Source of the DNA: an uncultured Bacilli bacterium
GTDB taxonomy: Bacteria > Bacillota_I > Bacilli_A > RF39 > UBA660
Length of the DNA: 64,000 bases
Reading direction: 5' to 3'
Assembly (NCBI GenBank): GCA_934086815.1
Contig: CAKOIM010000001.1
Location: forward strand, 78,366-142,365
How positions within the stretch are numbered: position 1 is the stretch's first letter; every line of letters begins with the position of its first letter. Shown here in pieces: positions 1 to 64,000 of the stretch. The notes beneath the pieces were generated by a model. It was not told where the DNA came from. It saw only the letters and a program-made list of their open reading frames with translations, and made no database searches. The position numbers and the translations under genes were made by a program.

Positions 1-1
1 T

Positions 2-1978
2 GATGGTATAAATTTACAAGAAAAAGCTGCATCTATAGCAACGGTAGAAAAAACTTTATATGCAAGTCGTGGTAGTATATATGATGTTAATGGGGAAGAA
101 TTAGCAGGGACAATTAATTCTTATACTGTAATAGCTTATTTAAAATCTAATAAAACGAATGTTACAGATAAAGAAAAAACCGCGGAATTATTAGCCCCCT
201 TAATAAATATGACGAAAGAAAAAATATTAGAGTTATTAAATAAAGATTTATATCAAGTTGAATTAAGACCTGGGGGATATCGTATATCTGAAGTAACTAA
301 AGCCAAAATTGAAAAGCTCGAACTACCAGGAATAGATTTTATTAGTAATTCAAAAAAGAGGTATTACAGCAAATCAACATTTGCTTCATATATAGTTGGT
401 TATGCTAAAGAAAATGATGGTGTTTTACAAGGAGAATTGGGCGTAGAGGGTTATTATGATGATTTACTATCAGGTACTAATGGATATACTAAGTATTTGA
501 AATATACATCAAGTAACTATCAAATACCTAATACTCCGGAAGATACTAAAAAAGCTCAAAATGGTTCGGATATATATTTAACTATAGATAGTAATGTTCA
601 ACTTATAGCTGAAAAAGCAGTATCTAATATGAAAGAAAAATTTAATGTTGATTGGGCTGTATTTTCAGTGATGGATGCTAATACTGGGGCAATCGTTGCA
701 AGTGCGACTAATCCTAATTTTAATCCTAATGATACAAATACTATAACTAGTTATATGAATCCTTTAGTAAGTTATCAATATGAACCGGGATCAGTTATGA
801 AAATATTTTCGTTTGCATCAGCTATTGAAGATGGATTTTATGAAGGGGAGAAAACATTTCAATCTGGATCTTATACTTTACAAGATGGAACGGTAATTAG
901 GGATGCTGATAGAAAAGGATGGGGAACAATATCTTTTGATACAGGTTTTGCTTATTCATCAAATGTTGCCGCAACAATTTTAGGGTTAAATTTAGGGGTT
1001 GAAAAATTAACAGATTATTATACTAATTTAGGTTTTGGAGGAAAAACAGGAATAGAACTTGCTAATGAAGTCGATGGAAAAATTAATTTTCTACGAGAAT
1101 CAGAGCTTTCTAATGCATCATTTGGTCAAGGTATAAGTGTAACACCTATTCAAATACTAGAAGCTTTAAGTTCGATGACTAATAATGGGACAACGATAAA
1201 ACCATATATAGTTGATAAAATAGTAGATCAAGATAACAATGTTACATATGAGGGAAAAAGACAGGTTGTAAATAAAGTTTTTAGTAAAAAGACTACGGAA
1301 AAAATGCATGAATTGATGCAAAAAGTTATATATGAAGGTTTATCAAAGGTGTGGGTAACTGAAAATGTTCGTATTATGGGAAAAACGGGTACTGCTCAAA
1401 TTGCCTCACCTAAGGGTGGATATTTAAATGGTGAATATGACTATATAAAATCTTTTGCAGGAATATTTCCTGTTGATAATCCTAAATATATTGTCTATGT
1501 AGCAGGTAAAAAACCAGAAACTAATTTATCTAGTTGGGCAAAGGTTATTACTACTGCTATCGAAGAGATTGCAAGTTACGCTAAATTAACTGATAATGTT
1601 TCAAATAAAGAAAATGAAAAAATAATAACATTAAATAATTATCTAAGTAAACTTACAGATGATTCTATAAGTGATATAGAAAATAAAAAATTAAAACCTA
1701 TCGTAATTGGAGAGGGTAAATATGTTATAAATCAATATCCATTAAAAAATAATGAAGTATTATCAGGAAGTAAAGTTTTTATAGTAACTAATTCGCAAGA
1801 TATTACAATGCCTAATATGATTGGCTGGAGCTTAAATGATGTTAAAACTTTTGCTTCATTAATTGGTTTAAAACTTGAATATAATGGCTATGGTTATGTA
1901 ATTAGTCAAAGTATAGGCGAGGGTGAAAAACTAGATTTAACTAACATGACTTTAAATATAGAATTACAAAAAAAATAA
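2..1978 (+). CDS. Class B penicillin-binding protein (FtsI/PBP2B-type transpeptidase with C-terminal PASTA-like repeats); 5' end lies outside the window
   Basis: Frame is open from base 2 (DGINLQEKAAS...), upstream of the ATG at 209 used by the ORF track. SxxK in YEPGSVMK, SxN in FAYSSN, KTG in MGKTGTAQ. PASTA-like C-terminus (MPNMIGWSLNDVKTFASLIGLKLEYNG). Confidence 0.85.
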   Translation, partial: DGINLQEKAASIATVEKTLYASRGSIYDVNGEELAGTINSYTVIAYLKSNKTNVTDKEKTAELLAPLINMTKEKILELLNKDLYQVELRPGGYRISEVTKAKIEKLELPGIDFISNSKKRYYSKSTFASYIVGYAKENDGVLQGELGVEGYYDDLLSGTNGYTKYLKYTSSNYQIPNTPEDTKKAQNGSDIYLTIDSNVQLIAEKAVSNMKEKFNVDWAVFSVMDANTGAIVASATNPNFNPNDTNTITSYMNPLVSYQYEPGSVMKIFSFASAIEDGFYEGEKTFQSGSYTLQDGTVIRDADRKGWGTISFDTGFAYSSNVAATILGLNLGVEKLTDYYTNLGFGGKTGIELANEVDGKINFLRESELSNASFGQGISVTPIQILEALSSMTNNGTTIKPYIVDKIVDQDNNVTYEGKRQVVNKVFSKKTTEKMHELMQKVIYEGLSKVWVTENVRIMGKTGTAQIASPKGGYLNGEYDYIKSFAGIFPVDNPKYIVYVAGKKPETNLSSWAKVITTAIEEIASYAKLTDNVSNKENEKIITLNNYLSKLTDDSISDIENKKLKPIVIGEGKYVINQYPLKNNEVLSGSKVFIVTNSQDITMPNMIGWSLNDVKTFASLIGLKLEYNGYGYVISQSIGEGEKLDLTNMTLNIELQKK

Positions 1979-2002
1979 CTGCATTAATTATGCAGCTTTT
2001 TT
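1979..2002. terminator. Bidirectional rho-independent terminator shared by the PBP gene and rpmB
   Basis: Hairpin CTGCAT-taatt-ATGCAG (1979-1995) followed by a T-run on the + strand and an A-run upstream (a T-run on the - strand). Overlaps the last codons of rpmB. Confidence 0.6.
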
Positions 2003-2158
2003 ATTTATTGTTCTTGCTTCTCTAGCACTAATAATTACTTTTTCTCCATTAATAGTCTTTTTTTGTAAGTTTGGTTTTTGTTTCATTTTAGTAGCATTTA
2101 AAGCATGTGATCTTCTATTACCAGTTAAAGGTTTTTTAGTAGTTACTTTTGTAGCCAT
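1988..2158 (-). CDS. rpmB: 50S ribosomal protein L28 (56 aa; below the ORF-track length cutoff)
   Basis: Manual translation of the - strand: MATKVTTKKPLTGNRRSHALNATKMKQKPNLQKKTINGEKVIISAREARTINKKAA. It carries the L28 signature GNxxSHAxNxTK...PNLQ. GGAG RBS (rc of 2163-2166) precedes the ATG. Confidence 0.85.
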   Translation of the reverse strand: MATKVTTKKPLTGNRRSHALNATKMKQKPNLQKKTINGEKVIISAREARTINKKAA

Positions 2159-2185
2159 TTTCTCACTCCTTTTCGTTACTTACTA

Positions 2186-2214
2186 ATTTTAACAATATAT
2201 TCTATTTTTGTCAA
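2186..2214 (-). promoter_or_regulatory. Candidate sigma-A promoter for rpmB
   Basis: On the - strand: TTGACA (rc of 2209-2214), 17-nt spacer, TAAAAT (rc of 2186-2191). Confidence 0.5.
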
Positions 2215-2258
2215 ACAATATTATGCATTATGCTAGAAAATTTATAATGATTTAGTAT

Positions 2259-2312
2259 CTCTTTGACAACCACACTGAAAAATGGTATAATTTCAGTGTG
2301 GTTGTCAAAGAG
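2259..2312 (+). promoter_or_regulatory. abiE promoter embedded in a perfect 22-bp inverted repeat (candidate AbiEi operator)
   Basis: CTCTTTGACAACCACACTGAAA (2259-2280) and its exact reverse complement (2291-2312) are separated by 10 nt. TTGACA lies at 2264-2269; extended -10 TGGTATAAT at 2283-2291; 16-nt spacer. Confidence 0.7.
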
Positions 2313-2323
2313 AAGGGATTGAG

Positions 2324-3121
2324 ATGAAAAAGGAAGATAAGATTAATTACAATGTAGATAGTGTGATTCTTAAAAATTATGTAGAAACAATTAATTCAAT
2401 TAAAGACCCTATGAATCAAATTAAGAGTCAACTATTAAAGTCTAAGCATAAGCAGTTAAATAGTATTAACGAAATGTCTAATGCTATAAAAAAACTAATA
2501 ATTAAATATCCAAATGAACAATCCAAGATATATATTGATGTTATAAAACAAATAATGATTATCAATAATGGGATGATTTCGACGAGAATGATAGAGCCAT
2601 TAAATATAAGTAGACAATATCTTTCAATTATGGAAAATAATCATGATATTGAAAAGATTTCAAGAGGACTTTATCTTTCTCCAAGCACTTTTGAAGATAG
2701 CTATTTTTCTTTTCAACAAAAATATAAAAAAGCTATTTTTTCACATATGAATGCATTATATTTTTATGGTATGACTGAAGAATTTCCATACAATTATACC
2801 GTAACTGTTCCTCAAAGTTATCATACTAATGTTGTAAATGAAAAATGCAATGTATTTTATGTTTCAGATGATATATATGAAATGGGAGTAGTTGAAATAG
2901 AAACGCCAAACGGAAATAAAATAAGGACATATGATATAGAAAGATGTATTTGTGATATTATAAGATCAAAAAATAGAATGGATTTAGAACAAGTTAAAAA
3001 GACCATTAAACAATATATAAAATCTCGTGATAAAGATATTGCAAAATTATCTAAATATTCAAAAAAGATGGGAATAAACGATAAAGTAATGACAATGGTA
3101 GAGGGAGCATATTATGAATAA
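2324..3121 (+). CDS. abiEi: AbiEi-family antitoxin / transcriptional regulator (type IV TA, abortive infection AbiE)
   Basis: wHTH-like GMISTRMIEPLNISRQYLSIMENNHDIEKISRGLYL, then a C-terminal AbiEi-like block (FSHMNALYFYGMTEEFPYNYTVTVP). Overlaps the downstream toxin gene by 8 nt. Carries an unusual ~70-aa N-terminal extension. Confidence 0.7.
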   Translation: MKKEDKINYNVDSVILKNYVETINSIKDPMNQIKSQLLKSKHKQLNSINEMSNAIKKLIIKYPNEQSKIYIDVIKQIMIINNGMISTRMIEPLNISRQYLSIMENNHDIEKISRGLYLSPSTFEDSYFSFQQKYKKAIFSHMNALYFYGMTEEFPYNYTVTVPQSYHTNVVNEKCNVFYVSDDIYEMGVVEIETPNGNKIRTYDIERCICDIIRSKNRMDLEQVKKTIKQYIKSRDKDIAKLSKYSKKMGINDKVMTMVEGAYYE

Positions 3122-3941
3122 TTCAGCACAATCAATTAAAGACAAACTTAAAAATATTTCCAAAAATAAAAATGTGGATTTTAACTCAGTTATGAGATTT
3201 TATATGTATGATAGATTTGTTGAACGTTTATCCAAAAGCAAATACAAGGATAATTTCATCTTAAAAGGTGGATTTTATTTAAGTAATTTATTTGGCCTTG
3301 ATAATAGAAGTACTATGGATATAGACACGGCAATAAGAAAAACAGAATTTAATGAAGAAAATCTTATTAAAATGGTAAAAGAAATTATTGATATAGATTT
3401 AGATGATAATGTAAAATTTAAAATTGAAAAAATTGAACCAATTCGTGATGAAGATGAATATGGTGGATTAAGAATTACAATTAACTTTATGTTAGAAAAT
3501 ATTAAAGATAAATTTCATATTGATTTAGCAACAGGAGATCCAATATATCCTGGACCAGATGATTATAAATATGAATCTTTGATTGAAAATGAAATTTATA
3601 AAGTCTGGGCATATAATCTTGAAACTGTTCTTGCTGAAAAAATAGAAACAATTCTTAGTAAACTTGAAACTAGTAGTAGAATGAAAGATTATTATGATAT
3701 TTATTTAATATATAAATTTAAATTTGATAAAATAAATAAAGACAAATTTAAGGGAGCTATTGAAAGGACTTTTAGAAAAAGAAAATTTAATGATAATTTA
3801 ATTAGAAATTTAAATATTGTTAAAGAAAGTAGTATATTAAAAAATAAATGGTTAAGTTATTCAAGAAAAAATAGTTATGCTAGAAAAATTGAATTTGAAG
3901 AAACTTTAAAATGTTTAGAACAATTTGTTAATATAATATAA
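3114..3941 (+). CDS. abiEii: AbiEii/AbiGii-family nucleotidyltransferase toxin (DUF1814)
   Basis: Family-typical N-terminus: IKDKLKNISKNKNVDFNSVMRFYMYDRFVERLSKSKYKDNFILKGGFYL...RSTMDIDTA. Coupled to the AbiEi gene. Confidence 0.8.
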   Translation: MNNSAQSIKDKLKNISKNKNVDFNSVMRFYMYDRFVERLSKSKYKDNFILKGGFYLSNLFGLDNRSTMDIDTAIRKTEFNEENLIKMVKEIIDIDLDDNVKFKIEKIEPIRDEDEYGGLRITINFMLENIKDKFHIDLATGDPIYPGPDDYKYESLIENEIYKVWAYNLETVLAEKIETILSKLETSSRMKDYYDIYLIYKFKFDKINKDKFKGAIERTFRKRKFNDNLIRNLNIVKESSILKNKWLSYSRKNSYARKIEFEETLKCLEQFVNII

Positions 3942-3954
3942 GTGGCAATAGTGC

Positions 3955-3982
3955 AAAAAGCAAGAGGGTACTCTTGTTTTTG
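3955..3982. terminator. Bidirectional terminator between convergent genes
   Basis: CAAGAG-ggta-CTCTTG hairpin (3961-3976) with an A-run before and a T-run after. Confidence 0.55.
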
Positions 3983-3984
3983 TA

Positions 3985-4626
3985 CTATTTTAATTTTAAA
4001 TTTGGAAATCTATCTTTAACTTTCCAGTTAGGGTAATTTTTATCAAGCCATTTATCTATGTTAGTCGAAGCTTTAACAATTTTATGTCTTTTAGTATATC
4101 TATTAATAATTAAGGAAGTGTATCCAATATCAATGATTAAAAGAACTAGTAAGAAAATAGTTATGATTTTAAAATTGTAGTTATAAGCTTTGTTAAATAT
4201 TTTAAGATATATATTTAGACCATATTTAATCCAAAGGGCTGAAAGTAAGCCCCATACTAAACAGTAAGGCGGATATATTTTGCCTCCAATATTAAATTTC
4301 ATGTTTTTATAATTCCATGTATAAATGCTAAAAAATTTATCTTGAAAAACATAAGCAATATATTCAAATGTAGAACCAATTATTATTCCTAAAATTAAGA
4401 TAAGTAAAAAATTATTGTCTTGGAACTTATATAGTAAAAGGGTACTTAGTATTAAACCAATACCGTATATTGGTTTAAATGGACCAAACCAAAGACCGGG
4501 TTTATTCATAAGTTTTCCATTCATGAGAAAATGTGCAGTTACTTCAAAAATATAACCGAAGAAAGAACCAATTATAAATAACCATACAATGTGATATATA
4601 ATGTGGGATTTCATAGACTTCACCAT
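3985..4626 (-). CDS. Polytopic membrane protein, possibly DUF1113 / 'putative ABC-transporter type IV' family
   Basis: Several hydrophobic segments. Motifs IIGSFFGYIFEV and PIYGIGL resemble that family from memory. Confidence 0.45.
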   Translation of the reverse strand: MVKSMKSHIIYHIVWLFIIGSFFGYIFEVTAHFLMNGKLMNKPGLWFGPFKPIYGIGLILSTLLLYKFQDNNFLLILILGIIIGSTFEYIAYVFQDKFFSIYTWNYKNMKFNIGGKIYPPYCLVWGLLSALWIKYGLNIYLKIFNKAYNYNFKIITIFLLVLLIIDIGYTSLIINRYTKRHKIVKASTNIDKWLDKNYPNWKVKDRFPNLKLK

Positions 4627-4714
4627 TTATATTATGACCTAAAAATAAATAAATATTATATTAAACTAATGACATTTAGAAAGATATTTGATACACTTAA
4701 ATTGAGGAGAAGTT

Positions 4715-7540
4715 ATGTACGTACCACTAAAAATTACAACTGATTATAGTCTTTTAAATAGTTTAATTAAGATTAATGACTTAATTGATTTTTTAGTTAA
4801 AAAAAATATTTATGCATGTGGTATATGTGATGATAATCTAGGCGGAGTTTTAGAGTTTTATTTTGCCTGTAAAAAAAATAATATTAAACCTATAATTGGT
4901 TTAAATATTAAAGTTTTAGATAAAGATATTTATTTGTATGCTAAAAATTATACTGGTTATCAAAATTTAATAAAGGTTAATGAAAATACTGAAATAACCT
5001 TGGATGATTTATTAAATTTAGACAATATAATAATTATTTTGCCTAAAGCTTCGTGGGAATACTATAAAATATTAAGGATAAAGGAAGATGTATATTTAGG
5101 TTATCAAAGTCCAGTAGAACTTGAACGGATAAAGAATATTAATAAAAGAGTTTATATTAAAAATATTAAGTGTTTAAATGCTAATGATAATAAGTATTTA
5201 AAATATTTATGTATGTTAAAGCATGATAATACTTATGAAGATGACTTTGCTTATATAGATACAAATATTAATTTGGGATGTTTAGAAAAGATAGTTAATG
5301 ATATAAATATTGAAATAAAAAGACAAGATGATATACCCGTATTTCATGAAAATTCTAAAGAATTTTTAAGAACACTTGCCTATAAAGGTTTAACTAAAAG
5401 GCTTAATAATAAATTAACTCAAAAGTATATTGATAGATTAGAACATGAACTTAGTGTAATTGAAAAAATGGGTTATGTAGATTATTTTTTAATTGTCTAT
5501 GATTATGTTTTATATGCTAAAAAGAATAATATTTTAGTTGGCCCAGGAAGAGGATCTGCGGCCGGGGCTTTACTTAGTTATGCAATTGGTATAACTGAAA
5601 TAGATCCTTTAAAGTATGATTTATTATTTGAAAGATTTTTAAATCCGGATCGGGTAAGTATGCCTGATATTGATATTGACTTTGAAGATACCAAAAGAGA
5701 AGAAGTTATTAATTATGTACGAGAAAAATATGGTTTTGATCACGTTGCTTTAGGACGAACATTTAGTACATTTAAAAGTAAACTTATTTTAAGAGAGTTA
5801 GCTAAGGTTTTAAAAATTAATCCAGATTTAATTGATTCATTTTTAAAAAATATAAGTTCTAGTTTAAGTTTAAAAGATAATTTAAAAAATGAAGTAGTAA
5901 GTAAATATATAAATAATTATAAAGAATTAAAAAAATTATATAGTATAGCAATTCACTTAGAGGGATTAAAGAAAAATACTTCGGTGCATGCGGCCGGAGT
6001 TGTCATATCTAAATATAGTCTTAATACTTTAATTCCTGTAAGTAAACATAATGATGAAATAATAACCGGAGTTCCTTTGGATAATTTAGAAAACTTGGGT
6101 ATTTTGAAAATGGACTTTTTAGCCCTTCGAAATTTAACTTTAATTCATAAAGTCCTAGATTTAATAGGAAAAGTAAATCTTAATAATATAGATTTTAATG
6201 ATAAACAAGTTTTAAATCTTTTTGCCGAAGGGAAAACTGAGGGAATATTTCAATTTGAAACACCACTTTTAAAAAACTTAGCCAAAAGATTAAAACCAGA
6301 TTGTTTCAATGACTTAGTAGCTTTGTTAGCCTTAGGTAGACCGGGCCCAATAGTATTTGCTGATACGTTTATTAAAAGAAAACAAAAAATAGAAAAAGTT
6401 ACGTATTTAGATAATTCTTTAGAAAATATATTAAAAGATACATATGGAATTATTTTATATCAAGAACAAATAATGAATATATTAAAAGATATCGCTGGTT
6501 ATAGTTATGCTGAGGCCGATATAATAAGAAGAGCAATTTCTAAGAAAAAGGAAATTGTTATTTCAAAAAATAAAGAAGAATTTTTAAGAAAGGCTCTAAG
6601 TCGTGGCAAAAGTAGGGATATAGCTAATAAGATATATGATGATATAGCTAGGTTTGCAAGTTTTGGTTTTAATAAATCTCATTCGGTATCTTATGCTTAT
6701 TTAGCGTATCAAATGGCTTATTTAAAATGCTATTATCCAAAAGAATTTATAATTGTTATGTTAAATGAGAATGTAAGTCAAGATAACTACAATCTTTATA
6801 TCAATTATTTAAAAAGTAAAAATATAAAAGTCTTAAAACCAGATATTAATTATAGTGAGAAAGATTTTTCAATAAAAAATAATAATTTAATAATGCCTTT
6901 ATGGAAAATTAAAAATATATCTAAAAATATAGCAGATAATATTGTTTTAAATAAAGAGCAAAAGTATTCTGATTTTTTTGAGTTTGTAAGTATAACAAAA
7001 GATTTTACAAATAAAGTTATTTTAGAAAACTTAATTAAAGCCGGAGCTTTTAATTCTTTAAAGGTAAATGAAAGAACCTTAATGGAAAACTTAGATCAGG
7101 CTCTTAATTATGCTGAACTTGATGAGGGAATGGGATTTATAAAAAAACCTGTTTTGATTGAATATCCAGAGTATGATAAAACTATTTTAAGAAATAATGA
7201 ATTATCTAGTTTTGGTTTTTATGTTAGTAATCATCCAGTCTTAGCATATTATAAAAAAGATTATGTTAAATTAGTTGATATTGAAAAAAAATTATTTAAA
7301 CGAATTAAAGTTTTAGTTTATATAGAAAATATTAAAAATATTAAAACAAAGAAAAATGAAGATATGGCTTTTATAAAAGCTAGTGATGAAACTAGTGTTT
7401 TTGAATTTAATGTATTTAGTAATAAATATTATCTTCTTAAAGATTTAAAGATTTATGATATAGTAGAGTTGTATGGTGAAGTTTCTAAATATTATGATAA
7501 AATAACTTTTAAAGTTAATGACATTAGGAAGGTGGGTTAA
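4715..7540 (+). CDS. dnaE: DNA polymerase III alpha subunit, DnaE-type
   Basis: PHP N-terminus, GPGRGSAAGALLSYAIGIT, MPDIDIDFE, GLKKNTSVHAAGVVIS, FNKSHSVSYA, and a C-terminal OB-like segment. Confidence 0.9.
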   Translation: MYVPLKITTDYSLLNSLIKINDLIDFLVKKNIYACGICDDNLGGVLEFYFACKKNNIKPIIGLNIKVLDKDIYLYAKNYTGYQNLIKVNENTEITLDDLLNLDNIIIILPKASWEYYKILRIKEDVYLGYQSPVELERIKNINKRVYIKNIKCLNANDNKYLKYLCMLKHDNTYEDDFAYIDTNINLGCLEKIVNDINIEIKRQDDIPVFHENSKEFLRTLAYKGLTKRLNNKLTQKYIDRLEHELSVIEKMGYVDYFLIVYDYVLYAKKNNILVGPGRGSAAGALLSYAIGITEIDPLKYDLLFERFLNPDRVSMPDIDIDFEDTKREEVINYVREKYGFDHVALGRTFSTFKSKLILRELAKVLKINPDLIDSFLKNISSSLSLKDNLKNEVVSKYINNYKELKKLYSIAIHLEGLKKNTSVHAAGVVISKYSLNTLIPVSKHNDEIITGVPLDNLENLGILKMDFLALRNLTLIHKVLDLIGKVNLNNIDFNDKQVLNLFAEGKTEGIFQFETPLLKNLAKRLKPDCFNDLVALLALGRPGPIVFADTFIKRKQKIEKVTYLDNSLENILKDTYGIILYQEQIMNILKDIAGYSYAEADIIRRAISKKKEIVISKNKEEFLRKALSRGKSRDIANKIYDDIARFASFGFNKSHSVSYAYLAYQMAYLKCYYPKEFIIVMLNENVSQDNYNLYINYLKSKNIKVLKPDINYSEKDFSIKNNNLIMPLWKIKNISKNIADNIVLNKEQKYSDFFEFVSITKDFTNKVILENLIKAGAFNSLKVNERTLMENLDQALNYAELDEGMGFIKKPVLIEYPEYDKTILRNNELSSFGFYVSNHPVLAYYKKDYVKLVDIEKKLFKRIKVLVYIENIKNIKTKKNEDMAFIKASDETSVFEFNVFSNKYYLLKDLKIYDIVELYGEVSKYYDKITFKVNDIRKVG

Positions 7541-10500
7541 ATGAAAGATGATGTAAAAAGATTTTTAACAAGTATTAATTGTGTTGATGATGCATTTAAT
7601 GAAATTTCTTTAGATAAAGTAGTTTTAAAAAAACAAGAAAATAAATTTATAGTCTATTTAAAGAGTGAAAATGCTTTAGAAATAGAAGATGCTAATAAAC
7701 TTTTTTTAAGTGCTTTAAATGGAATAAATGGTGTTAATAAATGCGAAATTGTTTTAACGTATAAACAAGTTTCTGAAAGTGTAGTTATTAATTATTTGAA
7801 TTACTTAATTGATGAAATAATTATAAGAAGACCAAGTTTAATTAGTATAAAGAAAAGTAAAATAGAAATAAATAATAATATCATAACTTTTTATGTATTA
7901 AATGATTTTGAAAAAAATGATTTATTGAATGAATGTAATAATTTAATAAATCAATTAAAAAGATATGGCTTGGGTGAATTTAATGTTGATATTTTAATAA
8001 GTTTAGATGAACAAAAAAGTTTACAAGAAGAAATTATACATGAAAAAGAAAGTGTTAATATAAAAAAAGAAGAAAGTAAAATAATATTGGGTTCACATAA
8101 AGATGGTGATGTTACACAACTAAATAATATTTTAGGGGAAGTTAAAAATATTATTGTGGAAGTTTATATATTTCAAAAAGAAGTTATTGAAAGACAAGGG
8201 AAAAAAGGACCAATATTTATAATTAATTTAAAAGTAAGTGATAAAACAGATAGTTATTTAATGAAAATAGTTAGGTTTAATGAAGAAGAATTTATTGGTA
8301 TTAATAAAAAATTAAATGTTGGTTCTTGGTATAGAGTTCATGGACATATAATGATGGATCAATACTTAAAACAAATGATTATTGATGCAAGAAATATAGA
8401 AATAATAGATTCTAAAGATGAAGTAATAAAAGATGAAGAAGAAAATAAAAGAGTAGAATTACATGCTCATAGTATGATGAGTATGATGGATGGGGTTATA
8501 TCTGCATCTGATTTAGTTAAGTTTGCATCGAAGTTAGGTCATAGGGCTTTAGCTATTACAGATCATAATGTTTTACAAGCTTATCCGGATATTTATAATC
8601 AAGTTAATAAAATTAATAAAGGAAAAGAGGATAAAGATAAGTTTAAAGCTTTGTATGGGGCAGAATTAAATGTTGTAGATATTGAAGCTAATATTGTTTT
8701 TTCTAATAAAGAATTTAAATTGTTTGATCAAGAATATGTTGTATTTGATACGGAAACAACAGGACTTAATAGTGGAATTGACCAAATGATAGAAATTGGG
8801 GCTGTAAAGGTTAAAAATAATGAAATAATAGCTAGGTTTGATGAACTTATATCGTGCAATAAACCTTTGCCTAAGATTATAACGGAACTTACTAATATTA
8901 GTGATGATATGTTAGAGGGAAAAGATAATGAAGAAATTGTTACGAAAAGATTTTTAGAGTTTGTTGGTGATTTGCCATTAGTTGCTCACAATGCAGAGTT
9001 TGATATATCATTTATTAAAAGTGCTTGTAAAAAATATAATTTAGGTGAATTTAATAATACGGTAATAGATACGATGGGCCTTGCTCGTAATATGTATCCG
9101 GATTGGCGTAATCATAAGTTATCTACTTTAGTTAAAAATTTAAAAGTAGAATGGGATGAAGATAAACACCATAGAGCAGATTATGATAGTGAGGGAACAA
9201 GTAAATGTTTTTATCAAATGCTTTATGAATTAAGAGAACAAAATATTCATACTACAATAGATTTAGAAAAACTTGCTGATAAAGAAAATGCTATAAAGTT
9301 TGCAAGACCTTTTCATTTAACTGTTATTGCTAAAAATGCTATTGGTTTAAAAAACTTGTTTAAAATAATTAGTTTAGCAAATACAAAATATTTATATAAG
9401 GGTAAAGAACCTAAAATACCAAGAAGTGATTTAATGTCTTTAAGAGAAGGCCTTATTATTGGTAGTGGTTGTACAAATGGAGAAGTATTTGAAAAAGCCT
9501 ATGGAATGCTTGATGATGAATTATATGATTTAATGAATTTTTATGATTATATTGAAGTTAATCCGGTTAATTGTGCAACTCATTTAATTGGTGATAATAA
9601 AAAGTTTCATAATATTTTAGAATATAATGGGTATGTTTCAAGGTTAGTTAAGACTGCTAAAAAAATGGGGAAATTAGTCGTAGCTTCTGGGGATGTTCAT
9701 AATTTAAGACCCGATGATTTAATTTATCGTAAAGTTATAATTCATCAAAAAACTAATGGTAAATTACACCCTTTAAATCGAAAAGATATTGAAATACCTA
9801 ATATGTATTTTATGACAACTAAAGAAATGCTAGATGCTTTTAGTTTTTTAGGTGATGAATTAGCCAAAGAAATAGTAGTTACTAATCCGAATGCTATCGC
9901 AAATACGGTTGATCATTTACAAATTATTCGAGATAAATTATATACTCCAGTATTAGAAAACTCTGAAGAAATTACAAAAGAAATGGTTTATAATAAAGCT
10001 CATGAAATATATGGAAGTGTTTTACCTAAGATAATTGAAGAAAGGCTTGAAGCAGAACTTGCTGGTATAATTGGTGGGGGATATGATGTTATTTATTTAA
10101 TCGCTGAAAAATTAGTTAAAAAGAGTAATGAAGATGGTTACTTTGTTGGTTCTCGTGGTTCGGTTGGTTCAAGTCTAGTCGCAACAATGATGGGTATTAC
10201 CGAGGTAAATGGATTACCACCTCACTATGTATGTCCAAGTTGTAAAAAATCATATTTTGAAGATGAATCAGGTGAAACATTAGCTAATCTTTATCCAAGT
10301 GGCTATGATATGCCCGATAGAAAATGTGTTTGTGGTACAAAATTAAAAAAAGAAGGACAAGATATGCCCTTTGCAACATTCCTTGGATTTAAAGCTGAAA
10401 AAGTACCAGATATAGATTTAAACTTTTCCGGAGATAATCAAGCTGATGCTCATAATCACGTTAAAGTATTATTTGGAGAAGATCATGCTTATCGTGCCGG

Positions 10501-11851
10501 TACAATTTCAACTGTTGCGGAAAAAACAGCATTTGGTTATGTAAGAGGTTATTGTGAAGATGAAAATATTATTTTAAATAATATTGAAATTGAAAGACTT
10601 GCCATAGGTTGTACTGGTGTTAAAAGAACAACAGGTCAACACCCAGGTGGTATAATTGTTATTCCCCAATATATGGATGTATTTGATTTTACTCCATATC
10701 AATATCCAGCGGATGAACCAGATAGTACATGGTATACGACACATTTTGATTTCCATGCTATTCATGATAATGTATTAAAACTAGATATACTAGGACACGA
10801 TGATCCAACAATGCTAAGATATTTAGGGGATACAACTAAAGTTAATATTAAAGATGAAATACCATTTGATGATAAAAATATTATTAGTTTATTTACATCG
10901 CCTAAAGCTTTAGGAGTAACCGAAGATCAAATATTATGTAAAACTGGTACATTAGGTATACCAGAATTTGGTACTAATTTTGCTATTAATATGCTTTTAG
11001 AAATAAAGCCAACGCATTTTGCTGATTTAGTTAAGATTGCAGGTCTTTCTCATGGTACTAATGTTTGGCAAGGTAATGTGCGAGATTTAATTGTTAATAA
11101 TGTTGCATCATTTGATGAAGTCGTAGGTTGTCGTGATGATATTATGGTTAGTTTAATTAATTATGGACTTGATCCATCTCGGGCTTTTAAAATATCTGAA
11201 TTTGTACGTAAAGGAAAAGCTAAAAAAGAACCAGAAACTTGGCTTGAACATGCATCTTATATGCGAGAATTTAGTGTACCTGAGTGGTTTATCGAGTGTT
11301 GTAGAAAAATTGAATATATGTTTCCAAAAGCTCATGCTTGTGCTTATGTTATGATGGCTTATCGTGTAGCTTGGTTTAAAGTTTATTATCCACTTTATTA
11401 TTATTCGGCATTTTTTAGTATAAGAAGAAGTGACTTTGATGTTTTTGCTATGCTTAGAGGCTATGATGGAATAAAACGAAGACTTATTGAAATAAAAGAA
11501 AAAGGCTTTGGGGCAACGGCTAAAGAATCAGCTGTTGCAGATACTCTTGCCGTAGCACTTGAAATGTTAGCCCGAGGATTTACTTTTAAAAATATAGATT
11601 TAGAAAAATCTTTAGCCAAAACATTTTATATTGATGATGAAAATAAATGCTTATATCTTCCTTTTATGGCCGTTGATGGTCTAGGGGAAAATGTAGCAAA
11701 TAAAATAGTTGAAGAAAGAAATATAAAACCATTTTATTGTGTCGAAGACTTTGCAAGTCGTGGCCATGTTAATCAAACAACGGTTAATGCCCTAAGGGAA
11801 CTAGGTGTATTTAAAGGAATGCCCGAATCTGCTCAATTAAGTTTATTTTAA
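7541..11851 (+). CDS. polC: DNA polymerase III PolC-type (with DEDDh proofreading exonuclease)
   Basis: 1436 aa. Exonuclease motifs VVFDTETTGL and AHNAEFDISF, PHP (ELHAHSMMS), a zinc-finger region (CPSCKK...CVCG), and PDIDLNFSGD. ATG abuts the dnaE TAA. Confidence 0.95.
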   Translation: MKDDVKRFLTSINCVDDAFNEISLDKVVLKKQENKFIVYLKSENALEIEDANKLFLSALNGINGVNKCEIVLTYKQVSESVVINYLNYLIDEIIIRRPSLISIKKSKIEINNNIITFYVLNDFEKNDLLNECNNLINQLKRYGLGEFNVDILISLDEQKSLQEEIIHEKESVNIKKEESKIILGSHKDGDVTQLNNILGEVKNIIVEVYIFQKEVIERQGKKGPIFIINLKVSDKTDSYLMKIVRFNEEEFIGINKKLNVGSWYRVHGHIMMDQYLKQMIIDARNIEIIDSKDEVIKDEEENKRVELHAHSMMSMMDGVISASDLVKFASKLGHRALAITDHNVLQAYPDIYNQVNKINKGKEDKDKFKALYGAELNVVDIEANIVFSNKEFKLFDQEYVVFDTETTGLNSGIDQMIEIGAVKVKNNEIIARFDELISCNKPLPKIITELTNISDDMLEGKDNEEIVTKRFLEFVGDLPLVAHNAEFDISFIKSACKKYNLGEFNNTVIDTMGLARNMYPDWRNHKLSTLVKNLKVEWDEDKHHRADYDSEGTSKCFYQMLYELREQNIHTTIDLEKLADKENAIKFARPFHLTVIAKNAIGLKNLFKIISLANTKYLYKGKEPKIPRSDLMSLREGLIIGSGCTNGEVFEKAYGMLDDELYDLMNFYDYIEVNPVNCATHLIGDNKKFHNILEYNGYVSRLVKTAKKMGKLVVASGDVHNLRPDDLIYRKVIIHQKTNGKLHPLNRKDIEIPNMYFMTTKEMLDAFSFLGDELAKEIVVTNPNAIANTVDHLQIIRDKLYTPVLENSEEITKEMVYNKAHEIYGSVLPKIIEERLEAELAGIIGGGYDVIYLIAEKLVKKSNEDGYFVGSRGSVGSSLVATMMGITEVNGLPPHYVCPSCKKSYFEDESGETLANLYPSGYDMPDRKCVCGTKLKKEGQDMPFATFLGFKAEKVPDIDLNFSGDNQADAHNHVKVLFGEDHAYRAGTISTVAEKTAFGYVRGYCEDENIILNNIEIERLAIGCTGVKRTTGQHPGGIIVIPQYMDVFDFTPYQYPADEPDSTWYTTHFDFHAIHDNVLKLDILGHDDPTMLRYLGDTTKVNIKDEIPFDDKNIISLFTSPKALGVTEDQILCKTGTLGIPEFGTNFAINMLLEIKPTHFADLVKIAGLSHGTNVWQGNVRDLIVNNVASFDEVVGCRDDIMVSLINYGLDPSRAFKISEFVRKGKAKKEPETWLEHASYMREFSVPEWFIECCRKIEYMFPKAHACAYVMMAYRVAWFKVYYPLYYYSAFFSIRRSDFDVFAMLRGYDGIKRRLIEIKEKGFGATAKESAVADTLAVALEMLARGFTFKNIDLEKSLAKTFYIDDENKCLYLPFMAVDGLGENVANKIVEERNIKPFYCVEDFASRGHVNQTTVNALRELGVFKGMPESAQLSLF

Positions 11852-11853
11852 TT

Positions 11854-11937
11854 ATTCCTTTGAAAAATATCGATTTGAGCATCAATATTCCTTTGAAAAA
11901 TATCGATTTGAGCATCAATATTCCTTTGAAAAATATT
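11854..11937. repeat. 33-bp tandem direct repeat, 2.5 copies
   Basis: ATTCCTTTGAAAAATATCGATTTGAGCATCAAT occurs at 11854-11886 and 11887-11919 (identical), plus a partial third copy at 11920-11937. Confidence 0.95.
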
Positions 11938-12002
11938 GGCAAGGCTGAAAAATACTAGACAATTTCTAGCTTTAATGATATTATTTATATGGAGGATAAA
12001 CT

Positions 12003-13301
12003 ATGTTAAAGAGAAAAGCTTATGATAAATTAAAAATTTGGAAAGATACTCATAGAAATAATTGTTTAATGGTTATTGGGGCAAGGCAAGTAGGAAAAAC
12101 CTACATAATAAGAAAATTTGCTCAAGAAAATTATGAAAAAATTTATGAAATAAACTTTATTGCAGAAGAAAATTATAAAAAAATATTTGATGAAAATTTA
12201 GATGTTGAAACTATTTTAAGAAAAATGTCTTTAAGTGTACCAAACTTTCAAATAATACCAGGTAAAACATTAATCTTTTTAGATGAATTACAAGATTGTC
12301 CGAATGCTATTACAGCTTTAAAATTTTTAGCTCAAGATGATCGCTTTGATTGCATTGCATCTGGATCAATGTTAGGTATGGCATATAAAAGAGTAACTTC
12401 ATTTCCTGTCGGATATGTTGACAGATTATATATGGACTCTTTAGATTTTGAAGAATTTTGTTGGGCAAATGGATTAAGTGAAGAAGCAATTAGTTATTTA
12501 AAAGAAGATTTTGAAAATAAAAAAAGTGTTTCTTTAGTAGTTCATAAAAGAATGATGGACTTATTTAAACAATACATTGTTCTTGGAGGAATGCCTGATG
12601 TTATTAATGAATTTAATTTAACTCAAAATTATAATTTAGCTTTAACTATTCAAAAAAGAATATTAAATGATTACCGTGATGATATTGTTAAATATGCGGA
12701 TGCAAGCGAAAAATCTAAAATACGATCTTGTTTTGATAGTATTCCAACACAATTATCTCGGGAAAACAAAAAATTTAAATATGGGATAGTTGAAAAAAAT
12801 AGTAATAGAGAAAAGTATTATGGTGCTTTACAATGGTTATTTGATGCAGGGATAATTAATTTTTGTTACAATTTAAATAACCCAGAATTACCTTTGGAAG
12901 GAAATAAAATTGCTGATTGTTTTAAAGTTTATATGCGTGATACTGGTTTATTAATGGCTATGCTAGATGATGGCGCAAACTTTGATGTTATGAATGGTAA
13001 TTTAGGTATTTATAAAGGTGCTATTTATGAAAATATTATCGCAGATATATTTCATAAATCAGGAAAGAAACTATATTATTTTGAAAAAAATTCTACTTTA
13101 GAAATTGATTTCTTTTTAAGGTATGAAGGGGTAGCAACTGCAATAGAAGTTAAGTCCGCGGATAATACAAAATCTAAATCTTTAAAATCAGTAATGACTA
13201 AATGGAACGTCGAAAAAGGAATAAAACTTTCTAGTAAAAATATAGGTATAAATGAAAATGGAGTAATAAGTATGCCTCTTTATATGAGTATGTTTTTATA
13301 A
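12003..13301 (+). CDS. AAA-family ATPase with DUF4143 C-terminal domain (AAA_14/DUF4143 type)
   Basis: Walker A GARQVGKT, Walker B LIFLDELQ, and the typical ~430-aa architecture of this widespread orphan ATPase family. Confidence 0.75.
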   Translation: MLKRKAYDKLKIWKDTHRNNCLMVIGARQVGKTYIIRKFAQENYEKIYEINFIAEENYKKIFDENLDVETILRKMSLSVPNFQIIPGKTLIFLDELQDCPNAITALKFLAQDDRFDCIASGSMLGMAYKRVTSFPVGYVDRLYMDSLDFEEFCWANGLSEEAISYLKEDFENKKSVSLVVHKRMMDLFKQYIVLGGMPDVINEFNLTQNYNLALTIQKRILNDYRDDIVKYADASEKSKIRSCFDSIPTQLSRENKKFKYGIVEKNSNREKYYGALQWLFDAGIINFCYNLNNPELPLEGNKIADCFKVYMRDTGLLMAMLDDGANFDVMNGNLGIYKGAIYENIIADIFHKSGKKLYYFEKNSTLEIDFFLRYEGVATAIEVKSADNTKSKSLKSVMTKWNVEKGIKLSSKNIGINENGVISMPLYMSMFL

Positions 13302-13354
13302 AATAGGGCTAGACATTTATTATTATATGTAGTATATTTTAGTTACAAAAGAAA

Positions 13355-13533
13355 AAAAGAAGTGATTCCAGCTTTAAGTGGAACTTAAAAAAGTGGTGAA
13401 ACCAGCCGAAAATGGTATTTTATAAAGTGGTGATTCCAGCCGTTATATGGAAATTAAAAAAGCAGTGATTCCCACTATGAGAGGAAATTGAAAAAGCGGT
13501 GATTCCGACCATTAACAGTGAAATTGAAAAAGT
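13355..13533. repeat. Five degenerate tandem repeats, period 34-35 bp, core GTGATTCCAGC
   Basis: Cores start at 13362, 13396, 13430, 13465 and 13499. Unit consensus: AAAAAG-nn-GTGATTCCAGCC-n8-TGGAAATT. Confidence 0.85.
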
Positions 13534-13534
13534 A

Positions 13535-13580
13535 AAAACTAAAATTGTTCTGATAGACTTGAACAATTTTAGTTTTTTTT
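13535..13580 (+). terminator. Strong rho-independent terminator
   Basis: Perfect 16-bp stem AAAACTAAAATTGTTC (13535-13550) / GAACAATTTTAGTTTT (13561-13576), 10-nt loop, T-run to 13580. Confidence 0.8.
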
Positions 13581-13611
13581 ATATAATTTATTTAGAATAA
13601 GGAATGATTAT

Positions 13612-15159
13612 ATGAGTAATAAAAAGAAGCTAATTATTTTAGGAGTTTTATCAGTATTAATTATTTTAGTTTTAGTTCTTGGTATAACTAGAGCTTTTAT
13701 GAAACCAATAGAAGAAACTAGCTCTATAACAGAAGTAAGTTTAAGTAGTTGTGCAAAAATAAGACTTACTGGTACTAATTCAATTAATTTAAGTAATAGT
13801 TATCCTATGAGTAGAAATAAAGGATTACAAACTACACCATATAGTTTTACTGTAAGTAGTTCATGTGATACAACCGTAGGTTTTAATTTATATATTGCAA
13901 CACTTAATACTAATACTTTAGATGCTAGTGAAATACATTATATTGTTACTAATAAAGGAAGTAAAGATGCTTTAGTAGAGGGAGTATTAAGTAATGCTTT
14001 AGAAGATTCAAGTAGTTTTAGTGATAGTGAAAAAACAGAACTTAATACTGGTCTTCATGGAACATTTAGTAAAATTTATAAAATACATAATGAAAGTATT
14101 CCTTTAAGTGGAAGTAAAGATTATGATTTATATTTATTCATAGATGAAAATTCTACGAATACTTCCCAAGGAAAGACTTTCAATGCTGGGGTGGCTATTA
14201 AGTCTTATGATAGAGAACCAGATCCGCTAACAATAGCAGATTATTGTAATAATGGTGATAATTTAGCTTCGTGTATAAAAACATTTGGAAATCAAGGAAG
14301 TGAAATATCCAATATTTATATTCATAATAGTTCTTTAACAAATGGAGCTAAAGATAACTCATACCGTTATGCAGGTCCAAGTGATACTACAAATAACTTT
14401 GTATGCTTTGGATATGACTCTCAAGACGGAAGTTGCCCAAGTGATAATTTATATAGAATCATCGGAGTATTTGGTGATGAAGTAAAACTAATAAAGTATG
14501 ATTATGCAAAATCAATATTATTAGGAACAGATGGGGATTATGGACGAACATTTCAAGCAGAAGGATTCGGAGGAACATATAAAGGACAAAACTCTAAATC
14601 AGAAATAGGTGCATATTATTGGAATAGAAATGGTACAAATACATGGAGTGAAAGCCAACTAAATACAGTTAATTTAAATAAAAATTATATAAATAATATC
14701 GGAACAAAATGGTCAGAAAAAATATCAGACCATATATGGAAAGTTGGAGGAAACACTTGGGATAATATATATAACCAAACAGCTCCAACAGCATATCAAA
14801 ATGAAATAAATAGTCCAGCAACAAATAAGACCGTAAATGCAAAAGTAGGATTAATGTATGTAAGTGACTATGGATATGCAGCATCATCTAGTTCATGGTC
14901 TACATTATTAAAAAGTTATGATAATGTTACAGCAAATAATTGGATGTATATGGGTCTTTATGAATGGACATTAACGCCTCGTGGGGTCGCTTCGAACGCT
15001 GCTTTCTGTGTGGACGACCCGGGCTATGTCTACACCAACGATGTCTACGACGACCCTGTCCACGGTAGCAATGCGGCGCGCCCAGTCCTTTATCTGAAGT
15101 CAACAATAGGCTATGGCGGAGGAAGCGGCACGGCCGCGAAACCGATTTTGGTGAAATAG
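13612..15159 (+). CDS. Signal-anchored surface protein, paralog of 47765-48976; last ~60 codons are GC-rich
   Basis: N-terminal TM (LIILGVLSVLIILVLVLGITRAFMKP). Shares YRYAG..NNFVCF...LYRIIGVFGDEVKLI and ARPVLYLKS...GSGT with the paralog's YYFRG..NNFVTF...WKIVKINGDGSVKLV and VRPVINITK...GSGT. AGGA RBS. Confidence 0.7.
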   Translation: MSNKKKLIILGVLSVLIILVLVLGITRAFMKPIEETSSITEVSLSSCAKIRLTGTNSINLSNSYPMSRNKGLQTTPYSFTVSSSCDTTVGFNLYIATLNTNTLDASEIHYIVTNKGSKDALVEGVLSNALEDSSSFSDSEKTELNTGLHGTFSKIYKIHNESIPLSGSKDYDLYLFIDENSTNTSQGKTFNAGVAIKSYDREPDPLTIADYCNNGDNLASCIKTFGNQGSEISNIYIHNSSLTNGAKDNSYRYAGPSDTTNNFVCFGYDSQDGSCPSDNLYRIIGVFGDEVKLIKYDYAKSILLGTDGDYGRTFQAEGFGGTYKGQNSKSEIGAYYWNRNGTNTWSESQLNTVNLNKNYINNIGTKWSEKISDHIWKVGGNTWDNIYNQTAPTAYQNEINSPATNKTVNAKVGLMYVSDYGYAASSSSWSTLLKSYDNVTANNWMYMGLYEWTLTPRGVASNAAFCVDDPGYVYTNDVYDDPVHGSNAARPVLYLKSTIGYGGGSGTAAKPILVK

Positions 15160-15303
15160 TGACGGAGCAAGGCGAAATCTTCGCACCCTTGATGGGACAT
15201 GGTGAGTCACGAAAAAAAATAGGCGAAGCGAAAAAGCTTGAGAGGTCGAAAAATATGGAACGCGGTGAAAAGGTGTGAGAAACTAAAAGCGCGCTATGTA
15301 TAT

Positions 15304-15351
15304 GAAGCCCTGTATGGGCAGGGCTTCCAAAATTAGGCGAAGCCTAATTTT
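15304..15351 (+). terminator. Two consecutive GC-rich hairpins at the end of the GC-rich patch
   Basis: GAAGCCCTG-tatggg-CAGGGCTTC (15304-15327) and AAAATTAGGC-gaa-GCCTAATTTT (15329-15351). Confidence 0.55.
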
Positions 15352-15389
15352 GTTGGAAAAAATAAAGAAAAAGAAGAAAGAGGGATAAA

Positions 15390-15863
15390 ATGAATGAAAG
15401 ATATTTACCGATAGGTAGTGTAGTTGAACTTAAAAATGGAAAGAAAGTAATGGTCATAGGTTATTATTCCGTGGAATATGACAATGATATTGTTGTATAT
15501 GATTATTCGGGATGTGCTTATCCGGAAGGAATAATGTTAAAATCTAGTTATTGTTCATTTAATCATAATGATATTAAGAAAGTTGATTTTGTAGGTTATG
15601 TGGAAGATGCTTACCTTAAATTAAATAAAACTTTAAATATTATTGATAATGATTTAGTTATTGAAGATGATATAGAAGAACAAAAGTTGGATGATAATAA
15701 TGTTGGTTTATTGGAAATTGAAAAATTAGAACCAGTAAATGAATTAGAAAGTATTAATTATGATACATTAGAAAGCGATAAGAAAGAAGAAAAAGAAAAA
15801 CCAGAAGAATTTGTAATTCCCCATTATGAGTTTGATGAAAGTGGTATAATAATTAAAGATTAG
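15390..15863 (+). CDS. DUF4176-like protein with acidic C-terminal tail
   Basis: N-terminus MNERYLPIGSVVELKNGKKVMVIGY resembles the DUF4176 signature (family often seen near type VII secretion genes). The C-terminal half is D/E-rich. Confidence 0.5.
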   Translation: MNERYLPIGSVVELKNGKKVMVIGYYSVEYDNDIVVYDYSGCAYPEGIMLKSSYCSFNHNDIKKVDFVGYVEDAYLKLNKTLNIIDNDLVIEDDIEEQKLDDNNVGLLEIEKLEPVNELESINYDTLESDKKEEKEKPEEFVIPHYEFDESGIIIKD

Positions 15864-15914
15864 TTTGACAATCATGCTTATATTAAGTATGATTGTTTTT
15901 GATAGGTGGTGCTT

Positions 15915-16586
15915 ATGAAAGTATTAGTTACCGGTGGTTCTGGAACGTTAGGAAAAAAAATTGTTGAACTGTTTTTAAATGAAGGTTATGAAGTAATATA
16001 TACATATTATAAAAATAATGTAAGTATTAAGGGTGCTAAAGGAATATATTGTGATGTAAGTAATGAAGAAGATGTTAAAAAAATATTTTTAGAAATAGAT
16101 AATTTAGATGTAATTATAAATAATGCTGGTATAAGTATTGATAATACATTGGAAGATAAAAGTAGTGATGAATTTAGAAAAGTGTTGGATACTAATTTAG
16201 TTGGTATTTTTAATGTAATAAAATATGGAAGTAAAAAAATGAAAAAGGGAAGTATTATAAATATTGCTAGTACTAATGGTATTGATACAGGTTATGAGTT
16301 AAGTATGGATTATGATGCTTCTAAAGCGGGAGTAATTAGTTTAACACATAATATGGCTAAATGCTTAGCTCCGAATATAAGAGTTAATTGTGTAGCTCCG
16401 GGGTGGATAAATACTAATATGAATAAAGATATGTATCCGCCATTTAAAAATGAAGAAGAAGGTAAGATATTACTTAAAAGATTTGCTGATGCAAGTGAAG
16501 TAGCCGAAGTAGTATATTTTCTTGCAAGTTCTAAAGCTAGTTATATAAATGATGCTATTATAAGAGTAGATGGAGGAATAAGATGA
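15915..16586 (+). CDS. Short-chain dehydrogenase/reductase (FabG-like)
   Basis: TGGSGTLG cofactor motif, NNAG, YDASKAG catalytic motif. Start moved to ATG 15915 behind RBS AGGTGG (15904-15909). Ends in TGA. Confidence 0.8.
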   Translation: MKVLVTGGSGTLGKKIVELFLNEGYEVIYTYYKNNVSIKGAKGIYCDVSNEEDVKKIFLEIDNLDVIINNAGISIDNTLEDKSSDEFRKVLDTNLVGIFNVIKYGSKKMKKGSIINIASTNGIDTGYELSMDYDASKAGVISLTHNMAKCLAPNIRVNCVAPGWINTNMNKDMYPPFKNEEEGKILLKRFADASEVAEVVYFLASSKASYINDAIIRVDGGIR

Positions 16587-17773
16587 TGCTTGATGATGTA
16601 TATAAACAAATAGATGAAATATGCTATTTTAATAGTAAAAAGGTAATTGAAGCTTTTTGGCATAATAATGTTAGTGAAGCTTGCTTTAATTCTACTTGTG
16701 GTTATGGATATGGGGATTTTGGAAGGGATACATTAGAAAAAGTATATAGTGAAATATTTAAAGCTGAAGATGCTTTGGTGAGAAATCAATTTATATCGGG
16801 AACTCATGCTATTAGTACGGCTCTTTTTGCTTTGCTTAGACCGGGAGATACACTTTTATCAATTACTGGTAAACCATATGATACATTAGATAGTGTAATA
16901 GGACTTAATGATAATCCAAGTAGCTTAAAAGCATTTGGCATTAGTTATGAACAAATAGATTTAATTGATAGTGAGTTTGATTTAGAAAAAATAAAAAATA
17001 GAATTAAAAATGGTAATGTTAAAGTTGTACATATTCAAAGAAGTGTAGGGTATGCAAATAGAGATAGTATAAGTATTGAAAAGTTAGAACATATAATAAA
17101 AATTATTAAAGAAATAAATAAAGATATAATAGTGTTTGTAGATAATTGTTATTGTGAATTTGTCACTAAAAAAGAACCAATTGAAGTTGGAGCAGATATT
17201 TGTGCTGGTTCTTTAATTAAAAATTTAGGGGCTGGTATAGCTAGTAATGGGGCATATATAGTTGGAAAAAAGAATTTAATACATTTATGTAGTGAAAGAT
17301 TAAATGTTGCCGGGGAAGCTAAGGAAGTGGGTCCTAGTTTAGGGGCTAATAAAAGTTTATATCAAGGATTATATATGGCTCCGAGTGTTGTTGCTAGTGC
17401 TTTAAAAACAGTGGTGTATGCGGCATATAAATTAGAAAACTTAGGAATTGAGGTAAGTCCAAGATGGAATGAAGATAGAAGCGATATAGTTTTAAAAATT
17501 ATATTTAAAGAAAAAAACAAACTTTTAAAGTTTGTCGAGGGTATTCAAATGGGTAGTGCTATTGATAGTAATGTTTTACCAGTTCCAACTAAAATGCCAG
17601 GGTATGATGATGAAATAATTATGGCATCAGGTTCATTTACCCAAGGTTCATCAATAGAAATATCTTGCGATGGGCCCTTAAGAGAACCATATATTGCGTA
17701 CCTACAAGGAAGTTTAGCTTTTGAATATGGAAAAATTGCTATTGATAAAGCAATAGATAATTTAACGAAGTAG
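16583..17773 (+). CDS. Methionine gamma-lyase family protein (YnbB / 'aluminium resistance' family, PLP-dependent)
   Basis: GYGYGDFGRDTLEKVYSEIFKAEDALVRNQFISGTHAIS matches the YnbB-family N-terminal signature. Overlaps the SDR stop by 4 nt. Confidence 0.7.
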   Translation: MMLDDVYKQIDEICYFNSKKVIEAFWHNNVSEACFNSTCGYGYGDFGRDTLEKVYSEIFKAEDALVRNQFISGTHAISTALFALLRPGDTLLSITGKPYDTLDSVIGLNDNPSSLKAFGISYEQIDLIDSEFDLEKIKNRIKNGNVKVVHIQRSVGYANRDSISIEKLEHIIKIIKEINKDIIVFVDNCYCEFVTKKEPIEVGADICAGSLIKNLGAGIASNGAYIVGKKNLIHLCSERLNVAGEAKEVGPSLGANKSLYQGLYMAPSVVASALKTVVYAAYKLENLGIEVSPRWNEDRSDIVLKIIFKEKNKLLKFVEGIQMGSAIDSNVLPVPTKMPGYDDEIIMASGSFTQGSSIEISCDGPLREPYIAYLQGSLAFEYGKIAIDKAIDNLTK

Positions 17774-18214
17774 TTTTAAATTAAATTCAATTTCGGTTGA
17801 ATTTTTTTCTTTGTCTTTAAATCTTACTAGTTTTAAGGCATTACCTAAGGCCATTAAATAACATAATTCTTCTATATCTTCACTCCATTTAGAATTATTT
17901 TCTAAATTACTTAGTTCTTCGAATGTCTTAGCATCTTTGATTAAATTAATTAATCTATATATTTGATTTTCATAAAAATTTAATGCAAGTGGATCAAAAC
18001 AATAATCTACTTTGTATGCTTCGCCAATTATGTTATTGCGGTTTTTCCAAGCATCATGTTCTTTACAAAGAGAATTTTTAAATATTAATAAAACTAATTC
18101 TTTAAAGCGTCTACTTGTTATTTTTTCAGATAACAATTGATATAAAATTATACCATTAATATAATAACGATTATTGTTTTCAAAGGCATTTATTATAAGA
18201 TTTCTTTTCTCCAT
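17762..18214 (-). CDS. Hypothetical protein (150 aa)
   Basis: ORF with a GGGGGA RBS on the - strand. No recognisable motif. Its 3' end overlaps the convergent ynbB-like gene by 12 nt. Confidence 0.45.
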   Translation of the reverse strand: MEKRNLIINAFENNNRYYINGIILYQLLSEKITSRRFKELVLLIFKNSLCKEHDAWKNRNNIIGEAYKVDYCFDPLALNFYENQIYRLINLIKDAKTFEELSNLENNSKWSEDIEELCYLMALGNALKLVRFKDKEKNSTEIEFNLKLLR

Positions 18215-18504
18215 GTGTACTTCCCCCTTAAAATTTTTAAATTATTTTAGCATAAGTTAAATTATATGTCAAAATTAGCAGTTATATTGTTAAACCTTTT
18301 TTAAAAATTTGTTGAAAGTTTATTGAAAAAAATTATTTTCTTGTGACATTTCTTACGACAAATAATCATATTACTAAAAGCTTTTGCTAGGATAATACGA
18401 GGAAAATACGAGGGAATTTCATAGTTTTCTTACGATGTTTTCTTGTGACATTTCTTACGACATGGTATAATTGGATTACAAGAATTATACGAGGAGGTAA
18501 AATT

Positions 18505-18639
18505 ATGTTAGATGTAATTGAAGATGTAAGAAATGAATTTAAAGTTAAGTTGACAGATAAGTTTGAAGAAGAAGTTTTGTTATTTTTTTTCTTCTTTTTC
18601 GATTCTATGAACATCAATTCTACCAATGACTTTAATTAA
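18505..18639 (+). CDS. Candidate 44-aa small protein (acidic helix followed by an F6 run)
   Basis: GGAGG RBS (18493-18497) 7 nt before ATG 18505. Promoter-like TTGTGA-17-TATAAT with TG extension at 18443-18471. No homology recognised. Confidence 0.25.
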   Translation: MLDVIEDVRNEFKVKLTDKFEEEVLLFFFFFFDSMNINSTNDFN

Positions 18640-18699
18640 CTTTCATTTTGTTTTATCACAAATTAATCATAATTAAATATCAAAATTAGCAGTTATATA

Positions 18700-18728
18700 T
18701 TGACAAGTGCTAAGCATAATATTATAAT
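18700..18728 (+). promoter_or_regulatory. hrcA/dnaK operon sigma-A promoter
   Basis: TTGACA (18700-18705), 17-nt spacer, TATAAT (18723-18728). Confidence 0.75.
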
Positions 18729-18732
18729 AATG

Positions 18733-18759
18733 TTAGCACTGAAAGATAAATAGTGCTAA
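18733..18759 (+). promoter_or_regulatory. CIRCE operator (HrcA binding site)
   Basis: TTAGCACTG-aaagataaa-TAGTGCTAA compares with consensus TTAGCACTC-N9-GAGTGCTAA. It lies between the promoter and the hrcA ATG. Confidence 0.9.
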
Positions 18760-18772
18760 TAGAGGTAATATT

Positions 18773-19789
18773 ATGGATGAACGTAAAAATAATCTCTTAA
18801 AAGAAATAGTAGAAACTTATATTAAAACTGTGAGACCTGTTGGTTCTAAGGCTTTATGTGATAAGTTTTCATGTTCTAGTGCAACGATTAGAAATGAAAT
18901 GGCATCGCTAGAAGAACTTGGCTTTTTAGAAAAAAATCATATATCTTCGGGAAGGATACCAAGTGAAGCTGGATATAAATATTATGTTAAATATTTAATG
19001 GAACCAGAAAAACTTACGGGTGGAGATGTTTTAAAACTTCAAAAGATTTTTGCTAATACGGATATTGAATTAAGTGATGCAATATTAGAATGTATGAATA
19101 TAATTAGTGAACTTACTAATTATACAAGTGTTGTATTAGGAAAAAGTAGTATGGATAATAATTTACTACAAATTAATATTATTGATTTAGGTAATGAAAA
19201 TGTAGTAGCTGTTGTATGTACTGATAAAGGTAATGTTTTAAATAAGACATTTCATCTAAGTAATAATATTAATATTAAAGAAGTTATTAAAACTAGTGAG
19301 ATAGTAAATAAATTACTAGTAGGAACACCGATAAGTGATGTAAGTGAAAGGTTAGAACTTGATGTTAAACCAATAATTAAACAGCAAATAAAACAATATG
19401 AAGCAGTTTATAATATATTTTATGATGCTTTTAATGATTTCGTAGAGAGTAATAGTAATATTCATGTATCTGGTAAAACTAAAATATTTGAGCAACCAGA
19501 ATATAGTGATATAAATGAACTTAGAAGACTTGCTAATAAACTTGAAGATAAAAATTATATTACTAAAATAATGGATAATGATTCAGATGATGAATTAAAA
19601 GTTTATATAGGTAAAGATAATGAGTTTGATTCTAATGTAACAATTATTAGAAAAAAATATCATATAAATGGTAAAGATGGAACAGTAGCTGTTATTGGAC
19701 CAAAGAGAATGGATTATCAAAGAATTGTGGGATTACTTGAATATATGGATGATTTCATTGATAGTAGAAAGGAACATGATGGAAAATAA
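18773..19789 (+). CDS. hrcA: Heat-inducible transcription repressor HrcA
   Basis: VGSKALCDKFSCSSATIRNEMASLEELGFLEKNHISSGRIPSEAGYKYYV, plus operon context. Confidence 0.95.
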   Translation: MDERKNNLLKEIVETYIKTVRPVGSKALCDKFSCSSATIRNEMASLEELGFLEKNHISSGRIPSEAGYKYYVKYLMEPEKLTGGDVLKLQKIFANTDIELSDAILECMNIISELTNYTSVVLGKSSMDNNLLQINIIDLGNENVVAVVCTDKGNVLNKTFHLSNNINIKEVIKTSEIVNKLLVGTPISDVSERLELDVKPIIKQQIKQYEAVYNIFYDAFNDFVESNSNIHVSGKTKIFEQPEYSDINELRRLANKLEDKNYITKIMDNDSDDELKVYIGKDNEFDSNVTIIRKKYHINGKDGTVAVIGPKRMDYQRIVGLLEYMDDFIDSRKEHDGK

Positions 19790-20298
19790 AGAAAAATTAG
19801 ATGGAAAACAAAAGGTAGTTAAAACAAAATCAAAGAAACCAAATAAGACTCAAGAAGAGCATGTAAAACTAAAAGAAGAGAATGCTTCTTTACAAGATAA
19901 GGTTTTAAGATTAACTGCGGAAATTCAAAATATAAGAAGAAGAAACGATGAAGAAGTTTCAAAATTATGTAAATATGATGGTGAAAAATTAATTAGTAAA
20001 ATTTTGCCAGTAGTAGATAATTTTGAAAGAGCTATATTACTTGATGATAGAGATTTATCTGATGAAGTATCTAAGTTCTTAAGTGGCTTTAAAATGATTT
20101 ATACTAATTTAGTTAATATATTAGATGAATTAGAAGTAAAAGAAATAGATTGTAAGGGCTTAGAATTTGATCCGATGAAAATGGAAGCTGTTTTAACAGA
20201 ATGTGATAAAAGTTTACCAAGCAATGTAGTATTAGAAGTTTTACAAAAAGGCTATACTTATAAAGACAAAGTTATAAGGGTAGCTATGGTAAAAGTAA

Positions 20299-20306
<8 letters not shown>
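19776..20306 (+). CDS. grpE: Nucleotide exchange factor GrpE
   Basis: RLTAEIQNIRRRNDEE...ILPVVDNFERAI. Start chosen at the ATGATG (19776/19779) overlapping the hrcA end rather than track start 19695. Confidence 0.9.
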
Positions 20307-22610
<2,304 letters not shown>

Positions 22611-22618
22611 TAAAGTTT

Positions 22619-22646
22619 AAAAGAGAGCGTCTTGTCTCTCTTTTTA
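22619..22646 (+). terminator. Terminator/attenuator hairpin after dnaK
   Basis: AAAAGAGAG (22619-22627) / CTCTCTTTT (22636-22644) stem with a T-run. Only 15 nt separate it from the tldD ATG and no promoter is visible there. Confidence 0.6.
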
Positions 22647-22661
22647 TGAGTTAGGAGAATT

Positions 22662-24035
22662 ATGAAAAAAGAAAAAATAGAAAATATTTTAGAAAATTTG
22701 TTATCTACAGGTGGAGATTTTGCCGAAGTATTTTTAGAAGATGCGACTACTAAAAGTTTTAGTTATGTAAATAGTAATTTAGATGCATATAAAATAGGCT
22801 TTAAAAGTGGTGTTGGTTTAAGATTAGCCCGTGATAATAGTGTATACTATGGGGCTACAAATGATTTAAGTAATAATGGAATTGAGAATATTGTAACTAG
22901 TCTTAAAAATAATATTAAAGAAGATGCATTAATTACAAATGTTAAATTAAAGAGATTAAAAAAATATAAAAATAGTAATAATACGCATTATAGTAATAAT
23001 GAGTTAAAGGAAAAATTTAATGATTTAGATAAACTAATTAGAAGTAAAGATAAAAGAATTAATCAAGTAAATATTATTTTAAATAATACTATTCAAAAAG
23101 TAACTATTGCAAGGGAATCTGGCCTTTATGTAAGTGATGAGAGAGTATATAGTAGAATTTATATAACAGTTGGATTTAAAGATTTTGATAAAGTTTGTGA
23201 TATAACTTATTCTAAAGGAATGACTATGAGTATAGATTTCTTAGACCTAATTGATTTTGATAGTGTATGTAAAAATCTTATTAAAGATGGATTAGATAAA
23301 CTTTATGCAAAACCTTGTATAGGTGGAGAAATGCCTGTTATTATTGAAAATGGTTTTGGCGGAGTTATTTTTCATGAAGCTTGTGGTCATGCTATGGAAG
23401 CAACTTCAGTTGCCCCAGGGTTGTCTGTTTTAAGTAATGAATTAAATAACCAAATAGCAAATAGTAAAGTAAGTATAGTTGATGATGGAACACTTCCATT
23501 AGAATGGGGAAGTACTAATATAGATGATGAAGGTCATGAAACTAAATCAAATATGCTTATTGAAGATGGTGTTTTAAAAGGATTTTTAATTGATGAGTTG
23601 AATAATAGAAAAATGAATATGAAATTAACCGGAAGTGGAAGAAGAGAAAGTTATCGTTATGCTCCGACATCAAGAATGAATAATACTTATTTATTACCAG
23701 GTACGGATACATTAAAAGATATGCTTAAAAGTATTAAATTAGGTTTATATGCTAAATCTATGGGCGGAGGTTGTGTTACGCCAGAAACCGGAGAATTTAA
23801 CTTTGCTTGTAACTTAGCTTATATGATTCGTGATGGAAAAATAGCTGAATGTGTAAAATCTGCTAGTTTAATTGGTACTTGTAAAGATATATTAAAAAAT
23901 GTTGAAGCTGTAGGTGATAATTTAGATTTAGGCCAAGGTTATTGCGGTTCTATAAGTGGTAGTGTTCCTGTAAATGTAGGTATGCCAAGAATAAAGGTTA
24001 GTAAAATTTTAGTAGGAGGAGAAAATGAAGAATAA
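22662..24035 (+). CDS. tldD: TldD-family metalloprotease
   Basis: HEACGHAME (HExxxH) and the overall TldD/PmbA fold signature GGxxxPxTGEF (GGGCVTPETGEFNF). Confidence 0.85.
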   Translation: MKKEKIENILENLLSTGGDFAEVFLEDATTKSFSYVNSNLDAYKIGFKSGVGLRLARDNSVYYGATNDLSNNGIENIVTSLKNNIKEDALITNVKLKRLKKYKNSNNTHYSNNELKEKFNDLDKLIRSKDKRINQVNIILNNTIQKVTIARESGLYVSDERVYSRIYITVGFKDFDKVCDITYSKGMTMSIDFLDLIDFDSVCKNLIKDGLDKLYAKPCIGGEMPVIIENGFGGVIFHEACGHAMEATSVAPGLSVLSNELNNQIANSKVSIVDDGTLPLEWGSTNIDDEGHETKSNMLIEDGVLKGFLIDELNNRKMNMKLTGSGRRESYRYAPTSRMNNTYLLPGTDTLKDMLKSIKLGLYAKSMGGGCVTPETGEFNFACNLAYMIRDGKIAECVKSASLIGTCKDILKNVEAVGDNLDLGQGYCGSISGSVPVNVGMPRIKVSKILVGGENEE

Positions 24036-25290
24036 GTTAATAAATTTAGGTGCGTCTTATGGTATAGATATTGAAATATATGAAAGAAAAAATAATATAG
24101 CTAGTATAAATACTTTAAATGATGAACTAAAACTCTTCCAAGTAGAAAATATATCACTTTATAATATTAAGGCTATTAAAAATAATGTATGCATAAATTT
24201 AATGACAGAAAACATTAAAAATACTAAAGAAATAGTAGATGCTTTAGAAGAAATGTTTGCAACACAAGATAATAAAAATAAAAATTTATTATGTACGGGA
24301 AAATTAAAGAAAAAAGTTATAGATGAAAAAATAGATTTGGAACAAGTAAAAAAAGATTTGCTTTCATTAAATGATTTAAAAGAAAGTTATTCAAGTATAA
24401 AGTCTATAGAAACTGGTTATGAACATATTTATAAAGGTAATTATATAGATAATAAAATTAATAAGTGTAAGATGCAAAATGAAAGTTATTACAATAATAT
24501 TGGTGTTTCTTTAAGTATTGAAGATAATAATAATACAAGGGTAATTTATGTTAATTATTATACTAAAAAATATGATTTTAAAGAGTTTAAGGAATATTTA
24601 CTAAATAAAATAGAACTTTCTTTAAATAAACTTAATAGTAGTTCTATTAAAACAGCTAAGTATAATTTATTATTAAGTAATGATGTAGTAGCAAATATTT
24701 TAAATGCATTTGTTGGATCTTTTCATAGTAAAAGTATTTTTATGAAAGAATCCGTATTAACTGATAAGTTAAATAAAAAGATATTTAGTGATAAAATCAA
24801 TATTTGTGAAGACTCTAAAAATGGCCTTGATGAAATTTTATTTGATTGTGAAGGAACCTTGAAAAAACGTCAAGATATTATTTTAAATGGGATATTTGTA
24901 AAATCTATTAATAATTTAGAATATGCTATTAAAATGGGCGAAGAACCAACAGGAAATGCCGATGGTGTAAATAATTTAATGATATTACCAAAAGATAAAA
25001 GTTTTGCTAGTCTTTTAAAAGAATTAGATAATGGTGTATTTATTGATGAAGTATATGGACTACATTCTGGTATTGATAAAACAACAGGAAATATTTCTTT
25101 GCAAGCTGAAGGTTACTTAATTGAAAATGGTAAAATTAAGCATGGACTTAATATGATTATTTTATCAACAAATATTTTTGAATTGTTTTCTAACGTATTA
25201 GAAGTAGGTAGTGATTTATCTAAAAGTAGTATAAAGACATTAGCTCCGTCTTTATTGCTTCATGATATAACTATTACAGGAAAGGAGTAA
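24025..25290 (+). CDS. pmbA: PmbA/TldE-family protein (TldD partner)
   Basis: Overlaps tldD by 11 nt. TldD/PmbA-type C-terminus ([21 protein letters not shown]) without HExxxH. Confidence 0.75.
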
Positions 25291-25294
25291 ATTA

Positions 25295-26410
25295 ATGAAA
25301 AAAGATTGTTATGAAATTTTGGGGGTAAGTAAAACTGCTACAGATGAAGAGATAAAAAGAGCTTTTCGAAAACTTGCTAAACAATATCATCCAGATTTAA
25401 ATAAAGAACCAGGTGCAGAAGAAAAATTTAAAGAAATAGGCGAGGCTTATGCTATTTTATCAGATCCACAAAAAAGACGTCAATATGATCAATTCGGTCA
25501 TGCGGCCTTCCAAAATGGTGGAGGTGCATCCGGAGGATTCTCAGGCTTTGATATGGGCGATATAAATTTAGATGATATTTTAAGTGATCTTTTTGGTGGA
25601 GGTTTTTCTGGTTTTTCTGGATTTAATCGTGGAAGTCGTGGAAATAGAGCAACTCGAGGTAGTGATATTAGGGTAGTTTTAAATTTAACATTTGAAGAAG
25701 CTGTATTTGGATGTGAAAAAGATGTAAAATTAAATTTAAGTGCTAATTGTACTAATTGCGGCGGAAAAGGTGGATTCGGTGAAAAAACTTGTCGAACTTG
25801 TGGAGGGGCAGGTAAAGTTTTAGAACAACAACAAACAATATTTGGCTACATGCAAACACAAAAAACATGCTCTACTTGTCGTGGGACTGGTAAAACTTTT
25901 GAAAGAGAATGTGATGTGTGTCATGGTGAAAAAATAGTTACTAAGGCGAAGACATTAACCGTAAGTATTCCTGAAGGTGTTGATGAAGGATATCAATTGC
26001 GTTTAAGAGCAAAAGGTAATGCGGGAATTAATGGTGGTGAAAATGGAGATGTTTTCTTAGAATTTAAAATTAAGAATCATCCAATATTTGAACGCGATGG
26101 CCAAGATATTTATTTAGAAGTTCCAGTTAATATAGTAGATGCTACGTTAGGATGCAAAAAAGAAATTCCGACACTTTATGGAAATGTTGTCTTAGATATT
26201 AAAGCCGGTACTCAAAATTATACAAAACTTAAAATTAAAGGAAAAGGAATTAAAACTCCGAGTAGTCTAACTAAGGGAAATATGTATGCGGTAATAAATA
26301 TTATTACACCGACAAAATTAGACCGTAAACAAAAAAGTCTTCTAGAAGATTTGAGAAAAACAAATCTCGATGATAGTCCCGAATTTAAAGAATTTAAAAA
26401 ATATTTATAA
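25295..26410 (+). CDS. dnaJ: Co-chaperone DnaJ
   Basis: J-domain (DCYEILGV...HPD), G/F-rich region, and four CxxCxGxG zinc motifs. Confidence 0.97.
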
Positions 26411-26442
26411 AAAAATTTCTTGCTTTTGCAAGATTTTTTTTT
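26411..26442 (+). terminator. dnaJ terminator
   Basis: TCTTGC-tttt-GCAAGA hairpin (26418-26433) followed by a T9 run. Confidence 0.7.
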
Positions 26443-26498
26443 ATGTGAAAATAAAAGTTATTATAAGGATTTAAGTGGATTGTTCTCCCCCAAATATA

Positions 26499-26527
26499 TT
26501 GGCATTAAAATATTTTTGTGATATAAT
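26499..26527 (+). promoter_or_regulatory. Candidate promoter of the SipW/TasA-like locus
   Basis: TTGGCA (26499-26504), 17-nt spacer, TATAAT (26522-26527) with upstream TG (extended -10). Confidence 0.55.
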
Positions 26528-26552
26528 CTGATTATGGTAAAGGAAGGTACTT

Positions 26553-27092
26553 ATGAAAAGAATAATTATTGTTATTTTGACAACATTATATATAATTATT
26601 TCAATAGTTGTTACAACTTTATTACTTCATTACAATGATTATAACGTTACTGTTATTAATAATAATAGTTTAATAAGTTTAAAAAAAGATTATGATGAAT
26701 TAAAAAAAGGTTCTTTAGTTATTGTTGCAAATAAGGAAGTTAAAGTTGGAGATAAGATTTTTTATTATGAAGCTAATAATAATAATATTGGTATAAGTCT
26801 TAAGTCTGTTAAAAAAATTGATGAAATTAATGCAAATGAATATATGTACACACTAGATAATGATAAAGTAATTACTAGGGACTTTATTATAGGTGCCTTA
26901 AATGATGCTAAAGTTTATCCATTTATTGGGAGTGTTTTACTTTTACTCGAATCTAAATGGGGTTTTTTAAGTATCATTATTTTACCAGTAGCTGTTTGTT
27001 TTATTTTAGAAATTTATACACTAATTAAGGAATTTAAACCTAAGAAAAAAAGAAAAATGGGATGTAAAAATGAAAATAGTAAAAATAAATAA
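26553..27092 (+). CDS. SipW-like membrane protein, catalytically degenerate (pseudo-signal-peptidase), paralog of 44275-44808
   Basis: Has SipW topology (N- and C-terminal TM helices). The SGSMEP box is replaced by NNSLISL and the THR(V/I) His box is absent. Clearly alignable with 44275-44808. Confidence 0.55.
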   Translation: MKRIIIVILTTLYIIISIVVTTLLLHYNDYNVTVINNNSLISLKKDYDELKKGSLVIVANKEVKVGDKIFYYEANNNNIGISLKSVKKIDEINANEYMYTLDNDKVITRDFIIGALNDAKVYPFIGSVLLLLESKWGFLSIIILPVAVCFILEIYTLIKEFKPKKKRKMGCKNENSKNK

Positions 27093-27996
27093 ACAAAAAG
27101 CTTTACTGCTGTTATTAGTTTTTGTTTCTATACTATCTTGGGGTTCTTTAATTAAGACTTATGGAAGATACATTTATAATGAACTTAGAGATTATTATTT
27201 TGCAAGTCATAGTTTTTATTTTAATAGTGATAAATTAGATGTTGGTTTTAATAATGAAGAATTAGATAATTACTCAGGTGTTGATCCATATACAATAACT
27301 ATTAATATGAACAGCTATAAAAATAACTTTGTTGCTAGTAGTTCCGATATTGATTACAATATAACTTATAAATGTTCAAATAATGCTACATGTGAAGTTT
27401 CTAAAAGTTCTGGTATTATTTATGCGGCAAGTCATACGGATTCATTTTATGTTACGATTACACCAAAAGAAAATTTAAGCGATGGTGATAAAATTTGGGT
27501 TGAAGTAGAAGCTACATCTATTAGTCCTTACAAAAAAACTTTAAAGGGTAAATTCACTTTAAAGGTAGGTAAGATGGGTCTTGCTTATGAAATAAATGAT
27601 GTTAAGAATAGGGCATATTTTGATGTGCATTTTACTAATACATATGACTTTTATACGGTTAATGAAGCATTTGCTAATCATAATGTGGGTGATAGAATAG
27701 ATATAGAGACGTTTTTAAGTTTAAGTGACATAGATAAAGAAAAATGTTCTTCTGCTGTAATTGAAATTAAGTTTGATCCAAGAGTAGCTGTTTTAGATAT
27801 GACTAATGATGCTTATATCAATAACATTAGTAAAACTACTAGAATTATAAATAATTATGAATATATAGATGGTTTTATATTTAAAGTAGAAGCATTATCT
27901 AGTAAAAGTGTTAGGTTTTATAAAAGTAATGTTAGTAATGATTATACTTATCCATTTAACAATAATAATTCGATAGTAGATGTAATCTATCATTAA
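27070..27996 (+). CDS. Exported protein with SipW-cognate-like N-terminus (308 aa)
   Basis: Signal-anchor LLLLLVFVSILSWGSLIKTYGRYIYNE follows the T-[YF]-[AG]-x-[YF] pattern seen in TasA-type substrates. S/T/N-rich, beta-rich composition. Confidence 0.55.
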   Translation: MKIVKINKQKALLLLLVFVSILSWGSLIKTYGRYIYNELRDYYFASHSFYFNSDKLDVGFNNEELDNYSGVDPYTITINMNSYKNNFVASSSDIDYNITYKCSNNATCEVSKSSGIIYAASHTDSFYVTITPKENLSDGDKIWVEVEATSISPYKKTLKGKFTLKVGKMGLAYEINDVKNRAYFDVHFTNTYDFYTVNEAFANHNVGDRIDIETFLSLSDIDKEKCSSAVIEIKFDPRVAVLDMTNDAYINNISKTTRIINNYEYIDGFIFKVEALSSKSVRFYKSNVSNDYTYPFNNNNSIVDVIYH

Positions 27997-28006
27997 GGAG
28001 GTAACA

Positions 28007-28921
28007 ATGAGTTTAAATGTAATGAATACTTATTTAAAATTTAATCGAAGAAGATTAATAGGTTATAGTAAAATTATATTAGAAAAACATTATAATAAAA
28101 ATATTTTTGAAGGCTTATTAGATACATACATTAATGTAAGATACATAGAGTTACCTTCAGGGATAAGTGTTAAATTAATAAATAAGGAACTTGTTAAAAA
28201 AGCCGAAGAGTTAAGTCTTAAACATGATGTTGAAGACATAAAATTAATTCTTACATATTTTCCTTATATATATTATTTAGATGGATTTTTGAATAAAGAT
28301 ATTGAAATTACTATTAATAAAATTAATGACTACAGGAAAAAATATTTAAAGTTAGAGAAACTTGATAATGAATTAAGAAATAATTTAATAAATGATAGAA
28401 AAAGAATTACTAAGTATTTAGATAGTTTTGATAGTAAAGATTTCTATTTAAATTTAAATAAAACTAATATTAAGAATTTATTTAAAACTGAAGTTTTGCA
28501 TGAGATAAAGATACCTAAGTTATATAGTGAATATGCAATTAATAATGTTTATAATCGAGGTATTGTTTTAGAAAATAAATTGTTTATTAATTATTATATG
28601 GTTAGTAAATTAATATTAATTGATGTACTTAATAAAGACTCTAAATATTATATAGTTGATTTTTCTAAAACTTTGATTTTAAAAGAAGATAAGGTAAAAA
28701 GATTATTTAGTATTATTGATAATGATTTAATTAAAGATAGAATAATTCTTAAAGTTAGTGAAAATGATTTTTATGAATACCGAGATAGTTATTTAAAATA
28801 TATAAATGAAGGTTATAAGTTTATTCTTTATTTAAATAAAGAATCTGAATTAAATAATGATGCAATAAGAAGAGTATTTAGCTATATAGAAGATGATACT
28901 TTAATAAAGGAGGTAAAATAA
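28007..28921 (+). CDS. Hypothetical cytoplasmic protein (304 aa), first gene of the McrB-like cassette
   Basis: AGGAGG RBS. No TM segment or known motif. Its stop shares a base with the next ATG. Confidence 0.55.
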   Translation: MSLNVMNTYLKFNRRRLIGYSKIILEKHYNKNIFEGLLDTYINVRYIELPSGISVKLINKELVKKAEELSLKHDVEDIKLILTYFPYIYYLDGFLNKDIEITINKINDYRKKYLKLEKLDNELRNNLINDRKRITKYLDSFDSKDFYLNLNKTNIKNLFKTEVLHEIKIPKLYSEYAINNVYNRGIVLENKLFINYYMVSKLILIDVLNKDSKYYIVDFSKTLILKEDKVKRLFSIIDNDLIKDRIILKVSENDFYEYRDSYLKYINEGYKFILYLNKESELNNDAIRRVFSYIEDDTLIKEVK

Positions 28922-30441
28922 TGGATACATTTTTTAAGTTTTTATTTGAGTTCTTAGATCAATTCTTTAAAGGGTTTGAACTATTTTTTAAAGGTTTATT
29001 TAATGGAGTAACTGAAATATTTAATATTCCTGCCTATATTAAAGTAATTAGATATTATCAAAGTGATTTAAAAGGACCTGAATGGATATTTGTGGCAATA
29101 GCTATATTAGGTGTAATAGTTTTACTAGTAGCAATTATTTTATTTGTTTATTTTATTTTAAGAAAGTATCTTAAGTTTAGAAAAACAATTGTTGAACAAG
29201 AATCTTTACTTGAAGAAGTAGCAACTCTAAATAATGAAGTAGCTAATTTAATTCAAGAAAAACAAAATATACTTGCCATGAAAGTATCAAAACTTGGTCT
29301 TAAGCCAGGGGATAGTGATGTTGAGGATATTCCAGATGCAAATGAAGATGTTATCGGTGAGGGTCAAAGGTTTCCTAAACTTGCAAGTGTTGATGAAGCC
29401 TTTGCAAAATACAAGATACAAAACTATAACAATACTTTTACATTAGAAGAATTAGTCGAGTATTTTAGAAATTTTGCTGCTTCTAAATTAAGACTTTATT
29501 ATTCAACTGAAATGATTAGATTATTTATTTCAGCCTTAGCAAGTACTAAGTTAATTATTTTACAAGGTATTTCTGGTACAGGTAAAACTTCCTTAGCATA
29601 TGCTTGGGGAAAGTTTTTAAATCATGATTCATGCGTAGCATCTGTTCAACCCTCATGGAGAGATAGAACTGAATTATTCGGATACTTTAATGAGTTTACC
29701 AAAAAGTTTAATGAAACCGAAGTATTAAGAGAATTATATCAAGCTGGATTTACGGATGATGTATATACTGTAATTCTCGATGAAATGAATATTTCTCGTG
29801 TAGAATATTATTTTGCAGAAATGTTATCTATACTTGAAATGCCCAATAAAGATGAGTGGATAATTGAACTTGTATCTAGTGCATGGAAAAGTGATCCAAA
29901 ACATATAATCGGAGGTAAAATAAAAATTCCTGCGAATGTGTGGTACATAGGAACGATTAATAACGATGACTCTACTTATATGGTAACAGATAAGGTATAC
30001 GATAGAGCAATGCCAATTGATATTAATGATAAAGGAAAAGCTTTTGAACCAATTGATACGGAAGCAATGAATTTAAATTATTCTTATTTAGATAATTTAT
30101 TTCAAACGGCAATGGAACAAAATCAAATATCTAAAGAAACTTTAGATAAAATTGAAGATATGGATAATTATGTAATTAAACATTTTAGAATTGCTTTTGG
30201 GAACAGAATTGTTGCCCATATGAAAAAGTTTGTGCCAGTATATGTGGCGTGTGGTGGCGATGAAATTTCTGGGGTAGATTATTTTATTGCCCGAAAAATT
30301 TTAAGAAAGTTTGAACAATTAAATGTTTCATACATTAGGGATGAAATTGATGGATATGTAGATTATTTAAATAAAACATTTGGTAAAGATAAAATGAAAG
30401 AATGTATTGAATATTTACTTCGTTTAAAGAAATTAACATAA
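28921..30441 (+). CDS. Membrane-anchored, coiled-coil McrB-like AAA+ (GTPase-type) NTPase
   Basis: TM helix WIFVAIAILGVIVLLVAIILFVYFIL, coiled coil EQESLLEEVATLNNEVANLIQEKQNILAMK, Walker A GISGTGKTS, McrB-type box VILDEMNISRVEYYFAEMLSILE, and NVWYIGTINNDDSTYMVTDKVYDRAMPIDIN. Confidence 0.75.
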   Translation: MDTFFKFLFEFLDQFFKGFELFFKGLFNGVTEIFNIPAYIKVIRYYQSDLKGPEWIFVAIAILGVIVLLVAIILFVYFILRKYLKFRKTIVEQESLLEEVATLNNEVANLIQEKQNILAMKVSKLGLKPGDSDVEDIPDANEDVIGEGQRFPKLASVDEAFAKYKIQNYNNTFTLEELVEYFRNFAASKLRLYYSTEMIRLFISALASTKLIILQGISGTGKTSLAYAWGKFLNHDSCVASVQPSWRDRTELFGYFNEFTKKFNETEVLRELYQAGFTDDVYTVILDEMNISRVEYYFAEMLSILEMPNKDEWIIELVSSAWKSDPKHIIGGKIKIPANVWYIGTINNDDSTYMVTDKVYDRAMPIDINDKGKAFEPIDTEAMNLNYSYLDNLFQTAMEQNQISKETLDKIEDMDNYVIKHFRIAFGNRIVAHMKKFVPVYVACGGDEISGVDYFIARKILRKFEQLNVSYIRDEIDGYVDYLNKTFGKDKMKECIEYLLRLKKLT

Positions 30442-30451
30442 GGAGGTATAC

Positions 30452-31552
30452 ATGGAAATATTTGATTTATATCAAAAAAATGATGAAGTTGAGTTTGAAC
30501 ATTTTAATAAAAAATTAGACTCGCGTTTGCATGTATATAAAGACTATGAAAAGGTTGAATACGACTTTGAATGGTTAGATATTATGGAAGAAACAATAAG
30601 GTATTTAGATAATATCTTAAGAAATCCAAATAAGTTTATTATTAATGAGGAAGATGTAATTAAAATTGAACTTGCAAAGCGAGTTACAGTTGAAAGTATT
30701 AAACATTTATCAAGAAATACTAATTTAATTCAAGATTATAATAAAAAAACTGGTGATGTTAGACCTTCAAAAATACTTAATATTTCAAAGGAAGAAAGTT
30801 TTGAAACATATGAAAATAAGTTTATTTATTCTTTAATACAAAATATGAAGTTTTATATTGAAAGAAAGAAAAATAATATGCAAGCCGGAGGGTCTTATAA
30901 AAACGATAAAAAGTTAGAATATAGTGCATCTACTTCGATGGGTAAAGAAAAAGTTGATATGAATTTTACTATTAATTCGAAAATACAAGATAATAAAAAT
31001 AAAGATATGGAAATAATTAATAAAAGAATTGAAGATTTAGAGTTACATATTAAAGACTTGTGTACTTCGGATGTCTATAAAGCAATAGATAAAAAACATA
31101 TCTCTTTAGTTACGTCTCCGATTAAAAAAACTAATGTTATAATTAAAAATGTTAACTTTCAATATGCTTTAAGATTATGGAATTATATGCAAGATCATAC
31201 GGATGATGATGTTAAGAATGAAAAAAATAAAAAGGATTATTATGATAATGATACTTTAAAGAAAATGGCTGATGAAACATTTTTAATTAATTATTTAATA
31301 TCGAAAACTCTAGATGAAGATGAATCACAAGATGTAATAGAAAAAGAAGAATTAAGTAAAAAGGTAGTTAATAATATGCTTGAGAATCTACTTAGTTTTA
31401 ACAATATTCCTTTAGAAGAATTACAAAATTTAATCAAAGATCAATATGAAGTTGTTAAGTATAAGGAAGTTGTTTCAGATAAATATATTGAGAATTTATT
31501 TAAAAGTAATATTTCTAAATACTTAGAAAGCATTGATAAAATAAAAATATAA
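30452..31552 (+). CDS. Partner protein of the McrB-like NTPase (McrC N-terminal/DUF2357-like?), no nuclease motif seen
   Basis: AGGAGG RBS 10 nt after the NTPase gene. The ETYENKFIYSLIQNMKFYI motif resembles the N-terminal region of McrC-type partners from memory. The C-terminal half is coiled-coil-like, with no PD-(D/E)xK visible by eye. Confidence 0.4.
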   Translation: MEIFDLYQKNDEVEFEHFNKKLDSRLHVYKDYEKVEYDFEWLDIMEETIRYLDNILRNPNKFIINEEDVIKIELAKRVTVESIKHLSRNTNLIQDYNKKTGDVRPSKILNISKEESFETYENKFIYSLIQNMKFYIERKKNNMQAGGSYKNDKKLEYSASTSMGKEKVDMNFTINSKIQDNKNKDMEIINKRIEDLELHIKDLCTSDVYKAIDKKHISLVTSPIKKTNVIIKNVNFQYALRLWNYMQDHTDDDVKNEKNKKDYYDNDTLKKMADETFLINYLISKTLDEDESQDVIEKEELSKKVVNNMLENLLSFNNIPLEELQNLIKDQYEVVKYKEVVSDKYIENLFKSNISKYLESIDKIKI

Positions 31553-31565
31553 GGACAGTGAAAAG

Positions 31566-32141
31566 ATGAAAAATAAAAATATAGTAAAAATAATATTAGG
31601 GATAATAAAAAGTATTGCAACATTTTTTATTGTATGTGTTTTTAGTATAATATTTTTACAAAGAGTTAGTAATAATTCAATTAATTTAGCTGGTTTTAGT
31701 ATTTATACTGTTGTAACTGAAAGTATGTATCCTAAATATAAAGTTTATGATATGATTTTAGTAAAAAGTGTTGATACTAAAAGTATAAATGTTCATGATG
31801 ATGTTGTATATAAAGGAGAAAAGTCTGATTTTCAAGGTAAAATAGTTACACATAGAGTGGAAAAAATTGATAATAATAATGGTGTTTTAACCTTTACTAC
31901 GAAGGGGATTAATAATGATATTGAAGACCCTTTAGTAAATGAAAATCAAATTATGGGAAAAGTTGTTCATAAGCTTGTATTATTAAGTTTAATTAGTAAA
32001 GTTATAAATAATACATATGGATTTTATTTTTTAATATTTGTACCTTTAGTAATTGTAGTATTTTTAGAAGTTATGGAAACAATTGAAGAAAAAAAGAAAT
32101 TAAAAAAGGTTTTAGAAAATGAAAAAGAAGAAGGAGAATAA
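31566..32141 (+). CDS. sipW: SipW-type (archaeal/ER-type) signal peptidase I, catalytic residues present
   Basis: VVTESMYPKYKVYDMILVK (Ser box), IVTHRVEKI (His box), TKGINNDIED, and both N- and C-terminal TM helices as in B. subtilis SipW. Confidence 0.75.
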   Translation: MKNKNIVKIILGIIKSIATFFIVCVFSIIFLQRVSNNSINLAGFSIYTVVTESMYPKYKVYDMILVKSVDTKSINVHDDVVYKGEKSDFQGKIVTHRVEKIDNNNGVLTFTTKGINNDIEDPLVNENQIMGKVVHKLVLLSLISKVINNTYGFYFLIFVPLVIVVFLEVMETIEEKKKLKKVLENEKEEGE

Positions 32142-32742
32142 CTTATTAATATTTATTAAAATAATAAGAAAAAGAGTTAAGCTTAGTACTTTAATAATGC
32201 TTATCATTACATTTTCTTCTTCTACTTTTGCATGGTTTATATATGCTACTAAAGTTGATAGTGGTATAACTGCTCACGTTAAAGCTTGGAATGTCTTATT
32301 TGAAGTAGGCGAAGATGAAATTGTTGAAAATATGCATTTTGATGTTTCTGATATTTATCCCGGTATGATGACTTATACTGATAATGTATCTGTTAAAAAT
32401 AAAGGTGAAACTAAAGCAGAATTATCTTATGAAATAGTTTCTTATACTATTTTTGGAGTTAAGTACGAAGTAGGGAATAACGGAGTTTTATCTAGTGAAG
32501 ATTTAAAACAAAGTTTGTTAAATGACTACCCATTTAAAACAGCTATTTCTCTATCTAATAATATTATTAGTCCAAATTCAAGTGAATCATTTTCTTTAGT
32601 TGTATCGTGGGCTTATGAATCTGGGGATGATGATAAAGATACTTTATGGGGAATAAAAGCTTATGATTTTCATGAGCTTTACCCTGATTTACCAAGTATT
32701 TCTATAGAATTAAAAGTTACTGCGACTCAAAAAAATAACTAA
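32119..32742 (+). CDS. TasA/camelysin-like exported protein
   Basis: SipW-cognate-like N-terminus FSSSTFAWFIYAT. DIYPGMMTYTDNVSVKNKGETKAELSYEI resembles the TasA LKPGD...F.F.N.GSL block. Confidence 0.65.
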   Translation: MKKKKENNLLIFIKIIRKRVKLSTLIMLIITFSSSTFAWFIYATKVDSGITAHVKAWNVLFEVGEDEIVENMHFDVSDIYPGMMTYTDNVSVKNKGETKAELSYEIVSYTIFGVKYEVGNNGVLSSEDLKQSLLNDYPFKTAISLSNNIISPNSSESFSLVVSWAYESGDDDKDTLWGIKAYDFHELYPDLPSISIELKVTATQKNN

Positions 32743-32764
32743 AAAAATGCCAAAAGGCATTTTT
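32743..32764. terminator. Bidirectional terminator between convergent TasA-like genes
   Basis: AAAAATGCC-aaaa-GGCATTTTT. Confidence 0.7.
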
Positions 32765-32766
32765 AA

Positions 32767-33354
32767 TTAATTTGGTATTTGTATAAATTGAATATTTAAC
32801 TTTAATTTAGCTTGTTCATTGCTAAAGGAAGCATTTGTGTCTTCTTCGTTTGTCATTTTACTATTATTTGAATCATCCCATTTTACATAAAGACGAATAT
32901 TCGTTAAATTAATGTTATCTTTTTTATAAATGTTATCAGTAATATTTTCGCCATTGTTAATTGCAATGTTTTCACTACCATTAACTGAGTAACTCGTTAC
33001 AATTAAATCAGAAACTGAACTAGTTGCATCTACATTTGGTGTTATAGTATATGAAAATGATACATCAACTTGCGAAGAATCAATAATTAAATCAATGTAA
33101 CCCTCACTTGTCGGAGCAATTACTCCGGCTTTTATATGTTCTGTTCCAAGAAAAGTGGGAGTAAGTAAAGCACTTGTGCTTGAGTTGTTTCTTACATCTT
33201 GATTATTTACTAATATATGCCATCTAGCAACAGAAATATTGGTTTTCCCATCTAAATTAGTATTGTACTTTGCATAAGTTTCATTAATTGTAGAAAAACA
33301 AAAAAACAAAGATATAATTGCTATTAACAAGGTCATTTTTCGAACTATATTCAT
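32767..33354 (-). CDS. TasA/camelysin-like exported protein (inverted orientation), paralog of 44805-45392
   Basis: Signal peptide plus INETYAKYNTNL. ARWHILVNN...GVIAPTSEGYIDLIID..VDVSFSYTI aligns with AKFNLLVNN...GKIAPGVSGYFELVLD..SDVSIYYEV. Confidence 0.65.
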   Translation of the reverse strand: MNIVRKMTLLIAIISLFFCFSTINETYAKYNTNLDGKTNISVARWHILVNNQDVRNNSSTSALLTPTFLGTEHIKAGVIAPTSEGYIDLIIDSSQVDVSFSYTITPNVDATSSVSDLIVTSYSVNGSENIAINNGENITDNIYKKDNINLTNIRLYVKWDDSNNSKMTNEEDTNASFSNEQAKLKLNIQFIQIPN

Positions 33355-33476
33355 TTATCATCACCTTATCTTCAAAAAATTATATCATAAAAAAGTGTCT
33401 AGTACAATGTATAATGTTTAAAATTCGTTGAACACCTAAATTCATTTATGTTATCCTTAGATTAAGGAGTAGTATT

Positions 33477-34178
33477 ATGGCTAGGGAAGTAATTGTAACA
33501 GCAGATGCAATCAAAAGAAGAAAAAAAATGTTTTTGAAAACGAAAATTATAATTGGTTTATTACTAATTATATTTTTACTTATATTTGCAATTTTAGGAA
33601 TAGTTTTTAATGTAAATAAGTTTACAATTACTTTATCTGATAAACTACAAAATGAAAAAGGTATAATATTATATTCTGATATAAATAATAAAAGTCATCA
33701 AAGAAAATTATTTGCAAATGCACTTAATGATATGGATAACATTACATATGATTGGATTCCTAAAAATGTTCATACTTCATCTACCGGAGGAAGCCACAAT
33801 GGTGATAATTACATTGCTTATACTTTTTATGTTGAAAATGAAGGAGAATCTAGTGTTAATTATTGGTATTCTATAATTATTGATGATGTTATAAAAAGAG
33901 TTGATGAGGCTGTTCGGGTAATTGTATTTTTAAACGATGAAGAAAAAGTATATGCAAAAATTAATAAAGATACAGCTAAGGCTGAAAAAGATACGGAAGC
34001 CTTTTATAAAGATGATGTCGTAGTTTTAAAATCTCGAAATGATTTTAAAGTCGGAGATATTGATAAATTTACCATTGTTATTTATCTTGAGGGAGAAGAT
34101 CCGGATTGTTTAAATGATATAATTGGTGGCGAAATAAAAATGCACATGGAGATAAGAGAGGAGCATTTAAATGAATAA
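33477..34178 (+). CDS. Signal-anchored protein sharing the C-terminal LEG[EQ]DxDC motif
   Basis: K-rich N-terminus and TM helix IIIGLLLIIFLLIFAILGIVF. C-terminus FTIVIYLEGEDPDCLNDIIGGEI is related to the C-termini of 34171-35160 and 46536-47594. Confidence 0.6.
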   Translation: MAREVIVTADAIKRRKKMFLKTKIIIGLLLIIFLLIFAILGIVFNVNKFTITLSDKLQNEKGIILYSDINNKSHQRKLFANALNDMDNITYDWIPKNVHTSSTGGSHNGDNYIAYTFYVENEGESSVNYWYSIIIDDVIKRVDEAVRVIVFLNDEEKVYAKINKDTAKAEKDTEAFYKDDVVVLKSRNDFKVGDIDKFTIVIYLEGEDPDCLNDIIGGEIKMHMEIREEHLNE

Positions 34179-35160
34179 AAAACATAAAAAACAACAAAAA
34201 GAATTGAAAAAAATATCTTTGTTATTACTTATTTTATTTACGGGTGTCTTTTTAGCTAGTTCAACTTATGCTTGGTTTACTGTAAATCGAATTGCATATG
34301 TTGATTCTCTTCAAGTTCGCGTTGAAGCAGAAGGGGGAATGGAAATTTCTAGTGATGCCAAAACTTTTAAATCATATATAACAAGTGAAGATTTAATCGA
34401 AGCTGCAAATACTTATAAATCTAGTATAAATCAACTCCCCTTAAAATTAGAACCGGTTTCTACGGCCGGAGGGCTTGAAAATGGTAAATTAATGTTGTAT
34501 TATGGTAGTGTTACAAATAATATTAAGGGTGATTACGTATTAAATGCAACTCGTGAAATTGAAAAACGTAATAATAATGATGGAATGTTCATAGCTTTTG
34601 ATATTTTCTTAAAAAGTAACAGAGATACTAAATTATATTTAACACCAGAATCTGGGGCTAGATATATTGGCGATAAAATACCGGGGATACAAAACGCAAC
34701 GAGAATTGCCTTTATAGTTTTAGGAAATACGGTATCTAATGCAAGTCCTGAATTTATTCAAAATTTAAATAATGCAACACCAAATGATGTATATATATGG
34801 GAACCTAATTATGATGTTCATAATGATTATGGTATTAAACATGCCCAAGACGTGTATGGAATTACCGTTGGTAAAGAAAATAATCAACCAGTTTTATATG
34901 ATGGAATTTCTGGTGAACTAAAAAACATTTTTGTTGATAAAGCAAATCAAGCTTACTATCCAAATTATTTTAAAAGAGTTAATGTTAATTATTTAACACC
35001 TGCTAATTTCATTAATAATAAAGAAATATTTTCTATTAATAGTGGTATTACCAAAATAAGAATATATGCTTGGCTTGAAGGACAAGATGTTGATTGCGAA
35101 AATAATTCTGCGGTTGGCAATCTAGATTTTAAATTTCAATTTAGTGTAAATCCATCATAA
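34171..35160 (+). CDS. Exported TasA-signal-type protein (329 aa), paralog of 46536-47594
   Basis: LASSTYAWFTVNR, NATRIAFIVLGN, IWEPNYDVH and IRIYAWLEGQDVDCENN are all shared with the 352-aa paralog. Confidence 0.65.
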   Translation: MNKKHKKQQKELKKISLLLLILFTGVFLASSTYAWFTVNRIAYVDSLQVRVEAEGGMEISSDAKTFKSYITSEDLIEAANTYKSSINQLPLKLEPVSTAGGLENGKLMLYYGSVTNNIKGDYVLNATREIEKRNNNDGMFIAFDIFLKSNRDTKLYLTPESGARYIGDKIPGIQNATRIAFIVLGNTVSNASPEFIQNLNNATPNDVYIWEPNYDVHNDYGIKHAQDVYGITVGKENNQPVLYDGISGELKNIFVDKANQAYYPNYFKRVNVNYLTPANFINNKEIFSINSGITKIRIYAWLEGQDVDCENNSAVGNLDFKFQFSVNPS

Positions 35161-35174
35161 TGAAGGAGTTTTAT

Positions 35175-38100
35175 ATGAAAGTAAAAATATTTCAAAACAA
35201 AAATATCAAATTACATTTAGTTTTAATAAGTATATGTATTGTATATTTATGTTTTAACATTTTTACTTTCTTTTTTACTTTTGGAGAAGATATAACTAGA
35301 ATAAGTTCTAATACTATTTCTTCTGGAAGAAGTGGAGTAACTGATAATGTTGTTACCGTAGATAATGAAGAATCTGACTATTATTATTACATGGGACAAA
35401 ACTATACAGATTCAGATGGAACTATGCCTACGAAAACAAATAAAAATATATATAATGATTCAAACTTAATAAAAGCAAAAATTACATATTTAAGTGATGA
35501 TATAAATTCTAATTTTAAGGGGTATGTTTCAAATACGGAATTACAAGATACCTATGTTTATTATAATGTTTATCCTATAAAAGATGGGTATGTAACTATT
35601 GAACTTATTGATAATCCTTTTGTTAATCGACCAAATGATAAAGGATTTAATGGATGGACAACCAATTATCAAGGGGCAAAAATTGTATATGACGATACAT
35701 ATTATACAAGATATGTAAAAGTACCCGTATACACGGATGTTACAGAAATAGATATTACACTTCATGCTAGTTGGCTTGATGCTAATGTTGAGAATATAAC
35801 TAATTCTTGGAGCAATATAAATAAGTTCGATTCAAAAGTTATGAAAAAAGTAAGTGCAACATATACGGAAGTTGTTTATGGTGACTTTAATATGGTGGGG
35901 TATTATAAACCTGTAAAAATTCAAAACTGGGGTAGTTGCCGAGGATATTATAATCAAAATGGAAGATATCAAAATGGCTGGTGTACATGTCGTAATTATG
36001 ATGGATGTACTTATTATGATTACATAGAAAATGAAAACTATCAAGAAGGTGAGGTATATTATAAATTAGTAAATAATAATATGACTTTGGTAGATCCTTC
36101 TACATTAAATAGACCAATAATATCTTCGGAAGAAAAAGTTAATTCTAATATTAATAGTGATGCTAATATGGCAGCATATTATAAAAAGGTAACTATTTCA
36201 CGTTATGCTAGTATTGAGGGTTTATATAATGAAAATGGCGTTTTACAAACAGGGACGTGTAATTCATCTAGTGGGTGCGTTTTATATGAACTTATACAAT
36301 ATTATGATAACCAAGGTAATGAAAATAAGTATCAGGAAGCAAATGAATATTATTATTTGCCTACAAGAGATACAAATATTGCTGTATTAAAAAACTCTAT
36401 TTCTAGTCGATGGTCAAGTGTTAATAAACCTTTTACTGTAACAAGTTTGCATAATGGAGTTGATTATAGAACTAATGCTACATGGAGCTTAAGAACAGGA
36501 GCATGGAGTGGCATAAGTGTGCAGGCTTATAATGATTTAACAATAGAAAATGTTAAAATTAATTATGGGAGTTCTCTAACTAATTCTAAATCTGATACGC
36601 CAGGAGATAGTGATTCTATAGGTAGTTTTTACGGTAATTGGCATAATGTAAAGCTAGGGCGAGGAATTGTTCAAAATGGATCTAGTGCATCGTTTGATTC
36701 AATATTGGGTGGTTCTAATTCTACAACTGGCTCAAGAATTAATGAAACAAAATATAAATTTATAGTAGAATCTGGATTTTATAATAGTATTTCTTTAACT
36801 AATGGGGGAATAAACCAAAATTCATCAAGTTATATTAAAGCTAAAGGAGTTTATGGAAATGATTATGATAAAGTTTTAAAAAATAATGATAACTTTGTAG
36901 TTTCATATGCTGCTAGTGGTTCATGGGGTGGTGTTTATTATACAATTGATCCGGTCGATATTGGTTTTGATTTAACTGTTAAAAGTGGTACATATGGAAA
37001 AAATAAATATGATGCATATGCAGGAATTTATATAGGTGGCCGTGGATGGGGAACCCATTACACATCAAGAAGAGTTAAATATGAAGGTGGATATACTTAT
37101 AATTTAATTGGTGGTCCTATTACAGGATCAAATAGAAGCAATTATAATGATTCTTACATGTATATAACAGGTGGCGAAATTGACATGGTTATTGGTGGCG
37201 CAGGTCAAACAGCTACATATGGAAATCGTATTATTCAAATGACTGGGGGAATGATAAACTATAGTATATTTGGTGGATCAAATGGTTATGAATCTGGTAA
37301 TGGTGATGGTACGGTTAATGGTGGTTCTTATATTTACGTTGGTGGAAAATCTATAGTTGGAAAAAGTGAATATGTTAATAATAAGCAGGAATTATATGGA
37401 GCTACCGCAGGTAATGTTTTTGGTATTGGAAATGGAAACAGTTCATATGATACGATTGGTTCAAGTGATTCATCCGTCATAGTAATAAATGATGAAGCTC
37501 AGATAAACAATGATGTTTATGGTGGTGGTAATTTTTCATCAGTTGGTGTTAGTAGTACTAAATCATCAACTACAACAGATATAGAAGTTTTAGGTGGTAC
37601 AATCTATGGTTCTTTATATGGGGGTGGGAATAAAAACGGAAGTGGTTCATCAAATAAAAATGCAACTATTACAATTAATATGTATGCTGGTGATATTTAT
37701 GGTGGTTTATATGGTGGGGCCAATAAAAAAGGAACAATTTATGGAACTTCAAACATAAATGTATATGGAGGAACAATTCATACATCTATTTATGGCGGAG
37801 GTCTTGGTGGATACTTAGATTCATCTTCTCCAGGTACGTATGTAGGTAAAGATGTCAATATAGTTGTGGGAAGTGATGACTTCGATACTATTCCCGTTAT
37901 TAATTCTATTTATGGAGGAAGTTCTTTTGGTTCTGTAAATGGAACATCAAGTAATGTAACAGGAACAAACTATAATACGAAAGTTACAATTAATAAAGGC
38001 AAAATTAATAATGTGTTTGGTGGGGGTGAAGGTAGTGATACATACACTCCGAATGTTTATGGAAATACATTAGTTACTATAAATAATGGGGAAATAACAA

Positions 38101-41100
38101 ATGTATTCGGAGCTAATGATGCATCTGGTATGCCAAGTAAGTCGGTAAAAGTTATTGTAAATAATGGTAAAATCGAAAATGTATATGGGGGAGGAAATAA
38201 AACAAGTCTTACTACTAGTGATGTCTCTATAAATGGTGGTAATATTAAAAATATATATGGAGGTTCAAATATAATTGGTGATGTTACAACATCTAATATT
38301 TCTGTTAATGGTGGTGATCTTACTAATGTATATGGTGGTAATAATATAGGTGGAAAGACTGCTACTAGTAATGTTACCTTAAATAATGGAACAATTTCAA
38401 ATGCCTATGGCGGAGGGAATTTAGCACCTACTACTAATACTTTTATAACTGTAACAAGTAATGCGGTTGTAACAAATGTTTATGGTGGTGGTGAAAGTGC
38501 TGATGTAAGTGATGAAACTCACGTATCTTTATTAAATGGATATGTAACAAACGCCTATGGAGGTTCAAATATTACTGGCTCTGTTTTAAAATCTTCTATC
38601 GTTGCTACTGGGGGAAAAACTTCATATATATATGGAGGTAATAATGCCGGAGGAAGTACCATATCGACAAACGTTTTAATTAATGGAATAAATGTAAAAG
38701 AAGTATATGGTGGAGGTAATCAAGCTAATTCAACAACTAGTAATGTTACTGTTAAAAATGCATCTAAAGCAATAGATTATTGTTTTGGTGGAGGAAGAGA
38801 AGCCAATGTGGATACAACTAACATTTTAGTAAGTGGTGGAAGTATTAAAGAGGTATACGGTGGTTCAAATAAATCTGGTACTGTAATAAATTCAAATGTA
38901 AATATAGCATCAGCTTTAGAAGATTCTCCAGAGGTTTTAGCAAATGTAACTTATACTTTAGAAAATGTTACTTGGCAAAGTGATGAGTATGAAACATTAG
39001 CTAAAATTAAAGTTGAGTTAGTTAATAATACGAGTGATGAAATTACCCAATATAATGGTTCACTATACATTCCCGATTCTAAGTTGTTTACGAATTATTC
39101 ACAAACGGCAATTACTTTAGAAGACTATACATATTCATTTAATGAAAATAATACTTATTATGGAACAAATCCTATTCCTGCCAATTCATCTATTTCTTTT
39201 GAAATTGAAGTTTTATCTTCATCGTCTATTAATGATTTTGGCTTAACTCATAAGTTCGAAGGTCGAAGTGGAACAAATACATATATAGATAAAACTGGTG
39301 AAAAAATAATGTATGTTTATGGTGGTAATAATGTAGGTGGAAAGACTATAAATTCCAATGTATTAGTAAATGATGGGAATATAACCAATGTATATGGTGG
39401 AGGAAATGAAGCTATAACTGATAATCCAAAAGTAAAAATAATTGGTGGAAATATTTCTAAGAATATATATGGCGGAGGAAACCAAGCGATTGTAAGCAAT
39501 GATACAAATGTGTCTGTAACTGGTGGTGTGATAGGTGGCTCTGTTTATGGTGGAGGTAATGGTCAGACTGCAGTAGTTACTAAAAATACATTAGTAAATA
39601 TCTCTGATAAAGCAAACATTACAAAACATGTATTTGGCGGAGGAAATGCCGCAGCAACTGGATTAAGTCAAAATGATAATTCAAAATCTATAGTTAATAT
39701 TGCTGGTGGAATTATTAAAGGCTCTGTATATGGAGGGGCTAATACATCTGTTGTTTATGGTGAAACTTTTGTAAATATTGGTGAAAATGTTATAAGTGAT
39801 AAAACATTAAAAAAATCAGATATTGATATATCTGGTACAATCTTTGGTGGTGGAGAAGCAAATGAATCTGGTAGTGAAATATACGATTATTCATTTATAA
39901 GTGTTACTGGTGGAATTAACATAAAAATAGATGGCAAAGGTTATGATAATTTTGCCATGCATGGTTCAATATTTGGCTCTGGTAATGCATCAAGTACTAG
40001 AGGATATAGTTATATAAATATTGATAATTATGGTACGTTTGATAAATATCAAAAAAATATTTCTATTCAAAGAGCAGATACGGTTTCAATTAGTAATAGT
40101 GCTATTGAACTTTATGGTGCCACGGATAGAACAAATGAATATTCAGATGTTTTATTTTCCATAAGTCGTGTTAAAACTTTAAAACTTAAAAATAATTCAA
40201 CATTATTTTTACAAACAGGTTCAAATTTACTTGAAAACTTTAATAGTTTAGTTGATATTAATGGAGAAGAAGTATTAGCTAGTGTCGATATAAGTGATGA
40301 TGGTACAGTAAATAAAAATGTTAATAATAGATTATATATGCTCGAAGGAAAGAATTTAAATATAGCTACTAATGAGCAAGTAACTCAATATGGTAAAGTA
40401 TCTGGGATGACATTTTTCGGTATGTATAAATTAGATCATAGTAAAAATGCTATTACGGCTTTATATAATCCCAAATATGATCAAGGAAGTACTGTTTTAA
40501 ATAATGATGCTTATGCATTTATGAGTGGTTCTTATGTACTTGGACTTCATCAAAAAAATCATGATATAAAAGTTAATGGTTTTTATTCTAATTATTTAAC
40601 TGAAGATAATTCAAATAATATAAGTGTTCAATATATAAAGCCAATACCAGAAGATTCTAACTATTATATGTGGGTTATTGGAGAACAAGTAGCATCATAT
40701 GAAATAACTTTAACTGCATCAAAGTATTTAACCCTTGGTACTGTTGAACTTCCTCTTAGAAATAACTATAATGCCAATAGTACATTTTCTATAGTAGGTT
40801 TTAATTATGATAGCCTAGATTCTTCCGTATCTTTTATCGATGAAGCTGATGTTCCAAGAGTTGCTAGCAATCCTGAAGATGCAGATAAAGTAATGGGACT
40901 AGGTGTTAAAAATGGGTCAGGTTTTATTACTAAAGGATCATTATCTTTCCTAACGGGAACAAATGATAATTTAAAAGGTACTAAAGATTTTGAAAGAGAA
41001 AACACAACAAGTGTACCAAGTTTAGTATTCTATTTATATCATTCAAAGAATTTACAAACATCTGGAAATATGGGTTCTGTAATTGTATCAATGTTAGTTA

Positions 41101-42593
41101 CAACAAAAATAGATGATTTAAATAGTGAAGTTGAAAGAGTAAATGTTATAATCAATTTAAATAGAGCTTTATATAACACTAACGAATATGAAGCCACAAT
41201 TGCTCCTTCAAAACATTATGAAATGTTTGCAACAAGTGATGTTCGTATTACTAATAAAGGATCATTTTCAACTTATTATTCATTATATATGCCAAGTGAT
41301 GTTACTCCATATAAAGATGGATATCATCGTAGTTTAGTTTCTACATATCTTTTCCCTGAAGGTACAAAAATTACTATGATTGACTTAGTTACTAAAACTG
41401 TTCCTGAATATTACTATTATGTTGTTACTAGTGATGATGTAGTAAATGGTGAAGAAGAATATCAAAGGTATAAAGAAGTCTCGTACGATTTTTCTAAATT
41501 TATTAAAATGGGTAGTACTAGCCTAGATAATTTATATAGTGATGAAAGAAGTAATAATATATATTATAATGATGTAGAAAAGTATACTCACGAAGAATTT
41601 ATTTTTATAGTTGATTTTAGTGGAACTCAAATAAATGATAATCAAACTAATAAAAGTTTATTAATTGAACTTAGAAATAAAGATAATAGAACAGTTACAT
41701 CTGTTCTTGGTGCTAGTCAATCGTCAATGTTTTATGATGTGTATTCTGATGTATCTGCAAAAATAGAACTTGATGCTACTTTAAATAATACAGATATTTA
41801 TCCAGGGAACCAAACATCTTTAAATATTATTACTAATTTTGTAAAGCCAATATTTAATAATGTCGAAGTTAATGATACAACATTTGATGATCAAAAGCTT
41901 GGTATAAAACTTACAATATTTGATGCTAATAATAATGTTGTTTCCGGAGCATCATTACTTGGTTTATCATTTGAATTAAATGGTAAAACTTATTATCCTA
42001 GAATTGATGGAACTACACGTATAAACATAGCATCTAGTATCGCTAATGTATCTAGTAATATTAAAATTAATACTCCGGAATCTTTTGCCCCAGGTTCGTA
42101 TAGATTAGTAATAGAATCCTTTGGTTCTCCGGATGGAATTTATTATGGCCTACATTCTTCCGCAGAAACAGAACTTAATTTTAAAGTTTTAAACAATAGC
42201 TATGGTTTAACTATTGATATAAGGGATGAAATGTTGGTTATTGATAAAAATACTGGTTTTAATTTATTAGGTAATAATAGTTTTGTTTACATGTTGAAAC
42301 ATTCATCAGTTTTAGAAAATCCAAGTATCAGAGTTAGTTTATATCGAAGAAATTATGATACACCATATTCGTTAAACTATGATATAGTGGACATAAAAGA
42401 TTTTTTCAATTATAATTATACTGATACCAATATAGATAAAGAATATATTTTATTGGATAAAGCATTAAGTGAAAATAATATATTTATGTCTATTAAAGAT
42501 AATTTAAAATCTGGTACATATCGCTTAACTTTTACAATATATGATAATAATGAGTATATAGGCAATATTTATAAGTATTTACTTATTAAGTAA
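35175..42593 (+). CDS. Giant (~2,472 aa) signal-anchored beta-helix-repeat surface protein (adhesin-like)
   Basis: N-terminal TM (LHLVLISICIVYLCFNIFTFFFTFG). Dozens of ~19-23-aa repeats x[VI]YGG[GS]N...N[VI] lie at nt ~37100-38900 and ~39310-40000, split by a non-repeat insert. No LPxTG at the C-terminus. Start placed at ATG 35175 behind AAGGAG (35163-35168); the track start 35160 is also possible. Confidence 0.8.
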   Translation: MKVKIFQNKNIKLHLVLISICIVYLCFNIFTFFFTFGEDITRISSNTISSGRSGVTDNVVTVDNEESDYYYYMGQNYTDSDGTMPTKTNKNIYNDSNLIKAKITYLSDDINSNFKGYVSNTELQDTYVYYNVYPIKDGYVTIELIDNPFVNRPNDKGFNGWTTNYQGAKIVYDDTYYTRYVKVPVYTDVTEIDITLHASWLDANVENITNSWSNINKFDSKVMKKVSATYTEVVYGDFNMVGYYKPVKIQNWGSCRGYYNQNGRYQNGWCTCRNYDGCTYYDYIENENYQEGEVYYKLVNNNMTLVDPSTLNRPIISSEEKVNSNINSDANMAAYYKKVTISRYASIEGLYNENGVLQTGTCNSSSGCVLYELIQYYDNQGNENKYQEANEYYYLPTRDTNIAVLKNSISSRWSSVNKPFTVTSLHNGVDYRTNATWSLRTGAWSGISVQAYNDLTIENVKINYGSSLTNSKSDTPGDSDSIGSFYGNWHNVKLGRGIVQNGSSASFDSILGGSNSTTGSRINETKYKFIVESGFYNSISLTNGGINQNSSSYIKAKGVYGNDYDKVLKNNDNFVVSYAASGSWGGVYYTIDPVDIGFDLTVKSGTYGKNKYDAYAGIYIGGRGWGTHYTSRRVKYEGGYTYNLIGGPITGSNRSNYNDSYMYITGGEIDMVIGGAGQTATYGNRIIQMTGGMINYSIFGGSNGYESGNGDGTVNGGSYIYVGGKSIVGKSEYVNNKQELYGATAGNVFGIGNGNSSYDTIGSSDSSVIVINDEAQINNDVYGGGNFSSVGVSSTKSSTTTDIEVLGGTIYGSLYGGGNKNGSGSSNKNATITINMYAGDIYGGLYGGANKKGTIYGTSNINVYGGTIHTSIYGGGLGGYLDSSSPGTYVGKDVNIVVGSDDFDTIPVINSIYGGSSFGSVNGTSSNVTGTNYNTKVTINKGKINNVFGGGEGSDTYTPNVYGNTLVTINNGEITNVFGANDASGMPSKSVKVIVNNGKIENVYGGGNKTSLTTSDVSINGGNIKNIYGGSNIIGDVTTSNISVNGGDLTNVYGGNNIGGKTATSNVTLNNGTISNAYGGGNLAPTTNTFITVTSNAVVTNVYGGGESADVSDETHVSLLNGYVTNAYGGSNITGSVLKSSIVATGGKTSYIYGGNNAGGSTISTNVLINGINVKEVYGGGNQANSTTSNVTVKNASKAIDYCFGGGREANVDTTNILVSGGSIKEVYGGSNKSGTVINSNVNIASALEDSPEVLANVTYTLENVTWQSDEYETLAKIKVELVNNTSDEITQYNGSLYIPDSKLFTNYSQTAITLEDYTYSFNENNTYYGTNPIPANSSISFEIEVLSSSSINDFGLTHKFEGRSGTNTYIDKTGEKIMYVYGGNNVGGKTINSNVLVNDGNITNVYGGGNEAITDNPKVKIIGGNISKNIYGGGNQAIVSNDTNVSVTGGVIGGSVYGGGNGQTAVVTKNTLVNISDKANITKHVFGGGNAAATGLSQNDNSKSIVNIAGGIIKGSVYGGANTSVVYGETFVNIGENVISDKTLKKSDIDISGTIFGGGEANESGSEIYDYSFISVTGGINIKIDGKGYDNFAMHGSIFGSGNASSTRGYSYINIDNYGTFDKYQKNISIQRADTVSISNSAIELYGATDRTNEYSDVLFSISRVKTLKLKNNSTLFLQTGSNLLENFNSLVDINGEEVLASVDISDDGTVNKNVNNRLYMLEGKNLNIATNEQVTQYGKVSGMTFFGMYKLDHSKNAITALYNPKYDQGSTVLNNDAYAFMSGSYVLGLHQKNHDIKVNGFYSNYLTEDNSNNISVQYIKPIPEDSNYYMWVIGEQVASYEITLTASKYLTLGTVELPLRNNYNANSTFSIVGFNYDSLDSSVSFIDEADVPRVASNPEDADKVMGLGVKNGSGFITKGSLSFLTGTNDNLKGTKDFERENTTSVPSLVFYLYHSKNLQTSGNMGSVIVSMLVTTKIDDLNSEVERVNVIINLNRALYNTNEYEATIAPSKHYEMFATSDVRITNKGSFSTYYSLYMPSDVTPYKDGYHRSLVSTYLFPEGTKITMIDLVTKTVPEYYYYVVTSDDVVNGEEEYQRYKEVSYDFSKFIKMGSTSLDNLYSDERSNNIYYNDVEKYTHEEFIFIVDFSGTQINDNQTNKSLLIELRNKDNRTVTSVLGASQSSMFYDVYSDVSAKIELDATLNNTDIYPGNQTSLNIITNFVKPIFNNVEVNDTTFDDQKLGIKLTIFDANNNVVSGASLLGLSFELNGKTYYPRIDGTTRINIASSIANVSSNIKINTPESFAPGSYRLVIESFGSPDGIYYGLHSSAETELNFKVLNNSYGLTIDIRDEMLVIDKNTGFNLLGNNSFVYMLKHSSVLENPSIRVSLYRRNYDTPYSLNYDIVDIKDFFNYNYTDTNIDKEYILLDKALSENNIFMSIKDNLKSGTYRLTFTIYDNNEYIGNIYKYLLIK

Positions 42594-42617
42594 GGGCCTT
42601 TGTGAGGATGTGATAAA

Positions 42618-42737
42618 ATGAATTTAGAAAATGTAAATAAATTAAGTCATAAAGAATTACTCGAAGCTATTAAAATTATTAATAGCTTTCTTGAGTATTT
42701 AGAAAATGTCTTAACTGAGGGAGATAATAATGATTGA
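42618..42737 (+). CDS. Candidate 39-aa helical small protein
   Basis: MNLENVNKLSHKELLEAIKIINSFLEYLENVLTEGDNND. GAGGATG RBS-like sequence upstream. The stop overlaps the start of the next gene (42730). Confidence 0.3.
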   Translation: MNLENVNKLSHKELLEAIKIINSFLEYLENVLTEGDNND

Positions 42738-44226
42738 TGAATTAAATCAAAATATTGATAATATTAAAGAAGTATTAGATACATTACCTAAAAATAACAA
42801 AAAAAATATAAAAGCTTATAAAGATGAAGCATTAAACATTTATAATGATTTTAAAAATAAGCGTAGTATATTAGAAAAAGAATTAGAAAAAAGAAAGATA
42901 AAAATTAGTGATTTAAGCGTAAATGAAAATATTGAAAAGGAAAGAAAAGAATTAAAATTTTTGGAAGATAATTTATATTTATTTACTGATACTAATACAT
43001 CGTATGAAAAATCTAACTTAGATATAAATATATATAATGTAAGTAAGTATTATAAATATAGCTTAGACAAAGTAAATGATGATATATTACAAATAATTAA
43101 AACATTTACTAGTTTAGGTATTAATTTAACTGATAAAGATTTTTATTACAGTAAATATTTAAAGAAATACTTAGATGCATTATTAAATGGTCGTAATGTT
43201 AAAGATACATTTGAAAATATTTATTGGAAGTGTAGTGATATATTAACACATGCGGAATTAAACTTTAAATCATTATATTTAAAAAATAAGAATACATTTG
43301 ATAAGTATTATGCATTAAAAAAGAATAATTTATTAAAAAATACTTCAAGTAAAGAGATAATTGAAAATTATAAAATGCTATATAAACAATTAGATAATGA
43401 TATATTTAAAGATAAAGCTACTATATATAACTTGTTTAAAGATAGAGTGTTAAATATAAATGATTTTAAAGGAGATTTAATAAAGAAAAGTTATCAAAAT
43501 ATATTTAATAAAGATTATAATAATATAGATATAGATGATGTAATTAAATATTATTATGCTTTAAAAGAATATATGGATTATTTAAATATAATGTATATTA
43601 TAGATGATGCTAAGAAGTTATTAGAGTCTAAAAATAATTATAAGAGTAATTGTAAAAGCATACTTAGAGATATTAAGCGTAATGAATATAAGTTAGTAAA
43701 AATAAATAAGATTATAAATAAAATAGATAATAAAAGTAAAGATAGTGGTAAATATATTATTATGCAAAATACAATTATTAATAAATTAAAAGAGTTATAT
43801 GATAATTTATTTGATAATGATTTGCTTGATAGATTATATAAAGTTATTAATAGTGACACTACATATGATGAAGTAATAGAAATATATTATAATAATTATT
43901 TATACTTAACAAAATTAATTAAATCATTAAATGATGAAGTAACATTAGAGGAATTAACAAATAATATAGATATTGTTAAAAATATATATTTCAGTCCATA
44001 TAAGACATTTTTAAAATCATCTTTATTAGGTGAAGACAAAGATATTAAATTAGTTTTTAGTGATTGTTATAGTTTAGTAAGTTATAATATTAATGTTGAT
44101 TTATTAGATAATTACGATGAAATTAATGATTTAAGAAATAATATTTATAAGATAATTATTTATTATTATATTAATGCATTAGGTATCAATATTGAAGATA
44201 TAGAATTTTTTAGTATTGTGGATTGA
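42730..44226 (+). CDS. Hypothetical K/N/I/Y-rich, largely helical cytoplasmic protein (498 aa)
   Basis: GAGGGAG RBS. No TM segment and no recognisable catalytic motif. Confidence 0.5.
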   Translation: MIDELNQNIDNIKEVLDTLPKNNKKNIKAYKDEALNIYNDFKNKRSILEKELEKRKIKISDLSVNENIEKERKELKFLEDNLYLFTDTNTSYEKSNLDINIYNVSKYYKYSLDKVNDDILQIIKTFTSLGINLTDKDFYYSKYLKKYLDALLNGRNVKDTFENIYWKCSDILTHAELNFKSLYLKNKNTFDKYYALKKNNLLKNTSSKEIIENYKMLYKQLDNDIFKDKATIYNLFKDRVLNINDFKGDLIKKSYQNIFNKDYNNIDIDDVIKYYYALKEYMDYLNIMYIIDDAKKLLESKNNYKSNCKSILRDIKRNEYKLVKINKIINKIDNKSKDSGKYIIMQNTIINKLKELYDNLFDNDLLDRLYKVINSDTTYDEVIEIYYNNYLYLTKLIKSLNDEVTLEELTNNIDIVKNIYFSPYKTFLKSSLLGEDKDIKLVFSDCYSLVSYNINVDLLDNYDEINDLRNNIYKIIIYYYINALGINIEDIEFFSIVD

Positions 44227-44274
44227 AAATACTTGATAATGTGTGTTATAATTTAGGCAAGGTGGTAGTAGAAA

Positions 44275-44808
44275 ATGAAAATAGTTAAAACAATATTTAG
44301 CATACTTATTATTCCCTATGTAATTATTGCAATATTTACAACTGCATGTTTAATGAATTATAATAAGTATGGTATAACAGAGTTTGGAAATAAATCCTTG
44401 ATTATAGTAGAAGATAATAGTTTAGAGCCAACATTTAAAAAAGGAAACTTATTAGTTGTTAAAAGAAATGAAAATTTAGAAAGTGTTAAACCTGGAGATT
44501 CAATATTCTTTTATAATAACTATAATAATGAAGTTAGTGTTAGTTTGAGTAATGTATTAAAAAGAACTAAAGTAAATGATAAAGAGTACACATATACTAT
44601 AGATGGAAATTATGATGTATCTAGTGAATATTATATTGGTAGTGTAAATGATACTAGTATATATTCGTTTTGGGGAACACTTTTAGGTGTATTTACTTCA
44701 AGAATTGGTTATTTATTAATATTTGTATTACCAATTTTATGTTTCTTCTTATATGAAATTTATGCTGTTATTAGAGAAGTAAAAGAATATAAGGAAGAAA
44801 AACAATGA
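44275..44808 (+). CDS. SipW-like membrane protein, degenerate (Ser box partly kept, His box lost)
   Basis: IVEDNSLEPTFKKGNLLVVK compares with SipW SGSMEP.FK.G.L.LVK. No THR(V/I) motif. N- and C-terminal TM helices. Paralog of 26553-27092. Confidence 0.55.
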   Translation: MKIVKTIFSILIIPYVIIAIFTTACLMNYNKYGITEFGNKSLIIVEDNSLEPTFKKGNLLVVKRNENLESVKPGDSIFFYNNYNNEVSVSLSNVLKRTKVNDKEYTYTIDGNYDVSSEYYIGSVNDTSIYSFWGTLLGVFTSRIGYLLIFVLPILCFFLYEIYAVIREVKEYKEEKQ

Positions 44809-45392
44809 AAAGAGGATTCATCGTTATAGGGTGTTTACTCTTTTTGCTTATATTGGGATTTAATATAACTTATGGTTTGTTTGAAAGTAAGAAAGATTTT
44901 AATTCAATTATGAATGTAGCAAAATTTAATTTATTGGTAAATAATAGTAATATAGTTGATACTAAAAGTTTTAATATAAATAATATAACTGTAATTGATA
45001 ACGAAAATGTTTTAAACGGTAAGATAGCCCCAGGTGTAAGTGGATATTTTGAGTTAGTATTAGATCCTAAGGGGAGTGATGTTTCCATATATTATGAAGT
45101 GTCGCTTGATTTAGAAAATATATTAAATAAGGGCATTGTACTAGAAAAAGTTGTTAGTGATAATAATAATTTAATTAGAGTTGATAAATATAGTTACGCC
45201 GGAGTTTTTACATTAGATGAAATAAAAAATAATGTAACAAAGAGTATAAAATTATATTTTTCGTGGGTAAATAATGACGAAACATTAGATGATATTAAAT
45301 ATGCGGATGGGTTAAAATGCGATATTAAAGCAAATGTTAAAGCTAGTCAATATTTTGGCGAAGATATACCTGTTTATAGTGAGGAAATATGA
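44805..45392 (+). CDS. TasA/camelysin-like exported protein
   Basis: Signal peptide plus NITYGLFESKK, and GKIAPGVSGYFELVLDPKGSDVSIYYEVSL. Paralog of 32767-33354. Confidence 0.65.
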   Translation: MKRGFIVIGCLLFLLILGFNITYGLFESKKDFNSIMNVAKFNLLVNNSNIVDTKSFNINNITVIDNENVLNGKIAPGVSGYFELVLDPKGSDVSIYYEVSLDLENILNKGIVLEKVVSDNNNLIRVDKYSYAGVFTLDEIKNNVTKSIKLYFSWVNNDETLDDIKYADGLKCDIKANVKASQYFGEDIPVYSEEI

Positions 45393-45898
45393 AATATATA
45401 AAAAAAATAATGGATGGATTAATAGTAATTGCTCTAATTATTTTAATATTAATTATTTATGGTTACGTAGAAAAGTATGTATTTAAAAAAGAATATATAA
45501 ATTATTTTGGATATACAATATTTGAGGTTGCTAGTGGAAGTATGGCTCCGACTATTAATGTTGGGGATATAGTATTAGTTAAATTAACTAAAGATATTAA
45601 TCAAAATGATATTATAACTTATAAAGAAAATAACTATTTTATTACGCATAGAGTAATAAAAAAAGATAATGATAAAATTATTGCTAAAGGTGATTATAAT
45701 GATTCCGTTGATAAAGATGTTAATTTAAATGATGTTTTAGGTAAAGTTATAAAAATTATACCTGGGATAGGTATATGGAAGAAAGTATTTTTTAATACAA
45801 AAGTTATGATTTCTATAGTAAGTACGATTATTCTTTTTGCAATATATTTCTATTTACTAGAAAGGAAGAAAGAAGTTAATGAAGAAGTTAAGGATTAA
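45389..45898 (+). CDS. sipW: SipW-type signal peptidase I, canonical catalytic boxes
   Basis: VASGSMAPTINVGDIVLVK, FITHRVIKK and AKGDYNDSVD, with N- and C-terminal TM helices. Confidence 0.8.
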   Translation: MKYIKKIMDGLIVIALIILILIIYGYVEKYVFKKEYINYFGYTIFEVASGSMAPTINVGDIVLVKLTKDINQNDIITYKENNYFITHRVIKKDNDKIIAKGDYNDSVDKDVNLNDVLGKVIKIIPGIGIWKKVFFNTKVMISIVSTIILFAIYFYLLERKKEVNEEVKD

Positions 45899-46445
45899 TA
45901 AGAAATATACTTTTATTATAATTGGTATTATTCTAATATTTAGTTTAGGAATAAGTTATGTTACTTTTGCTAAATATCAAGTACATGCTGAAAGTGTTGC
46001 TCCGTTAGAATATGCTTTATATATATTAGATACTAAGCCTATAAGTGATACTATTAAATTGAGTGAAATTAAGCCAAATAATGATGAATATGTTTATGCA
46101 TTTAGTATTAGTAATTTTAAAGATAAAAAAAGACTAGAAACTAATTTAGAATATAGTTTAGTTATTAAAGCGACGACTAATTTACCTTTAGAATATAGAT
46201 TGGTTATTAATGATGATTACAAAAATAATTTTGGTAATGCTTTTTTAAAAGATGAAATAAAAGAAGATGGTGATGGGACTTATTTTAGGGTAATGACTGC
46301 GCCAGATAGTAATTTTTCATATAAAGAAGATGAAACTAATTATTATTATTTAATTGTTAAGTTTCCGCTTAATTATGCAGATAATAAATACCAAAATATT
46401 ACAGAGTTTATTAGTATAGAAATTAGTTCAAAACAAGTCATATAA
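45879..46445 (+). CDS. Small exported protein with SipW-cognate-like N-terminus (188 aa)
   Basis: FSLGISYVTFAKYQVHA, then beta-rich sequence (YVYAFSISNFKDKKRLETNLEYSLVIKA). Confidence 0.55.
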   Translation: MKKLRINKKYTFIIIGIILIFSLGISYVTFAKYQVHAESVAPLEYALYILDTKPISDTIKLSEIKPNNDEYVYAFSISNFKDKKRLETNLEYSLVIKATTNLPLEYRLVINDDYKNNFGNAFLKDEIKEDGDGTYFRVMTAPDSNFSYKEDETNYYYLIVKFPLNYADNKYQNITEFISIEISSKQVI

Positions 46446-46460
46446 ATTGTAAGAATTTTG

Positions 46461-46489
46461 TTGCATTATGTCGAATTGTGTGTTAGAAT
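46461..46489 (+). promoter_or_regulatory. Strong internal promoter for the 352-aa subunit gene
   Basis: TTGCAT (46461-46466), 17-nt spacer, TAGAAT (46484-46489) with upstream TG. AAGGAG RBS follows. Confidence 0.55.
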
Positions 46490-46535
46490 AAATTCATATG
46501 ATAGAGAGAGTAATCTATAGTTAAGGAGTGAAGTC

Positions 46536-47594
46536 ATGGAAAATAAAATGGATGAAAATCTTGATGTATCAAAACAAAAAGATGAAAAGAAAAGGGGTAC
46601 GGTTTTAGTCTCTGATAGACAAAGAAAACATAAAAAAAGAATTGGGTTATTAATTTTATTATTACTATTTACTGGTGTTATGCTGGGTACATCAACTTAT
46701 GCATGGTTCACTGCTAATAAGACTGTTAATGTTAATAAGATTACAGTTAATGTTGCAGCTCAAAATGGTATTCAAATTTCAGTGGATGGAACTACATGGA
46801 AATCAATTATTCAAACTGATGATATAAAGGGCGCTATTGCTAAATATGCTGCAGCTAAAAATCAAGTTCCAGTTTCTATTGAACCTGTTTCTACAGTTGG
46901 GGAAATGGATGATGAAGGTTTGATGAAAATGTATTATGGTACTGTTGATACTAATGATGATGGTAATTATATTTTGACAGCTACTAAAAGTACGGAAACA
47001 AATGGTACTGATGGTAAGTTTATAGCATTTGATTTATTCTTTAAAGTTGATCAAAATACGGATACTTATTTAACTAGTACTTCTGGTGTTGCTGCAGAAG
47101 GAAATGATTCAGGTATTAAAAATGCTTCTAGAATGGCGTTTGCTGTTTTAGGTAATACAACTGCTGGGGATACATTAGAAAATATTCAAAAGCTAAATGC
47201 TGGAACAGCTACTCCAGTTAATATATGGGAACCAAATTATGATATACATAAAGCGGCTGCTGTTGGTCACGCTAGAGATACTTATGGTATCACTACTCAA
47301 GAAACTGGTGCTACGCAAATTGCTTATGATGGAATTAAAACTGACATAACTAAAGAAAATAATATTTTAGTTGGTAAAGCTAATAAAACTGATAATGCTA
47401 CATATTTTGGAGCTACTACTATGAAATATTCTACAAAGGCTGATTTTACTGATAAAGTTCCATTTTTAACTCTTCAATCTGGTATTACAAAGATGAGAAT
47501 TTATATGTGGATTGAAGGACAAGATGTTGATTGTGAAAATAATGCATCTGGTGGATCAATTGCTTATAATTTACAAATTACAACTGAAGCTTAA
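46536..47594 (+). CDS. Exported TasA-signal-type protein, candidate major structural subunit (352 aa)
   Basis: LGTSTYAWFTANK, NASRMAFAVLGN, IWEPNYDIH, MRIYMWIEGQDVDCENN. Has its own promoter and terminator. Codon choice (GCT/GGT/ACT/GTT-rich) looks like a highly expressed gene. Confidence 0.65.
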   Translation: MENKMDENLDVSKQKDEKKRGTVLVSDRQRKHKKRIGLLILLLLFTGVMLGTSTYAWFTANKTVNVNKITVNVAAQNGIQISVDGTTWKSIIQTDDIKGAIAKYAAAKNQVPVSIEPVSTVGEMDDEGLMKMYYGTVDTNDDGNYILTATKSTETNGTDGKFIAFDLFFKVDQNTDTYLTSTSGVAAEGNDSGIKNASRMAFAVLGNTTAGDTLENIQKLNAGTATPVNIWEPNYDIHKAAAVGHARDTYGITTQETGATQIAYDGIKTDITKENNILVGKANKTDNATYFGATTMKYSTKADFTDKVPFLTLQSGITKMRIYMWIEGQDVDCENNASGGSIAYNLQITTEA

Positions 47595-47608
47595 TTAGTT
47601 TATTAAAT

Positions 47609-47640
47609 AAAGGATTGTTGTCTATACAACAATCCTTTTA
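47609..47640 (+). terminator. Rho-independent terminator
   Basis: 12-bp stem AAAGGATTGTTG / CAACAATCCTTT with a 6-nt loop. Confidence 0.75.
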
Positions 47641-47764
47641 ATATGTTTGCAAAAGTTTTGAAAGTCATAATTTAATTATTTGCCTAAGCTTTTTCTAAAT
47701 AGCTTGTTTTTTTTGTTGGCATAATATATAATTAAGTAAAGATGGTAAAGGATGTGACGTTAAT

Positions 47765-48976
47765 TTGAGAATGCGTTTTAAATCATTATTATTTATTATA
47801 CTGTTTTTATTCATATTTACGGCATCAGTTGGAGTTGGATATCTTTTTTATCATGAAACACCGACAGATTCAGATATTGTTATAGATGGCGATATTACAA
47901 TTAATTATTTAAGTGGGAAAACATTCAAATTAAATGGTGATAATGAAATATCTTTTTCTGTTACAAATAATGATACTGAACAAAAATATTATTATATTCA
48001 GTTAACAGATGTATATGCTAAAGATGTTTCGTACGAATTAAAATCTTCGGATAACTTTGAAAAAAGTGATGCTTTAAAATCAGATATTATTTCTAATCAA
48101 ATATCAATTGAAGGAAATAAAACAATTAATTACACAATAAAATTTCAAGCAGAAGACAATAAAGAGTATTCTGGTACAATTAAAGTTGGTGTAAAAGTAA
48201 ATGAAAATAATACTTTTGCAGATGTAATACTTGCAAATAATAAAGTCGGAGATGTCACATTATCAAATATTGGGGATACTGCGACATTAGATGAAGGTTT
48301 ACAAAAAAAAGAAGATGATATTGGACCGGCTTATTATTTTCGTGGAGCTGTTTCTAATAATTTTGTTACATTTGCTAATTTTACATGGAAAATAGTTAAA
48401 ATTAATGGTGATGGTTCTGTAAAACTTGTTTTAGATGGAATACTTCCTGAAATTAGTAAATACTATGAAAATGATACAGAGTTTTTAAATACACCTATAT
48501 ATAAACAATTAGAGAGTTGGTATAATGGTTATTTAAGTAATTACAGTGATTATATAACTTATTATAAGTATTGTGACGATAAAGGATATGATAGTAATAA
48601 AACAACATTACTAGCTTATAATAGAATAATAACAAATAAAATTCCATCTTTTGTTTGTTTAGGAAATGCCCTTAATTCTAAAATAGGTTTATTGACAGCG
48701 GATGAAGTATCCCTAGCCGGAGGGAGTAATGTAGCAAATACAAGTTATTATTTATATAATGAAAATATTAAAACATCTTATTATACAATGACTGCATCAT
48801 CAATAAATGCTACATTTAATCCTTTTGTTGTAAATGCAGATGGAAGCTTAGTTAGTGATGTATCTGGTACTTTGCTTAGAGGTGTTAGACCAGTAATAAA
48901 TATTACTAAAAATGCTAAGGTAAGCGGTAGCGGAACTTACGATGATCCATACACGATAATAAGTAATAAAAATTAA
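47765..48976 (+). CDS. Signal-anchored surface protein, paralog of 13612-15159
   Basis: TM helix LLFIILFLFIFTASVGVGYLF. An N-terminal beta-rich domain, then YYFRGAVSNNFVTFANFTWKIVKINGDGSVKLVL and GVRPVINITK (DUF6273-like from memory). Start could be TTG 47765 or ATG 47771. Confidence 0.6.
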   Translation: MRMRFKSLLFIILFLFIFTASVGVGYLFYHETPTDSDIVIDGDITINYLSGKTFKLNGDNEISFSVTNNDTEQKYYYIQLTDVYAKDVSYELKSSDNFEKSDALKSDIISNQISIEGNKTINYTIKFQAEDNKEYSGTIKVGVKVNENNTFADVILANNKVGDVTLSNIGDTATLDEGLQKKEDDIGPAYYFRGAVSNNFVTFANFTWKIVKINGDGSVKLVLDGILPEISKYYENDTEFLNTPIYKQLESWYNGYLSNYSDYITYYKYCDDKGYDSNKTTLLAYNRIITNKIPSFVCLGNALNSKIGLLTADEVSLAGGSNVANTSYYLYNENIKTSYYTMTASSINATFNPFVVNADGSLVSDVSGTLLRGVRPVINITKNAKVSGSGTYDDPYTIISNKN

Positions 48977-49142
48977 AGATTTTCTTTAGTTTTTTTATTT
49001 GCTTTAATTAATTATTTATGTTATAGTAGTTTCGTAAAAAGTGATTGGCTTGTAAACATTTACACTATTATATGTAAATTAAGTGTTTAATTGTTTAAAG
49101 TAAAGTGTAAAAGTGATACAATTAAATTGTGGTGATATTTTT

Positions 49143-49625
49143 ATGAAGTTTTTAAATAATATAGGAAGTTTTTTACTAGCTCTTAGGTTAGTTGATATAA
49201 TATTCTTTTTATCGGTGTTAATTTTAATGATTTTAGTTGTGACATTAATATATTTTATCAAAATTAATAAAGATGAAGAAGAAAAAAATGATATGGAAGA
49301 AACTGCGGAAATGAAAATAGTAAAGGAACTAAAGGAAAGTATGAAAAATAATGAGCCAACAATTAATATTACAAATTATGAAAAAGATCAAGAAGATAAA
49401 GCAATAATAAGTTATGATGAATTGTTAAATAAAAATAAAAATTATGGTATTAATTATGAAAAAGAAGAAACATATGATGACTTAACGGTAAAAAAGGTTG
49501 ATTTAGATAATTTAGTTAATAAATCAGCGGAAATAACTCCGAATATAGAAGTTCGTGTTATAAGTTTTCAAAAAGAAGAAGCTTTTTTAGAAGCTTTAAA
49601 AAGATTACAACAAGAATTGGGGTAG
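49143..49625 (+). CDS. Small membrane-anchored acidic protein (160 aa)
   Basis: One TM helix (IIFFLSVLILMILVVTLIYFI) followed by an E/K-rich tail. Start moved to ATG 49143. Confidence 0.5.
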   Translation: MKFLNNIGSFLLALRLVDIIFFLSVLILMILVVTLIYFIKINKDEEEKNDMEETAEMKIVKELKESMKNNEPTINITNYEKDQEDKAIISYDELLNKNKNYGINYEKEETYDDLTVKKVDLDNLVNKSAEITPNIEVRVISFQKEEAFLEALKRLQQELG

Positions 49626-49631
49626 GTTATT

Positions 49632-50864
49632 ATGAATTTTAATATAATTACATTTGGGTGTAAAGTTAACCAATACGAATCTAACATGATGAAAGAAAGA
49701 ATGCTTTCATCAGGTTTTTTGTTTAATGATGATTTAAATGCTTGTGATATTATAATAATTAATACATGTTCTGTTACTAATGTGGCTGATAAAAAGTGTT
49801 TAAAAATGTTTCGTAAAGTTAAAAGAGAAAATCCTACGGCTGTATTAGTTGTATGTGGATGTAGTAGCCAAAATTTACAAGAAGTATATAAAGCTTTAGA
49901 TATCGATATTTTAATCGGAAATAAAGATAAAAGTAAGATAGATATATTAATTAAAGAATATATTGCTAGTAAAGATAAATATATGAAATTTTATAATGAA
50001 AGAAACTTAGATTTTGAAGATATGATGATAAATGATTTCAATCATATAAGAGCATTTATTAAGATTGAAGATGGTTGTGATAATTTTTGTTCATATTGTA
50101 TAATTCCTTATGTTCGTGGAAGTGTTAGATGTAAACGGTATGAAGATGTATTAAAAGAAGCAAAGCTTCTAGTAGAAAACAATCATAAAGAAATAGTTTT
50201 AACAGGTATCCATACAGGAAGATATTGTGATGAAAATCATGATTTAACTGATTTAATAAATTCCCTTAGTGAAATAGATGGTATTAAAAGAATTAGAATA
50301 TCAAGTATTGAAATAACTGAGTTAAATGATAAGTTTTTAAATATGCTAAGAACTAATGAAAAAGTATGTAATCATTTACATATACCTCTTCAAGCGGGTA
50401 GTAATGAAATTTTAAAGAAAATGAATAGAAAATATGATACAAATTATTTTGTCGAAAAAATAAATAAAATTAGAGATATTAGACCAGATATTTCAATTTC
50501 AACAGATATTATAGTGGGGCATCCCTATGAAACTCAAGAATTATTTAATGAAACATATGAGTTAGCTAAGAAAATTAATTTTAGTAAAATTCATGTATTT
50601 CCATATTCTTTAAGAGAAGGCACAGCATCTTCAAAGATGAAAGAACAAGTAAAAGAAGAAATTAAAAAAAGTAGAGCTAAAAAACTTGGCCTTTTAAGTG
50701 ATAAATTAGAACAAGATTATTATGATAAGTTTATTGGAAAAAATGTTGATGTTTTGATTGAGACTGTAAATGATGAAGAAAGTATTGGGCATACTAGTAA
50801 CTACTTAATGGTTAAACTACCAGAAAAACTAGAAGTTGGAAAGATATATAGTAGGGTATTATGA
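49632..50864 (+). CDS. mtaB: Radical-SAM methylthiotransferase, MtaB-type (ms2t6A37 tRNA modification)
   Basis: NTCSVTNVADKK (UPF0004 domain), CDNFCSYCIIPYVRG radical-SAM cluster, and a TRAM-like C-terminus. Confidence 0.8.
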   Translation: MNFNIITFGCKVNQYESNMMKERMLSSGFLFNDDLNACDIIIINTCSVTNVADKKCLKMFRKVKRENPTAVLVVCGCSSQNLQEVYKALDIDILIGNKDKSKIDILIKEYIASKDKYMKFYNERNLDFEDMMINDFNHIRAFIKIEDGCDNFCSYCIIPYVRGSVRCKRYEDVLKEAKLLVENNHKEIVLTGIHTGRYCDENHDLTDLINSLSEIDGIKRIRISSIEITELNDKFLNMLRTNEKVCNHLHIPLQAGSNEILKKMNRKYDTNYFVEKINKIRDIRPDISISTDIIVGHPYETQELFNETYELAKKINFSKIHVFPYSLREGTASSKMKEQVKEEIKKSRAKKLGLLSDKLEQDYYDKFIGKNVDVLIETVNDEESIGHTSNYLMVKLPEKLEVGKIYSRVL

Positions 50865-53041
50865 ATTATATAAAGGGAAAAATAAAAAAGACAATTTTTT
50901 ATAATGCAGATAATGGCTTTTTAGTAGCTCTTTTTCGGGTTAAAGAAACTAATGATATTTCTCTTAAAGAAAAAGTAAATAAAACAATTACTATTACTGG
51001 TCAATTTCCGGACGTGAATTTAGATGTATTAATGGAACTTTATGGTAAATTTATTAAAAATGAAAGATTTGGAATGCAATACTCTGTTAATAACTATGTT
51101 TTATCAAGACCTGATAGTAAAGAAGCTATCACCGATTTTTTAGCAAGCTCATTTATTTCTGGATGTGGGGAAGTAACTGCCAAAAAAATTGTCGATATGT
51201 ATGGAAAAGATACTTTAGATATTATAAAAAATGATAAAACTAAATTATTAATGATTGATGGTATGACAGAAAGTCGTGCTAATAAGATATATGATTCTTT
51301 ACAAAACTATAATAAAAGTAGTGATATTATTATGACTTTTCAAACCCTTGGTTTTTCAATTGATGAGTGTTTTAAAATATACCAAAAATTTAAAAATAGA
51401 ATCGAAGATATTTTAAATGATGATTTTTATGATTTAAAAGAAGTAATTGATTTTGCAAAAGTAGATAATATATACATAAAAAAGTATGGTGATAAAACAA
51501 GTACAAGAATTTATGCTTGTATAATCGAAGCTATGCAACAACTAAGTAATAGTAATGGAGATATTTATTATTATGAACAAGAAATAAAAGAGATGTTACT
51601 TAAGAAATTTAATATAGAAATAAATGAAGATGTTTTTAGTGAATTAATAAATGATTTAATAAATAAAGATAAAGTAATAAAGGTAGATAATATATACTAT
51701 TTAAAAAGTTATTATGATAAAGAAATATTAATAGCGAAGAATTTAAAAAAGATAGATTCATTTAAAGTTAAGAAAATTGCTGAGTTAGATGAAAAATTGG
51801 AAGTATTAGAAAATAAACTTAATATAAAATATAATTCGGAACAAAAAAAGGCTATTATAAGTGCCCTTAATAATAATATTTCAATTATATCCGGAGGTCC
51901 AGGAACTGGAAAAACTACAATTATAAATGCTATTGTAAGGCTATATATTGAAGAACATCACTTAGGAAATCAAGATATAGTAGAAAATATAGCTCTTTTA
52001 GCGCCAACTGGAAGAGCATCTAAGAAGTTATCTACTTCGACTAATTTACCGGCCTATACAATTCATAGGTATTTAAAATGGTACAAAGATAGTAATGATT
52101 TTTTTTATAACGAATATAACCGAACTAAACATCATTTAATAATAGTGGATGAAGTTAGTATGATAGATGTAGATTTATTTAATGCTTTACTTAATGGAAT
52201 TAGTTCTAATGTAAAAATAATATTTGTCGGGGATACATTCCAGCTACCAAGTGTAGGTCCAGGCCTAATATTAAATGATTTAATAGCTAGTGATTATTTT
52301 AATTATGTTCCGTTAAATCAAATATATAGACAAAGTGAAAATTCTTATATTCCATATTTAGCTAAAGAAATAAAAATGAATGAATTAAGCGAAGATTGTT
52401 TAGTTAAAAAAGATGATTATAATTTTTTTGAAGCCAATAATAATCAAATAAAAAGTGCAATAAAGCAAATTATAGAAGTTTCATTATCTAAAAATATTGA
52501 TGAAAAAAGAATGCAAGTATTAGCTCCGATGTATCGTGGCGAAAATGGTATTGATAATTTAAATATAATATTACAAAGTATTTATAATCCGGCAAGTATA
52601 AAAAAAATAGAAATAAAATATGGCGATGTAATATATCGAGAAAATGATAAAGTATTACAATTAATAAATGATTTAGATAATAATGTATTTAATGGTGATA
52701 TAGGGTTTATTAAGCAAATAGTAAATAATAAAATATATATAGATTTTGATAGTAGTGAAGTTATATATGAGAAGAAAGATTTGAAAAATATAAAACATGC
52801 ATATGCTATAACTATTCATAAAAGTCAAGGTAGTGAATTTGAACATGTAATTATGCCAATTACTTCAAGTTATTTTAAAATGCTTTATAACAAACTTATA
52901 TATACAGGTGTAAGTCGAGCTAAAAAAAGTTTAACCATTGTTGGAAGTTTTAAGGCTTTTAAAGATGCTGTTGGTAATAATTATTCAGCTTCAAGAAAAA
53001 CTACTTTAAAAGATGCTATTATTAATGTATATAAAGATTAA
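50861..53041 (+). CDS. recD2: RecD2-type ATP-dependent DNA helicase (RecD/TraA family)
   Basis: SGGPGTGKTT, IIVDEVSMID, FVGDTFQLPSVGPG, AITIHKSQGSEF, and a helix-hairpin-helix-like N-terminal region. Confidence 0.9.
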   Translation: MNYIKGKIKKTIFYNADNGFLVALFRVKETNDISLKEKVNKTITITGQFPDVNLDVLMELYGKFIKNERFGMQYSVNNYVLSRPDSKEAITDFLASSFISGCGEVTAKKIVDMYGKDTLDIIKNDKTKLLMIDGMTESRANKIYDSLQNYNKSSDIIMTFQTLGFSIDECFKIYQKFKNRIEDILNDDFYDLKEVIDFAKVDNIYIKKYGDKTSTRIYACIIEAMQQLSNSNGDIYYYEQEIKEMLLKKFNIEINEDVFSELINDLINKDKVIKVDNIYYLKSYYDKEILIAKNLKKIDSFKVKKIAELDEKLEVLENKLNIKYNSEQKKAIISALNNNISIISGGPGTGKTTIINAIVRLYIEEHHLGNQDIVENIALLAPTGRASKKLSTSTNLPAYTIHRYLKWYKDSNDFFYNEYNRTKHHLIIVDEVSMIDVDLFNALLNGISSNVKIIFVGDTFQLPSVGPGLILNDLIASDYFNYVPLNQIYRQSENSYIPYLAKEIKMNELSEDCLVKKDDYNFFEANNNQIKSAIKQIIEVSLSKNIDEKRMQVLAPMYRGENGIDNLNIILQSIYNPASIKKIEIKYGDVIYRENDKVLQLINDLDNNVFNGDIGFIKQIVNNKIYIDFDSSEVIYEKKDLKNIKHAYAITIHKSQGSEFEHVIMPITSSYFKMLYNKLIYTGVSRAKKSLTIVGSFKAFKDAVGNNYSASRKTTLKDAIINVYKD

Positions 53042-53071
53042 AATTGGTTATCATATCTTTAGAGGTGGAAT

Positions 53072-53233
53072 ATGAAAAATATGATGAAATATATGACTGT
53101 TGCAGGAATATCAGCAGTAACAATCGGGGGTTTTTACTTAATAAATAATCAAAATGCTCGTAAGAAAACTGGTAAAACTATGCTTAAAGCAATGGATAGT
53201 GCAGAAAACTTAATTGCTAAGAAAATGAATTAG
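53072..53233 (+). CDS. Candidate 53-aa small membrane protein (below ORF-track cutoff)
   Basis: MKNMMKYMTVAGISAVTIGGFYLINNQNARKKTGKTMLKAMDSAENLIAKKMN. GAGGTGG RBS, one TM helix, followed directly by a terminator. Confidence 0.5.
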   Translation: MKNMMKYMTVAGISAVTIGGFYLINNQNARKKTGKTMLKAMDSAENLIAKKMN

Positions 53234-53253
53234 AGTCTTAAGACTCTTTTTTT
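53232..53253 (+). terminator. Rho-independent terminator
   Basis: Palindrome AGAGTCTT/AAGACTCT followed by a T7 run. Confidence 0.7.
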
Positions 53254-53299
53254 GACATTTTTTTTAAAATTCATATGTTATTATTCTCATGGTGATATT

Positions 53300-53749
53300 G
53301 TGAAAAAATATTTAAAAATATTAGTCGTTGCCATATGTCTTGGAGGAATTATAGCGTATTTTTTTTATAAAGATATAAATAAAGAAGTAAAAGCAATTAC
53401 TAAAAAAGAAGAAATAGTAAATCTTTTTCAAGTCGGAGTATTTAAATCTTATAATAATGCTTTAGAGTTTTCTAAAGTATTTAACTCTTCTTATATATAT
53501 GAAAATGATGGTTATTATCGAGTAATAATAGCAGCAAGTTATAGTAAGGAAGCCTTAGTTAAATTAGAAAGCTTATATAAAAATAAAGATATAAATTATT
53601 ATTTAAAAGAGATAAGAGTTAATAAAAAGTTTATAGAAAAATTAAAAAATTATGAAAAAGTAATAATTAAAAGCAATAAAGAAGAAATTATTGATAATGT
53701 AAATAATAGTGTTTTAAATTTATTTGACTCATATATAAAGAAAAGTTAG
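53300..53749 (+). CDS. SPOR-domain membrane protein
   Basis: TM helix ILVVAICLGGIIAYFF, then SPOR-like FQVGVFKSYNNALEFSKVF...GYYRVIIAASYSKEALVKLESL. GTG 53300 is the assumed start. Confidence 0.6.
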   Translation: MKKYLKILVVAICLGGIIAYFFYKDINKEVKAITKKEEIVNLFQVGVFKSYNNALEFSKVFNSSYIYENDGYYRVIIAASYSKEALVKLESLYKNKDINYYLKEIRVNKKFIEKLKNYEKVIIKSNKEEIIDNVNNSVLNLFDSYIKKS

Positions 53750-53762
53750 TTATACTAATAAT

Positions 53763-54413
53763 ATGATAAAGAAGAATAGAGATTATATTTTATTGTTAGG
53801 TGTTTTTTTGTTAACTTTATTTAGTAATAGTCTAAATAATATTTTAGTGAGTTTTAATCCTAATTTAAAGCAAGATAATATTTATAATAACTATGATAAA
53901 GTATTAGAAAAAGAAATAAAGGAAATAAATGAAAATAATGCTTTGGCTTATAAAAATTTAGATTTAACATTAAGTCGAGTTAAATATCGTGATGTTTATG
54001 ATTTTATGAATACATTAACTATTTATAAAGGTTTTTTAGATGGTGTTTCAGTTAATGATGCTGTTTTAACTAATAATGGCTTAGTCGGAGTAATAGAAAA
54101 AACTTTTGCCCATTATAGTGTTGTTAGATTAATTACAAATAAACAAAGTAATATATCTGTAAAAATAAATAATTCTATTGGAGTTTTAAAGTTTCAAAAT
54201 AATAAATTAATTGTTAGTAATATAAATAATTATGAAAATATAAATATCGGAGATTTAATATATACATCTGGCTTAGGTAATATTGATGAGGGAATATACG
54301 TTGGAAAAGTTAAAAATATAAAATTAAATAATACGGAAATTGAAAAAATAATTGAAGTTTCTATAAATGAACCATTAGAAAATATAAATTATTTATATAT
54401 ATGGAGGCATTAA
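53763..54413 (+). CDS. mreC: Rod shape-determining protein MreC
   Basis: N-terminal TM helix and GLVGVIEKTFAHYSVVRLITNKQSNISVKI. Followed by an mreD-like gene. Confidence 0.8.
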   Translation: MIKKNRDYILLLGVFLLTLFSNSLNNILVSFNPNLKQDNIYNNYDKVLEKEIKEINENNALAYKNLDLTLSRVKYRDVYDFMNTLTIYKGFLDGVSVNDAVLTNNGLVGVIEKTFAHYSVVRLITNKQSNISVKINNSIGVLKFQNNKLIVSNINNYENINIGDLIYTSGLGNIDEGIYVGKVKNIKLNNTEIEKIIEVSINEPLENINYLYIWRH

Positions 54414-54796
54414 TGTTTTTAGTATTCTTAGATTGTTTAATATATAATTTTACTTCTTATAAGTCTTTCTTCTTTTTAAATAGTATTAATTCTAAGTCTA
54501 TAGTTTATAATATAGCCATAGGTATATTTATTGATCACTTTATAATACATTTATATTTTCCTACATTAATTTTTATGATAATTATGTATTTTATTCATAA
54601 ATATTTAAAACTTAACTATTTAAATGTGTTAAATTACTACTTATTTAATATTTGCATGGTATTTATTTATTATTTAGTATTATCAATTATTAATAATAGT
54701 AATTATAGTATTTTACTAAATATCTTTGTAATTAATTCAATATTTATTTTAATAAGTTATATAAAGGATTCTAGGCGCATAAAATTATCTAGGTGA
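54401..54796 (+). CDS. mreD: Rod shape-determining protein MreD (probable)
   Basis: Small polytopic membrane protein overlapping the mreC end. Assignment is by position. Confidence 0.6.
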   Translation: MEALMFLVFLDCLIYNFTSYKSFFFLNSINSKSIVYNIAIGIFIDHFIIHLYFPTLIFMIIMYFIHKYLKLNYLNVLNYYLFNICMVFIYYLVLSIINNSNYSILLNIFVINSIFILISYIKDSRRIKLSR

Positions 54797-54803
54797 TTTA
54801 TAT

Positions 54804-55397
54804 ATGGATTCTTATTTAAATCAGTTTAAAAAGAAAAAAAGAAATATTAAAGTAATTGATAAAAATAATAATTTAAAAAACTTATTATCAAAGTTTTTAA
54901 TTGCCATAATATTTTTTTTAAGCAGTATAATTTTTACTAATATAAGTGATAATAATTTACTTTTATATAAAGAATATGTTTTAACAGAAAGTTTGCCATT
55001 TACAAAAATTAAGGGCTGGTATGAAGAGTTATTCGGAGAAGTTTTACCAGATAGTAAAAATAATCAAATGGTTTTTGATGGTAAGTTATTATATAAAGAT
55101 ATAAAAGATTACTATGATGGGGAACAATTAACTTTAAATAATAATACTTTAATAAATAATATAACGAGTGGAATAGTTGTTTTTATCGGAGAAAAAGATA
55201 ATTATAATAATACCGTTATTATACAAGGGGTAGATGGCGTAGATGCTTGGTATGGTAATTTAGAAAATGTTTCTGTTAAGTTATATGATTATGTTGAAAA
55301 AAATTCCGTATTAGGTCAAACTCAGGATGATAAACTTTATTTAGTGTTAAAAAAAGATAATGATTATTTGAAATATGAAGATTATAAAAATTCATAA
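54804..55397 (+). CDS. Degenerate LytM/M23-domain membrane protein (SpoIVFA-like)
   Basis: TM helix plus SGIVVFIGEKDNYNNTVIIQGVDGVDAWYGNLENVSVKLYDYV, with the M23 metal-binding His positions replaced (Q, N). Position matches Bacillus spoIVFA. Confidence 0.6.
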   Translation: MDSYLNQFKKKKRNIKVIDKNNNLKNLLSKFLIAIIFFLSSIIFTNISDNNLLLYKEYVLTESLPFTKIKGWYEELFGEVLPDSKNNQMVFDGKLLYKDIKDYYDGEQLTLNNNTLINNITSGIVVFIGEKDNYNNTVIIQGVDGVDAWYGNLENVSVKLYDYVEKNSVLGQTQDDKLYLVLKKDNDYLKYEDYKNS

Positions 55398-56127
55398 TAT
55401 TACATATTATTTTTTATTTATATTATTTTTAAGTGGTTACATAAAAGTTGGACTCATAATATTATTCATTGTATTATTTCATGAACTTGGCCATATAATA
55501 GTTGCTCATCTTTTTAAGTATAATATAGAAAGTGTCATAATTTATCCTTTTGGGGGCATTACTTTACTAAATAAAGATTTAAATACTCCGGTAGAAAAAG
55601 AAATTATATTAGCCTTAGCTGGTATAATTAACCAATTGATTTTATTAGTACTTATTTATATATTACCATTTAGTATTACTTTTAAAACTTGCTTTTATAA
55701 ATATAATTTAAGTATTATTTTATTTAATATGCTTCCTATTATTCCTTTGGATGGAAGCATTGTTATGTTTTCTATTTTAAATAAATTTAAGTCTTTTAAA
55801 GAAGCTTATTTTCTTCATGTCATAATAAGTATTATTTTTATTATGGGTTATTTATTATTTAATTATTGGTATAGTTTAAATAATTACTTATTAATTGGGT
55901 TATTTATCTATAAAATATATTTAGCAATAAAAAATTATAAGTACATATATAATAAGTTTTTATTAGAAAGATTTTTGAATAATTATGATTTTAAATATAT
56001 ATCGATGAAGAAGGGCAATTTAGATATTTTAAAGATTGATACGTATCAGTATTTTCAAAAAGATAATAAAATTGTTGGAGAAGAAAAAATTCTTCGGGAA
56101 AGATTTGACAATAGGCCATATATTTGA
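55375..56127 (+). CDS. M50-family site-2 metalloprotease (SpoIVFB-like)
   Basis: HELGH in a TM helix ([12 protein letters not shown]) and [11 protein letters not shown]. Lies immediately upstream of rplU, as in Bacillus. Confidence 0.8.
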
Positions 56128-56233
56128 TAAAATTAGTTTGTTTTTAAGTAATTTCTTAAAAAACCGCACAGAAAAGGTTATAAACGAATGTACCTTAATG
56201 GCGCGACTTCAAAATAATATAAGGAGGTATGAA
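56128..56233 (+). promoter_or_regulatory. Candidate L21-leader-type 5' UTR of the rplU-prp-rpmA operon
   Basis: A ~105-nt untranslated region ahead of rplU. Firmicutes commonly carry an L21 leader here. The structure was not verified by eye. Confidence 0.25.
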
Positions 56234-56527
56234 ATGAAAGCTATATTTGAAACAGGTGGAAAACAATATTATGTTTCTGTTGGAGATATTATTTATGTGG
56301 AAAAATTAAATGCTGAAGTTGGAAGTGATGTTACATTTGATAAAGTTTTATTTGCAAATGGTGTAGCAGGAAATCCATATGTTGATGCAAGTGTAGTATG
56401 TACAGTTGAAAAACATGGAAAAAACAAAAAAATTAAAGTATTTAAATATAGACCAAAGAAAAAATATCGTAAGACTCAAGGACATAGACAACCATATACT
56501 AAATTAGTTGTTAAGAAAATTGGTTAA
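56234..56527 (+). CDS. rplU: 50S ribosomal protein L21
   Basis: [18 protein letters not shown]... behind an AAGGAGG RBS. The track ORF start 56036 is an upstream in-frame extension. Confidence 0.95.
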
Positions 56528-56829
56528 TGATAAAAGTATATTTAAATAAGAAAAGAATAGTTATTAAAGGACATGCTAATTATGATGATTATGGCAAAGA
56601 TATAGTTTGTGCTAGTGCATCGGCAATAGTAATAACAAGTGTAAATTCTTGTCTTAAGATTTCAAAAGATTCATTATATGTAGAAGAAAAACCAAATCTT
56701 GTTACAATTGAAATATTAGTTGATGATAAAAATGTCTTATTAATAATTGAAAATATGATTTCAATGCTGCAAGAATTAGCAGTAACTTATAAAAATAATA
56801 TAAAAATAATTAAGGAGGATGAACTATGA
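56527..56829 (+). CDS. prp: Ribosomal-processing cysteine protease Prp (YsxB)
   Basis: [21 protein letters not shown] motif, positioned between rplU and rpmA. Confidence 0.9.
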
Positions 56830-57110
56830 ATTTCATGAAGTTAAATATCCAATTATTTGCTCACGTTAAAGCTCAAGGTTCTACAAGAAATGGTAGAGAT
56901 TCAGCTGGTCGTAGATTAGGTGCTAAAGCAAGTGATGGACAAACTGTTTCAGCAGGTTCTATTATTTATCGCCAAAGAGGGACAAAAATTTATCCAGGAA
57001 CAAATGTTGGAATGGGTAAAGATAATACATTATTTGCTAAAATAACTGGTGTAGTTAAATATGAAAGATTAGGAAAAGATAGAAAGAAAGTAAGCGTTTA
57101 CGAAGCATAG
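56826..57110 (+). CDS. rpmA: 50S ribosomal protein L27 with Prp-cleaved N-terminal extension
   Basis: [12 protein letters not shown]|[20 protein letters not shown]. Confidence 0.95.
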
Positions 57111-57126
57111 TAAATGCTTTTTTTTA
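57103..57126 (+). terminator. rpmA terminator
   Basis: AAGCAT-agtaa-ATGCTT hairpin followed by a T-run. Confidence 0.65.
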
Positions 57127-57945
57127 TAGCATTTTTTTAAGTCTTTTTAAAGTTAAGTTATCATTTAAGAAGTTATCAATAAGTTTATTTGGGATTTTAT
57201 TTACTAAAGTTTCATAAAGTAGGTATTCATCTTCGGGATTATTTAATAAATCACTAATGTATTCTTGAGATAATAGTTCTAAGACTAAAACATTTAAAGA
57301 AAATTCTGTCATTTTCTGAAATTTTTCATTAAATGTATCAGAATATATAGCTGAGTGGCCATCAATATCAATTATTTCTGGCTCTAGAAAGGGAGTTAAT
57401 AATATATTAGTATTTTTGCACTCCCAGGTTGGGTGTTGACATAGATCTATATGATAAATATTATGTTTTGCTAGTTCTTCGACTTTTTCAATTATTCTTT
57501 TAACTATTTTTAAACGTATATTGTATGATGGTATATTCATTACACTGTAAATATTTAAAGCATGTCTGTGATAATATAGAGAGCAACCTTTAAATTTTCC
57601 ATCTACATATATTGGCTTTTGCGGTAATTTAGTTAATTTAATGTCTTTTTGAGTTTCTATAGCTTTAGTTATAGCGTCCGCCCTTGATAGACGAACATTT
57701 TCTTTATCATAATATTGAATAATGTTTCTTTCAACTTTTTTATTGCTAATATTTTTAAAGGGAGTAATATTAACCCCGTCTTCATCGATTATAGGTTCTT
57801 TAATATCAACTTGCATATAATCATAGTAAGAGTAATAAATTTTTAAAAGCTCATTTTTATTATATTTATATATTGTTCCCTCGGTACCTTGACCAATTAT
57901 TTTTAATTTTTGTAATTCTTTTTCTGTAATTTCTATTTTATCCAT
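57124..57945 (-). CDS. Protein-kinase-like fold protein (atypical)
   Basis: Gly-loop IGQGTEGTIYKY, catalytic-loop-like YHIDLCQ...NTNILL, and DFG-like IIDIDG. Start moved to the second ATG (57945) behind a GAGG RBS. Confidence 0.5.
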   Translation of the reverse strand: MDKIEITEKELQKLKIIGQGTEGTIYKYNKNELLKIYYSYYDYMQVDIKEPIIDEDGVNITPFKNISNKKVERNIIQYYDKENVRLSRADAITKAIETQKDIKLTKLPQKPIYVDGKFKGCSLYYHRHALNIYSVMNIPSYNIRLKIVKRIIEKVEELAKHNIYHIDLCQHPTWECKNTNILLTPFLEPEIIDIDGHSAIYSDTFNEKFQKMTEFSLNVLVLELLSQEYISDLLNNPEDEYLLYETLVNKIPNKLIDNFLNDNLTLKRLKKML

Positions 57946-58256
57946 AAATACCTCGCTATGTATCAATTATAACATTACTAGTTATTAAATAATATAACAC
58001 ATGATAAAAAAATAATTTAGAAGCTGTTATTAAAAGTAGTTTTTTTGCAAGTTTATATTGGAAATTGGATAAGTTTAGAGAAATATATAAATAATAAAAT
58101 TAATAAAATTAATATATATTGACATTATTAATTTAGAATGTTAATATAAATAAAAATTATTGAATTATGTAATTTAAATTTATTTTGGAGGAGGAGGTTC
58201 TTTTTTAGAGCCTCCTTTTTCAAAGGTAAAACAGAGAAGGAGAAAAAATGGAAAAT

Positions 58257-58294
58257 GTAAAATTAATGAATATGTGTAAAATTAATGAATATGT
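58257..58294. repeat. Perfect 19-bp tandem duplication at the 5' end of the Nudix gene
   Basis: GTAAAATTAATGAATATGT occurs at 58257-58275 and again at 58276-58294. Confidence 0.95.
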
Positions 58295-58734
58295 GTAAAA
58301 TTATTGATCCTAATACCAAAAAAGTATTAGTACAAGAAAGAATAAAAAGTTGGAAGGGAGTTGCTTTTCCAGGGGGAAAACTAGAACTAGGAGAAAGTAT
58401 TGTTCCTTCGGTTAAAAGAGAAGTATATGAAGAAACAGGATTAAAATTAAATTCTGTTAAAATATGTGGAGTTAAAGATTGGTATGATAAAAAAGAAAAA
58501 GAAAGACAATTAATTATTTTATTTATATCAGATGATTATAGTGGTGATATCATTGCAGAAACTTCCGAAGGTAAAGTATATTGGATAGATGAAGACAATT
58601 TAAAAAACACAAAACTTGCAGATGATTTTGATAAGTTATTGGAAGTTTTTAATAATGCAGAAATTAATGAAATGGTTTATGAAGAAAATGACAATCAAGA
58701 TGAAAAATTAAGATGGGATTTAAAATTATACTAA
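58285..58734 (+). CDS. NUDIX hydrolase (5' end disturbed by the duplication)
   Basis: Nudix box GGKLELGESIVPSVKREVYEETGL. The RBS-linked ATG at 58248 now runs into TAA at 58296-58298. Confidence 0.75.
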   Translation: MNMCKIIDPNTKKVLVQERIKSWKGVAFPGGKLELGESIVPSVKREVYEETGLKLNSVKICGVKDWYDKKEKERQLIILFISDDYSGDIIAETSEGKVYWIDEDNLKNTKLADDFDKLLEVFNNAEINEMVYEENDNQDEKLRWDLKLY

Positions 58735-58954
58735 AAACAATTAGATGGAGGAAAAAACATTAAATCTAATAAACAAGAACTTCTAACAAAAAATAATATA
58801 ATATATTTTAGAAAAATAATTCTTGGATTCAAAAACTTGTTATTGTTTAATAAATTAACTGGTTAAGTCAAACTTCAAAAAAATAATAAAATAAATTTAT
58901 TTGTTTACTAACTATGAAAAACAAAGAACATAAAAAAATAAAATGAGAAAATAA

Positions 58955-59721
<767 letters not shown>

Positions 59722-59734
59722 AACACATTTAAAT

Positions 59735-59758
59735 AAAAGCTTATCAATAGCTTTTTTT
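59735..59758 (+). terminator. Terminator after the trpS remnant
   Basis: AAAAGC-ttatcaata-GCTTTT followed by a T-run. Confidence 0.5.
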
Positions 59759-59824
59759 ATTTCAATAAAATATTAAAATGTTTCTTAATTAATATAACAT
59801 AACATATAATTAAGTGGTGATTAC

Positions 59825-60733
59825 ATGTTTTATAATAATGTCCATACAAGAATTAGATATGTTTTTCTTGTAGTTATAATAATTCTTCTTATAACAATTT
59901 TAAGAGTTTTTTATATTCAAGTTTTTTCTTATGAAAAATTAAATACTTTAGCCCAAAATTTATGGAGTAGAATGTTACCAATTTCTGCGGATCGGGGAGA
60001 AATTGTCGATAGAAAGGGAAGAAGTCTTGCGACAAATATTACAACCACTTCTTTAGTCATTATTCCTAATCAAATAAAAGATAAAGAAGATGCGGCTAAG
60101 AAATTAAGTGATATATTAAAAAGTGATTACAATGATATGTTAAAGCATGTAAGTAAAAAAACTTCGATTGAAAGAGTCCATCCGGAAGGAAGAGGGTTAA
60201 GTTATGATGTAGCCGAGGCTATAGATGCCTTAAAAATAGATGGAGTATATTTAGTAAAAGAAAGTAAAAGATATTATCCGTATAATAATTTATTAAGTCA
60301 TGTTTTAGGTTATGTAGGAATAGATAATCAAGGTTTATCTGGGTTAGAGTTATATTATGATAAGTATTTAACTGGTAAAGATGGATCAATTAAATATTTT
60401 TCTGATGGGAAAGGACATAAATTAGAATTAGCGGAAATATATGAGGCTCCAACATCAGGAATGACTTTGCAACTTACTATTGATTTAGATTTGCAACAAG
60501 TAGTAGAAAACGAACTTGATAATGTAGTTAGTAAATATAATCCGGAAAGTGTAATTGCTATTGCTATGAATCCTAAAAATGGCGAAATATTAGCTATGTC
60601 TAGTAGACCTAATTTTGATTCTAATAATTATAAAGCATATGATAGTGAAATAATAAATAGAAATTTGCCAATTTGGATGACTTTTGAACCTGGGTCTACG
60701 ATGAATATTGTACCACCCGAAAGCGATACCTAA
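59825..60733 (+). pseudogene. Class B PBP (SpoVD/FtsI-like) truncated at the SxxK active-site motif
   Basis: Intact TM helix and N-terminal/dimerisation domain up to FEPGSTM, then NIVPPESDT* instead of K... and the rest of the transpeptidase domain. Confidence 0.75.
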
Positions 60734-60829
60734 TTAATGATATTCATATTTGGTGTAAATATGCATAAAGAATAATGATTTGACAAACATTTTTATTGGA
60801 GCTATCATTCACTCAATGGAGGTTTTTTT

Positions 60830-61105
60830 ATGAGTATGGATAAGTTATTTCTAAGAAATGAAAAAAGAATCAAAAAATTATATGATACCGAACTGCTAGC
60901 ACATTTGTTGCTTTTAAATTATCAATTTTCAAATAATAAATACCATAATATAATCGCTAGTGAAATATTTAAAAATCTACACAAGATTAAATATTCCAAA
61001 AAAGATTTAGAACAAATAAAAAATAATGCTATTGCACTATTAGATATAAAATATAATATTAGAGTTAATAATTTAGAAACACTTGATTTTTATAATTTAG
61101 ATTAG
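60830..61105 (+). CDS. Hypothetical protein (91 aa)
   Basis: GGAGG RBS and a TTGACA-17-TATCAT promoter-like sequence at 60781-60809. Confidence 0.4.
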   Translation: MSMDKLFLRNEKRIKKLYDTELLAHLLLLNYQFSNNKYHNIIASEIFKNLHKIKYSKKDLEQIKNNAIALLDIKYNIRVNNLETLDFYNLD

Positions 61106-61129
61106 TATAAAATAAAAAGAAAACAAATC

Positions 61130-61408
61130 TTATTTTCTTTCATCAATTCTATTAAATGTAGTTCTATGAGTTTTATCGTATTTTAGTAAATCTGATGCAG
61201 TCATTTTTAACTTACGATCAATATTTTTGTTCATACCTTCTGCTATTTTATCAAGCATTTCAATTGTAGGTTTTCTTTTACAATTTTCTAATTCATTTAT
61301 ATAAACTAAATTACTTCCAACTTTCTCAGCAAACTTTTCTTGAGATAAGTTATATTTTTGTCTATAATATTTTAAATTCATTGATAGTATTTCACGACTA
61401 TTATTCAT
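61130..61408 (-). CDS. XRE-family HTH transcriptional regulator
   Basis: LKYYRQKYNLSQEKFAEKVGSNLVYINELENCKRKPTIEMLDKIAEGM (HTH_3 pattern). Confidence 0.8.
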   Translation of the reverse strand: MNNSREILSMNLKYYRQKYNLSQEKFAEKVGSNLVYINELENCKRKPTIEMLDKIAEGMNKNIDRKLKMTASDLLKYDKTHRTTFNRIDERK

Positions 61409-61562
61409 AAAATCTTACCTCACTTTCTACAATTTATTTTATACAAGTGTTAAATAATTGTCTTTTGCACAACTGTTTAAGGTTAAAGTATTGATTTTTT
61501 ATAAAAATTGGTTATCATATTAATGTAGTAGTAAATCTTAAATAGTTTGGTGGTGAAATAAA

Positions 61563-61811
61563 ATGAGTATAAAAAAAGCAATAAGTATATTTGGAGCAGC
61601 TATATTTCTAGTATTCCTAATTAAAGGGTTATATATTGATACAAATTTAGGATATACCCTAGAAGCATCTCCTTTTTCAATGACGGGATGCCCATTGTTT
61701 ATCGAAGCATTATTATCAGTTGCATTTTGGCCTTTTTTAATATATGCAATGATAGAGGAATTATGCGACAAAGTTATTAATCGTTTCATCAAAAAAATCA
61801 ATGCTAATTAA
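61563..61811 (+). CDS. Small two-TM membrane protein (82 aa)
   Basis: GGTGGTGA RBS and hydrophobic segments. Preferred over the antisense ORF 61538-61801. Confidence 0.4.
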   Translation: MSIKKAISIFGAAIFLVFLIKGLYIDTNLGYTLEASPFSMTGCPLFIEALLSVAFWPFLIYAMIEELCDKVINRFIKKINAN

Positions 61812-61896
61812 AAATTATAAAGAAATATTTTATGAAAGTATTTCTTTCTTTTAATAATTGTGTATAATAATAGTAAATTAAGTTTTGAGGTGCATT

Positions 61897-62238
61897 ATGA
61901 GAGTAGTTAATAAAAATGTAGAATCAAAAAGGGATATCATAAGTGAATTAAAAAATATTAAAGTTAATTCAACAAATAAACATAAGGAAATAGAATTAGA
62001 TTCTTACATAGTAAGTATTGTTATGATAATTATTACTTCTAATGCTAGTAATCTTAATAAAAATGAATATGTTGTATATATGCTTATTCAAGATAAAAAA
62101 ACAGATGATTTATATGGGAAATTTAATTTAAAAACATTCTTTGATGAAGAAGATGCTAATGCTTATTATGATAAGATGATACTTGAAGCATCTAGCTTTT
62201 CTAAAGAAAAAATTGAAGATTTAGTGCGAGATTTATAG
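61897..62238 (+). CDS. Hypothetical protein (113 aa)
   Basis: GAGGTG RBS before ATG 61897. No motif recognised. Confidence 0.4.
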   Translation: MRVVNKNVESKRDIISELKNIKVNSTNKHKEIELDSYIVSIVMIIITSNASNLNKNEYVVYMLIQDKKTDDLYGKFNLKTFFDEEDANAYYDKMILEASSFSKEKIEDLVRDL

Positions 62239-62240
62239 TT

Positions 62241-62297
62241 GGCATTAAAATGCATTAAAAAGCATCGAAAAGCATCGAAAAGCATTAAAAAGCATCG
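62241..62297. repeat. Six in-phase 10-bp repeats (A/T)GCAT(T/C)(A/G)AAA
   Basis: GGCATTAAAA TGCATTAAAA AGCATCGAAA AGCATCGAAA AGCATTAAAA AGCATCG, each starting exactly 10 bp after the previous one. Confidence 0.95.
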
Positions 62298-62305
62298 TTT
62301 AGTTC

Positions 62306-62382
62306 TTGACTTAGTAAAGTCAAGTGGTAAAATATAGTAAAATCGATGAATTGTATCGAAAGAAACAAGTCATCGTTTTTTT
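62306..62382 (+). promoter_or_regulatory. Promoter plus ~40-nt hairpin/T-run (tiny transcript or attenuator)
   Basis: TTGACT (62306-62311), 16-nt spacer, TGG-TAAAAT (62325-62333). The -35 lies in the palindrome CTTGACTT/AAGTCAAG. Hairpin CGATGAATTG...CAAGTCATCG (62344-62375) is followed by a T7 run. Confidence 0.45.
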
Positions 62383-62408
62383 GTTATTAACTTTTTTCAC
62401 AAAAGCCA

Positions 62409-62437
62409 TTGACAATATAAAATAAAAATATTAGAAT
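62409..62437 (+). promoter_or_regulatory. Candidate promoter of the ArpU-like gene
   Basis: TTGACA (62409-62414), 17-nt spacer, TAGAAT (62432-62437). Confidence 0.5.
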
Positions 62438-62670
62438 AATAGCCAATATTTGGAAAAAGAAAAATTTTTGTTATGTGTGAAGTGATTGTGGTAGTATTTG
62501 ATGACTTCACCTTAAGGTAAGGTGATAACTATGCAAAATCATAAATCTTATTTTAGTATTTATAACTTAAATTTAGTTTCTCTAAAAAACGAGGAGATAC
62601 TTATATAGGGTTAAATTCCCCTTATAAGCATCTCCTTTTCTATTGGCTATATTCAAGTTGGAGGGTTAAA

Positions 62671-63207
62671 ATGAATAACACAATACAAGAAAACGAAGTT
62701 CTATTTGATAATGAAATGTTATCTAGATTAGATTTAATTGATTACGATATTGAAAGAACTTTCTATCGTGTCTGTATGTTTATGAAAAAATATAGAAAAT
62801 TAAAAGTAAAAAATTATTGTGAAGTACCAATTAAAATTACTAGTACATATAAGTATGTTTTTGTTGATGAAAAAACTAAAGGTATTAATGATTATACTAA
62901 ATTAGATGCTTTTATAGATAATGATACAGAATATCAAGAATTGTCAAAAAAAATTTGCTCTATAACTAAGAATTTTAGTCAAGAGGAATTAGTTTATTAT
63001 ACTATATGCTTGTATAGACAAGAATCCGAAACTCGTGCCTTTAAGGAAATTGGTTGTTCTAATAAAGGTCTTGTACCAATTAAAAATAGTTGTATTGTGA
63101 AATTTGCTTGTGCCTTAGATATAGAAGTATATAATGATGATGACGGATTTGCTGATCCTAACGAGGAAGAAAAGTTTGAAAAATTTATGAAAGAATTTAA
63201 GTTGTAG
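62671..63207 (+). CDS. Possible ArpU-family (phage late-gene, sigma-like) transcriptional regulator
   Basis: Size and pattern (...MKKYRKLK...TSTYKY...EELVYYTICLYRQESETRAFKEIGCSNKGLVPIKNSCIVKFACAL) resemble ArpU-type regulators from memory. Confidence 0.35.
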   Translation: MNNTIQENEVLFDNEMLSRLDLIDYDIERTFYRVCMFMKKYRKLKVKNYCEVPIKITSTYKYVFVDEKTKGINDYTKLDAFIDNDTEYQELSKKICSITKNFSQEELVYYTICLYRQESETRAFKEIGCSNKGLVPIKNSCIVKFACALDIEVYNDDDGFADPNEEEKFEKFMKEFKL

Positions 63208-63323
63208 AAATGCAACTTTTTTTATTGCATTAAAGGAGGTGGTTTTATGATTGTGTAAAAGGTAATTCTTAATGATTTGACAAAAGTTTTTAAGTAGTAT
63301 ATCATTCAAGCAAAGGTGATATT

Positions 63324-63938
63324 ATGAAATCAAAAATCTTTAAAATTAGCGTTGTTGCTATAATAGTGATATTAATTACTACTTTTATCTTTATTGGTAA
63401 AACCAATTCTAGTAAGAATAACTTATCAAAAAATTTTACTAGCAATACAGAATCAAAAGAAAAAGTAAAACAAAAAGATATTCAAGAGAAAACAGAAAAT
63501 CAAAAGGAATTACCAAAAGAAAGAAATGAAAGTGTTGATGTTGTAGAAAGCCCTAAGGAAGAGGTAAAAGAAAATAAAGTATTTTCTACTACTTCTACTA
63601 CATCAAATAATTCAAATGAAAAAAATCAAAATAATAATCAACAAAATCAATCACAACCTAATAATAATCAAATTAAAGAAGAACCAACAAAAGAAAATAA
63701 TAATTCTTATATAGGTATTCCTAATCCAAATGATTTTAATTATTCTTTTCATAAAGGTAAAATTGAATATAGTTCTATGGATGCTTGTCTTTCTGCTAGC
63801 GAAAGAATTTCTTTGAAAGATACTGTTGATATTATTAATAGTTGGTGTATGGATGTTGTTGATGGTCAAGGTACAGTTTTAGGTGAATATTTATATATTA
63901 ATTGTTCATCTGGAAATTGTAATAAGTATAAAGATTAG
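63324..63938 (+). CDS. Secreted/anchored protein with an N/Q/E/K-rich linker and a Cys-containing C-terminal domain
   Basis: N-terminal TM/signal (IFKISVVAIIVILITTFIFIG), a low-complexity NNNQQNQSQPNNNQ tract, and a C-terminal block with 4 Cys. Confidence 0.5.
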   Translation: MKSKIFKISVVAIIVILITTFIFIGKTNSSKNNLSKNFTSNTESKEKVKQKDIQEKTENQKELPKERNESVDVVESPKEEVKENKVFSTTSTTSNNSNEKNQNNNQQNQSQPNNNQIKEEPTKENNNSYIGIPNPNDFNYSFHKGKIEYSSMDACLSASERISLKDTVDIINSWCMDVVDGQGTVLGEYLYINCSSGNCNKYKD

Positions 63939-64000
63939 ATATTCTAGTCTTTTTTATTTTGGAGGAAAAAATGAAAATATTATTATTTATTGGAATAGCA

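Follow-up and report, generated by a model that had tools for sequence, protein, structure and literature searches.

A chromosomal cluster of 17 genes (~21 kb, interval 26499-47638 of the window, i.e. the whole 64,000-nucleotide stretch of DNA that was analysed) in an uncultured low-GC gut lineage of Bacilli probably encodes a SipW-dependent surface fibre or adhesin system, likely of the donor-strand type, with a repurposed McrBC module to drive or regulate it. All open reading frames described for this locus in the first-pass annotation are present (Table 1). That annotation, which began the locus at 26499, ran it on to 48976, and we found the extent holds up to ~47638: a hairpin follows there, and the 403-aa gene past it (47765-48976) is not co-conserved, being present in just 3 of 79 loci. 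Hence, the system ends near 47638. The promoter-like site at the 5' border is suggestive only, since shuffled sequence yields as many such sites (the total count in the region is not above it), and the same reading applies to the site upstream of dS2.

Table 1. Features of the SipW cluster in window coordinates (TM, transmembrane).
Feature	Position	Strand	Length (aa)	Description
Promoter-like site	26499..26527	+		TTGGCA-17-TATAAT, TG-extended; 11/12 consensus; 3' of dnaJ terminator (26418-26433)
dS1	26553..27092	+	179	Catalytically dead SipW-like pseudo-peptidase; TM helices at N- and C-terminus
p308	27070..27996	+	308	Exported, signal ends KTYGRY; new family
p304	28007..28921	+	304	Cytoplasmic; directly 5' of McrB-like gene in most loci
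McrB-like GTPase	28921..30441	+	506	NxD clade
McrC-like protein	30452..31552	+	366	N-terminal DUF2357 (Pfam E 4.5e-11)
SipWa	31566..32141	+	191	Catalytic ER-type (SipW-like) signal peptidase I; TIGR02228 71.7 bits
p207	32119..32742	+	207	Exported small protein, signal ends STFAWF
Hairpin terminator	32743..32764	.		Bidirectional; separates convergent p207 and p195r
p195r	32767..33354	-	195	Exported small protein, signal ends ETYAKY; p195 paralog
p233	33477..34178	+	233	Apparently uncleaved signal anchor, TM 24-42; candidate membrane anchor
M329	34171..35160	+	329	Exported, signal ends STYAWF; M352 paralog (45% identity over 325 aa)
GIANT	35175..42593	+	2,472	Exported; candidate adhesin
p498	42730..44226	+	498	Cytoplasmic, helix-rich; 3' of giant gene in most loci
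Promoter-like site	44223..44252	+		TTGAAA-18-TATAAT, TG-extended; 5' of dS2
dS2	44275..44808	+	177	Second pseudo-peptidase; TIGR02228 37.3 bits, under cutoff
p195	44805..45392	+	195	Exported small protein, predicted beta-sandwich, signal ends ITYGLF
SipWb	45389..45898	+	169	Catalytic SipW-like signal peptidase I; TIGR02228 72.7 bits; Pfam S24/S26 matches
p188	45879..46445	+	188	Exported small protein, signal ends VTFAKY; hhalign to p195r 95%
M352	46536..47594	+	352	Exported, signal ends STYAWF; candidate major fibre subunit
Hairpin	47609..47638	+		13-bp stem; immediately 3' of M352; likely system end

Gene order is conserved with the NTPase genes inside

We examined two sets of loci, 79 from genomes with M352 as anchor and 43 long ones from metagenomes with the GTPase as anchor, and found the same gene order in most of the first set and nearly all of the second. 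The sets comprise ~120 loci of uncultured Bacilli from gut and rumen. Since the order is kept with either anchor, the co-location is not accidental, and the array is one co-conserved unit that includes the NTPase, as had been proposed. The genes for p304, the McrB-like GTPase and the McrC-like protein lie between p308 and SipWa in 27 genome loci and ~40 of the 43 long metagenome loci, which is nearly every locus covering the region. Nearly all long loci have p308 ahead of p304 and the McrB-like gene (the exceptions are the most distant variants), p195r is inverted in nearly all loci with the same orientation in three, and p498 occurs in 45 of 79 loci.

These data bear on the idea that an ordinary, expanded tapA-sipW-tasA matrix operon received an unrelated McrBC restriction cassette by chance. 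McrBC cassettes are common and mobile, and SipW-related genes flank this one on both sides; however, its position is fixed in the loci counted above, no gene of the cluster is more conserved than that of the GTPase (66-76% identity), and the GTPase has no DNA-binding domain but a TM anchor and a leucine zipper, with a nuclease not detected. Chance insertion is thus scarcely credible, and we rejected it as effectively refuted by synteny.

Two peptidases keep their catalytic boxes and two have lost them

We found that SipWa and SipWb both score above the TIGR02228 cutoff (51.85 bits) and that the S-M, T-H-R and G-D-x-N boxes and the next Asp are invariant in their families (24 and 40 orthologs, respectively), which bears out the earlier report of two SipW-type peptidases with intact Ser and His boxes. 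On the equivalog model for Bacillus SipW they reach 62 and 58 bits, far under its cutoff of 190. The two degenerate paralogs reported alongside them are also real: dS1 and dS2 are 38% identical to each other and homologous to the SipW families (hhalign probability 96-98%), and their catalytic residues are lost. Ser, His, the entire GDxN box and the Asp are missing from dS1; the dS2 family has lost the same residues, with the window copy retaining Ser at the aligned position. Despite this loss, the dead paralogs are still conserved in >55 genomes. The SipW-type membership, the intact boxes and the conservation of the dead paralogs all argue for the fibre system.

The signal motif is enriched and conserved in the cluster

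Searching the first 75 residues of the 47 window open reading frames of at least 150 aa, we found T[YF][AG].[FY] in eight, seven of which lie in the cluster, each with its motif right behind a hydrophobic 15-mer. Composition predicts 0.19, so enrichment is ~40-fold. The first-pass annotation had counted at least eight such proteins; seven stand, and its 'ITRAF' protein (13612-15159) lies outside the interval. Motif columns rank among the most conserved in five of six families (they are only weakly conserved in the 188-aa family); for example, ETYAKY is conserved in p195r and T.GRYIYN is kept in 29 orthologs of p308. The TasA mature N-terminus is A28 in PDB entry 8aur; hence, cleavage of TasA falls within a motif (T-W-A↓A-F) equivalent to that of the cluster. 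Enrichment, conservation and this placement all favour the fibre system. TIGR04088, the curated model of SipW-cognate signals that had been suggested as a check, supports it in part: the M352 family matches (23.8 bits, cutoff 19; 31 of 40 members at E<=0.01), whereas the small exported proteins do not (0 of 52), which counts against it.

Exported proteins form new families

The exported proteins had been presented as TasA-like, and this assignment was not supported: none matches PF12389 at E<=10, and hhalign probabilities to TasA (PDB-verified sequence) are <1%. M352, whose gene has a strong ribosome-binding site, has 2,589 homologs, with no Pfam domain on any of the 120 listed; p195 has >2,000 homologs, all lacking Pfam domains; and p308 has no match in Pfam or NCBIfam. 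Among the small proteins, p195r aligns to p195 with 99.8% hhalign probability, and p207, which has a conserved NTFAWFIYATKV motif, aligns to the p195 family with 92%. A C-terminal W-x-EG-x-D-x-(D/E)-C motif (35-38 aa) is common to p233 and the 329/352-aa proteins by BLAST and hhalign. The p233 gene overlaps the M329 start, and p233 has no T-Y-A-x-F motif. The ~2,472-aa repeat protein noted earlier is present, with 24 YGGxN repeats (spacing mostly ~25 aa, residues ~700 to 1570) and no match in Pfam or the PDB; its likely start is 35175 because a ribosome-binding site lies there, and an h-region plus T-[YF]-[GS]-[ED]-[FL] is found in most orthologs with a recovered N-terminus.

Structure prediction likewise did not recover a clear TasA-like fold. 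The AlphaFold (AF2) model of M352 (pLDDT 81) has no structural match in the PDB, and its mature N-terminus is predicted to be disordered or unpacked yet is highly conserved. The p195 model (pLDDT 73.6) is an all-beta sandwich, and its weak Foldseek matches include Gram-positive pilins, AbpA, CanA and TasA (all E>=0.004, TM<=0.46). The predicted N-terminus of M352 and the identity of the p195 matches speak for a fibre; the weakness of those matches, the unmatched M352 fold and the missing TasA relation argue against one.

The same negative results would fit a cluster whose surface proteins are displayed or secreted as monomers, for example as an envelope coat or adhesin set; SipW-type peptidases would then merely release them, and the GTPase would serve in quality control or regulation. 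The giant repeat protein could be an adhesin on its own, and the fast evolution of the surface proteins (25-55% identity) is as expected of exposed antigens. We consider this unlikely, given that the mature N-terminal segment of M352 appears unpacked though conserved, that several paralogous small subunits keep a set order, as those of pilus operons do, that the uncleaved p233 and the major protein have a C-terminal module in common, and that the p195 model bears a weak likeness to pilins and to subunits of donor-strand fibres.

The NTPase cassette is a membrane-anchored McrBC-like module

The 'AAA+ NTPase cassette' of the first-pass annotation is present and belongs to the conserved unit; its identity is now given as an McrB-like GTPase plus an McrC-like DUF2357 protein. 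In the GTPase, a TM helix (residues 56-74) and a leucine zipper replace the N-terminal DNA-binding domain, and its best PDB match is the AAA+ domain of E. coli McrB (E 4e-4). Walker A, Walker B and I-N-N-D-D-S-T are invariant (relatives have N-x-D-[DE]-S-T), as are zipper residues L96, L103, L110 and I117 at heptad spacing, and a sub-threshold Pfam FtsL match occurs in 10 of 23 family members. Domain and PDB searches with the McrC-like protein gave no nuclease, no further domain and no PDB match. We detected no TM segment in p304 or p498; p304 has no match in Pfam, NCBIfam, PADLOC or the PDB, and the sole PDB matches of p498 are designed helical bundles. The conserved gene order argues for the fibre system, as do the DUF2357 partner and the GTPase itself, which is McrB-like, of the NxD clade, equipped with a TM helix and leucine zipper, and encoded by the most conserved gene.

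The GTPase also matches the PADLOC defence-candidate model PDC-M26A (7.9e-37) and shares the NxD clade with CoCoNuTs, whose predicted role is defence, which speaks against a fibre. On a rival reading, the cluster is mainly a conflict, defence or signalling system in which surface proteins sense phage or neighbour cells and the membrane-anchored module transduces the signal or executes the response. We judge this improbable: no effector domain, nuclease or other, was detected in the McrC-like protein or its neighbours, the surrounding genes are housekeeping ones (dnaK/dnaJ, mtaB, recD2, mreC) and not those of a variable island, and the cluster's order is conserved across the lineage, whereas typical defence islands are patchily distributed.

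Proposed mechanism

From the observed gene content, catalytic residues, motif conservation, GTPase motifs and synteny, we infer for the favoured fibre system the following course of cleavage and polymerisation and the following roles for the subunits and GTPase. Six families (329/352, 207, 195 twice, 188, 308 and 2,472 aa) would be exported as precursors via Sec, each kept in the membrane by its hydrophobic N-terminal segment ending in T-[YF]-[AG]-x-[FY]. Both catalytic peptidases would cut behind the small residue, as SipW does on TasA, and cleavage would free a conserved, strand-prone N-terminus, allowing the 329/352-aa proteins to polymerise, probably by donor-strand complementation. The ~190-210-aa putative beta-sandwich proteins may be minor or adaptor subunits, with the uncleaved 233-aa TM protein as membrane anchor, the giant repeat protein as adhesin and the two dead SipW paralogs as non-catalytic partners that bind substrate. 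On the cytoplasmic face, the membrane-anchored GTPase, its McrC-like partner and the 304- and 498-aa proteins may energise or gate assembly. To our knowledge, no NTPase takes part in the self-assembly of the known TasA, AbpA and CanA fibres; hence, the proposed GTPase role has no direct precedent, which counts against this reading.

Comparison with known systems

Like tapA-sipW-tasA of Bacillus subtilis, whose TasA forms donor-strand fibres (PMC9674648, PMC10151520), the cluster encodes a dedicated ER-type SipW among its own substrates and minor and major subunits together, with a T-x-A↓x-F signal end and a TIGR04088-type signal on M352. In contrast, it has 17 genes rather than three, includes a GTPase module and two dead peptidases beside two active ones, and its substrates have no PF12389 match or significant TasA fold match.

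In C. perfringens, the products of the sipW-bsaA-bsaB-bsaC operon include several TasA-like paralogs whose polymers are anchored in the membrane, and BsaA/BsaC depend on type IV pilus genes for efficient secretion (PMC7395162; PMC11580942). This is also a Firmicute SipW operon, and its use of an NTPase-driven machine is a precedent for NTPase-assisted export, in favour of the fibre system. However, its type IV pilus system is encoded elsewhere, whereas the McrB-like NTPase is encoded inside the cluster, and its subunits are recognisable, isopeptide-locked TasA relatives, whereas those of the cluster are new families.

AbpA and CanA are among the few fibre subunits that resemble the p195 model. 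AbpA (archaeal bundling pili, 7UEG) matches with probability 0.98 (TM 0.38/0.41, rmsd 4.7 Å over 129 columns) and CanA (archaeal cannulae, 7UII, 9H8B) with TM up to 0.46; all these matches have E >0.03 and TM <0.5, and we found no sequence similarity. Both archaeal systems rely on the general signal peptidase and involve no NTPase, whereas the cluster has SipW-type peptidases and a GTPase.

With E. coli McrBC, the cluster shares the AAA+ GTPase core (Walker A, Walker B, asparagine signature) and a partner with the McrC N-terminal domain. Unlike McrBC, its GTPase has a TM helix and zipper in place of the DNA-binding N-domain and NxD rather than NxxD, no PD-(D/E)xK nuclease was detected, and neighbouring genes encode secreted proteins.

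The first-pass annotation knew of no corresponding operon architecture, a claim outdated by Bell et al. (eLife 2024, PMC11090510), who named CoCoPALM: McrB fused to an FtsB-like domain, McrC and signal-peptidase-family 'pilus assembly factors'. That account is one paragraph, without component description and deferred to later work; it independently tied this very McrB-FtsB fusion, together with McrC, to those signal-peptidase factors, which favours the fibre system. The cluster matches CoCoPALM systems, a named, uncharacterised kind, in its NxD-clade McrB-like GTPase with an FtsB/FtsL-like TM and coiled-coil segment, its DUF2357 McrC homolog and its tightly linked signal-peptidase-family genes. 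Beyond that text, we document catalytic and dead SipW paralogs, six cognate-signal protein families, p233 with its TM anchor, the giant repeat protein of 2,472 aa and the partner proteins p304 and p498.

A SipW-centred array of 17 genes

The gene clustering reported in the first-pass annotation is confirmed and lies far beyond chance. We found 17 genes arranged nearly without gaps, 16 of them on the + strand, between dnaJ (end, 26410) and a non-conserved gene for a 403-aa protein (Table). Housekeeping genes surround the array, with dnaE, polC and hrcA-grpE-dnaK-tldD/pmbA-dnaJ upstream and mtaB, recD2 and mreC downstream. AGGAGG-type ribosome-binding sites are present at most array genes. Promoter-like sites lie upstream of both dS1 and dS2, two SipW-like paralogs; since the consensus scan gave equal site counts in real and shuffled sequence, it is uninformative overall in this AT-rich DNA (window G+C, ~25%).

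Table. Features of the array and its surroundings (window positions; array proteins named p or M are named by length in residues)
Feature	Position	Strand	Context
AAA_14/DUF4143 ATPase gene	12003-13301	+	Between polC and an orphan exported protein; no evident link to the cluster
Orphan 515-aa ORF	13612-15159	+	11 kb upstream of the cluster; hydrophobic N-terminus ending LGITRAF
tldD/pmbA-type metallopeptidase pair	22662-25290	+	Between dnaK and dnaJ in the heat-shock row
Promoter-like site			Upstream of dS1; TG-extended, 11/12 consensus
dS1	26553-27092	+	First gene of the array; then p308, p304
GTPase (506-aa P-loop protein)	28921-30441	+	After p304; then the 366-aa DUF2357 protein
SipWa	31566-32141	+	After the DUF2357 protein; then p207
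Bidirectional hairpin			Between p207 and the inverted p195r
p195r		-	After p207; then p233, M329
Acidic C-terminal module, p233	34059-34163
Acidic C-terminal module, M329	35049-35150
GIANT (repeat protein)	35175-42593	+	After M329; 2,472 aa counted from the start with a ribosome-binding site; then p498, dS2
Second promoter-like site			Upstream of dS2
p195	44805-45392	+	Between dS2 and SipWb
SipWb	45389-45898	+	After p195; then p188
M352	46536-47594	+	Final gene of the array, after p188
Acidic C-terminal module, M352	47484-47588
Hairpin, 13-bp stem			3' of M352
403-aa exported protein	47765-48976	+	Directly 3' of the M352 terminator hairpin

The interval had initially been drawn to 48976, which takes in the 403-aa gene. 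However, this gene adjoins the cluster in only three of 79 related loci. Hence, the 403-aa protein, and with it the earlier boundary, probably lies outside the system. A role for it as an endospore appendage was dropped, as its sole family match (Enas, E 0.45) is insignificant and the gene is not co-conserved.

Two catalytic SipW peptidases and two dead paralogs

Both SipWa (71.7 bits) and SipWb (72.7 bits) exceed the curated cutoff (51.85 bits, whole-protein HMM score) of the ER-type/SipW-like signal peptidase I model (NCBIfam TIGR02228). Across 24 SipWa and 40 SipWb orthologs, conservation is 100% at the S-M box (Ser), the T-H-R box (His), the G-D-x-N box and the Asp that comes next. The two proteins share 35% identity, and neither reached the cutoff of the Bacillus SipW equivalog model (NCBIfam NF046067; 61.8 and 57.5 bits, respectively, vs 190). 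SipWa and SipWb are thus of the same type as Bacillus SipW, which the model recognizes at 190 bits or more, but are not its orthologs.

In comparison, dS2 scores 37.3 bits with TIGR02228 and dS1 has no match to it; hence, neither paralog is a member by this test. Nevertheless, hhalign relates them to SipW at 96-98%, and they share 38% identity with each other. We found that Ser, His, the entire GDxN box and Asp are lost across the dS1 (16 sequences) and dS2 (55 sequences) families, and the two terminal TM helices are retained in both. This combination of SipW homology, lost catalytic residues and kept helices marks dS1 and dS2 as predicted pseudo-peptidases that are conserved. Hence, two peptidases with intact Ser and His boxes and two degenerate paralogs, as first described, both stand.

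The signal motif marks exported proteins of the array

The window has 47 ORFs of 150 aa or more, and in eight of them the motif T[YF][AG].[FY] occurs within the N-terminal 75 residues; seven of these eight are in the array (chance expectation, 0.19). In all seven array proteins it directly follows a hydrophobic stretch. Among orthologs from dozens of genomes, the motif positions are among the best conserved of each protein, except in p188, where conservation is weak; conserved forms are TSTYAWFTANKTV (M352), NTFAWF (p207), TYGLFES (p195), ETYAKY (p195r) and T.GRYIYN (p308). Most GIANT orthologs with a recovered N-terminus have the variant T-[YF]-[GS]-[ED]-[FL], and GIANT itself contains 24 YGGxN repeats, mostly spaced by ~25 residues. 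Of the at least eight motif proteins counted earlier, the one with ITRAF is the orphan 515-aa ORF outside the array. This ORF has no Pfam match and may be an additional SipW-type substrate.

The SipW-dependent-type signal peptide model (NCBIfam TIGR04088, N-terminal match; cutoff, 19 bits), proposed as a check in the first-pass annotation, gave a divided result: M352 reaches 23.8 bits and 31 of 40 members of its family match at E<=0.01, but neither M329, a paralog of M352, nor the p195 family (0/52) is matched. M329 and the p195 family resemble such signals in the short motif only. The JGI label 'ribosomally synthesized peptide with SipW-like signal peptide' was dropped as a function, as the proteins are 330-380 aa and folded.

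The exported proteins are not demonstrably TasA relatives

Scans with Pfam, NCBIfam and PADLOC were empty for p308, p304, p207, p195, p195r, p188, p233, M329, GIANT and p498. Public homologs exceed 2,500 for M352 and 2,000 for p195, and no Pfam domain is present in the 120 best-scoring matches listed for either protein. Sequence and profile searches of the PDB with M352, the p195 family, GIANT, the McrC-like protein, p304 and p498 gave nothing meaningful, the only matches being designed helical bundles and one marginal hypothetical protein.

For TasA itself, no exported protein matches PF12389 (Peptidase_M73, TasA/camelysin) at E<=10, and hhalign of seven family profiles against the TasA sequence, checked against PDB entries 8aur and 5of1, gave probabilities <1%. 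TasA was also not found in PDB profile searches with the M352 and p195-family alignments. The M352 model (pLDDT 81) is beta-rich and has no credible Foldseek neighbour in the PDB (best match, E 0.048, TM ~0.1). The p195 model (pLDDT 73.6) is all-beta and has no PDB match at E<=0.001; its weak matches are dominated by Gram-positive shaft pilins and include AbpA (probability 0.98, TM 0.38/0.41), CanA (TM 0.46) and the TasA fibre 8aur (probability 0.66, TM 0.34). These exported proteins could instead form a non-polymeric surface coat or a set of adhesins, which we consider unlikely.

As judged by these comparisons, an expansion of the TasA family is not demonstrable, and that part of the earlier super-locus reading is not supported; its other parts, a SipW-based, co-conserved system that includes an NTPase, stand. 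What does tie the system to SipW/TasA biology is the type of peptidase and the signal: the mature N-terminus of TasA is A28 (8aur), so SipW cleavage falls inside the equivalent T-W-A|A-F.

Duplication and co-conservation of the array

Sequence similarity indicates that the array contains ancient duplicates, namely dS1/dS2, SipWa/SipWb, M329/M352 (45% identity) and p195r/p195 (hhalign, 99.8%), with looser p195r-p188 (95%) and p207-p195 (92%) relationships. The only part that p233 has in common with M329 and M352 is a 35-38-residue acidic C-terminal module, W-x-E-G-x-D-x-[DE]-C, which extends to C-x-N and has one invariant Cys. The M352 family, with M329 among its members, shows no variation at E327, Q329, D330, D332, C333 and E334 (M352 numbering), and the module could serve to bind metal (Ca2+) or as an interface between subunits.

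With M352 as the anchor, species-representative genomes yielded 362 matches, every one of them in an uncultured Bacilli-like MAG or a 'CAG' assembly. Across the 79 best loci, the recurring order is GIANT-p498-dS-p195-SipWb-p188-M352-(dS)-p308-p304-NTPase-DUF2357-SipWa-p207-p195r(-)-p233-M352/M329-GIANT, of which the window is a rearranged version. An independent NTPase anchor gave 447 metagenome relatives, with the same neighbours in nearly all of 43 long loci; in 43/43 of these, one or more SipW-family genes lie beside the GTPase gene (four such genes are in the window), and the DUF2357 gene is directly 3' of the GTPase gene in all long loci. Hence, as first proposed, the genes are co-conserved and not accidentally co-located, and the NTPase is part of the system. 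The notion that a restriction cassette was inserted by accident into a TasA-like operon is contradicted by this synteny from both anchors and is barely credible.

Titles of related records include Clostridium sp. CAG:609, Mycoplasma sp. CAG:877, uncultured Bacilli, Tenericutes and Erysipelotrichaceae; the CAG:609/CAG:877-type genomes probably belong to GTDB order RF39. The same species was found in 85 data blocks. These bacteria are uncultured yet widespread in human and animal guts, and the cluster is among their largest conserved gene sets of unknown function.

In one MAG, an in-frame TAA stop interrupts the p195r homolog (L053 342-929, +), so that this gene could be a pseudogene or wrongly assembled. 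The system also has a more distant variant (L152 6364-16077; metagenome contig OBKS01000019.1), in which two catalytic SipWs flank the McrB/McrC pair; alongside them are a p233-like gene, a small p207-like gene and three M352-like genes whose SYAWF signals are canonical. Pseudo-SipW is absent from this locus, so the dead peptidases look like a lineage-specific addition.

Identity to orthologs across genomes is 66-76% for the GTPase, the most conserved gene of the cluster, 50-60% for M352 and 20-40% for p195. This steep gradient fits a constrained motor and rapidly diversifying surface parts.

The NTPase is an McrB-like GTPase with a predicted membrane anchor

The 'AAA+ NTPase cassette' of the first-pass annotation is present and can be specified as an McrB-like GTPase and a McrC-like DUF2357 protein (PF09823; E 4.5e-11, 42.9 bits vs cutoff 23.3). 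Among solved structures, the AAA+ GTPase domain of E. coli McrB is nearest to the 506-aa protein (E 4e-4), which also matches the PADLOC model PDC-M26A (7.9e-37). No variation occurs among 26 orthologs in Walker A (GISGTGKTS), Walker B (ILDEMN) or I-N-N-D-D-S-T. Searching 1.84 billion representatives gave 775 clusters at E<=1e-30; most relatives among the matches listed are 600-870 aa, with similarity confined to the GTPase domain. We aligned relatives of at least 400 aa from the 150 best representative matches and found N-x-D-[DE]-S-T, in which the D at position three never varies and position four is D or E in all but one variant listed. By this alignment the signature reads NxD, not NxxD, exactly as Bell et al. 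(PMC11090510) describe.

At the N-terminus of the GTPase, a single TM helix (56-74) precedes L96, L103, L110 and I117, four invariant residues spaced as heptads (zipper); the similarity to FtsL/FtsB is sub-threshold (TIGR02209, E 0.016; PF04999, E 0.019, in 10/23 members). McrBC type IV restriction combines a DNA-binding McrB N-domain with PD-(D/E)xK on McrC, whereas the cluster has the TM helix and zipper in place of the former and only DUF2357 in the partner, where a sequence-only search gave no nuclease family match and no conserved D...ExK pattern. These sequence features argue against such a restriction system. A defence or signalling system around the McrBC-like module is, in our view, improbable.

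Proposed mechanism

On the most likely reading, the cluster would encode a SipW-dependent extracellular fibre or adhesin organelle. Precursors would be exported via Sec and retained by their h-regions until SipWa and SipWb cleave after the A/G of the motif, and M352/M329 would then use the N-terminus exposed in this way to complement the adjacent subunit. This N-terminus is conserved, alternates in polarity and is modelled with low confidence in the monomer (residues 47-62). Minor or adaptor subunits may be p308 and the small beta-sandwich paralogs, and GIANT is a candidate adhesin. We consider p233 a candidate membrane anchor because it keeps its TM helix, has its C-terminal module in common with the major subunit and its gene overlaps the M329 start. 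The pseudo-peptidases plausibly bind the same motif without cutting. Energy or gating for the process would come from the membrane-anchored GTPase, its McrC-like partner and two cytoplasmic proteins, p304 and p498.

A bolder and tentative version is that a GTPase hexamer and the McrC-like partner form a new cytoplasmic-membrane motor. It would couple GTP hydrolysis to three steps on donor-strand subunits whose folds have not been seen before: their extraction, their cleavage by SipW and their polymerisation (or retraction) at the base; the dead SipWs would be an usher-like platform. If so, Gram-positive pili would have a third, NTP-driven class alongside the sortase and type IV classes, and a restriction-enzyme motor would have been exapted for surface-organelle biogenesis. 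If the cluster builds a fibre at all, SipW/TasA-type biology would be extended to new subunit folds.

Comparison with known systems

TasA, AbpA and CanA fibres require no NTPase; hence, the model is weakest at the energising or gating step by the GTPase. A partial precedent for NTPase involvement is the C. perfringens sipW-bsa operon, in which BsaA/BsaC are secreted efficiently only with type IV pilus genes (PMC7395162; PMC11580942).

The closest comparison is with a class named in 2024. Bell, Makarova, Wolf and Koonin (eLife 2024, PMC11090510) define their CoCoNuT-containing clade by the NxD variant and devote one paragraph to a 'large clade' of NxD GTPases, CoCoPALM, deferring its treatment to a forthcoming paper. 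Their supplementary text files hold no CoCoPALM details, full-text search gave no later use of the name and literature searches found no follow-up. In CoCoPALM the GTPase is fused to an FtsB-like domain of TM helix and coiled coil, to which the TM helix and zipper found here may correspond. The cluster has an NxD GTPase, an adjacent DUF2357 McrC homolog and conserved signal-peptidase-family neighbours and thus fits the CoCoPALM class; hence, its architecture is not without precedent, contrary to the initial view that it had no known counterpart. The component inventory and the model are therefore new detail for a class that was named but otherwise not described. If the cluster does build a fibre, CoCoPALM systems would gain their first concrete list of components and a model open to testing; in these systems, the cell envelope seems to have recruited a restriction-type GTPase.

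Follow-up and report, generated by a model that had tools for sequence, protein, structure and literature searches.

The three genes at positions 28007-31552 of a 64,000-nucleotide stretch of DNA from an uncultured Bacilli bacterium (the whole stretch is referred to as the window) most likely, with a probability of roughly 65%, encode a CoCoPALM-type module, i.e., a GTPase machine that is derived from McrBC, lacks a restriction enzyme's nuclease and DNA-binding parts, and belongs to a surface-fibre locus that depends on SipW. Its most likely role would be to regulate or power SipW-dependent fibre biogenesis from the cytoplasm by means of GTP. The original prediction for these genes offered two readings, an assembly or export motor and a novel defence module that had inserted at this site; the former remains the better of the two.

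Organization of the locus

The listing of open reading frames places three translationally coupled genes on the + strand, which encode proteins of 304, 506 and 366 residues (A304, B506 and C366), and the same three products were obtained from independent gene calls on four metagenome contigs. The sequence AGGAGG is found upstream of every start, and the A of TAATG at 28921 is common to the stop of A304 and the start of B506, i.e., coordinates, ribosome-binding sites and overlap are as described in the original prediction. The triplet, two SipW paralogs and two secreted paralogs form one predicted transcription unit of seven genes, with a predicted promoter before it (26.5 kb) and a predicted terminator after it (32.74 kb).

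26418-26433: terminator-like hairpin after dnaJ, upstream of the promoter
26499-26527, + strand: best sigma-70-like promoter (TTGGCA-17-TATAAT, TG extended; a consensus match only)
26553-27092, + strand: sip1, SipW-like paralog (cross-matching family HMMs; alignment and column counts)
27070-27996, + strand: 308-residue protein, either secreted or anchored, with KTYGRY after a signal anchor; shares 23 nt with sip1; homologs in 41 loci by family HMM search
28007-28921, + strand: A304, conserved third subunit
28921-30441, + strand: B506, membrane-anchored McrB-like GTPase of the NxD clade
30452-31552, + strand: C366, McrC-like protein with DUF2357
31566-32141, + strand: sip2, active-type SipW (ER-type) signal peptidase I (TIGR02228, alignment)
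32119-32742, + strand: 207-residue secreted paralog (tas207) with signal motif SSTFAWF; overlaps sip2 by 23 nt; last gene of the unit
32743-32764: bidirectional terminator-like hairpin, closing the unit from sip1 to tas207
32767-47594: rest of the conserved fibre locus (secreted paralogs, repeat protein, SipW paralogs), as follows
32767-33354, - strand: secreted paralog
33477-34178: secreted paralog
34171-35160: secreted paralog
35160-42593: 2477-residue repeat protein
42730-44226: 498-residue cytoplasmic protein
44275-44808: p177, degenerate SipW paralog
44805-45392: secreted paralog
45389-45898: p169, active-type SipW paralog
45879-46445: secreted paralog
46536-47594: secreted paralog (p352)

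Pfam and further scans detected no P-loop NTPase besides B506 within the locus at 26.5-47.6 kb, which agrees with the earlier claim that it is the only NTPase there.

The McrB-like GTPase

B506 is an McrB-like GTPase of the NxD clade with intact Walker A and B motifs and sensor residues, one transmembrane (TM) helix and a short coiled coil.

28921-29028, + strand: residues 1-36, Phe-rich amphipathic helix (hydrophobic moment)
29083-29160, + strand: residues 55-80, single TM helix (19-residue Kyte-Doolittle mean 3.5)
29191-29292, + strand: residues about 90-124, short heptad coiled coil
29368-30438, + strand: residues 150-506, GTPase core (motifs, McrB profile match)
29566-29592: residues 216-224, Walker A, GISGTGKTS
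29770-29790: residues 284-290, Walker B, VILDEMN
29950-29976: residues 344-352, GTINNDDST, signature G-T-x-N-x-D-[DEQ]-S-T
29989-30009: residues 357-363, DKVYDRA

The motifs on which an McrB-type AAA+ core had been proposed are found, and the homology to McrB is significant both for the single sequence (phmmer against PDB 6hz4, E=3.9e-4) and for the family profile against McrB in the PDB (E=9.5e-6). The signature had previously been read as NxxD; alignment of 14 diverse full-length homologs shows that N347 and D349 are invariant while position 350 is D, E or Q, and the motif is therefore NxD.

The N-terminal 36 residues include 12 Phe and are strongly amphipathic, with a maximum hydrophobic moment of 0.63 compared to 0.34 in shuffled sequences; only 0.05% of the shuffles attain 0.63. 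Because the sequence RKYLKFRK directly follows the TM helix, the positive-inside rule would place the C-terminal part of B506 in the cytoplasm. The Phe-rich amphipathic N-terminus and the single TM helix noted earlier are recovered in these calculations, and the topology prediction suggested at the time yields one TM helix; the heptad coiled coil is also present, but it is short, about five heptads.

The TM helix and the coiled coil resemble an FtsB/FtsL-like unit, the FtsL HMMs of Pfam and NCBIfam matching residues 62-116 below threshold (E about 0.02). Such a unit could target a ring of B506 to the divisome or the cell poles, and the module would then be a cell-division or envelope-positioning factor that merely positions the products of the fibre locus, or that has a division role unrelated to fibres. 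The section of Bell et al. that deals with these proteins does term the N-terminal unit FtsB-like (PMC11090510), and the abstract on Staphylococcus aureus PcdA describes an AAA+ protein of the McrB family that has been recruited to select the division plane (PMC10602043), i.e., a precedent for a shift of an McrB-family NTPase from restriction to a cell-biological role. According to the same abstract, which mentions neither an McrC partner nor a TM anchor, PcdA differs in that it has EVE domains, is soluble and works with FtsZ and DivIVA. A division role is nevertheless quite improbable: apart from the sub-threshold score of the FtsL matches, the coiled coil of B506 follows the positive-inside face and should thus be cytoplasmic, together with the GTPase, which is opposite to the extracellular coiled coil of FtsB, and the genes conserved around the module encode signal peptidases and secreted paralogs rather than division proteins.

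The McrC-like partner

C366 retains only the N-terminal domain of McrC and harbors no detectable nuclease.

30527-30904, + strand: C366 residues 26-151, DUF2357 (Pfam)
C366 residues 176-213: heptad stretch, followed by a helical C-terminal part

The match to Pfam DUF2357, the McrC N-terminal domain (E=4.5e-11, 42.9 bits, cut-off 23.3), spans the TYENKFIY motif at residues 119-126, from which the original prediction had correctly recognized a likeness to the N-terminal region of McrC. Within the domain, residues 40-135 of C366 are highly conserved. As anticipated there, no PD-(D/E)xK or other nuclease was found in C366 by Pfam, PADLOC, NCBIfam, a profile search against the PDB or Foldseek on the predicted model (moderate, pLDDT 68), and a conserved D...(D/E)xK pattern is absent from an alignment of 22 C366 sequences.

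McrBC is a textbook restriction enzyme. The E. coli complex (PDB 6hz4, 6ut6, 7vsr) shares with the window module the AAA+ GTPase core, Walker A and B, the sensor Asn and the DUF2357-type N-domain of McrC. However, its signature is NxxD rather than NxD, a DNA-binding N-domain takes the place of the TM anchor and coiled coil, and its McrC carries a PD-(D/E)xK nuclease, unlike the McrC-like protein of the window, which is located in a secretion/fibre operon. Canonical McrBC type IV restriction was rejected given the lack of an McrC nuclease and of a modified-DNA-binding N-domain, and the NxD signature. The CoCoNuTs (CnuB/CnuC) are closer in that they belong to the NxD GTPase branch, have coiled coils fused to both B and C, and often have an McrC without active nuclease; these systems are, however, soluble, with long coiled coils, and nucleases (HEPN or others), helicases and RNA-binding domains are always encoded close to them. 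No such partners were found among the proteins scanned, which represent nearly all genes at 18.8-54.4 kb.

The McrB/McrC ancestry could still point to a classical or CoCoNuT-like module that cuts nucleic acids by means of a nuclease hidden in C366, A304 or a neighbour, and residues 250-366 of C366 as well as the 498-residue neighbour are without an assigned fold. Given that searches of the triplet with Pfam, NCBIfam, PADLOC, the PDB profile and Foldseek found no PD-(D/E)xK, HNH, HEPN or PLD nuclease, that the 22-sequence alignment lacks the nuclease pattern, that the C-terminal third is the least conserved part of C366, and that a TM anchor is found where the DNA-binding N-domain would be, this explanation is very improbable, the least likely of those considered here.

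The third subunit

A304 is a conserved third subunit, detected in 57 of 80 loci compared (see below) and encoded directly upstream of the GTPase gene in 55 of these. In some lineages it is fused to the C-terminus of SipW, i.e., to the cytoplasmic end of the peptidase, as seen in at least 12 genomes (fusions of 646-756 residues). This Rosetta-stone fusion points to a link of A304 with the secretion machinery.

A304 residues 5-139: N-terminal six-helix domain (predicted model)
A304 residues 146-304: C-terminal beta/alpha domain, degenerate EAL-like fold (predicted model)

The predicted fold (AF2, pLDDT 90.2) resembles a degenerate EAL domain: in a Foldseek search against the PDB the top 37 matches are all EAL domains (probability at least 0.89, mostly 1.00; best E=1.3e-3; TM-scores 0.28-0.44). 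The barrel looks truncated and the catalytic motifs are absent. At the sequence level, none of the EAL motifs ExLxR, N, ExxE, DDFGTG and KxD is found in A304, Pfam EAL matches none of 19 family members, and hhalign of the family alignment with the EAL domains of E. coli PdeH, PdeL, PdeK and RflP gives a probability of 0.07%. A GGDEF motif is absent from the whole window.

FimX is a degenerate EAL protein that acts in c-di-GMP-dependent regulation of type IV pilus biogenesis, a pathway in which the hexameric NTPase PilB also acts. The EAL domains of FimX (PDB 4fou and related) are among the best structural matches of the A304 model, and A304, with its predicted EAL-like fold, would like FimX be a degenerate EAL-like protein associated with a pilus or fibre machine, with the difference that EAL homology was not found in its sequence (hhalign, Pfam). 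The modelled fold suggests a possible regulatory input through A304, to which FimX may be a parallel.

Signal peptidases and secreted proteins

Four SipW-like paralogs are found in the window, two of which are part of the operon of the triplet and two of which (sip1 and p177) are degenerate. The sip2 product matches NCBIfam TIGR02228 (E=6.1e-20) and ends in a TM helix with a charged tail. The catalytic Ser-Met and His never vary among members of the sip2 and p169 families, whereas the sip1 and p177 families lack them, and judged by these residues sip1 is probably a pseudo-peptidase. About eight secreted paralogs are encoded in the locus. The SipW-dependent signal peptide (TIGR04088) is recognized in the p352 protein (23.8 bits, cut-off 19) and in 8 of 24 members of its family, and the other secreted paralogs show T-[YF]-A-x-[FY] motifs. 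Pfam Peptidase_M73 was not found in the locus proteins, and profiles of two secreted families searched against the PDB gave no sequence match to TasA or any other chain; what supports the term "fibre" is therefore the signal peptides of SipW type together with the families of paralogs.

The locus resembles the Bacillus subtilis tapA-sipW-tasA and Clostridium perfringens sipW-bsaA operons, where an ER-type SipW likewise adjoins substrates with T-[YF]-A-x-F (TIGR04088). These operons encode no NTPase, whereas the window locus has four SipW paralogs, the secreted paralogs described above, the 2477-residue protein and the McrBC-like module. Assembly of TasA in B. subtilis is not known to require a cytoplasmic NTPase, a point against the main explanation.

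Assignment to CoCoPALM

The original prediction raised the possibility of a novel module, but the class has already been named: Bell et al. (2024; PMC11090510, section 7) introduced CoCoPALM in one paragraph, with analysis deferred. The features given there are an NxD McrB-like GTPase with an N-terminal FtsB-like TM helix and coiled coil, an adjacent McrC homolog with DUF2357, which in most cases also has a coiled coil, and association with the signal peptidase family. The window module matches every feature stated in that paragraph and nothing contradicts membership: B506 has the NxD signature and an N-terminal TM helix with coiled coil (the FtsB/FtsL homology itself being sub-threshold), the adjacent gene encodes a DUF2357 protein with heptads, and signal peptidase genes are found both in the window and in the related loci described below. 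The paragraph in Bell et al. does not mention A304, the SipW fusion, the pseudo-peptidases or the extent of the secreted paralogs (PMC11090510). New here are A304 as a third subunit, its predicted EAL-like fold and its fusion to SipW.

Conservation across genomes

At least 80 species-level genomes, from uncultured Bacilli and Clostridia of the human and animal gut, carry the full-length architecture and constitute the comparison set; at least about 600 genomes matched in the scan. The genes of the GTPase and the McrC-like partner are adjacent in 78/80 loci, a SipW-type peptidase gene is located at most 5.1 kb from the pair in 76/80 (median 1.1 kb; in the other four the triplet has no SipW nearby), and associated proteins of the substrate families are found in 73/80. 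The GTPase is the most conserved protein of the locus, with a median identity of 69% compared to 29-47% for the others (35 closest loci), and its neighbour-joining tree tracks locus architecture. In the window, the locus sits between housekeeping genes (hrcA-grpE-dnaK-tldD-pmbA-dnaJ on one side; a radical-SAM gene, recD2 and mreC on the other), with no GC anomaly and no mobile or defence genes detected nearby.

An amphipathic helix beside a TM helix is a common design of membrane effectors, and such a strongly amphipathic helix adjoins the TM helix in B506. Loss of the McrC nuclease would require another effector, and six TM and six Phe-rich helices could form a pore in its place; the ring would then sense phage attack at or through the surface fibre, e.g., when a phage uses a receptor, stresses the envelope or injects nucleic acid, and kill or arrest the cell. 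The GTPase core is indeed closest to the NxD CoCoNuT-like clade, predicted to be defensive by Bell et al. (PMC11090510), and PADLOC model PDC-M26A matches B506 at E=7.9e-37, a match to the core only (residues 169-319, aligned with 291-442 of the 724 profile positions). Close relatives of the core outside the B506 clade are all thought to be defence systems, which also speaks against the main explanation. We nevertheless consider a fibre-associated abortive-infection or defence module unlikely. The PADLOC candidate system PDC-M26 is incomplete, with B506 as its sole match and no PADLOC match for C366 or A304; the module was not found on IMG/VR viral contigs, where only three distant GTPase relatives (26-33% identity) were seen; and the fixed operonic position in 76 of 80 species, the slow evolution of the GTPase, the housekeeping flanks without detected mobile or defence genes and the A304-SipW fusion, which points to the secretion machinery, all argue against it.

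The synteny with SipW and substrate genes and the agreement of the GTPase tree with locus architecture also mean that the earlier view of a defence module inserted here fails. The observations that had been named as arguments for an McrBC/CoCoNuT-like insertion were a nuclease in the partner and cassettes unlinked to SipW/TasA genes; no nuclease was found, and the survey of co-occurrence suggested at the time shows that the cassettes are linked to SipW genes.

Proposed mechanism and significance

For a CoCoPALM-type regulator or motor of fibre biogenesis, the solved McrBC complexes suggest by analogy that six B506 subunits would form a ring beneath the membrane, held by six TM helices, and that segment 40-135 of C366 would enter this ring and stimulate GTP hydrolysis. 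A304, presumably cytoplasmic like the SipW C-terminal tail to which it is fused, may dock the ring onto the signal peptidase platform, where GTP hydrolysis would gate or drive processing, release or polymerisation of SipW-type precursors into fibres. Nucleic acid would not be cut by this machine. A bolder version, which is tentative and on balance somewhat doubtful, is that the three proteins are the cytoplasmic engine of a nucleotide-powered pathway, not recognised before, by which Gram-positive gut bacteria assemble SipW-class surface fibres. A hexameric ring, linked through an EAL-like adaptor to a platform of active and pseudo-peptidases, would control the order in which pilin-like paralogs and a giant tip protein are cleaved and polymerised.

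The fusion of SipW and A304 defines a testable interaction map, from the SipW tail via A304 and the GTPase ring to the McrC-like plug, which is not part of the published paragraph on CoCoPALM (PMC11090510). The locus presents an McrBC motor without any nucleic-acid parts, held under strong constraint at a fixed place among cell-surface fibre genes. Should fibre assembly be driven or gated by the GTPase, this would constitute a new NTP-dependent route to Gram-positive surface fibres and would show how defence machines are recycled. A move of McrB out of defence has a precedent in PcdA (PMC10602043); in the bolder version above, the module would be the second documented case of McrB exapted to a cell-biological task, and a fourth fibre machinery of Gram-positive bacteria in addition to sortase pili, type IV pili and the passive assembly of TasA.

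Gene content of the cassette and the GTPase B506

The cassette is composed of three tightly coupled genes, which encode a 304-aa protein (A304), a membrane-anchored McrB-like GTPase (B506) and an McrC-like protein (C366):

Genes of the three-gene cassette
28007-28921, + strand: A304, 304-aa ORF
28921-30441, + strand: B506, 506-aa ORF
30452-31552, + strand: C366, 366-aa ORF

Each gene is preceded by AGGAGG, 6-9 nt 5' of the start, and the A304 and B506 genes overlap in TAATG at 28921. The same three products were called independently on four human-gut metagenome contigs, Hadza samples among them. These ORFs agree exactly with the original prediction in coordinates, lengths, AGGAGG sites and overlap, and its domain assignments, i.e., an McrB-type core, a transmembrane (TM) helix, a coiled coil and an McrC-like partner, were also right.

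Residues 1-36 of B506 form a Phe-rich amphipathic helix (12 Phe) with a hydrophobic moment of 0.63 vs 0.34 in shuffled sequences, a value reached by 0.05% of the shuffles. The single TM helix (residues 55-80) is followed by RKYLKFRK and then by about five heptads (residues 90-123). In the P-loop core, where all previously quoted motifs are present, the similarity to E. coli McrB (PDB) amounts to E=3.9e-4 with the single sequence and E=9.5e-6 with a family profile, and the alignment spans Walker A, Walker B and the sensor region. Matches to nSTAND3, PhoH, TsaE and AAA_22 were rejected as P-loop cross-hits below threshold. In an alignment of 14 diverse full-length homologs, residues G344, T345, N347, D349, S351 and T352 are invariant and position 350 is D, E or Q. 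Because N347 and D349 are fixed and position 350 varies, the McrB-type signature is NxD, and not NxxD as originally proposed. Judged from its sequence, B506 is a membrane-tethered NxD McrB-type GTPase that is predicted to be catalytically intact.

The McrC-like partner C366

Residues 26-151 of C366 exceed the gathering cut-off of Pfam DUF2357 (E=4.5e-11), a domain equated with the McrC N-terminal domain by Bell et al. 2024 (PMC11090510), and segment 40-135 is nearly invariant in the family alignment. No nuclease was found in A304, B506 or C366 using Pfam, NCBIfam, PADLOC and PDB profile searches or Foldseek on the models, nor was a conserved D...(D/E)xK pattern found in a 22-sequence C366 alignment, consistent with the earlier reading of a partner that lacks a nuclease. 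The C366 profile matched neither McrC nor any other PDB entry, and Foldseek with the C366 model returned noise only (e.g., TolC and CapZ, E>0.03); with both searches blank, structural equivalence to McrC is unproven, as is the absence of a cryptic fold at residues 250-366. C366 is a predicted nuclease-less McrC-like partner of B506, and restriction via a cryptic nuclease is highly improbable, less likely than the abortive-infection device discussed below.

Organization of the surrounding locus

The region is delimited by the following signals:

Predicted transcription signals
26418-26433: terminator-like hairpin after dnaJ
26499-26527: best promoter-like site of the region
32743-32764: bidirectional terminator-like hairpin

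Between the promoter-like site and the bidirectional hairpin are seven tightly packed genes, which encode, in order, a SipW-like protein (26553-27092), a 308-aa secreted protein, A304, B506, C366, a second SipW-like protein (31566-32141; TIGR02228, E=6.1e-20) and a 207-aa secreted protein, i.e., the cassette shares one predicted operon with SipW paralogs and substrates. Downstream, to about 47.6 kb, are found six further secreted paralogs, a 2477-aa repeat protein, a 498-aa cytoplasmic protein and two more SipW-like genes (44275-44808 and 45389-45898) with Peptidase_S24/S26 matches. Cross-hits of family HMMs built from related loci unite all four SipW-like peptidases in one superfamily and seven of the small secreted proteins in another; the 308-aa protein gave no cross-hit. 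A secreted 352-aa paralog (46536-47594) scores above the cut-off of TIGR04088 (SipW-dependent signal peptide), and in the remaining secreted paralogs the hydrophobic core is followed by a T-[YF]-A-x-[FY] motif. Profiles of two secreted-paralog families matched neither TasA, camelysin nor AbpA in the PDB.

The Ser-Met and His residues are invariant in the SipW-like families of 31566-32141 and 45389-45898 and are both lost in those of 26553-27092 and 44275-44808, and the latter two paralogs look like pseudo-peptidases. Every SipW-like gene is directly followed by, and overlaps with, a secreted-paralog gene (by 23, 23, 4 and 20 nt), which suggests that these are cognate peptidase-substrate pairs.

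The 2477-aa protein (35160-42593), with homologs in many related loci, has an N-terminal hydrophobic segment and long YGG-x-N / GG-x-N repeat arrays; it has no Pfam match and may be a beta-helical adhesin or tip protein. Beside this giant protein, 19 related loci retain the 498-aa protein (42730-44226), which is Lys/Asn-rich, has no evident signal peptide and gave no family match. One secreted paralog (32767-33354, - strand) is convergent with the seven-gene unit and shares its hairpin at 32743-32764. About 45 related loci retain this orientation; an invertible element was considered and rejected, there being no notable flanking inverted repeats.

The locus is flanked by housekeeping genes, upstream hrcA, grpE, dnaK, tldD, pmbA and dnaJ and downstream a radical-SAM enzyme, recD2 and mreC, and composition is uniform across the region. 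The heat-shock operon is itself interrupted by a 165-aa ORF of no assigned identity (20299-20796) between grpE and dnaK, and the tldD/pmbA metallopeptidase pair (22662-25290) is located between dnaK and dnaJ.

Distribution, synteny and constraint

More than 8000 close relatives of B506 are present in the protein collection, the top 120 being at least 74% identical. Clustered at 50% identity, relatives at E<=1e-3 form 8359 clusters, and about 14 of the best 150 cluster matches display the full-length TM architecture. When one genome per species was scanned, at least 597 relatives were confirmed, of which the best 80 all match residues 1-506 (51-75% identity). These 80 carriers are uncultured gut Bacilli (labelled Tenericutes, Erysipelotrichaceae or CAG:567) and Clostridia (Acutalibacteraceae, Ruminococcus and Oscillospiraceae). 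Homologs of B506 and C366 are adjacent in 78/80 loci, and substrate-family proteins are found in 73. Co-occurrence with sipW-type genes was surveyed in the same set: 76 of the 80 have a SipW-like gene no more than 5.1 kb away (median distance 1.1 kb). Within the locus, conservation is highest by a wide margin in B506, with a median identity of 69% across the 35 closest loci vs 29-47% for every other gene, and in a neighbour-joining tree of the GTPase the loci cluster by architecture.

The earlier proposal that a defence module had inserted here is refuted by the fixed SipW synteny, the constraint and the housekeeping context; the cassette is not an insertion. Because viral contigs hold only three distant B506 relatives, a phage origin was also rejected.

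The triplet is found without a SipW-like gene within 10 kb in four loci (L069, L074, L078 and L079); in L078 (3625-7466, 8931-14291) a DDE transposase and a group II intron reverse transcriptase are located upstream and a 556-aa ORF of no assigned identity follows. Clostridia-type loci have a SipW-like paralog directly upstream of the GTPase, usually of the 44275-44808 type. At 677-724 aa, their McrC-like protein is twice as long as C366 (e.g., L044, 11569-13743; also L043, L045, L053, L056, L058, L060 and others), and it has no Pfam domain at E<=0.001.

A304 and SipW fusions in its family

A304 has few sequence relatives (66) and matches no known family; a multi-ubiquitin protein found with phmmer at an early stage (E=0.032) was rejected as a chance match. 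Using an iterated HMM, the family was detected in 57/80 loci, 55 of which have it immediately before the GTPase gene, and in none of the Clostridia-type loci save for one partial match (L058). In at least 12 genomes, an A304-family domain forms the C-terminal end of a larger protein (646-756 aa) that starts with an active-type SipW peptidase (approximately residues 10-170), followed by an acidic linker:

Loci with SipW-A304 fusions
L039-L042, L047, L049-L051, L055, L061, L066, L076: ORF ends at the GTPase gene start

In the GTPase tree, these loci sit side by side in a single block. Because SipW has a C-terminal TM helix that is followed by a charged tail, a domain fused there is cytoplasmic, and by inference so is A304.

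AlphaFold predicts with confidence (pLDDT 90.2) that A304 folds into an N-domain of six helices and a beta/alpha C-domain. When this model was compared with the PDB by Foldseek, the 37 best matches were without exception EAL domains (probability 0.89-1.00, mostly 1.00), among them the degenerate FimX, LapD and YdiV, and also Bd1971, but E reaches only 1.3e-3 at best and TM-scores are 0.28-0.44. Pfam EAL matched none of 19 family members, the A304 profile gave no PDB match, and hhalign found no match between the family and a purpose-built E. coli EAL alignment (PdeH, PdeL, PdeK, RflP). Since sequence methods lend no support, we note as a lead, rather than a result, that the modeled C-domain may have an EAL-like fold from which all catalytic motifs have been lost.

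Relation to known systems

The name CoCoPALM was introduced by Bell et al., who define the class by an NxD GTPase fused to an FtsB-like TM and coiled-coil unit and defer its analysis to a future paper (PMC11090510). Each stated feature was tested and found in this locus, which is therefore a CoCoPALM member. A literature search revealed neither follow-up nor experimental work on CoCoPALM, nor any paper that connects McrB to SipW, and the eLife supplementary text examined does not mention the class. In contrast to canonical McrBC, the locus lacks a nuclease and a DNA-binding domain and has the NxD signature, and unlike CoCoNuTs it has neither a linked nuclease nor a helicase. Membership of PADLOC PDC-M26 was rejected because the PDC-M26A match is a cross-hit from the GTPase core only. 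The peptidase and signal peptides resemble those of tapA-sipW-tasA-type operons, but the mature domains (two families profiled) have no sequence similarity to TasA; those operons are not known to contain an NTPase. S. aureus PcdA offers a precedent for an McrB-family protein that has shifted to a non-defence role (PMC10602043).

Proposed role and implications

A fibre-linked abortive-infection device, in which the amphipathic and TM helices would serve as the membrane effector, is the main rival explanation. It fits the McrBC ancestry but accords poorly with a cassette that keeps its synteny, evolves under strong constraint, lies among housekeeping genes and has a subunit family with fusions to SipW, and we regard it as unlikely; a divisome-type role is less likely still.

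We favor a function in fibre biogenesis. By analogy with solved McrBC complexes (PDB 6ut6, 6hz4 and 7vsr), B506 would form a hexamer and segment 40-135 of C366 would reside in the ring pore and stimulate hydrolysis. The SipW fusion and the positive-inside rule suggest a ring that hangs under the membrane by six TM helices, with A304 as a possible bridge to the cytoplasmic tail of the peptidase platform. Such a module would control or drive, in a GTP-dependent manner, the cleavage, release or polymerisation of SipW-type precursors. For a role of this general kind, we consider the odds to be about even; for the explanation as a whole, including the well-supported CoCoPALM identification, we estimate a probability of about 0.65.

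The system class is already named and hence not new. What is added here is a third subunit, a Rosetta-stone SipW fusion and paralogs that look like pseudo-peptidases; taken together, they allow a specific mechanism to be tested in a class that is uncharacterised and very widespread in gut bacteria.
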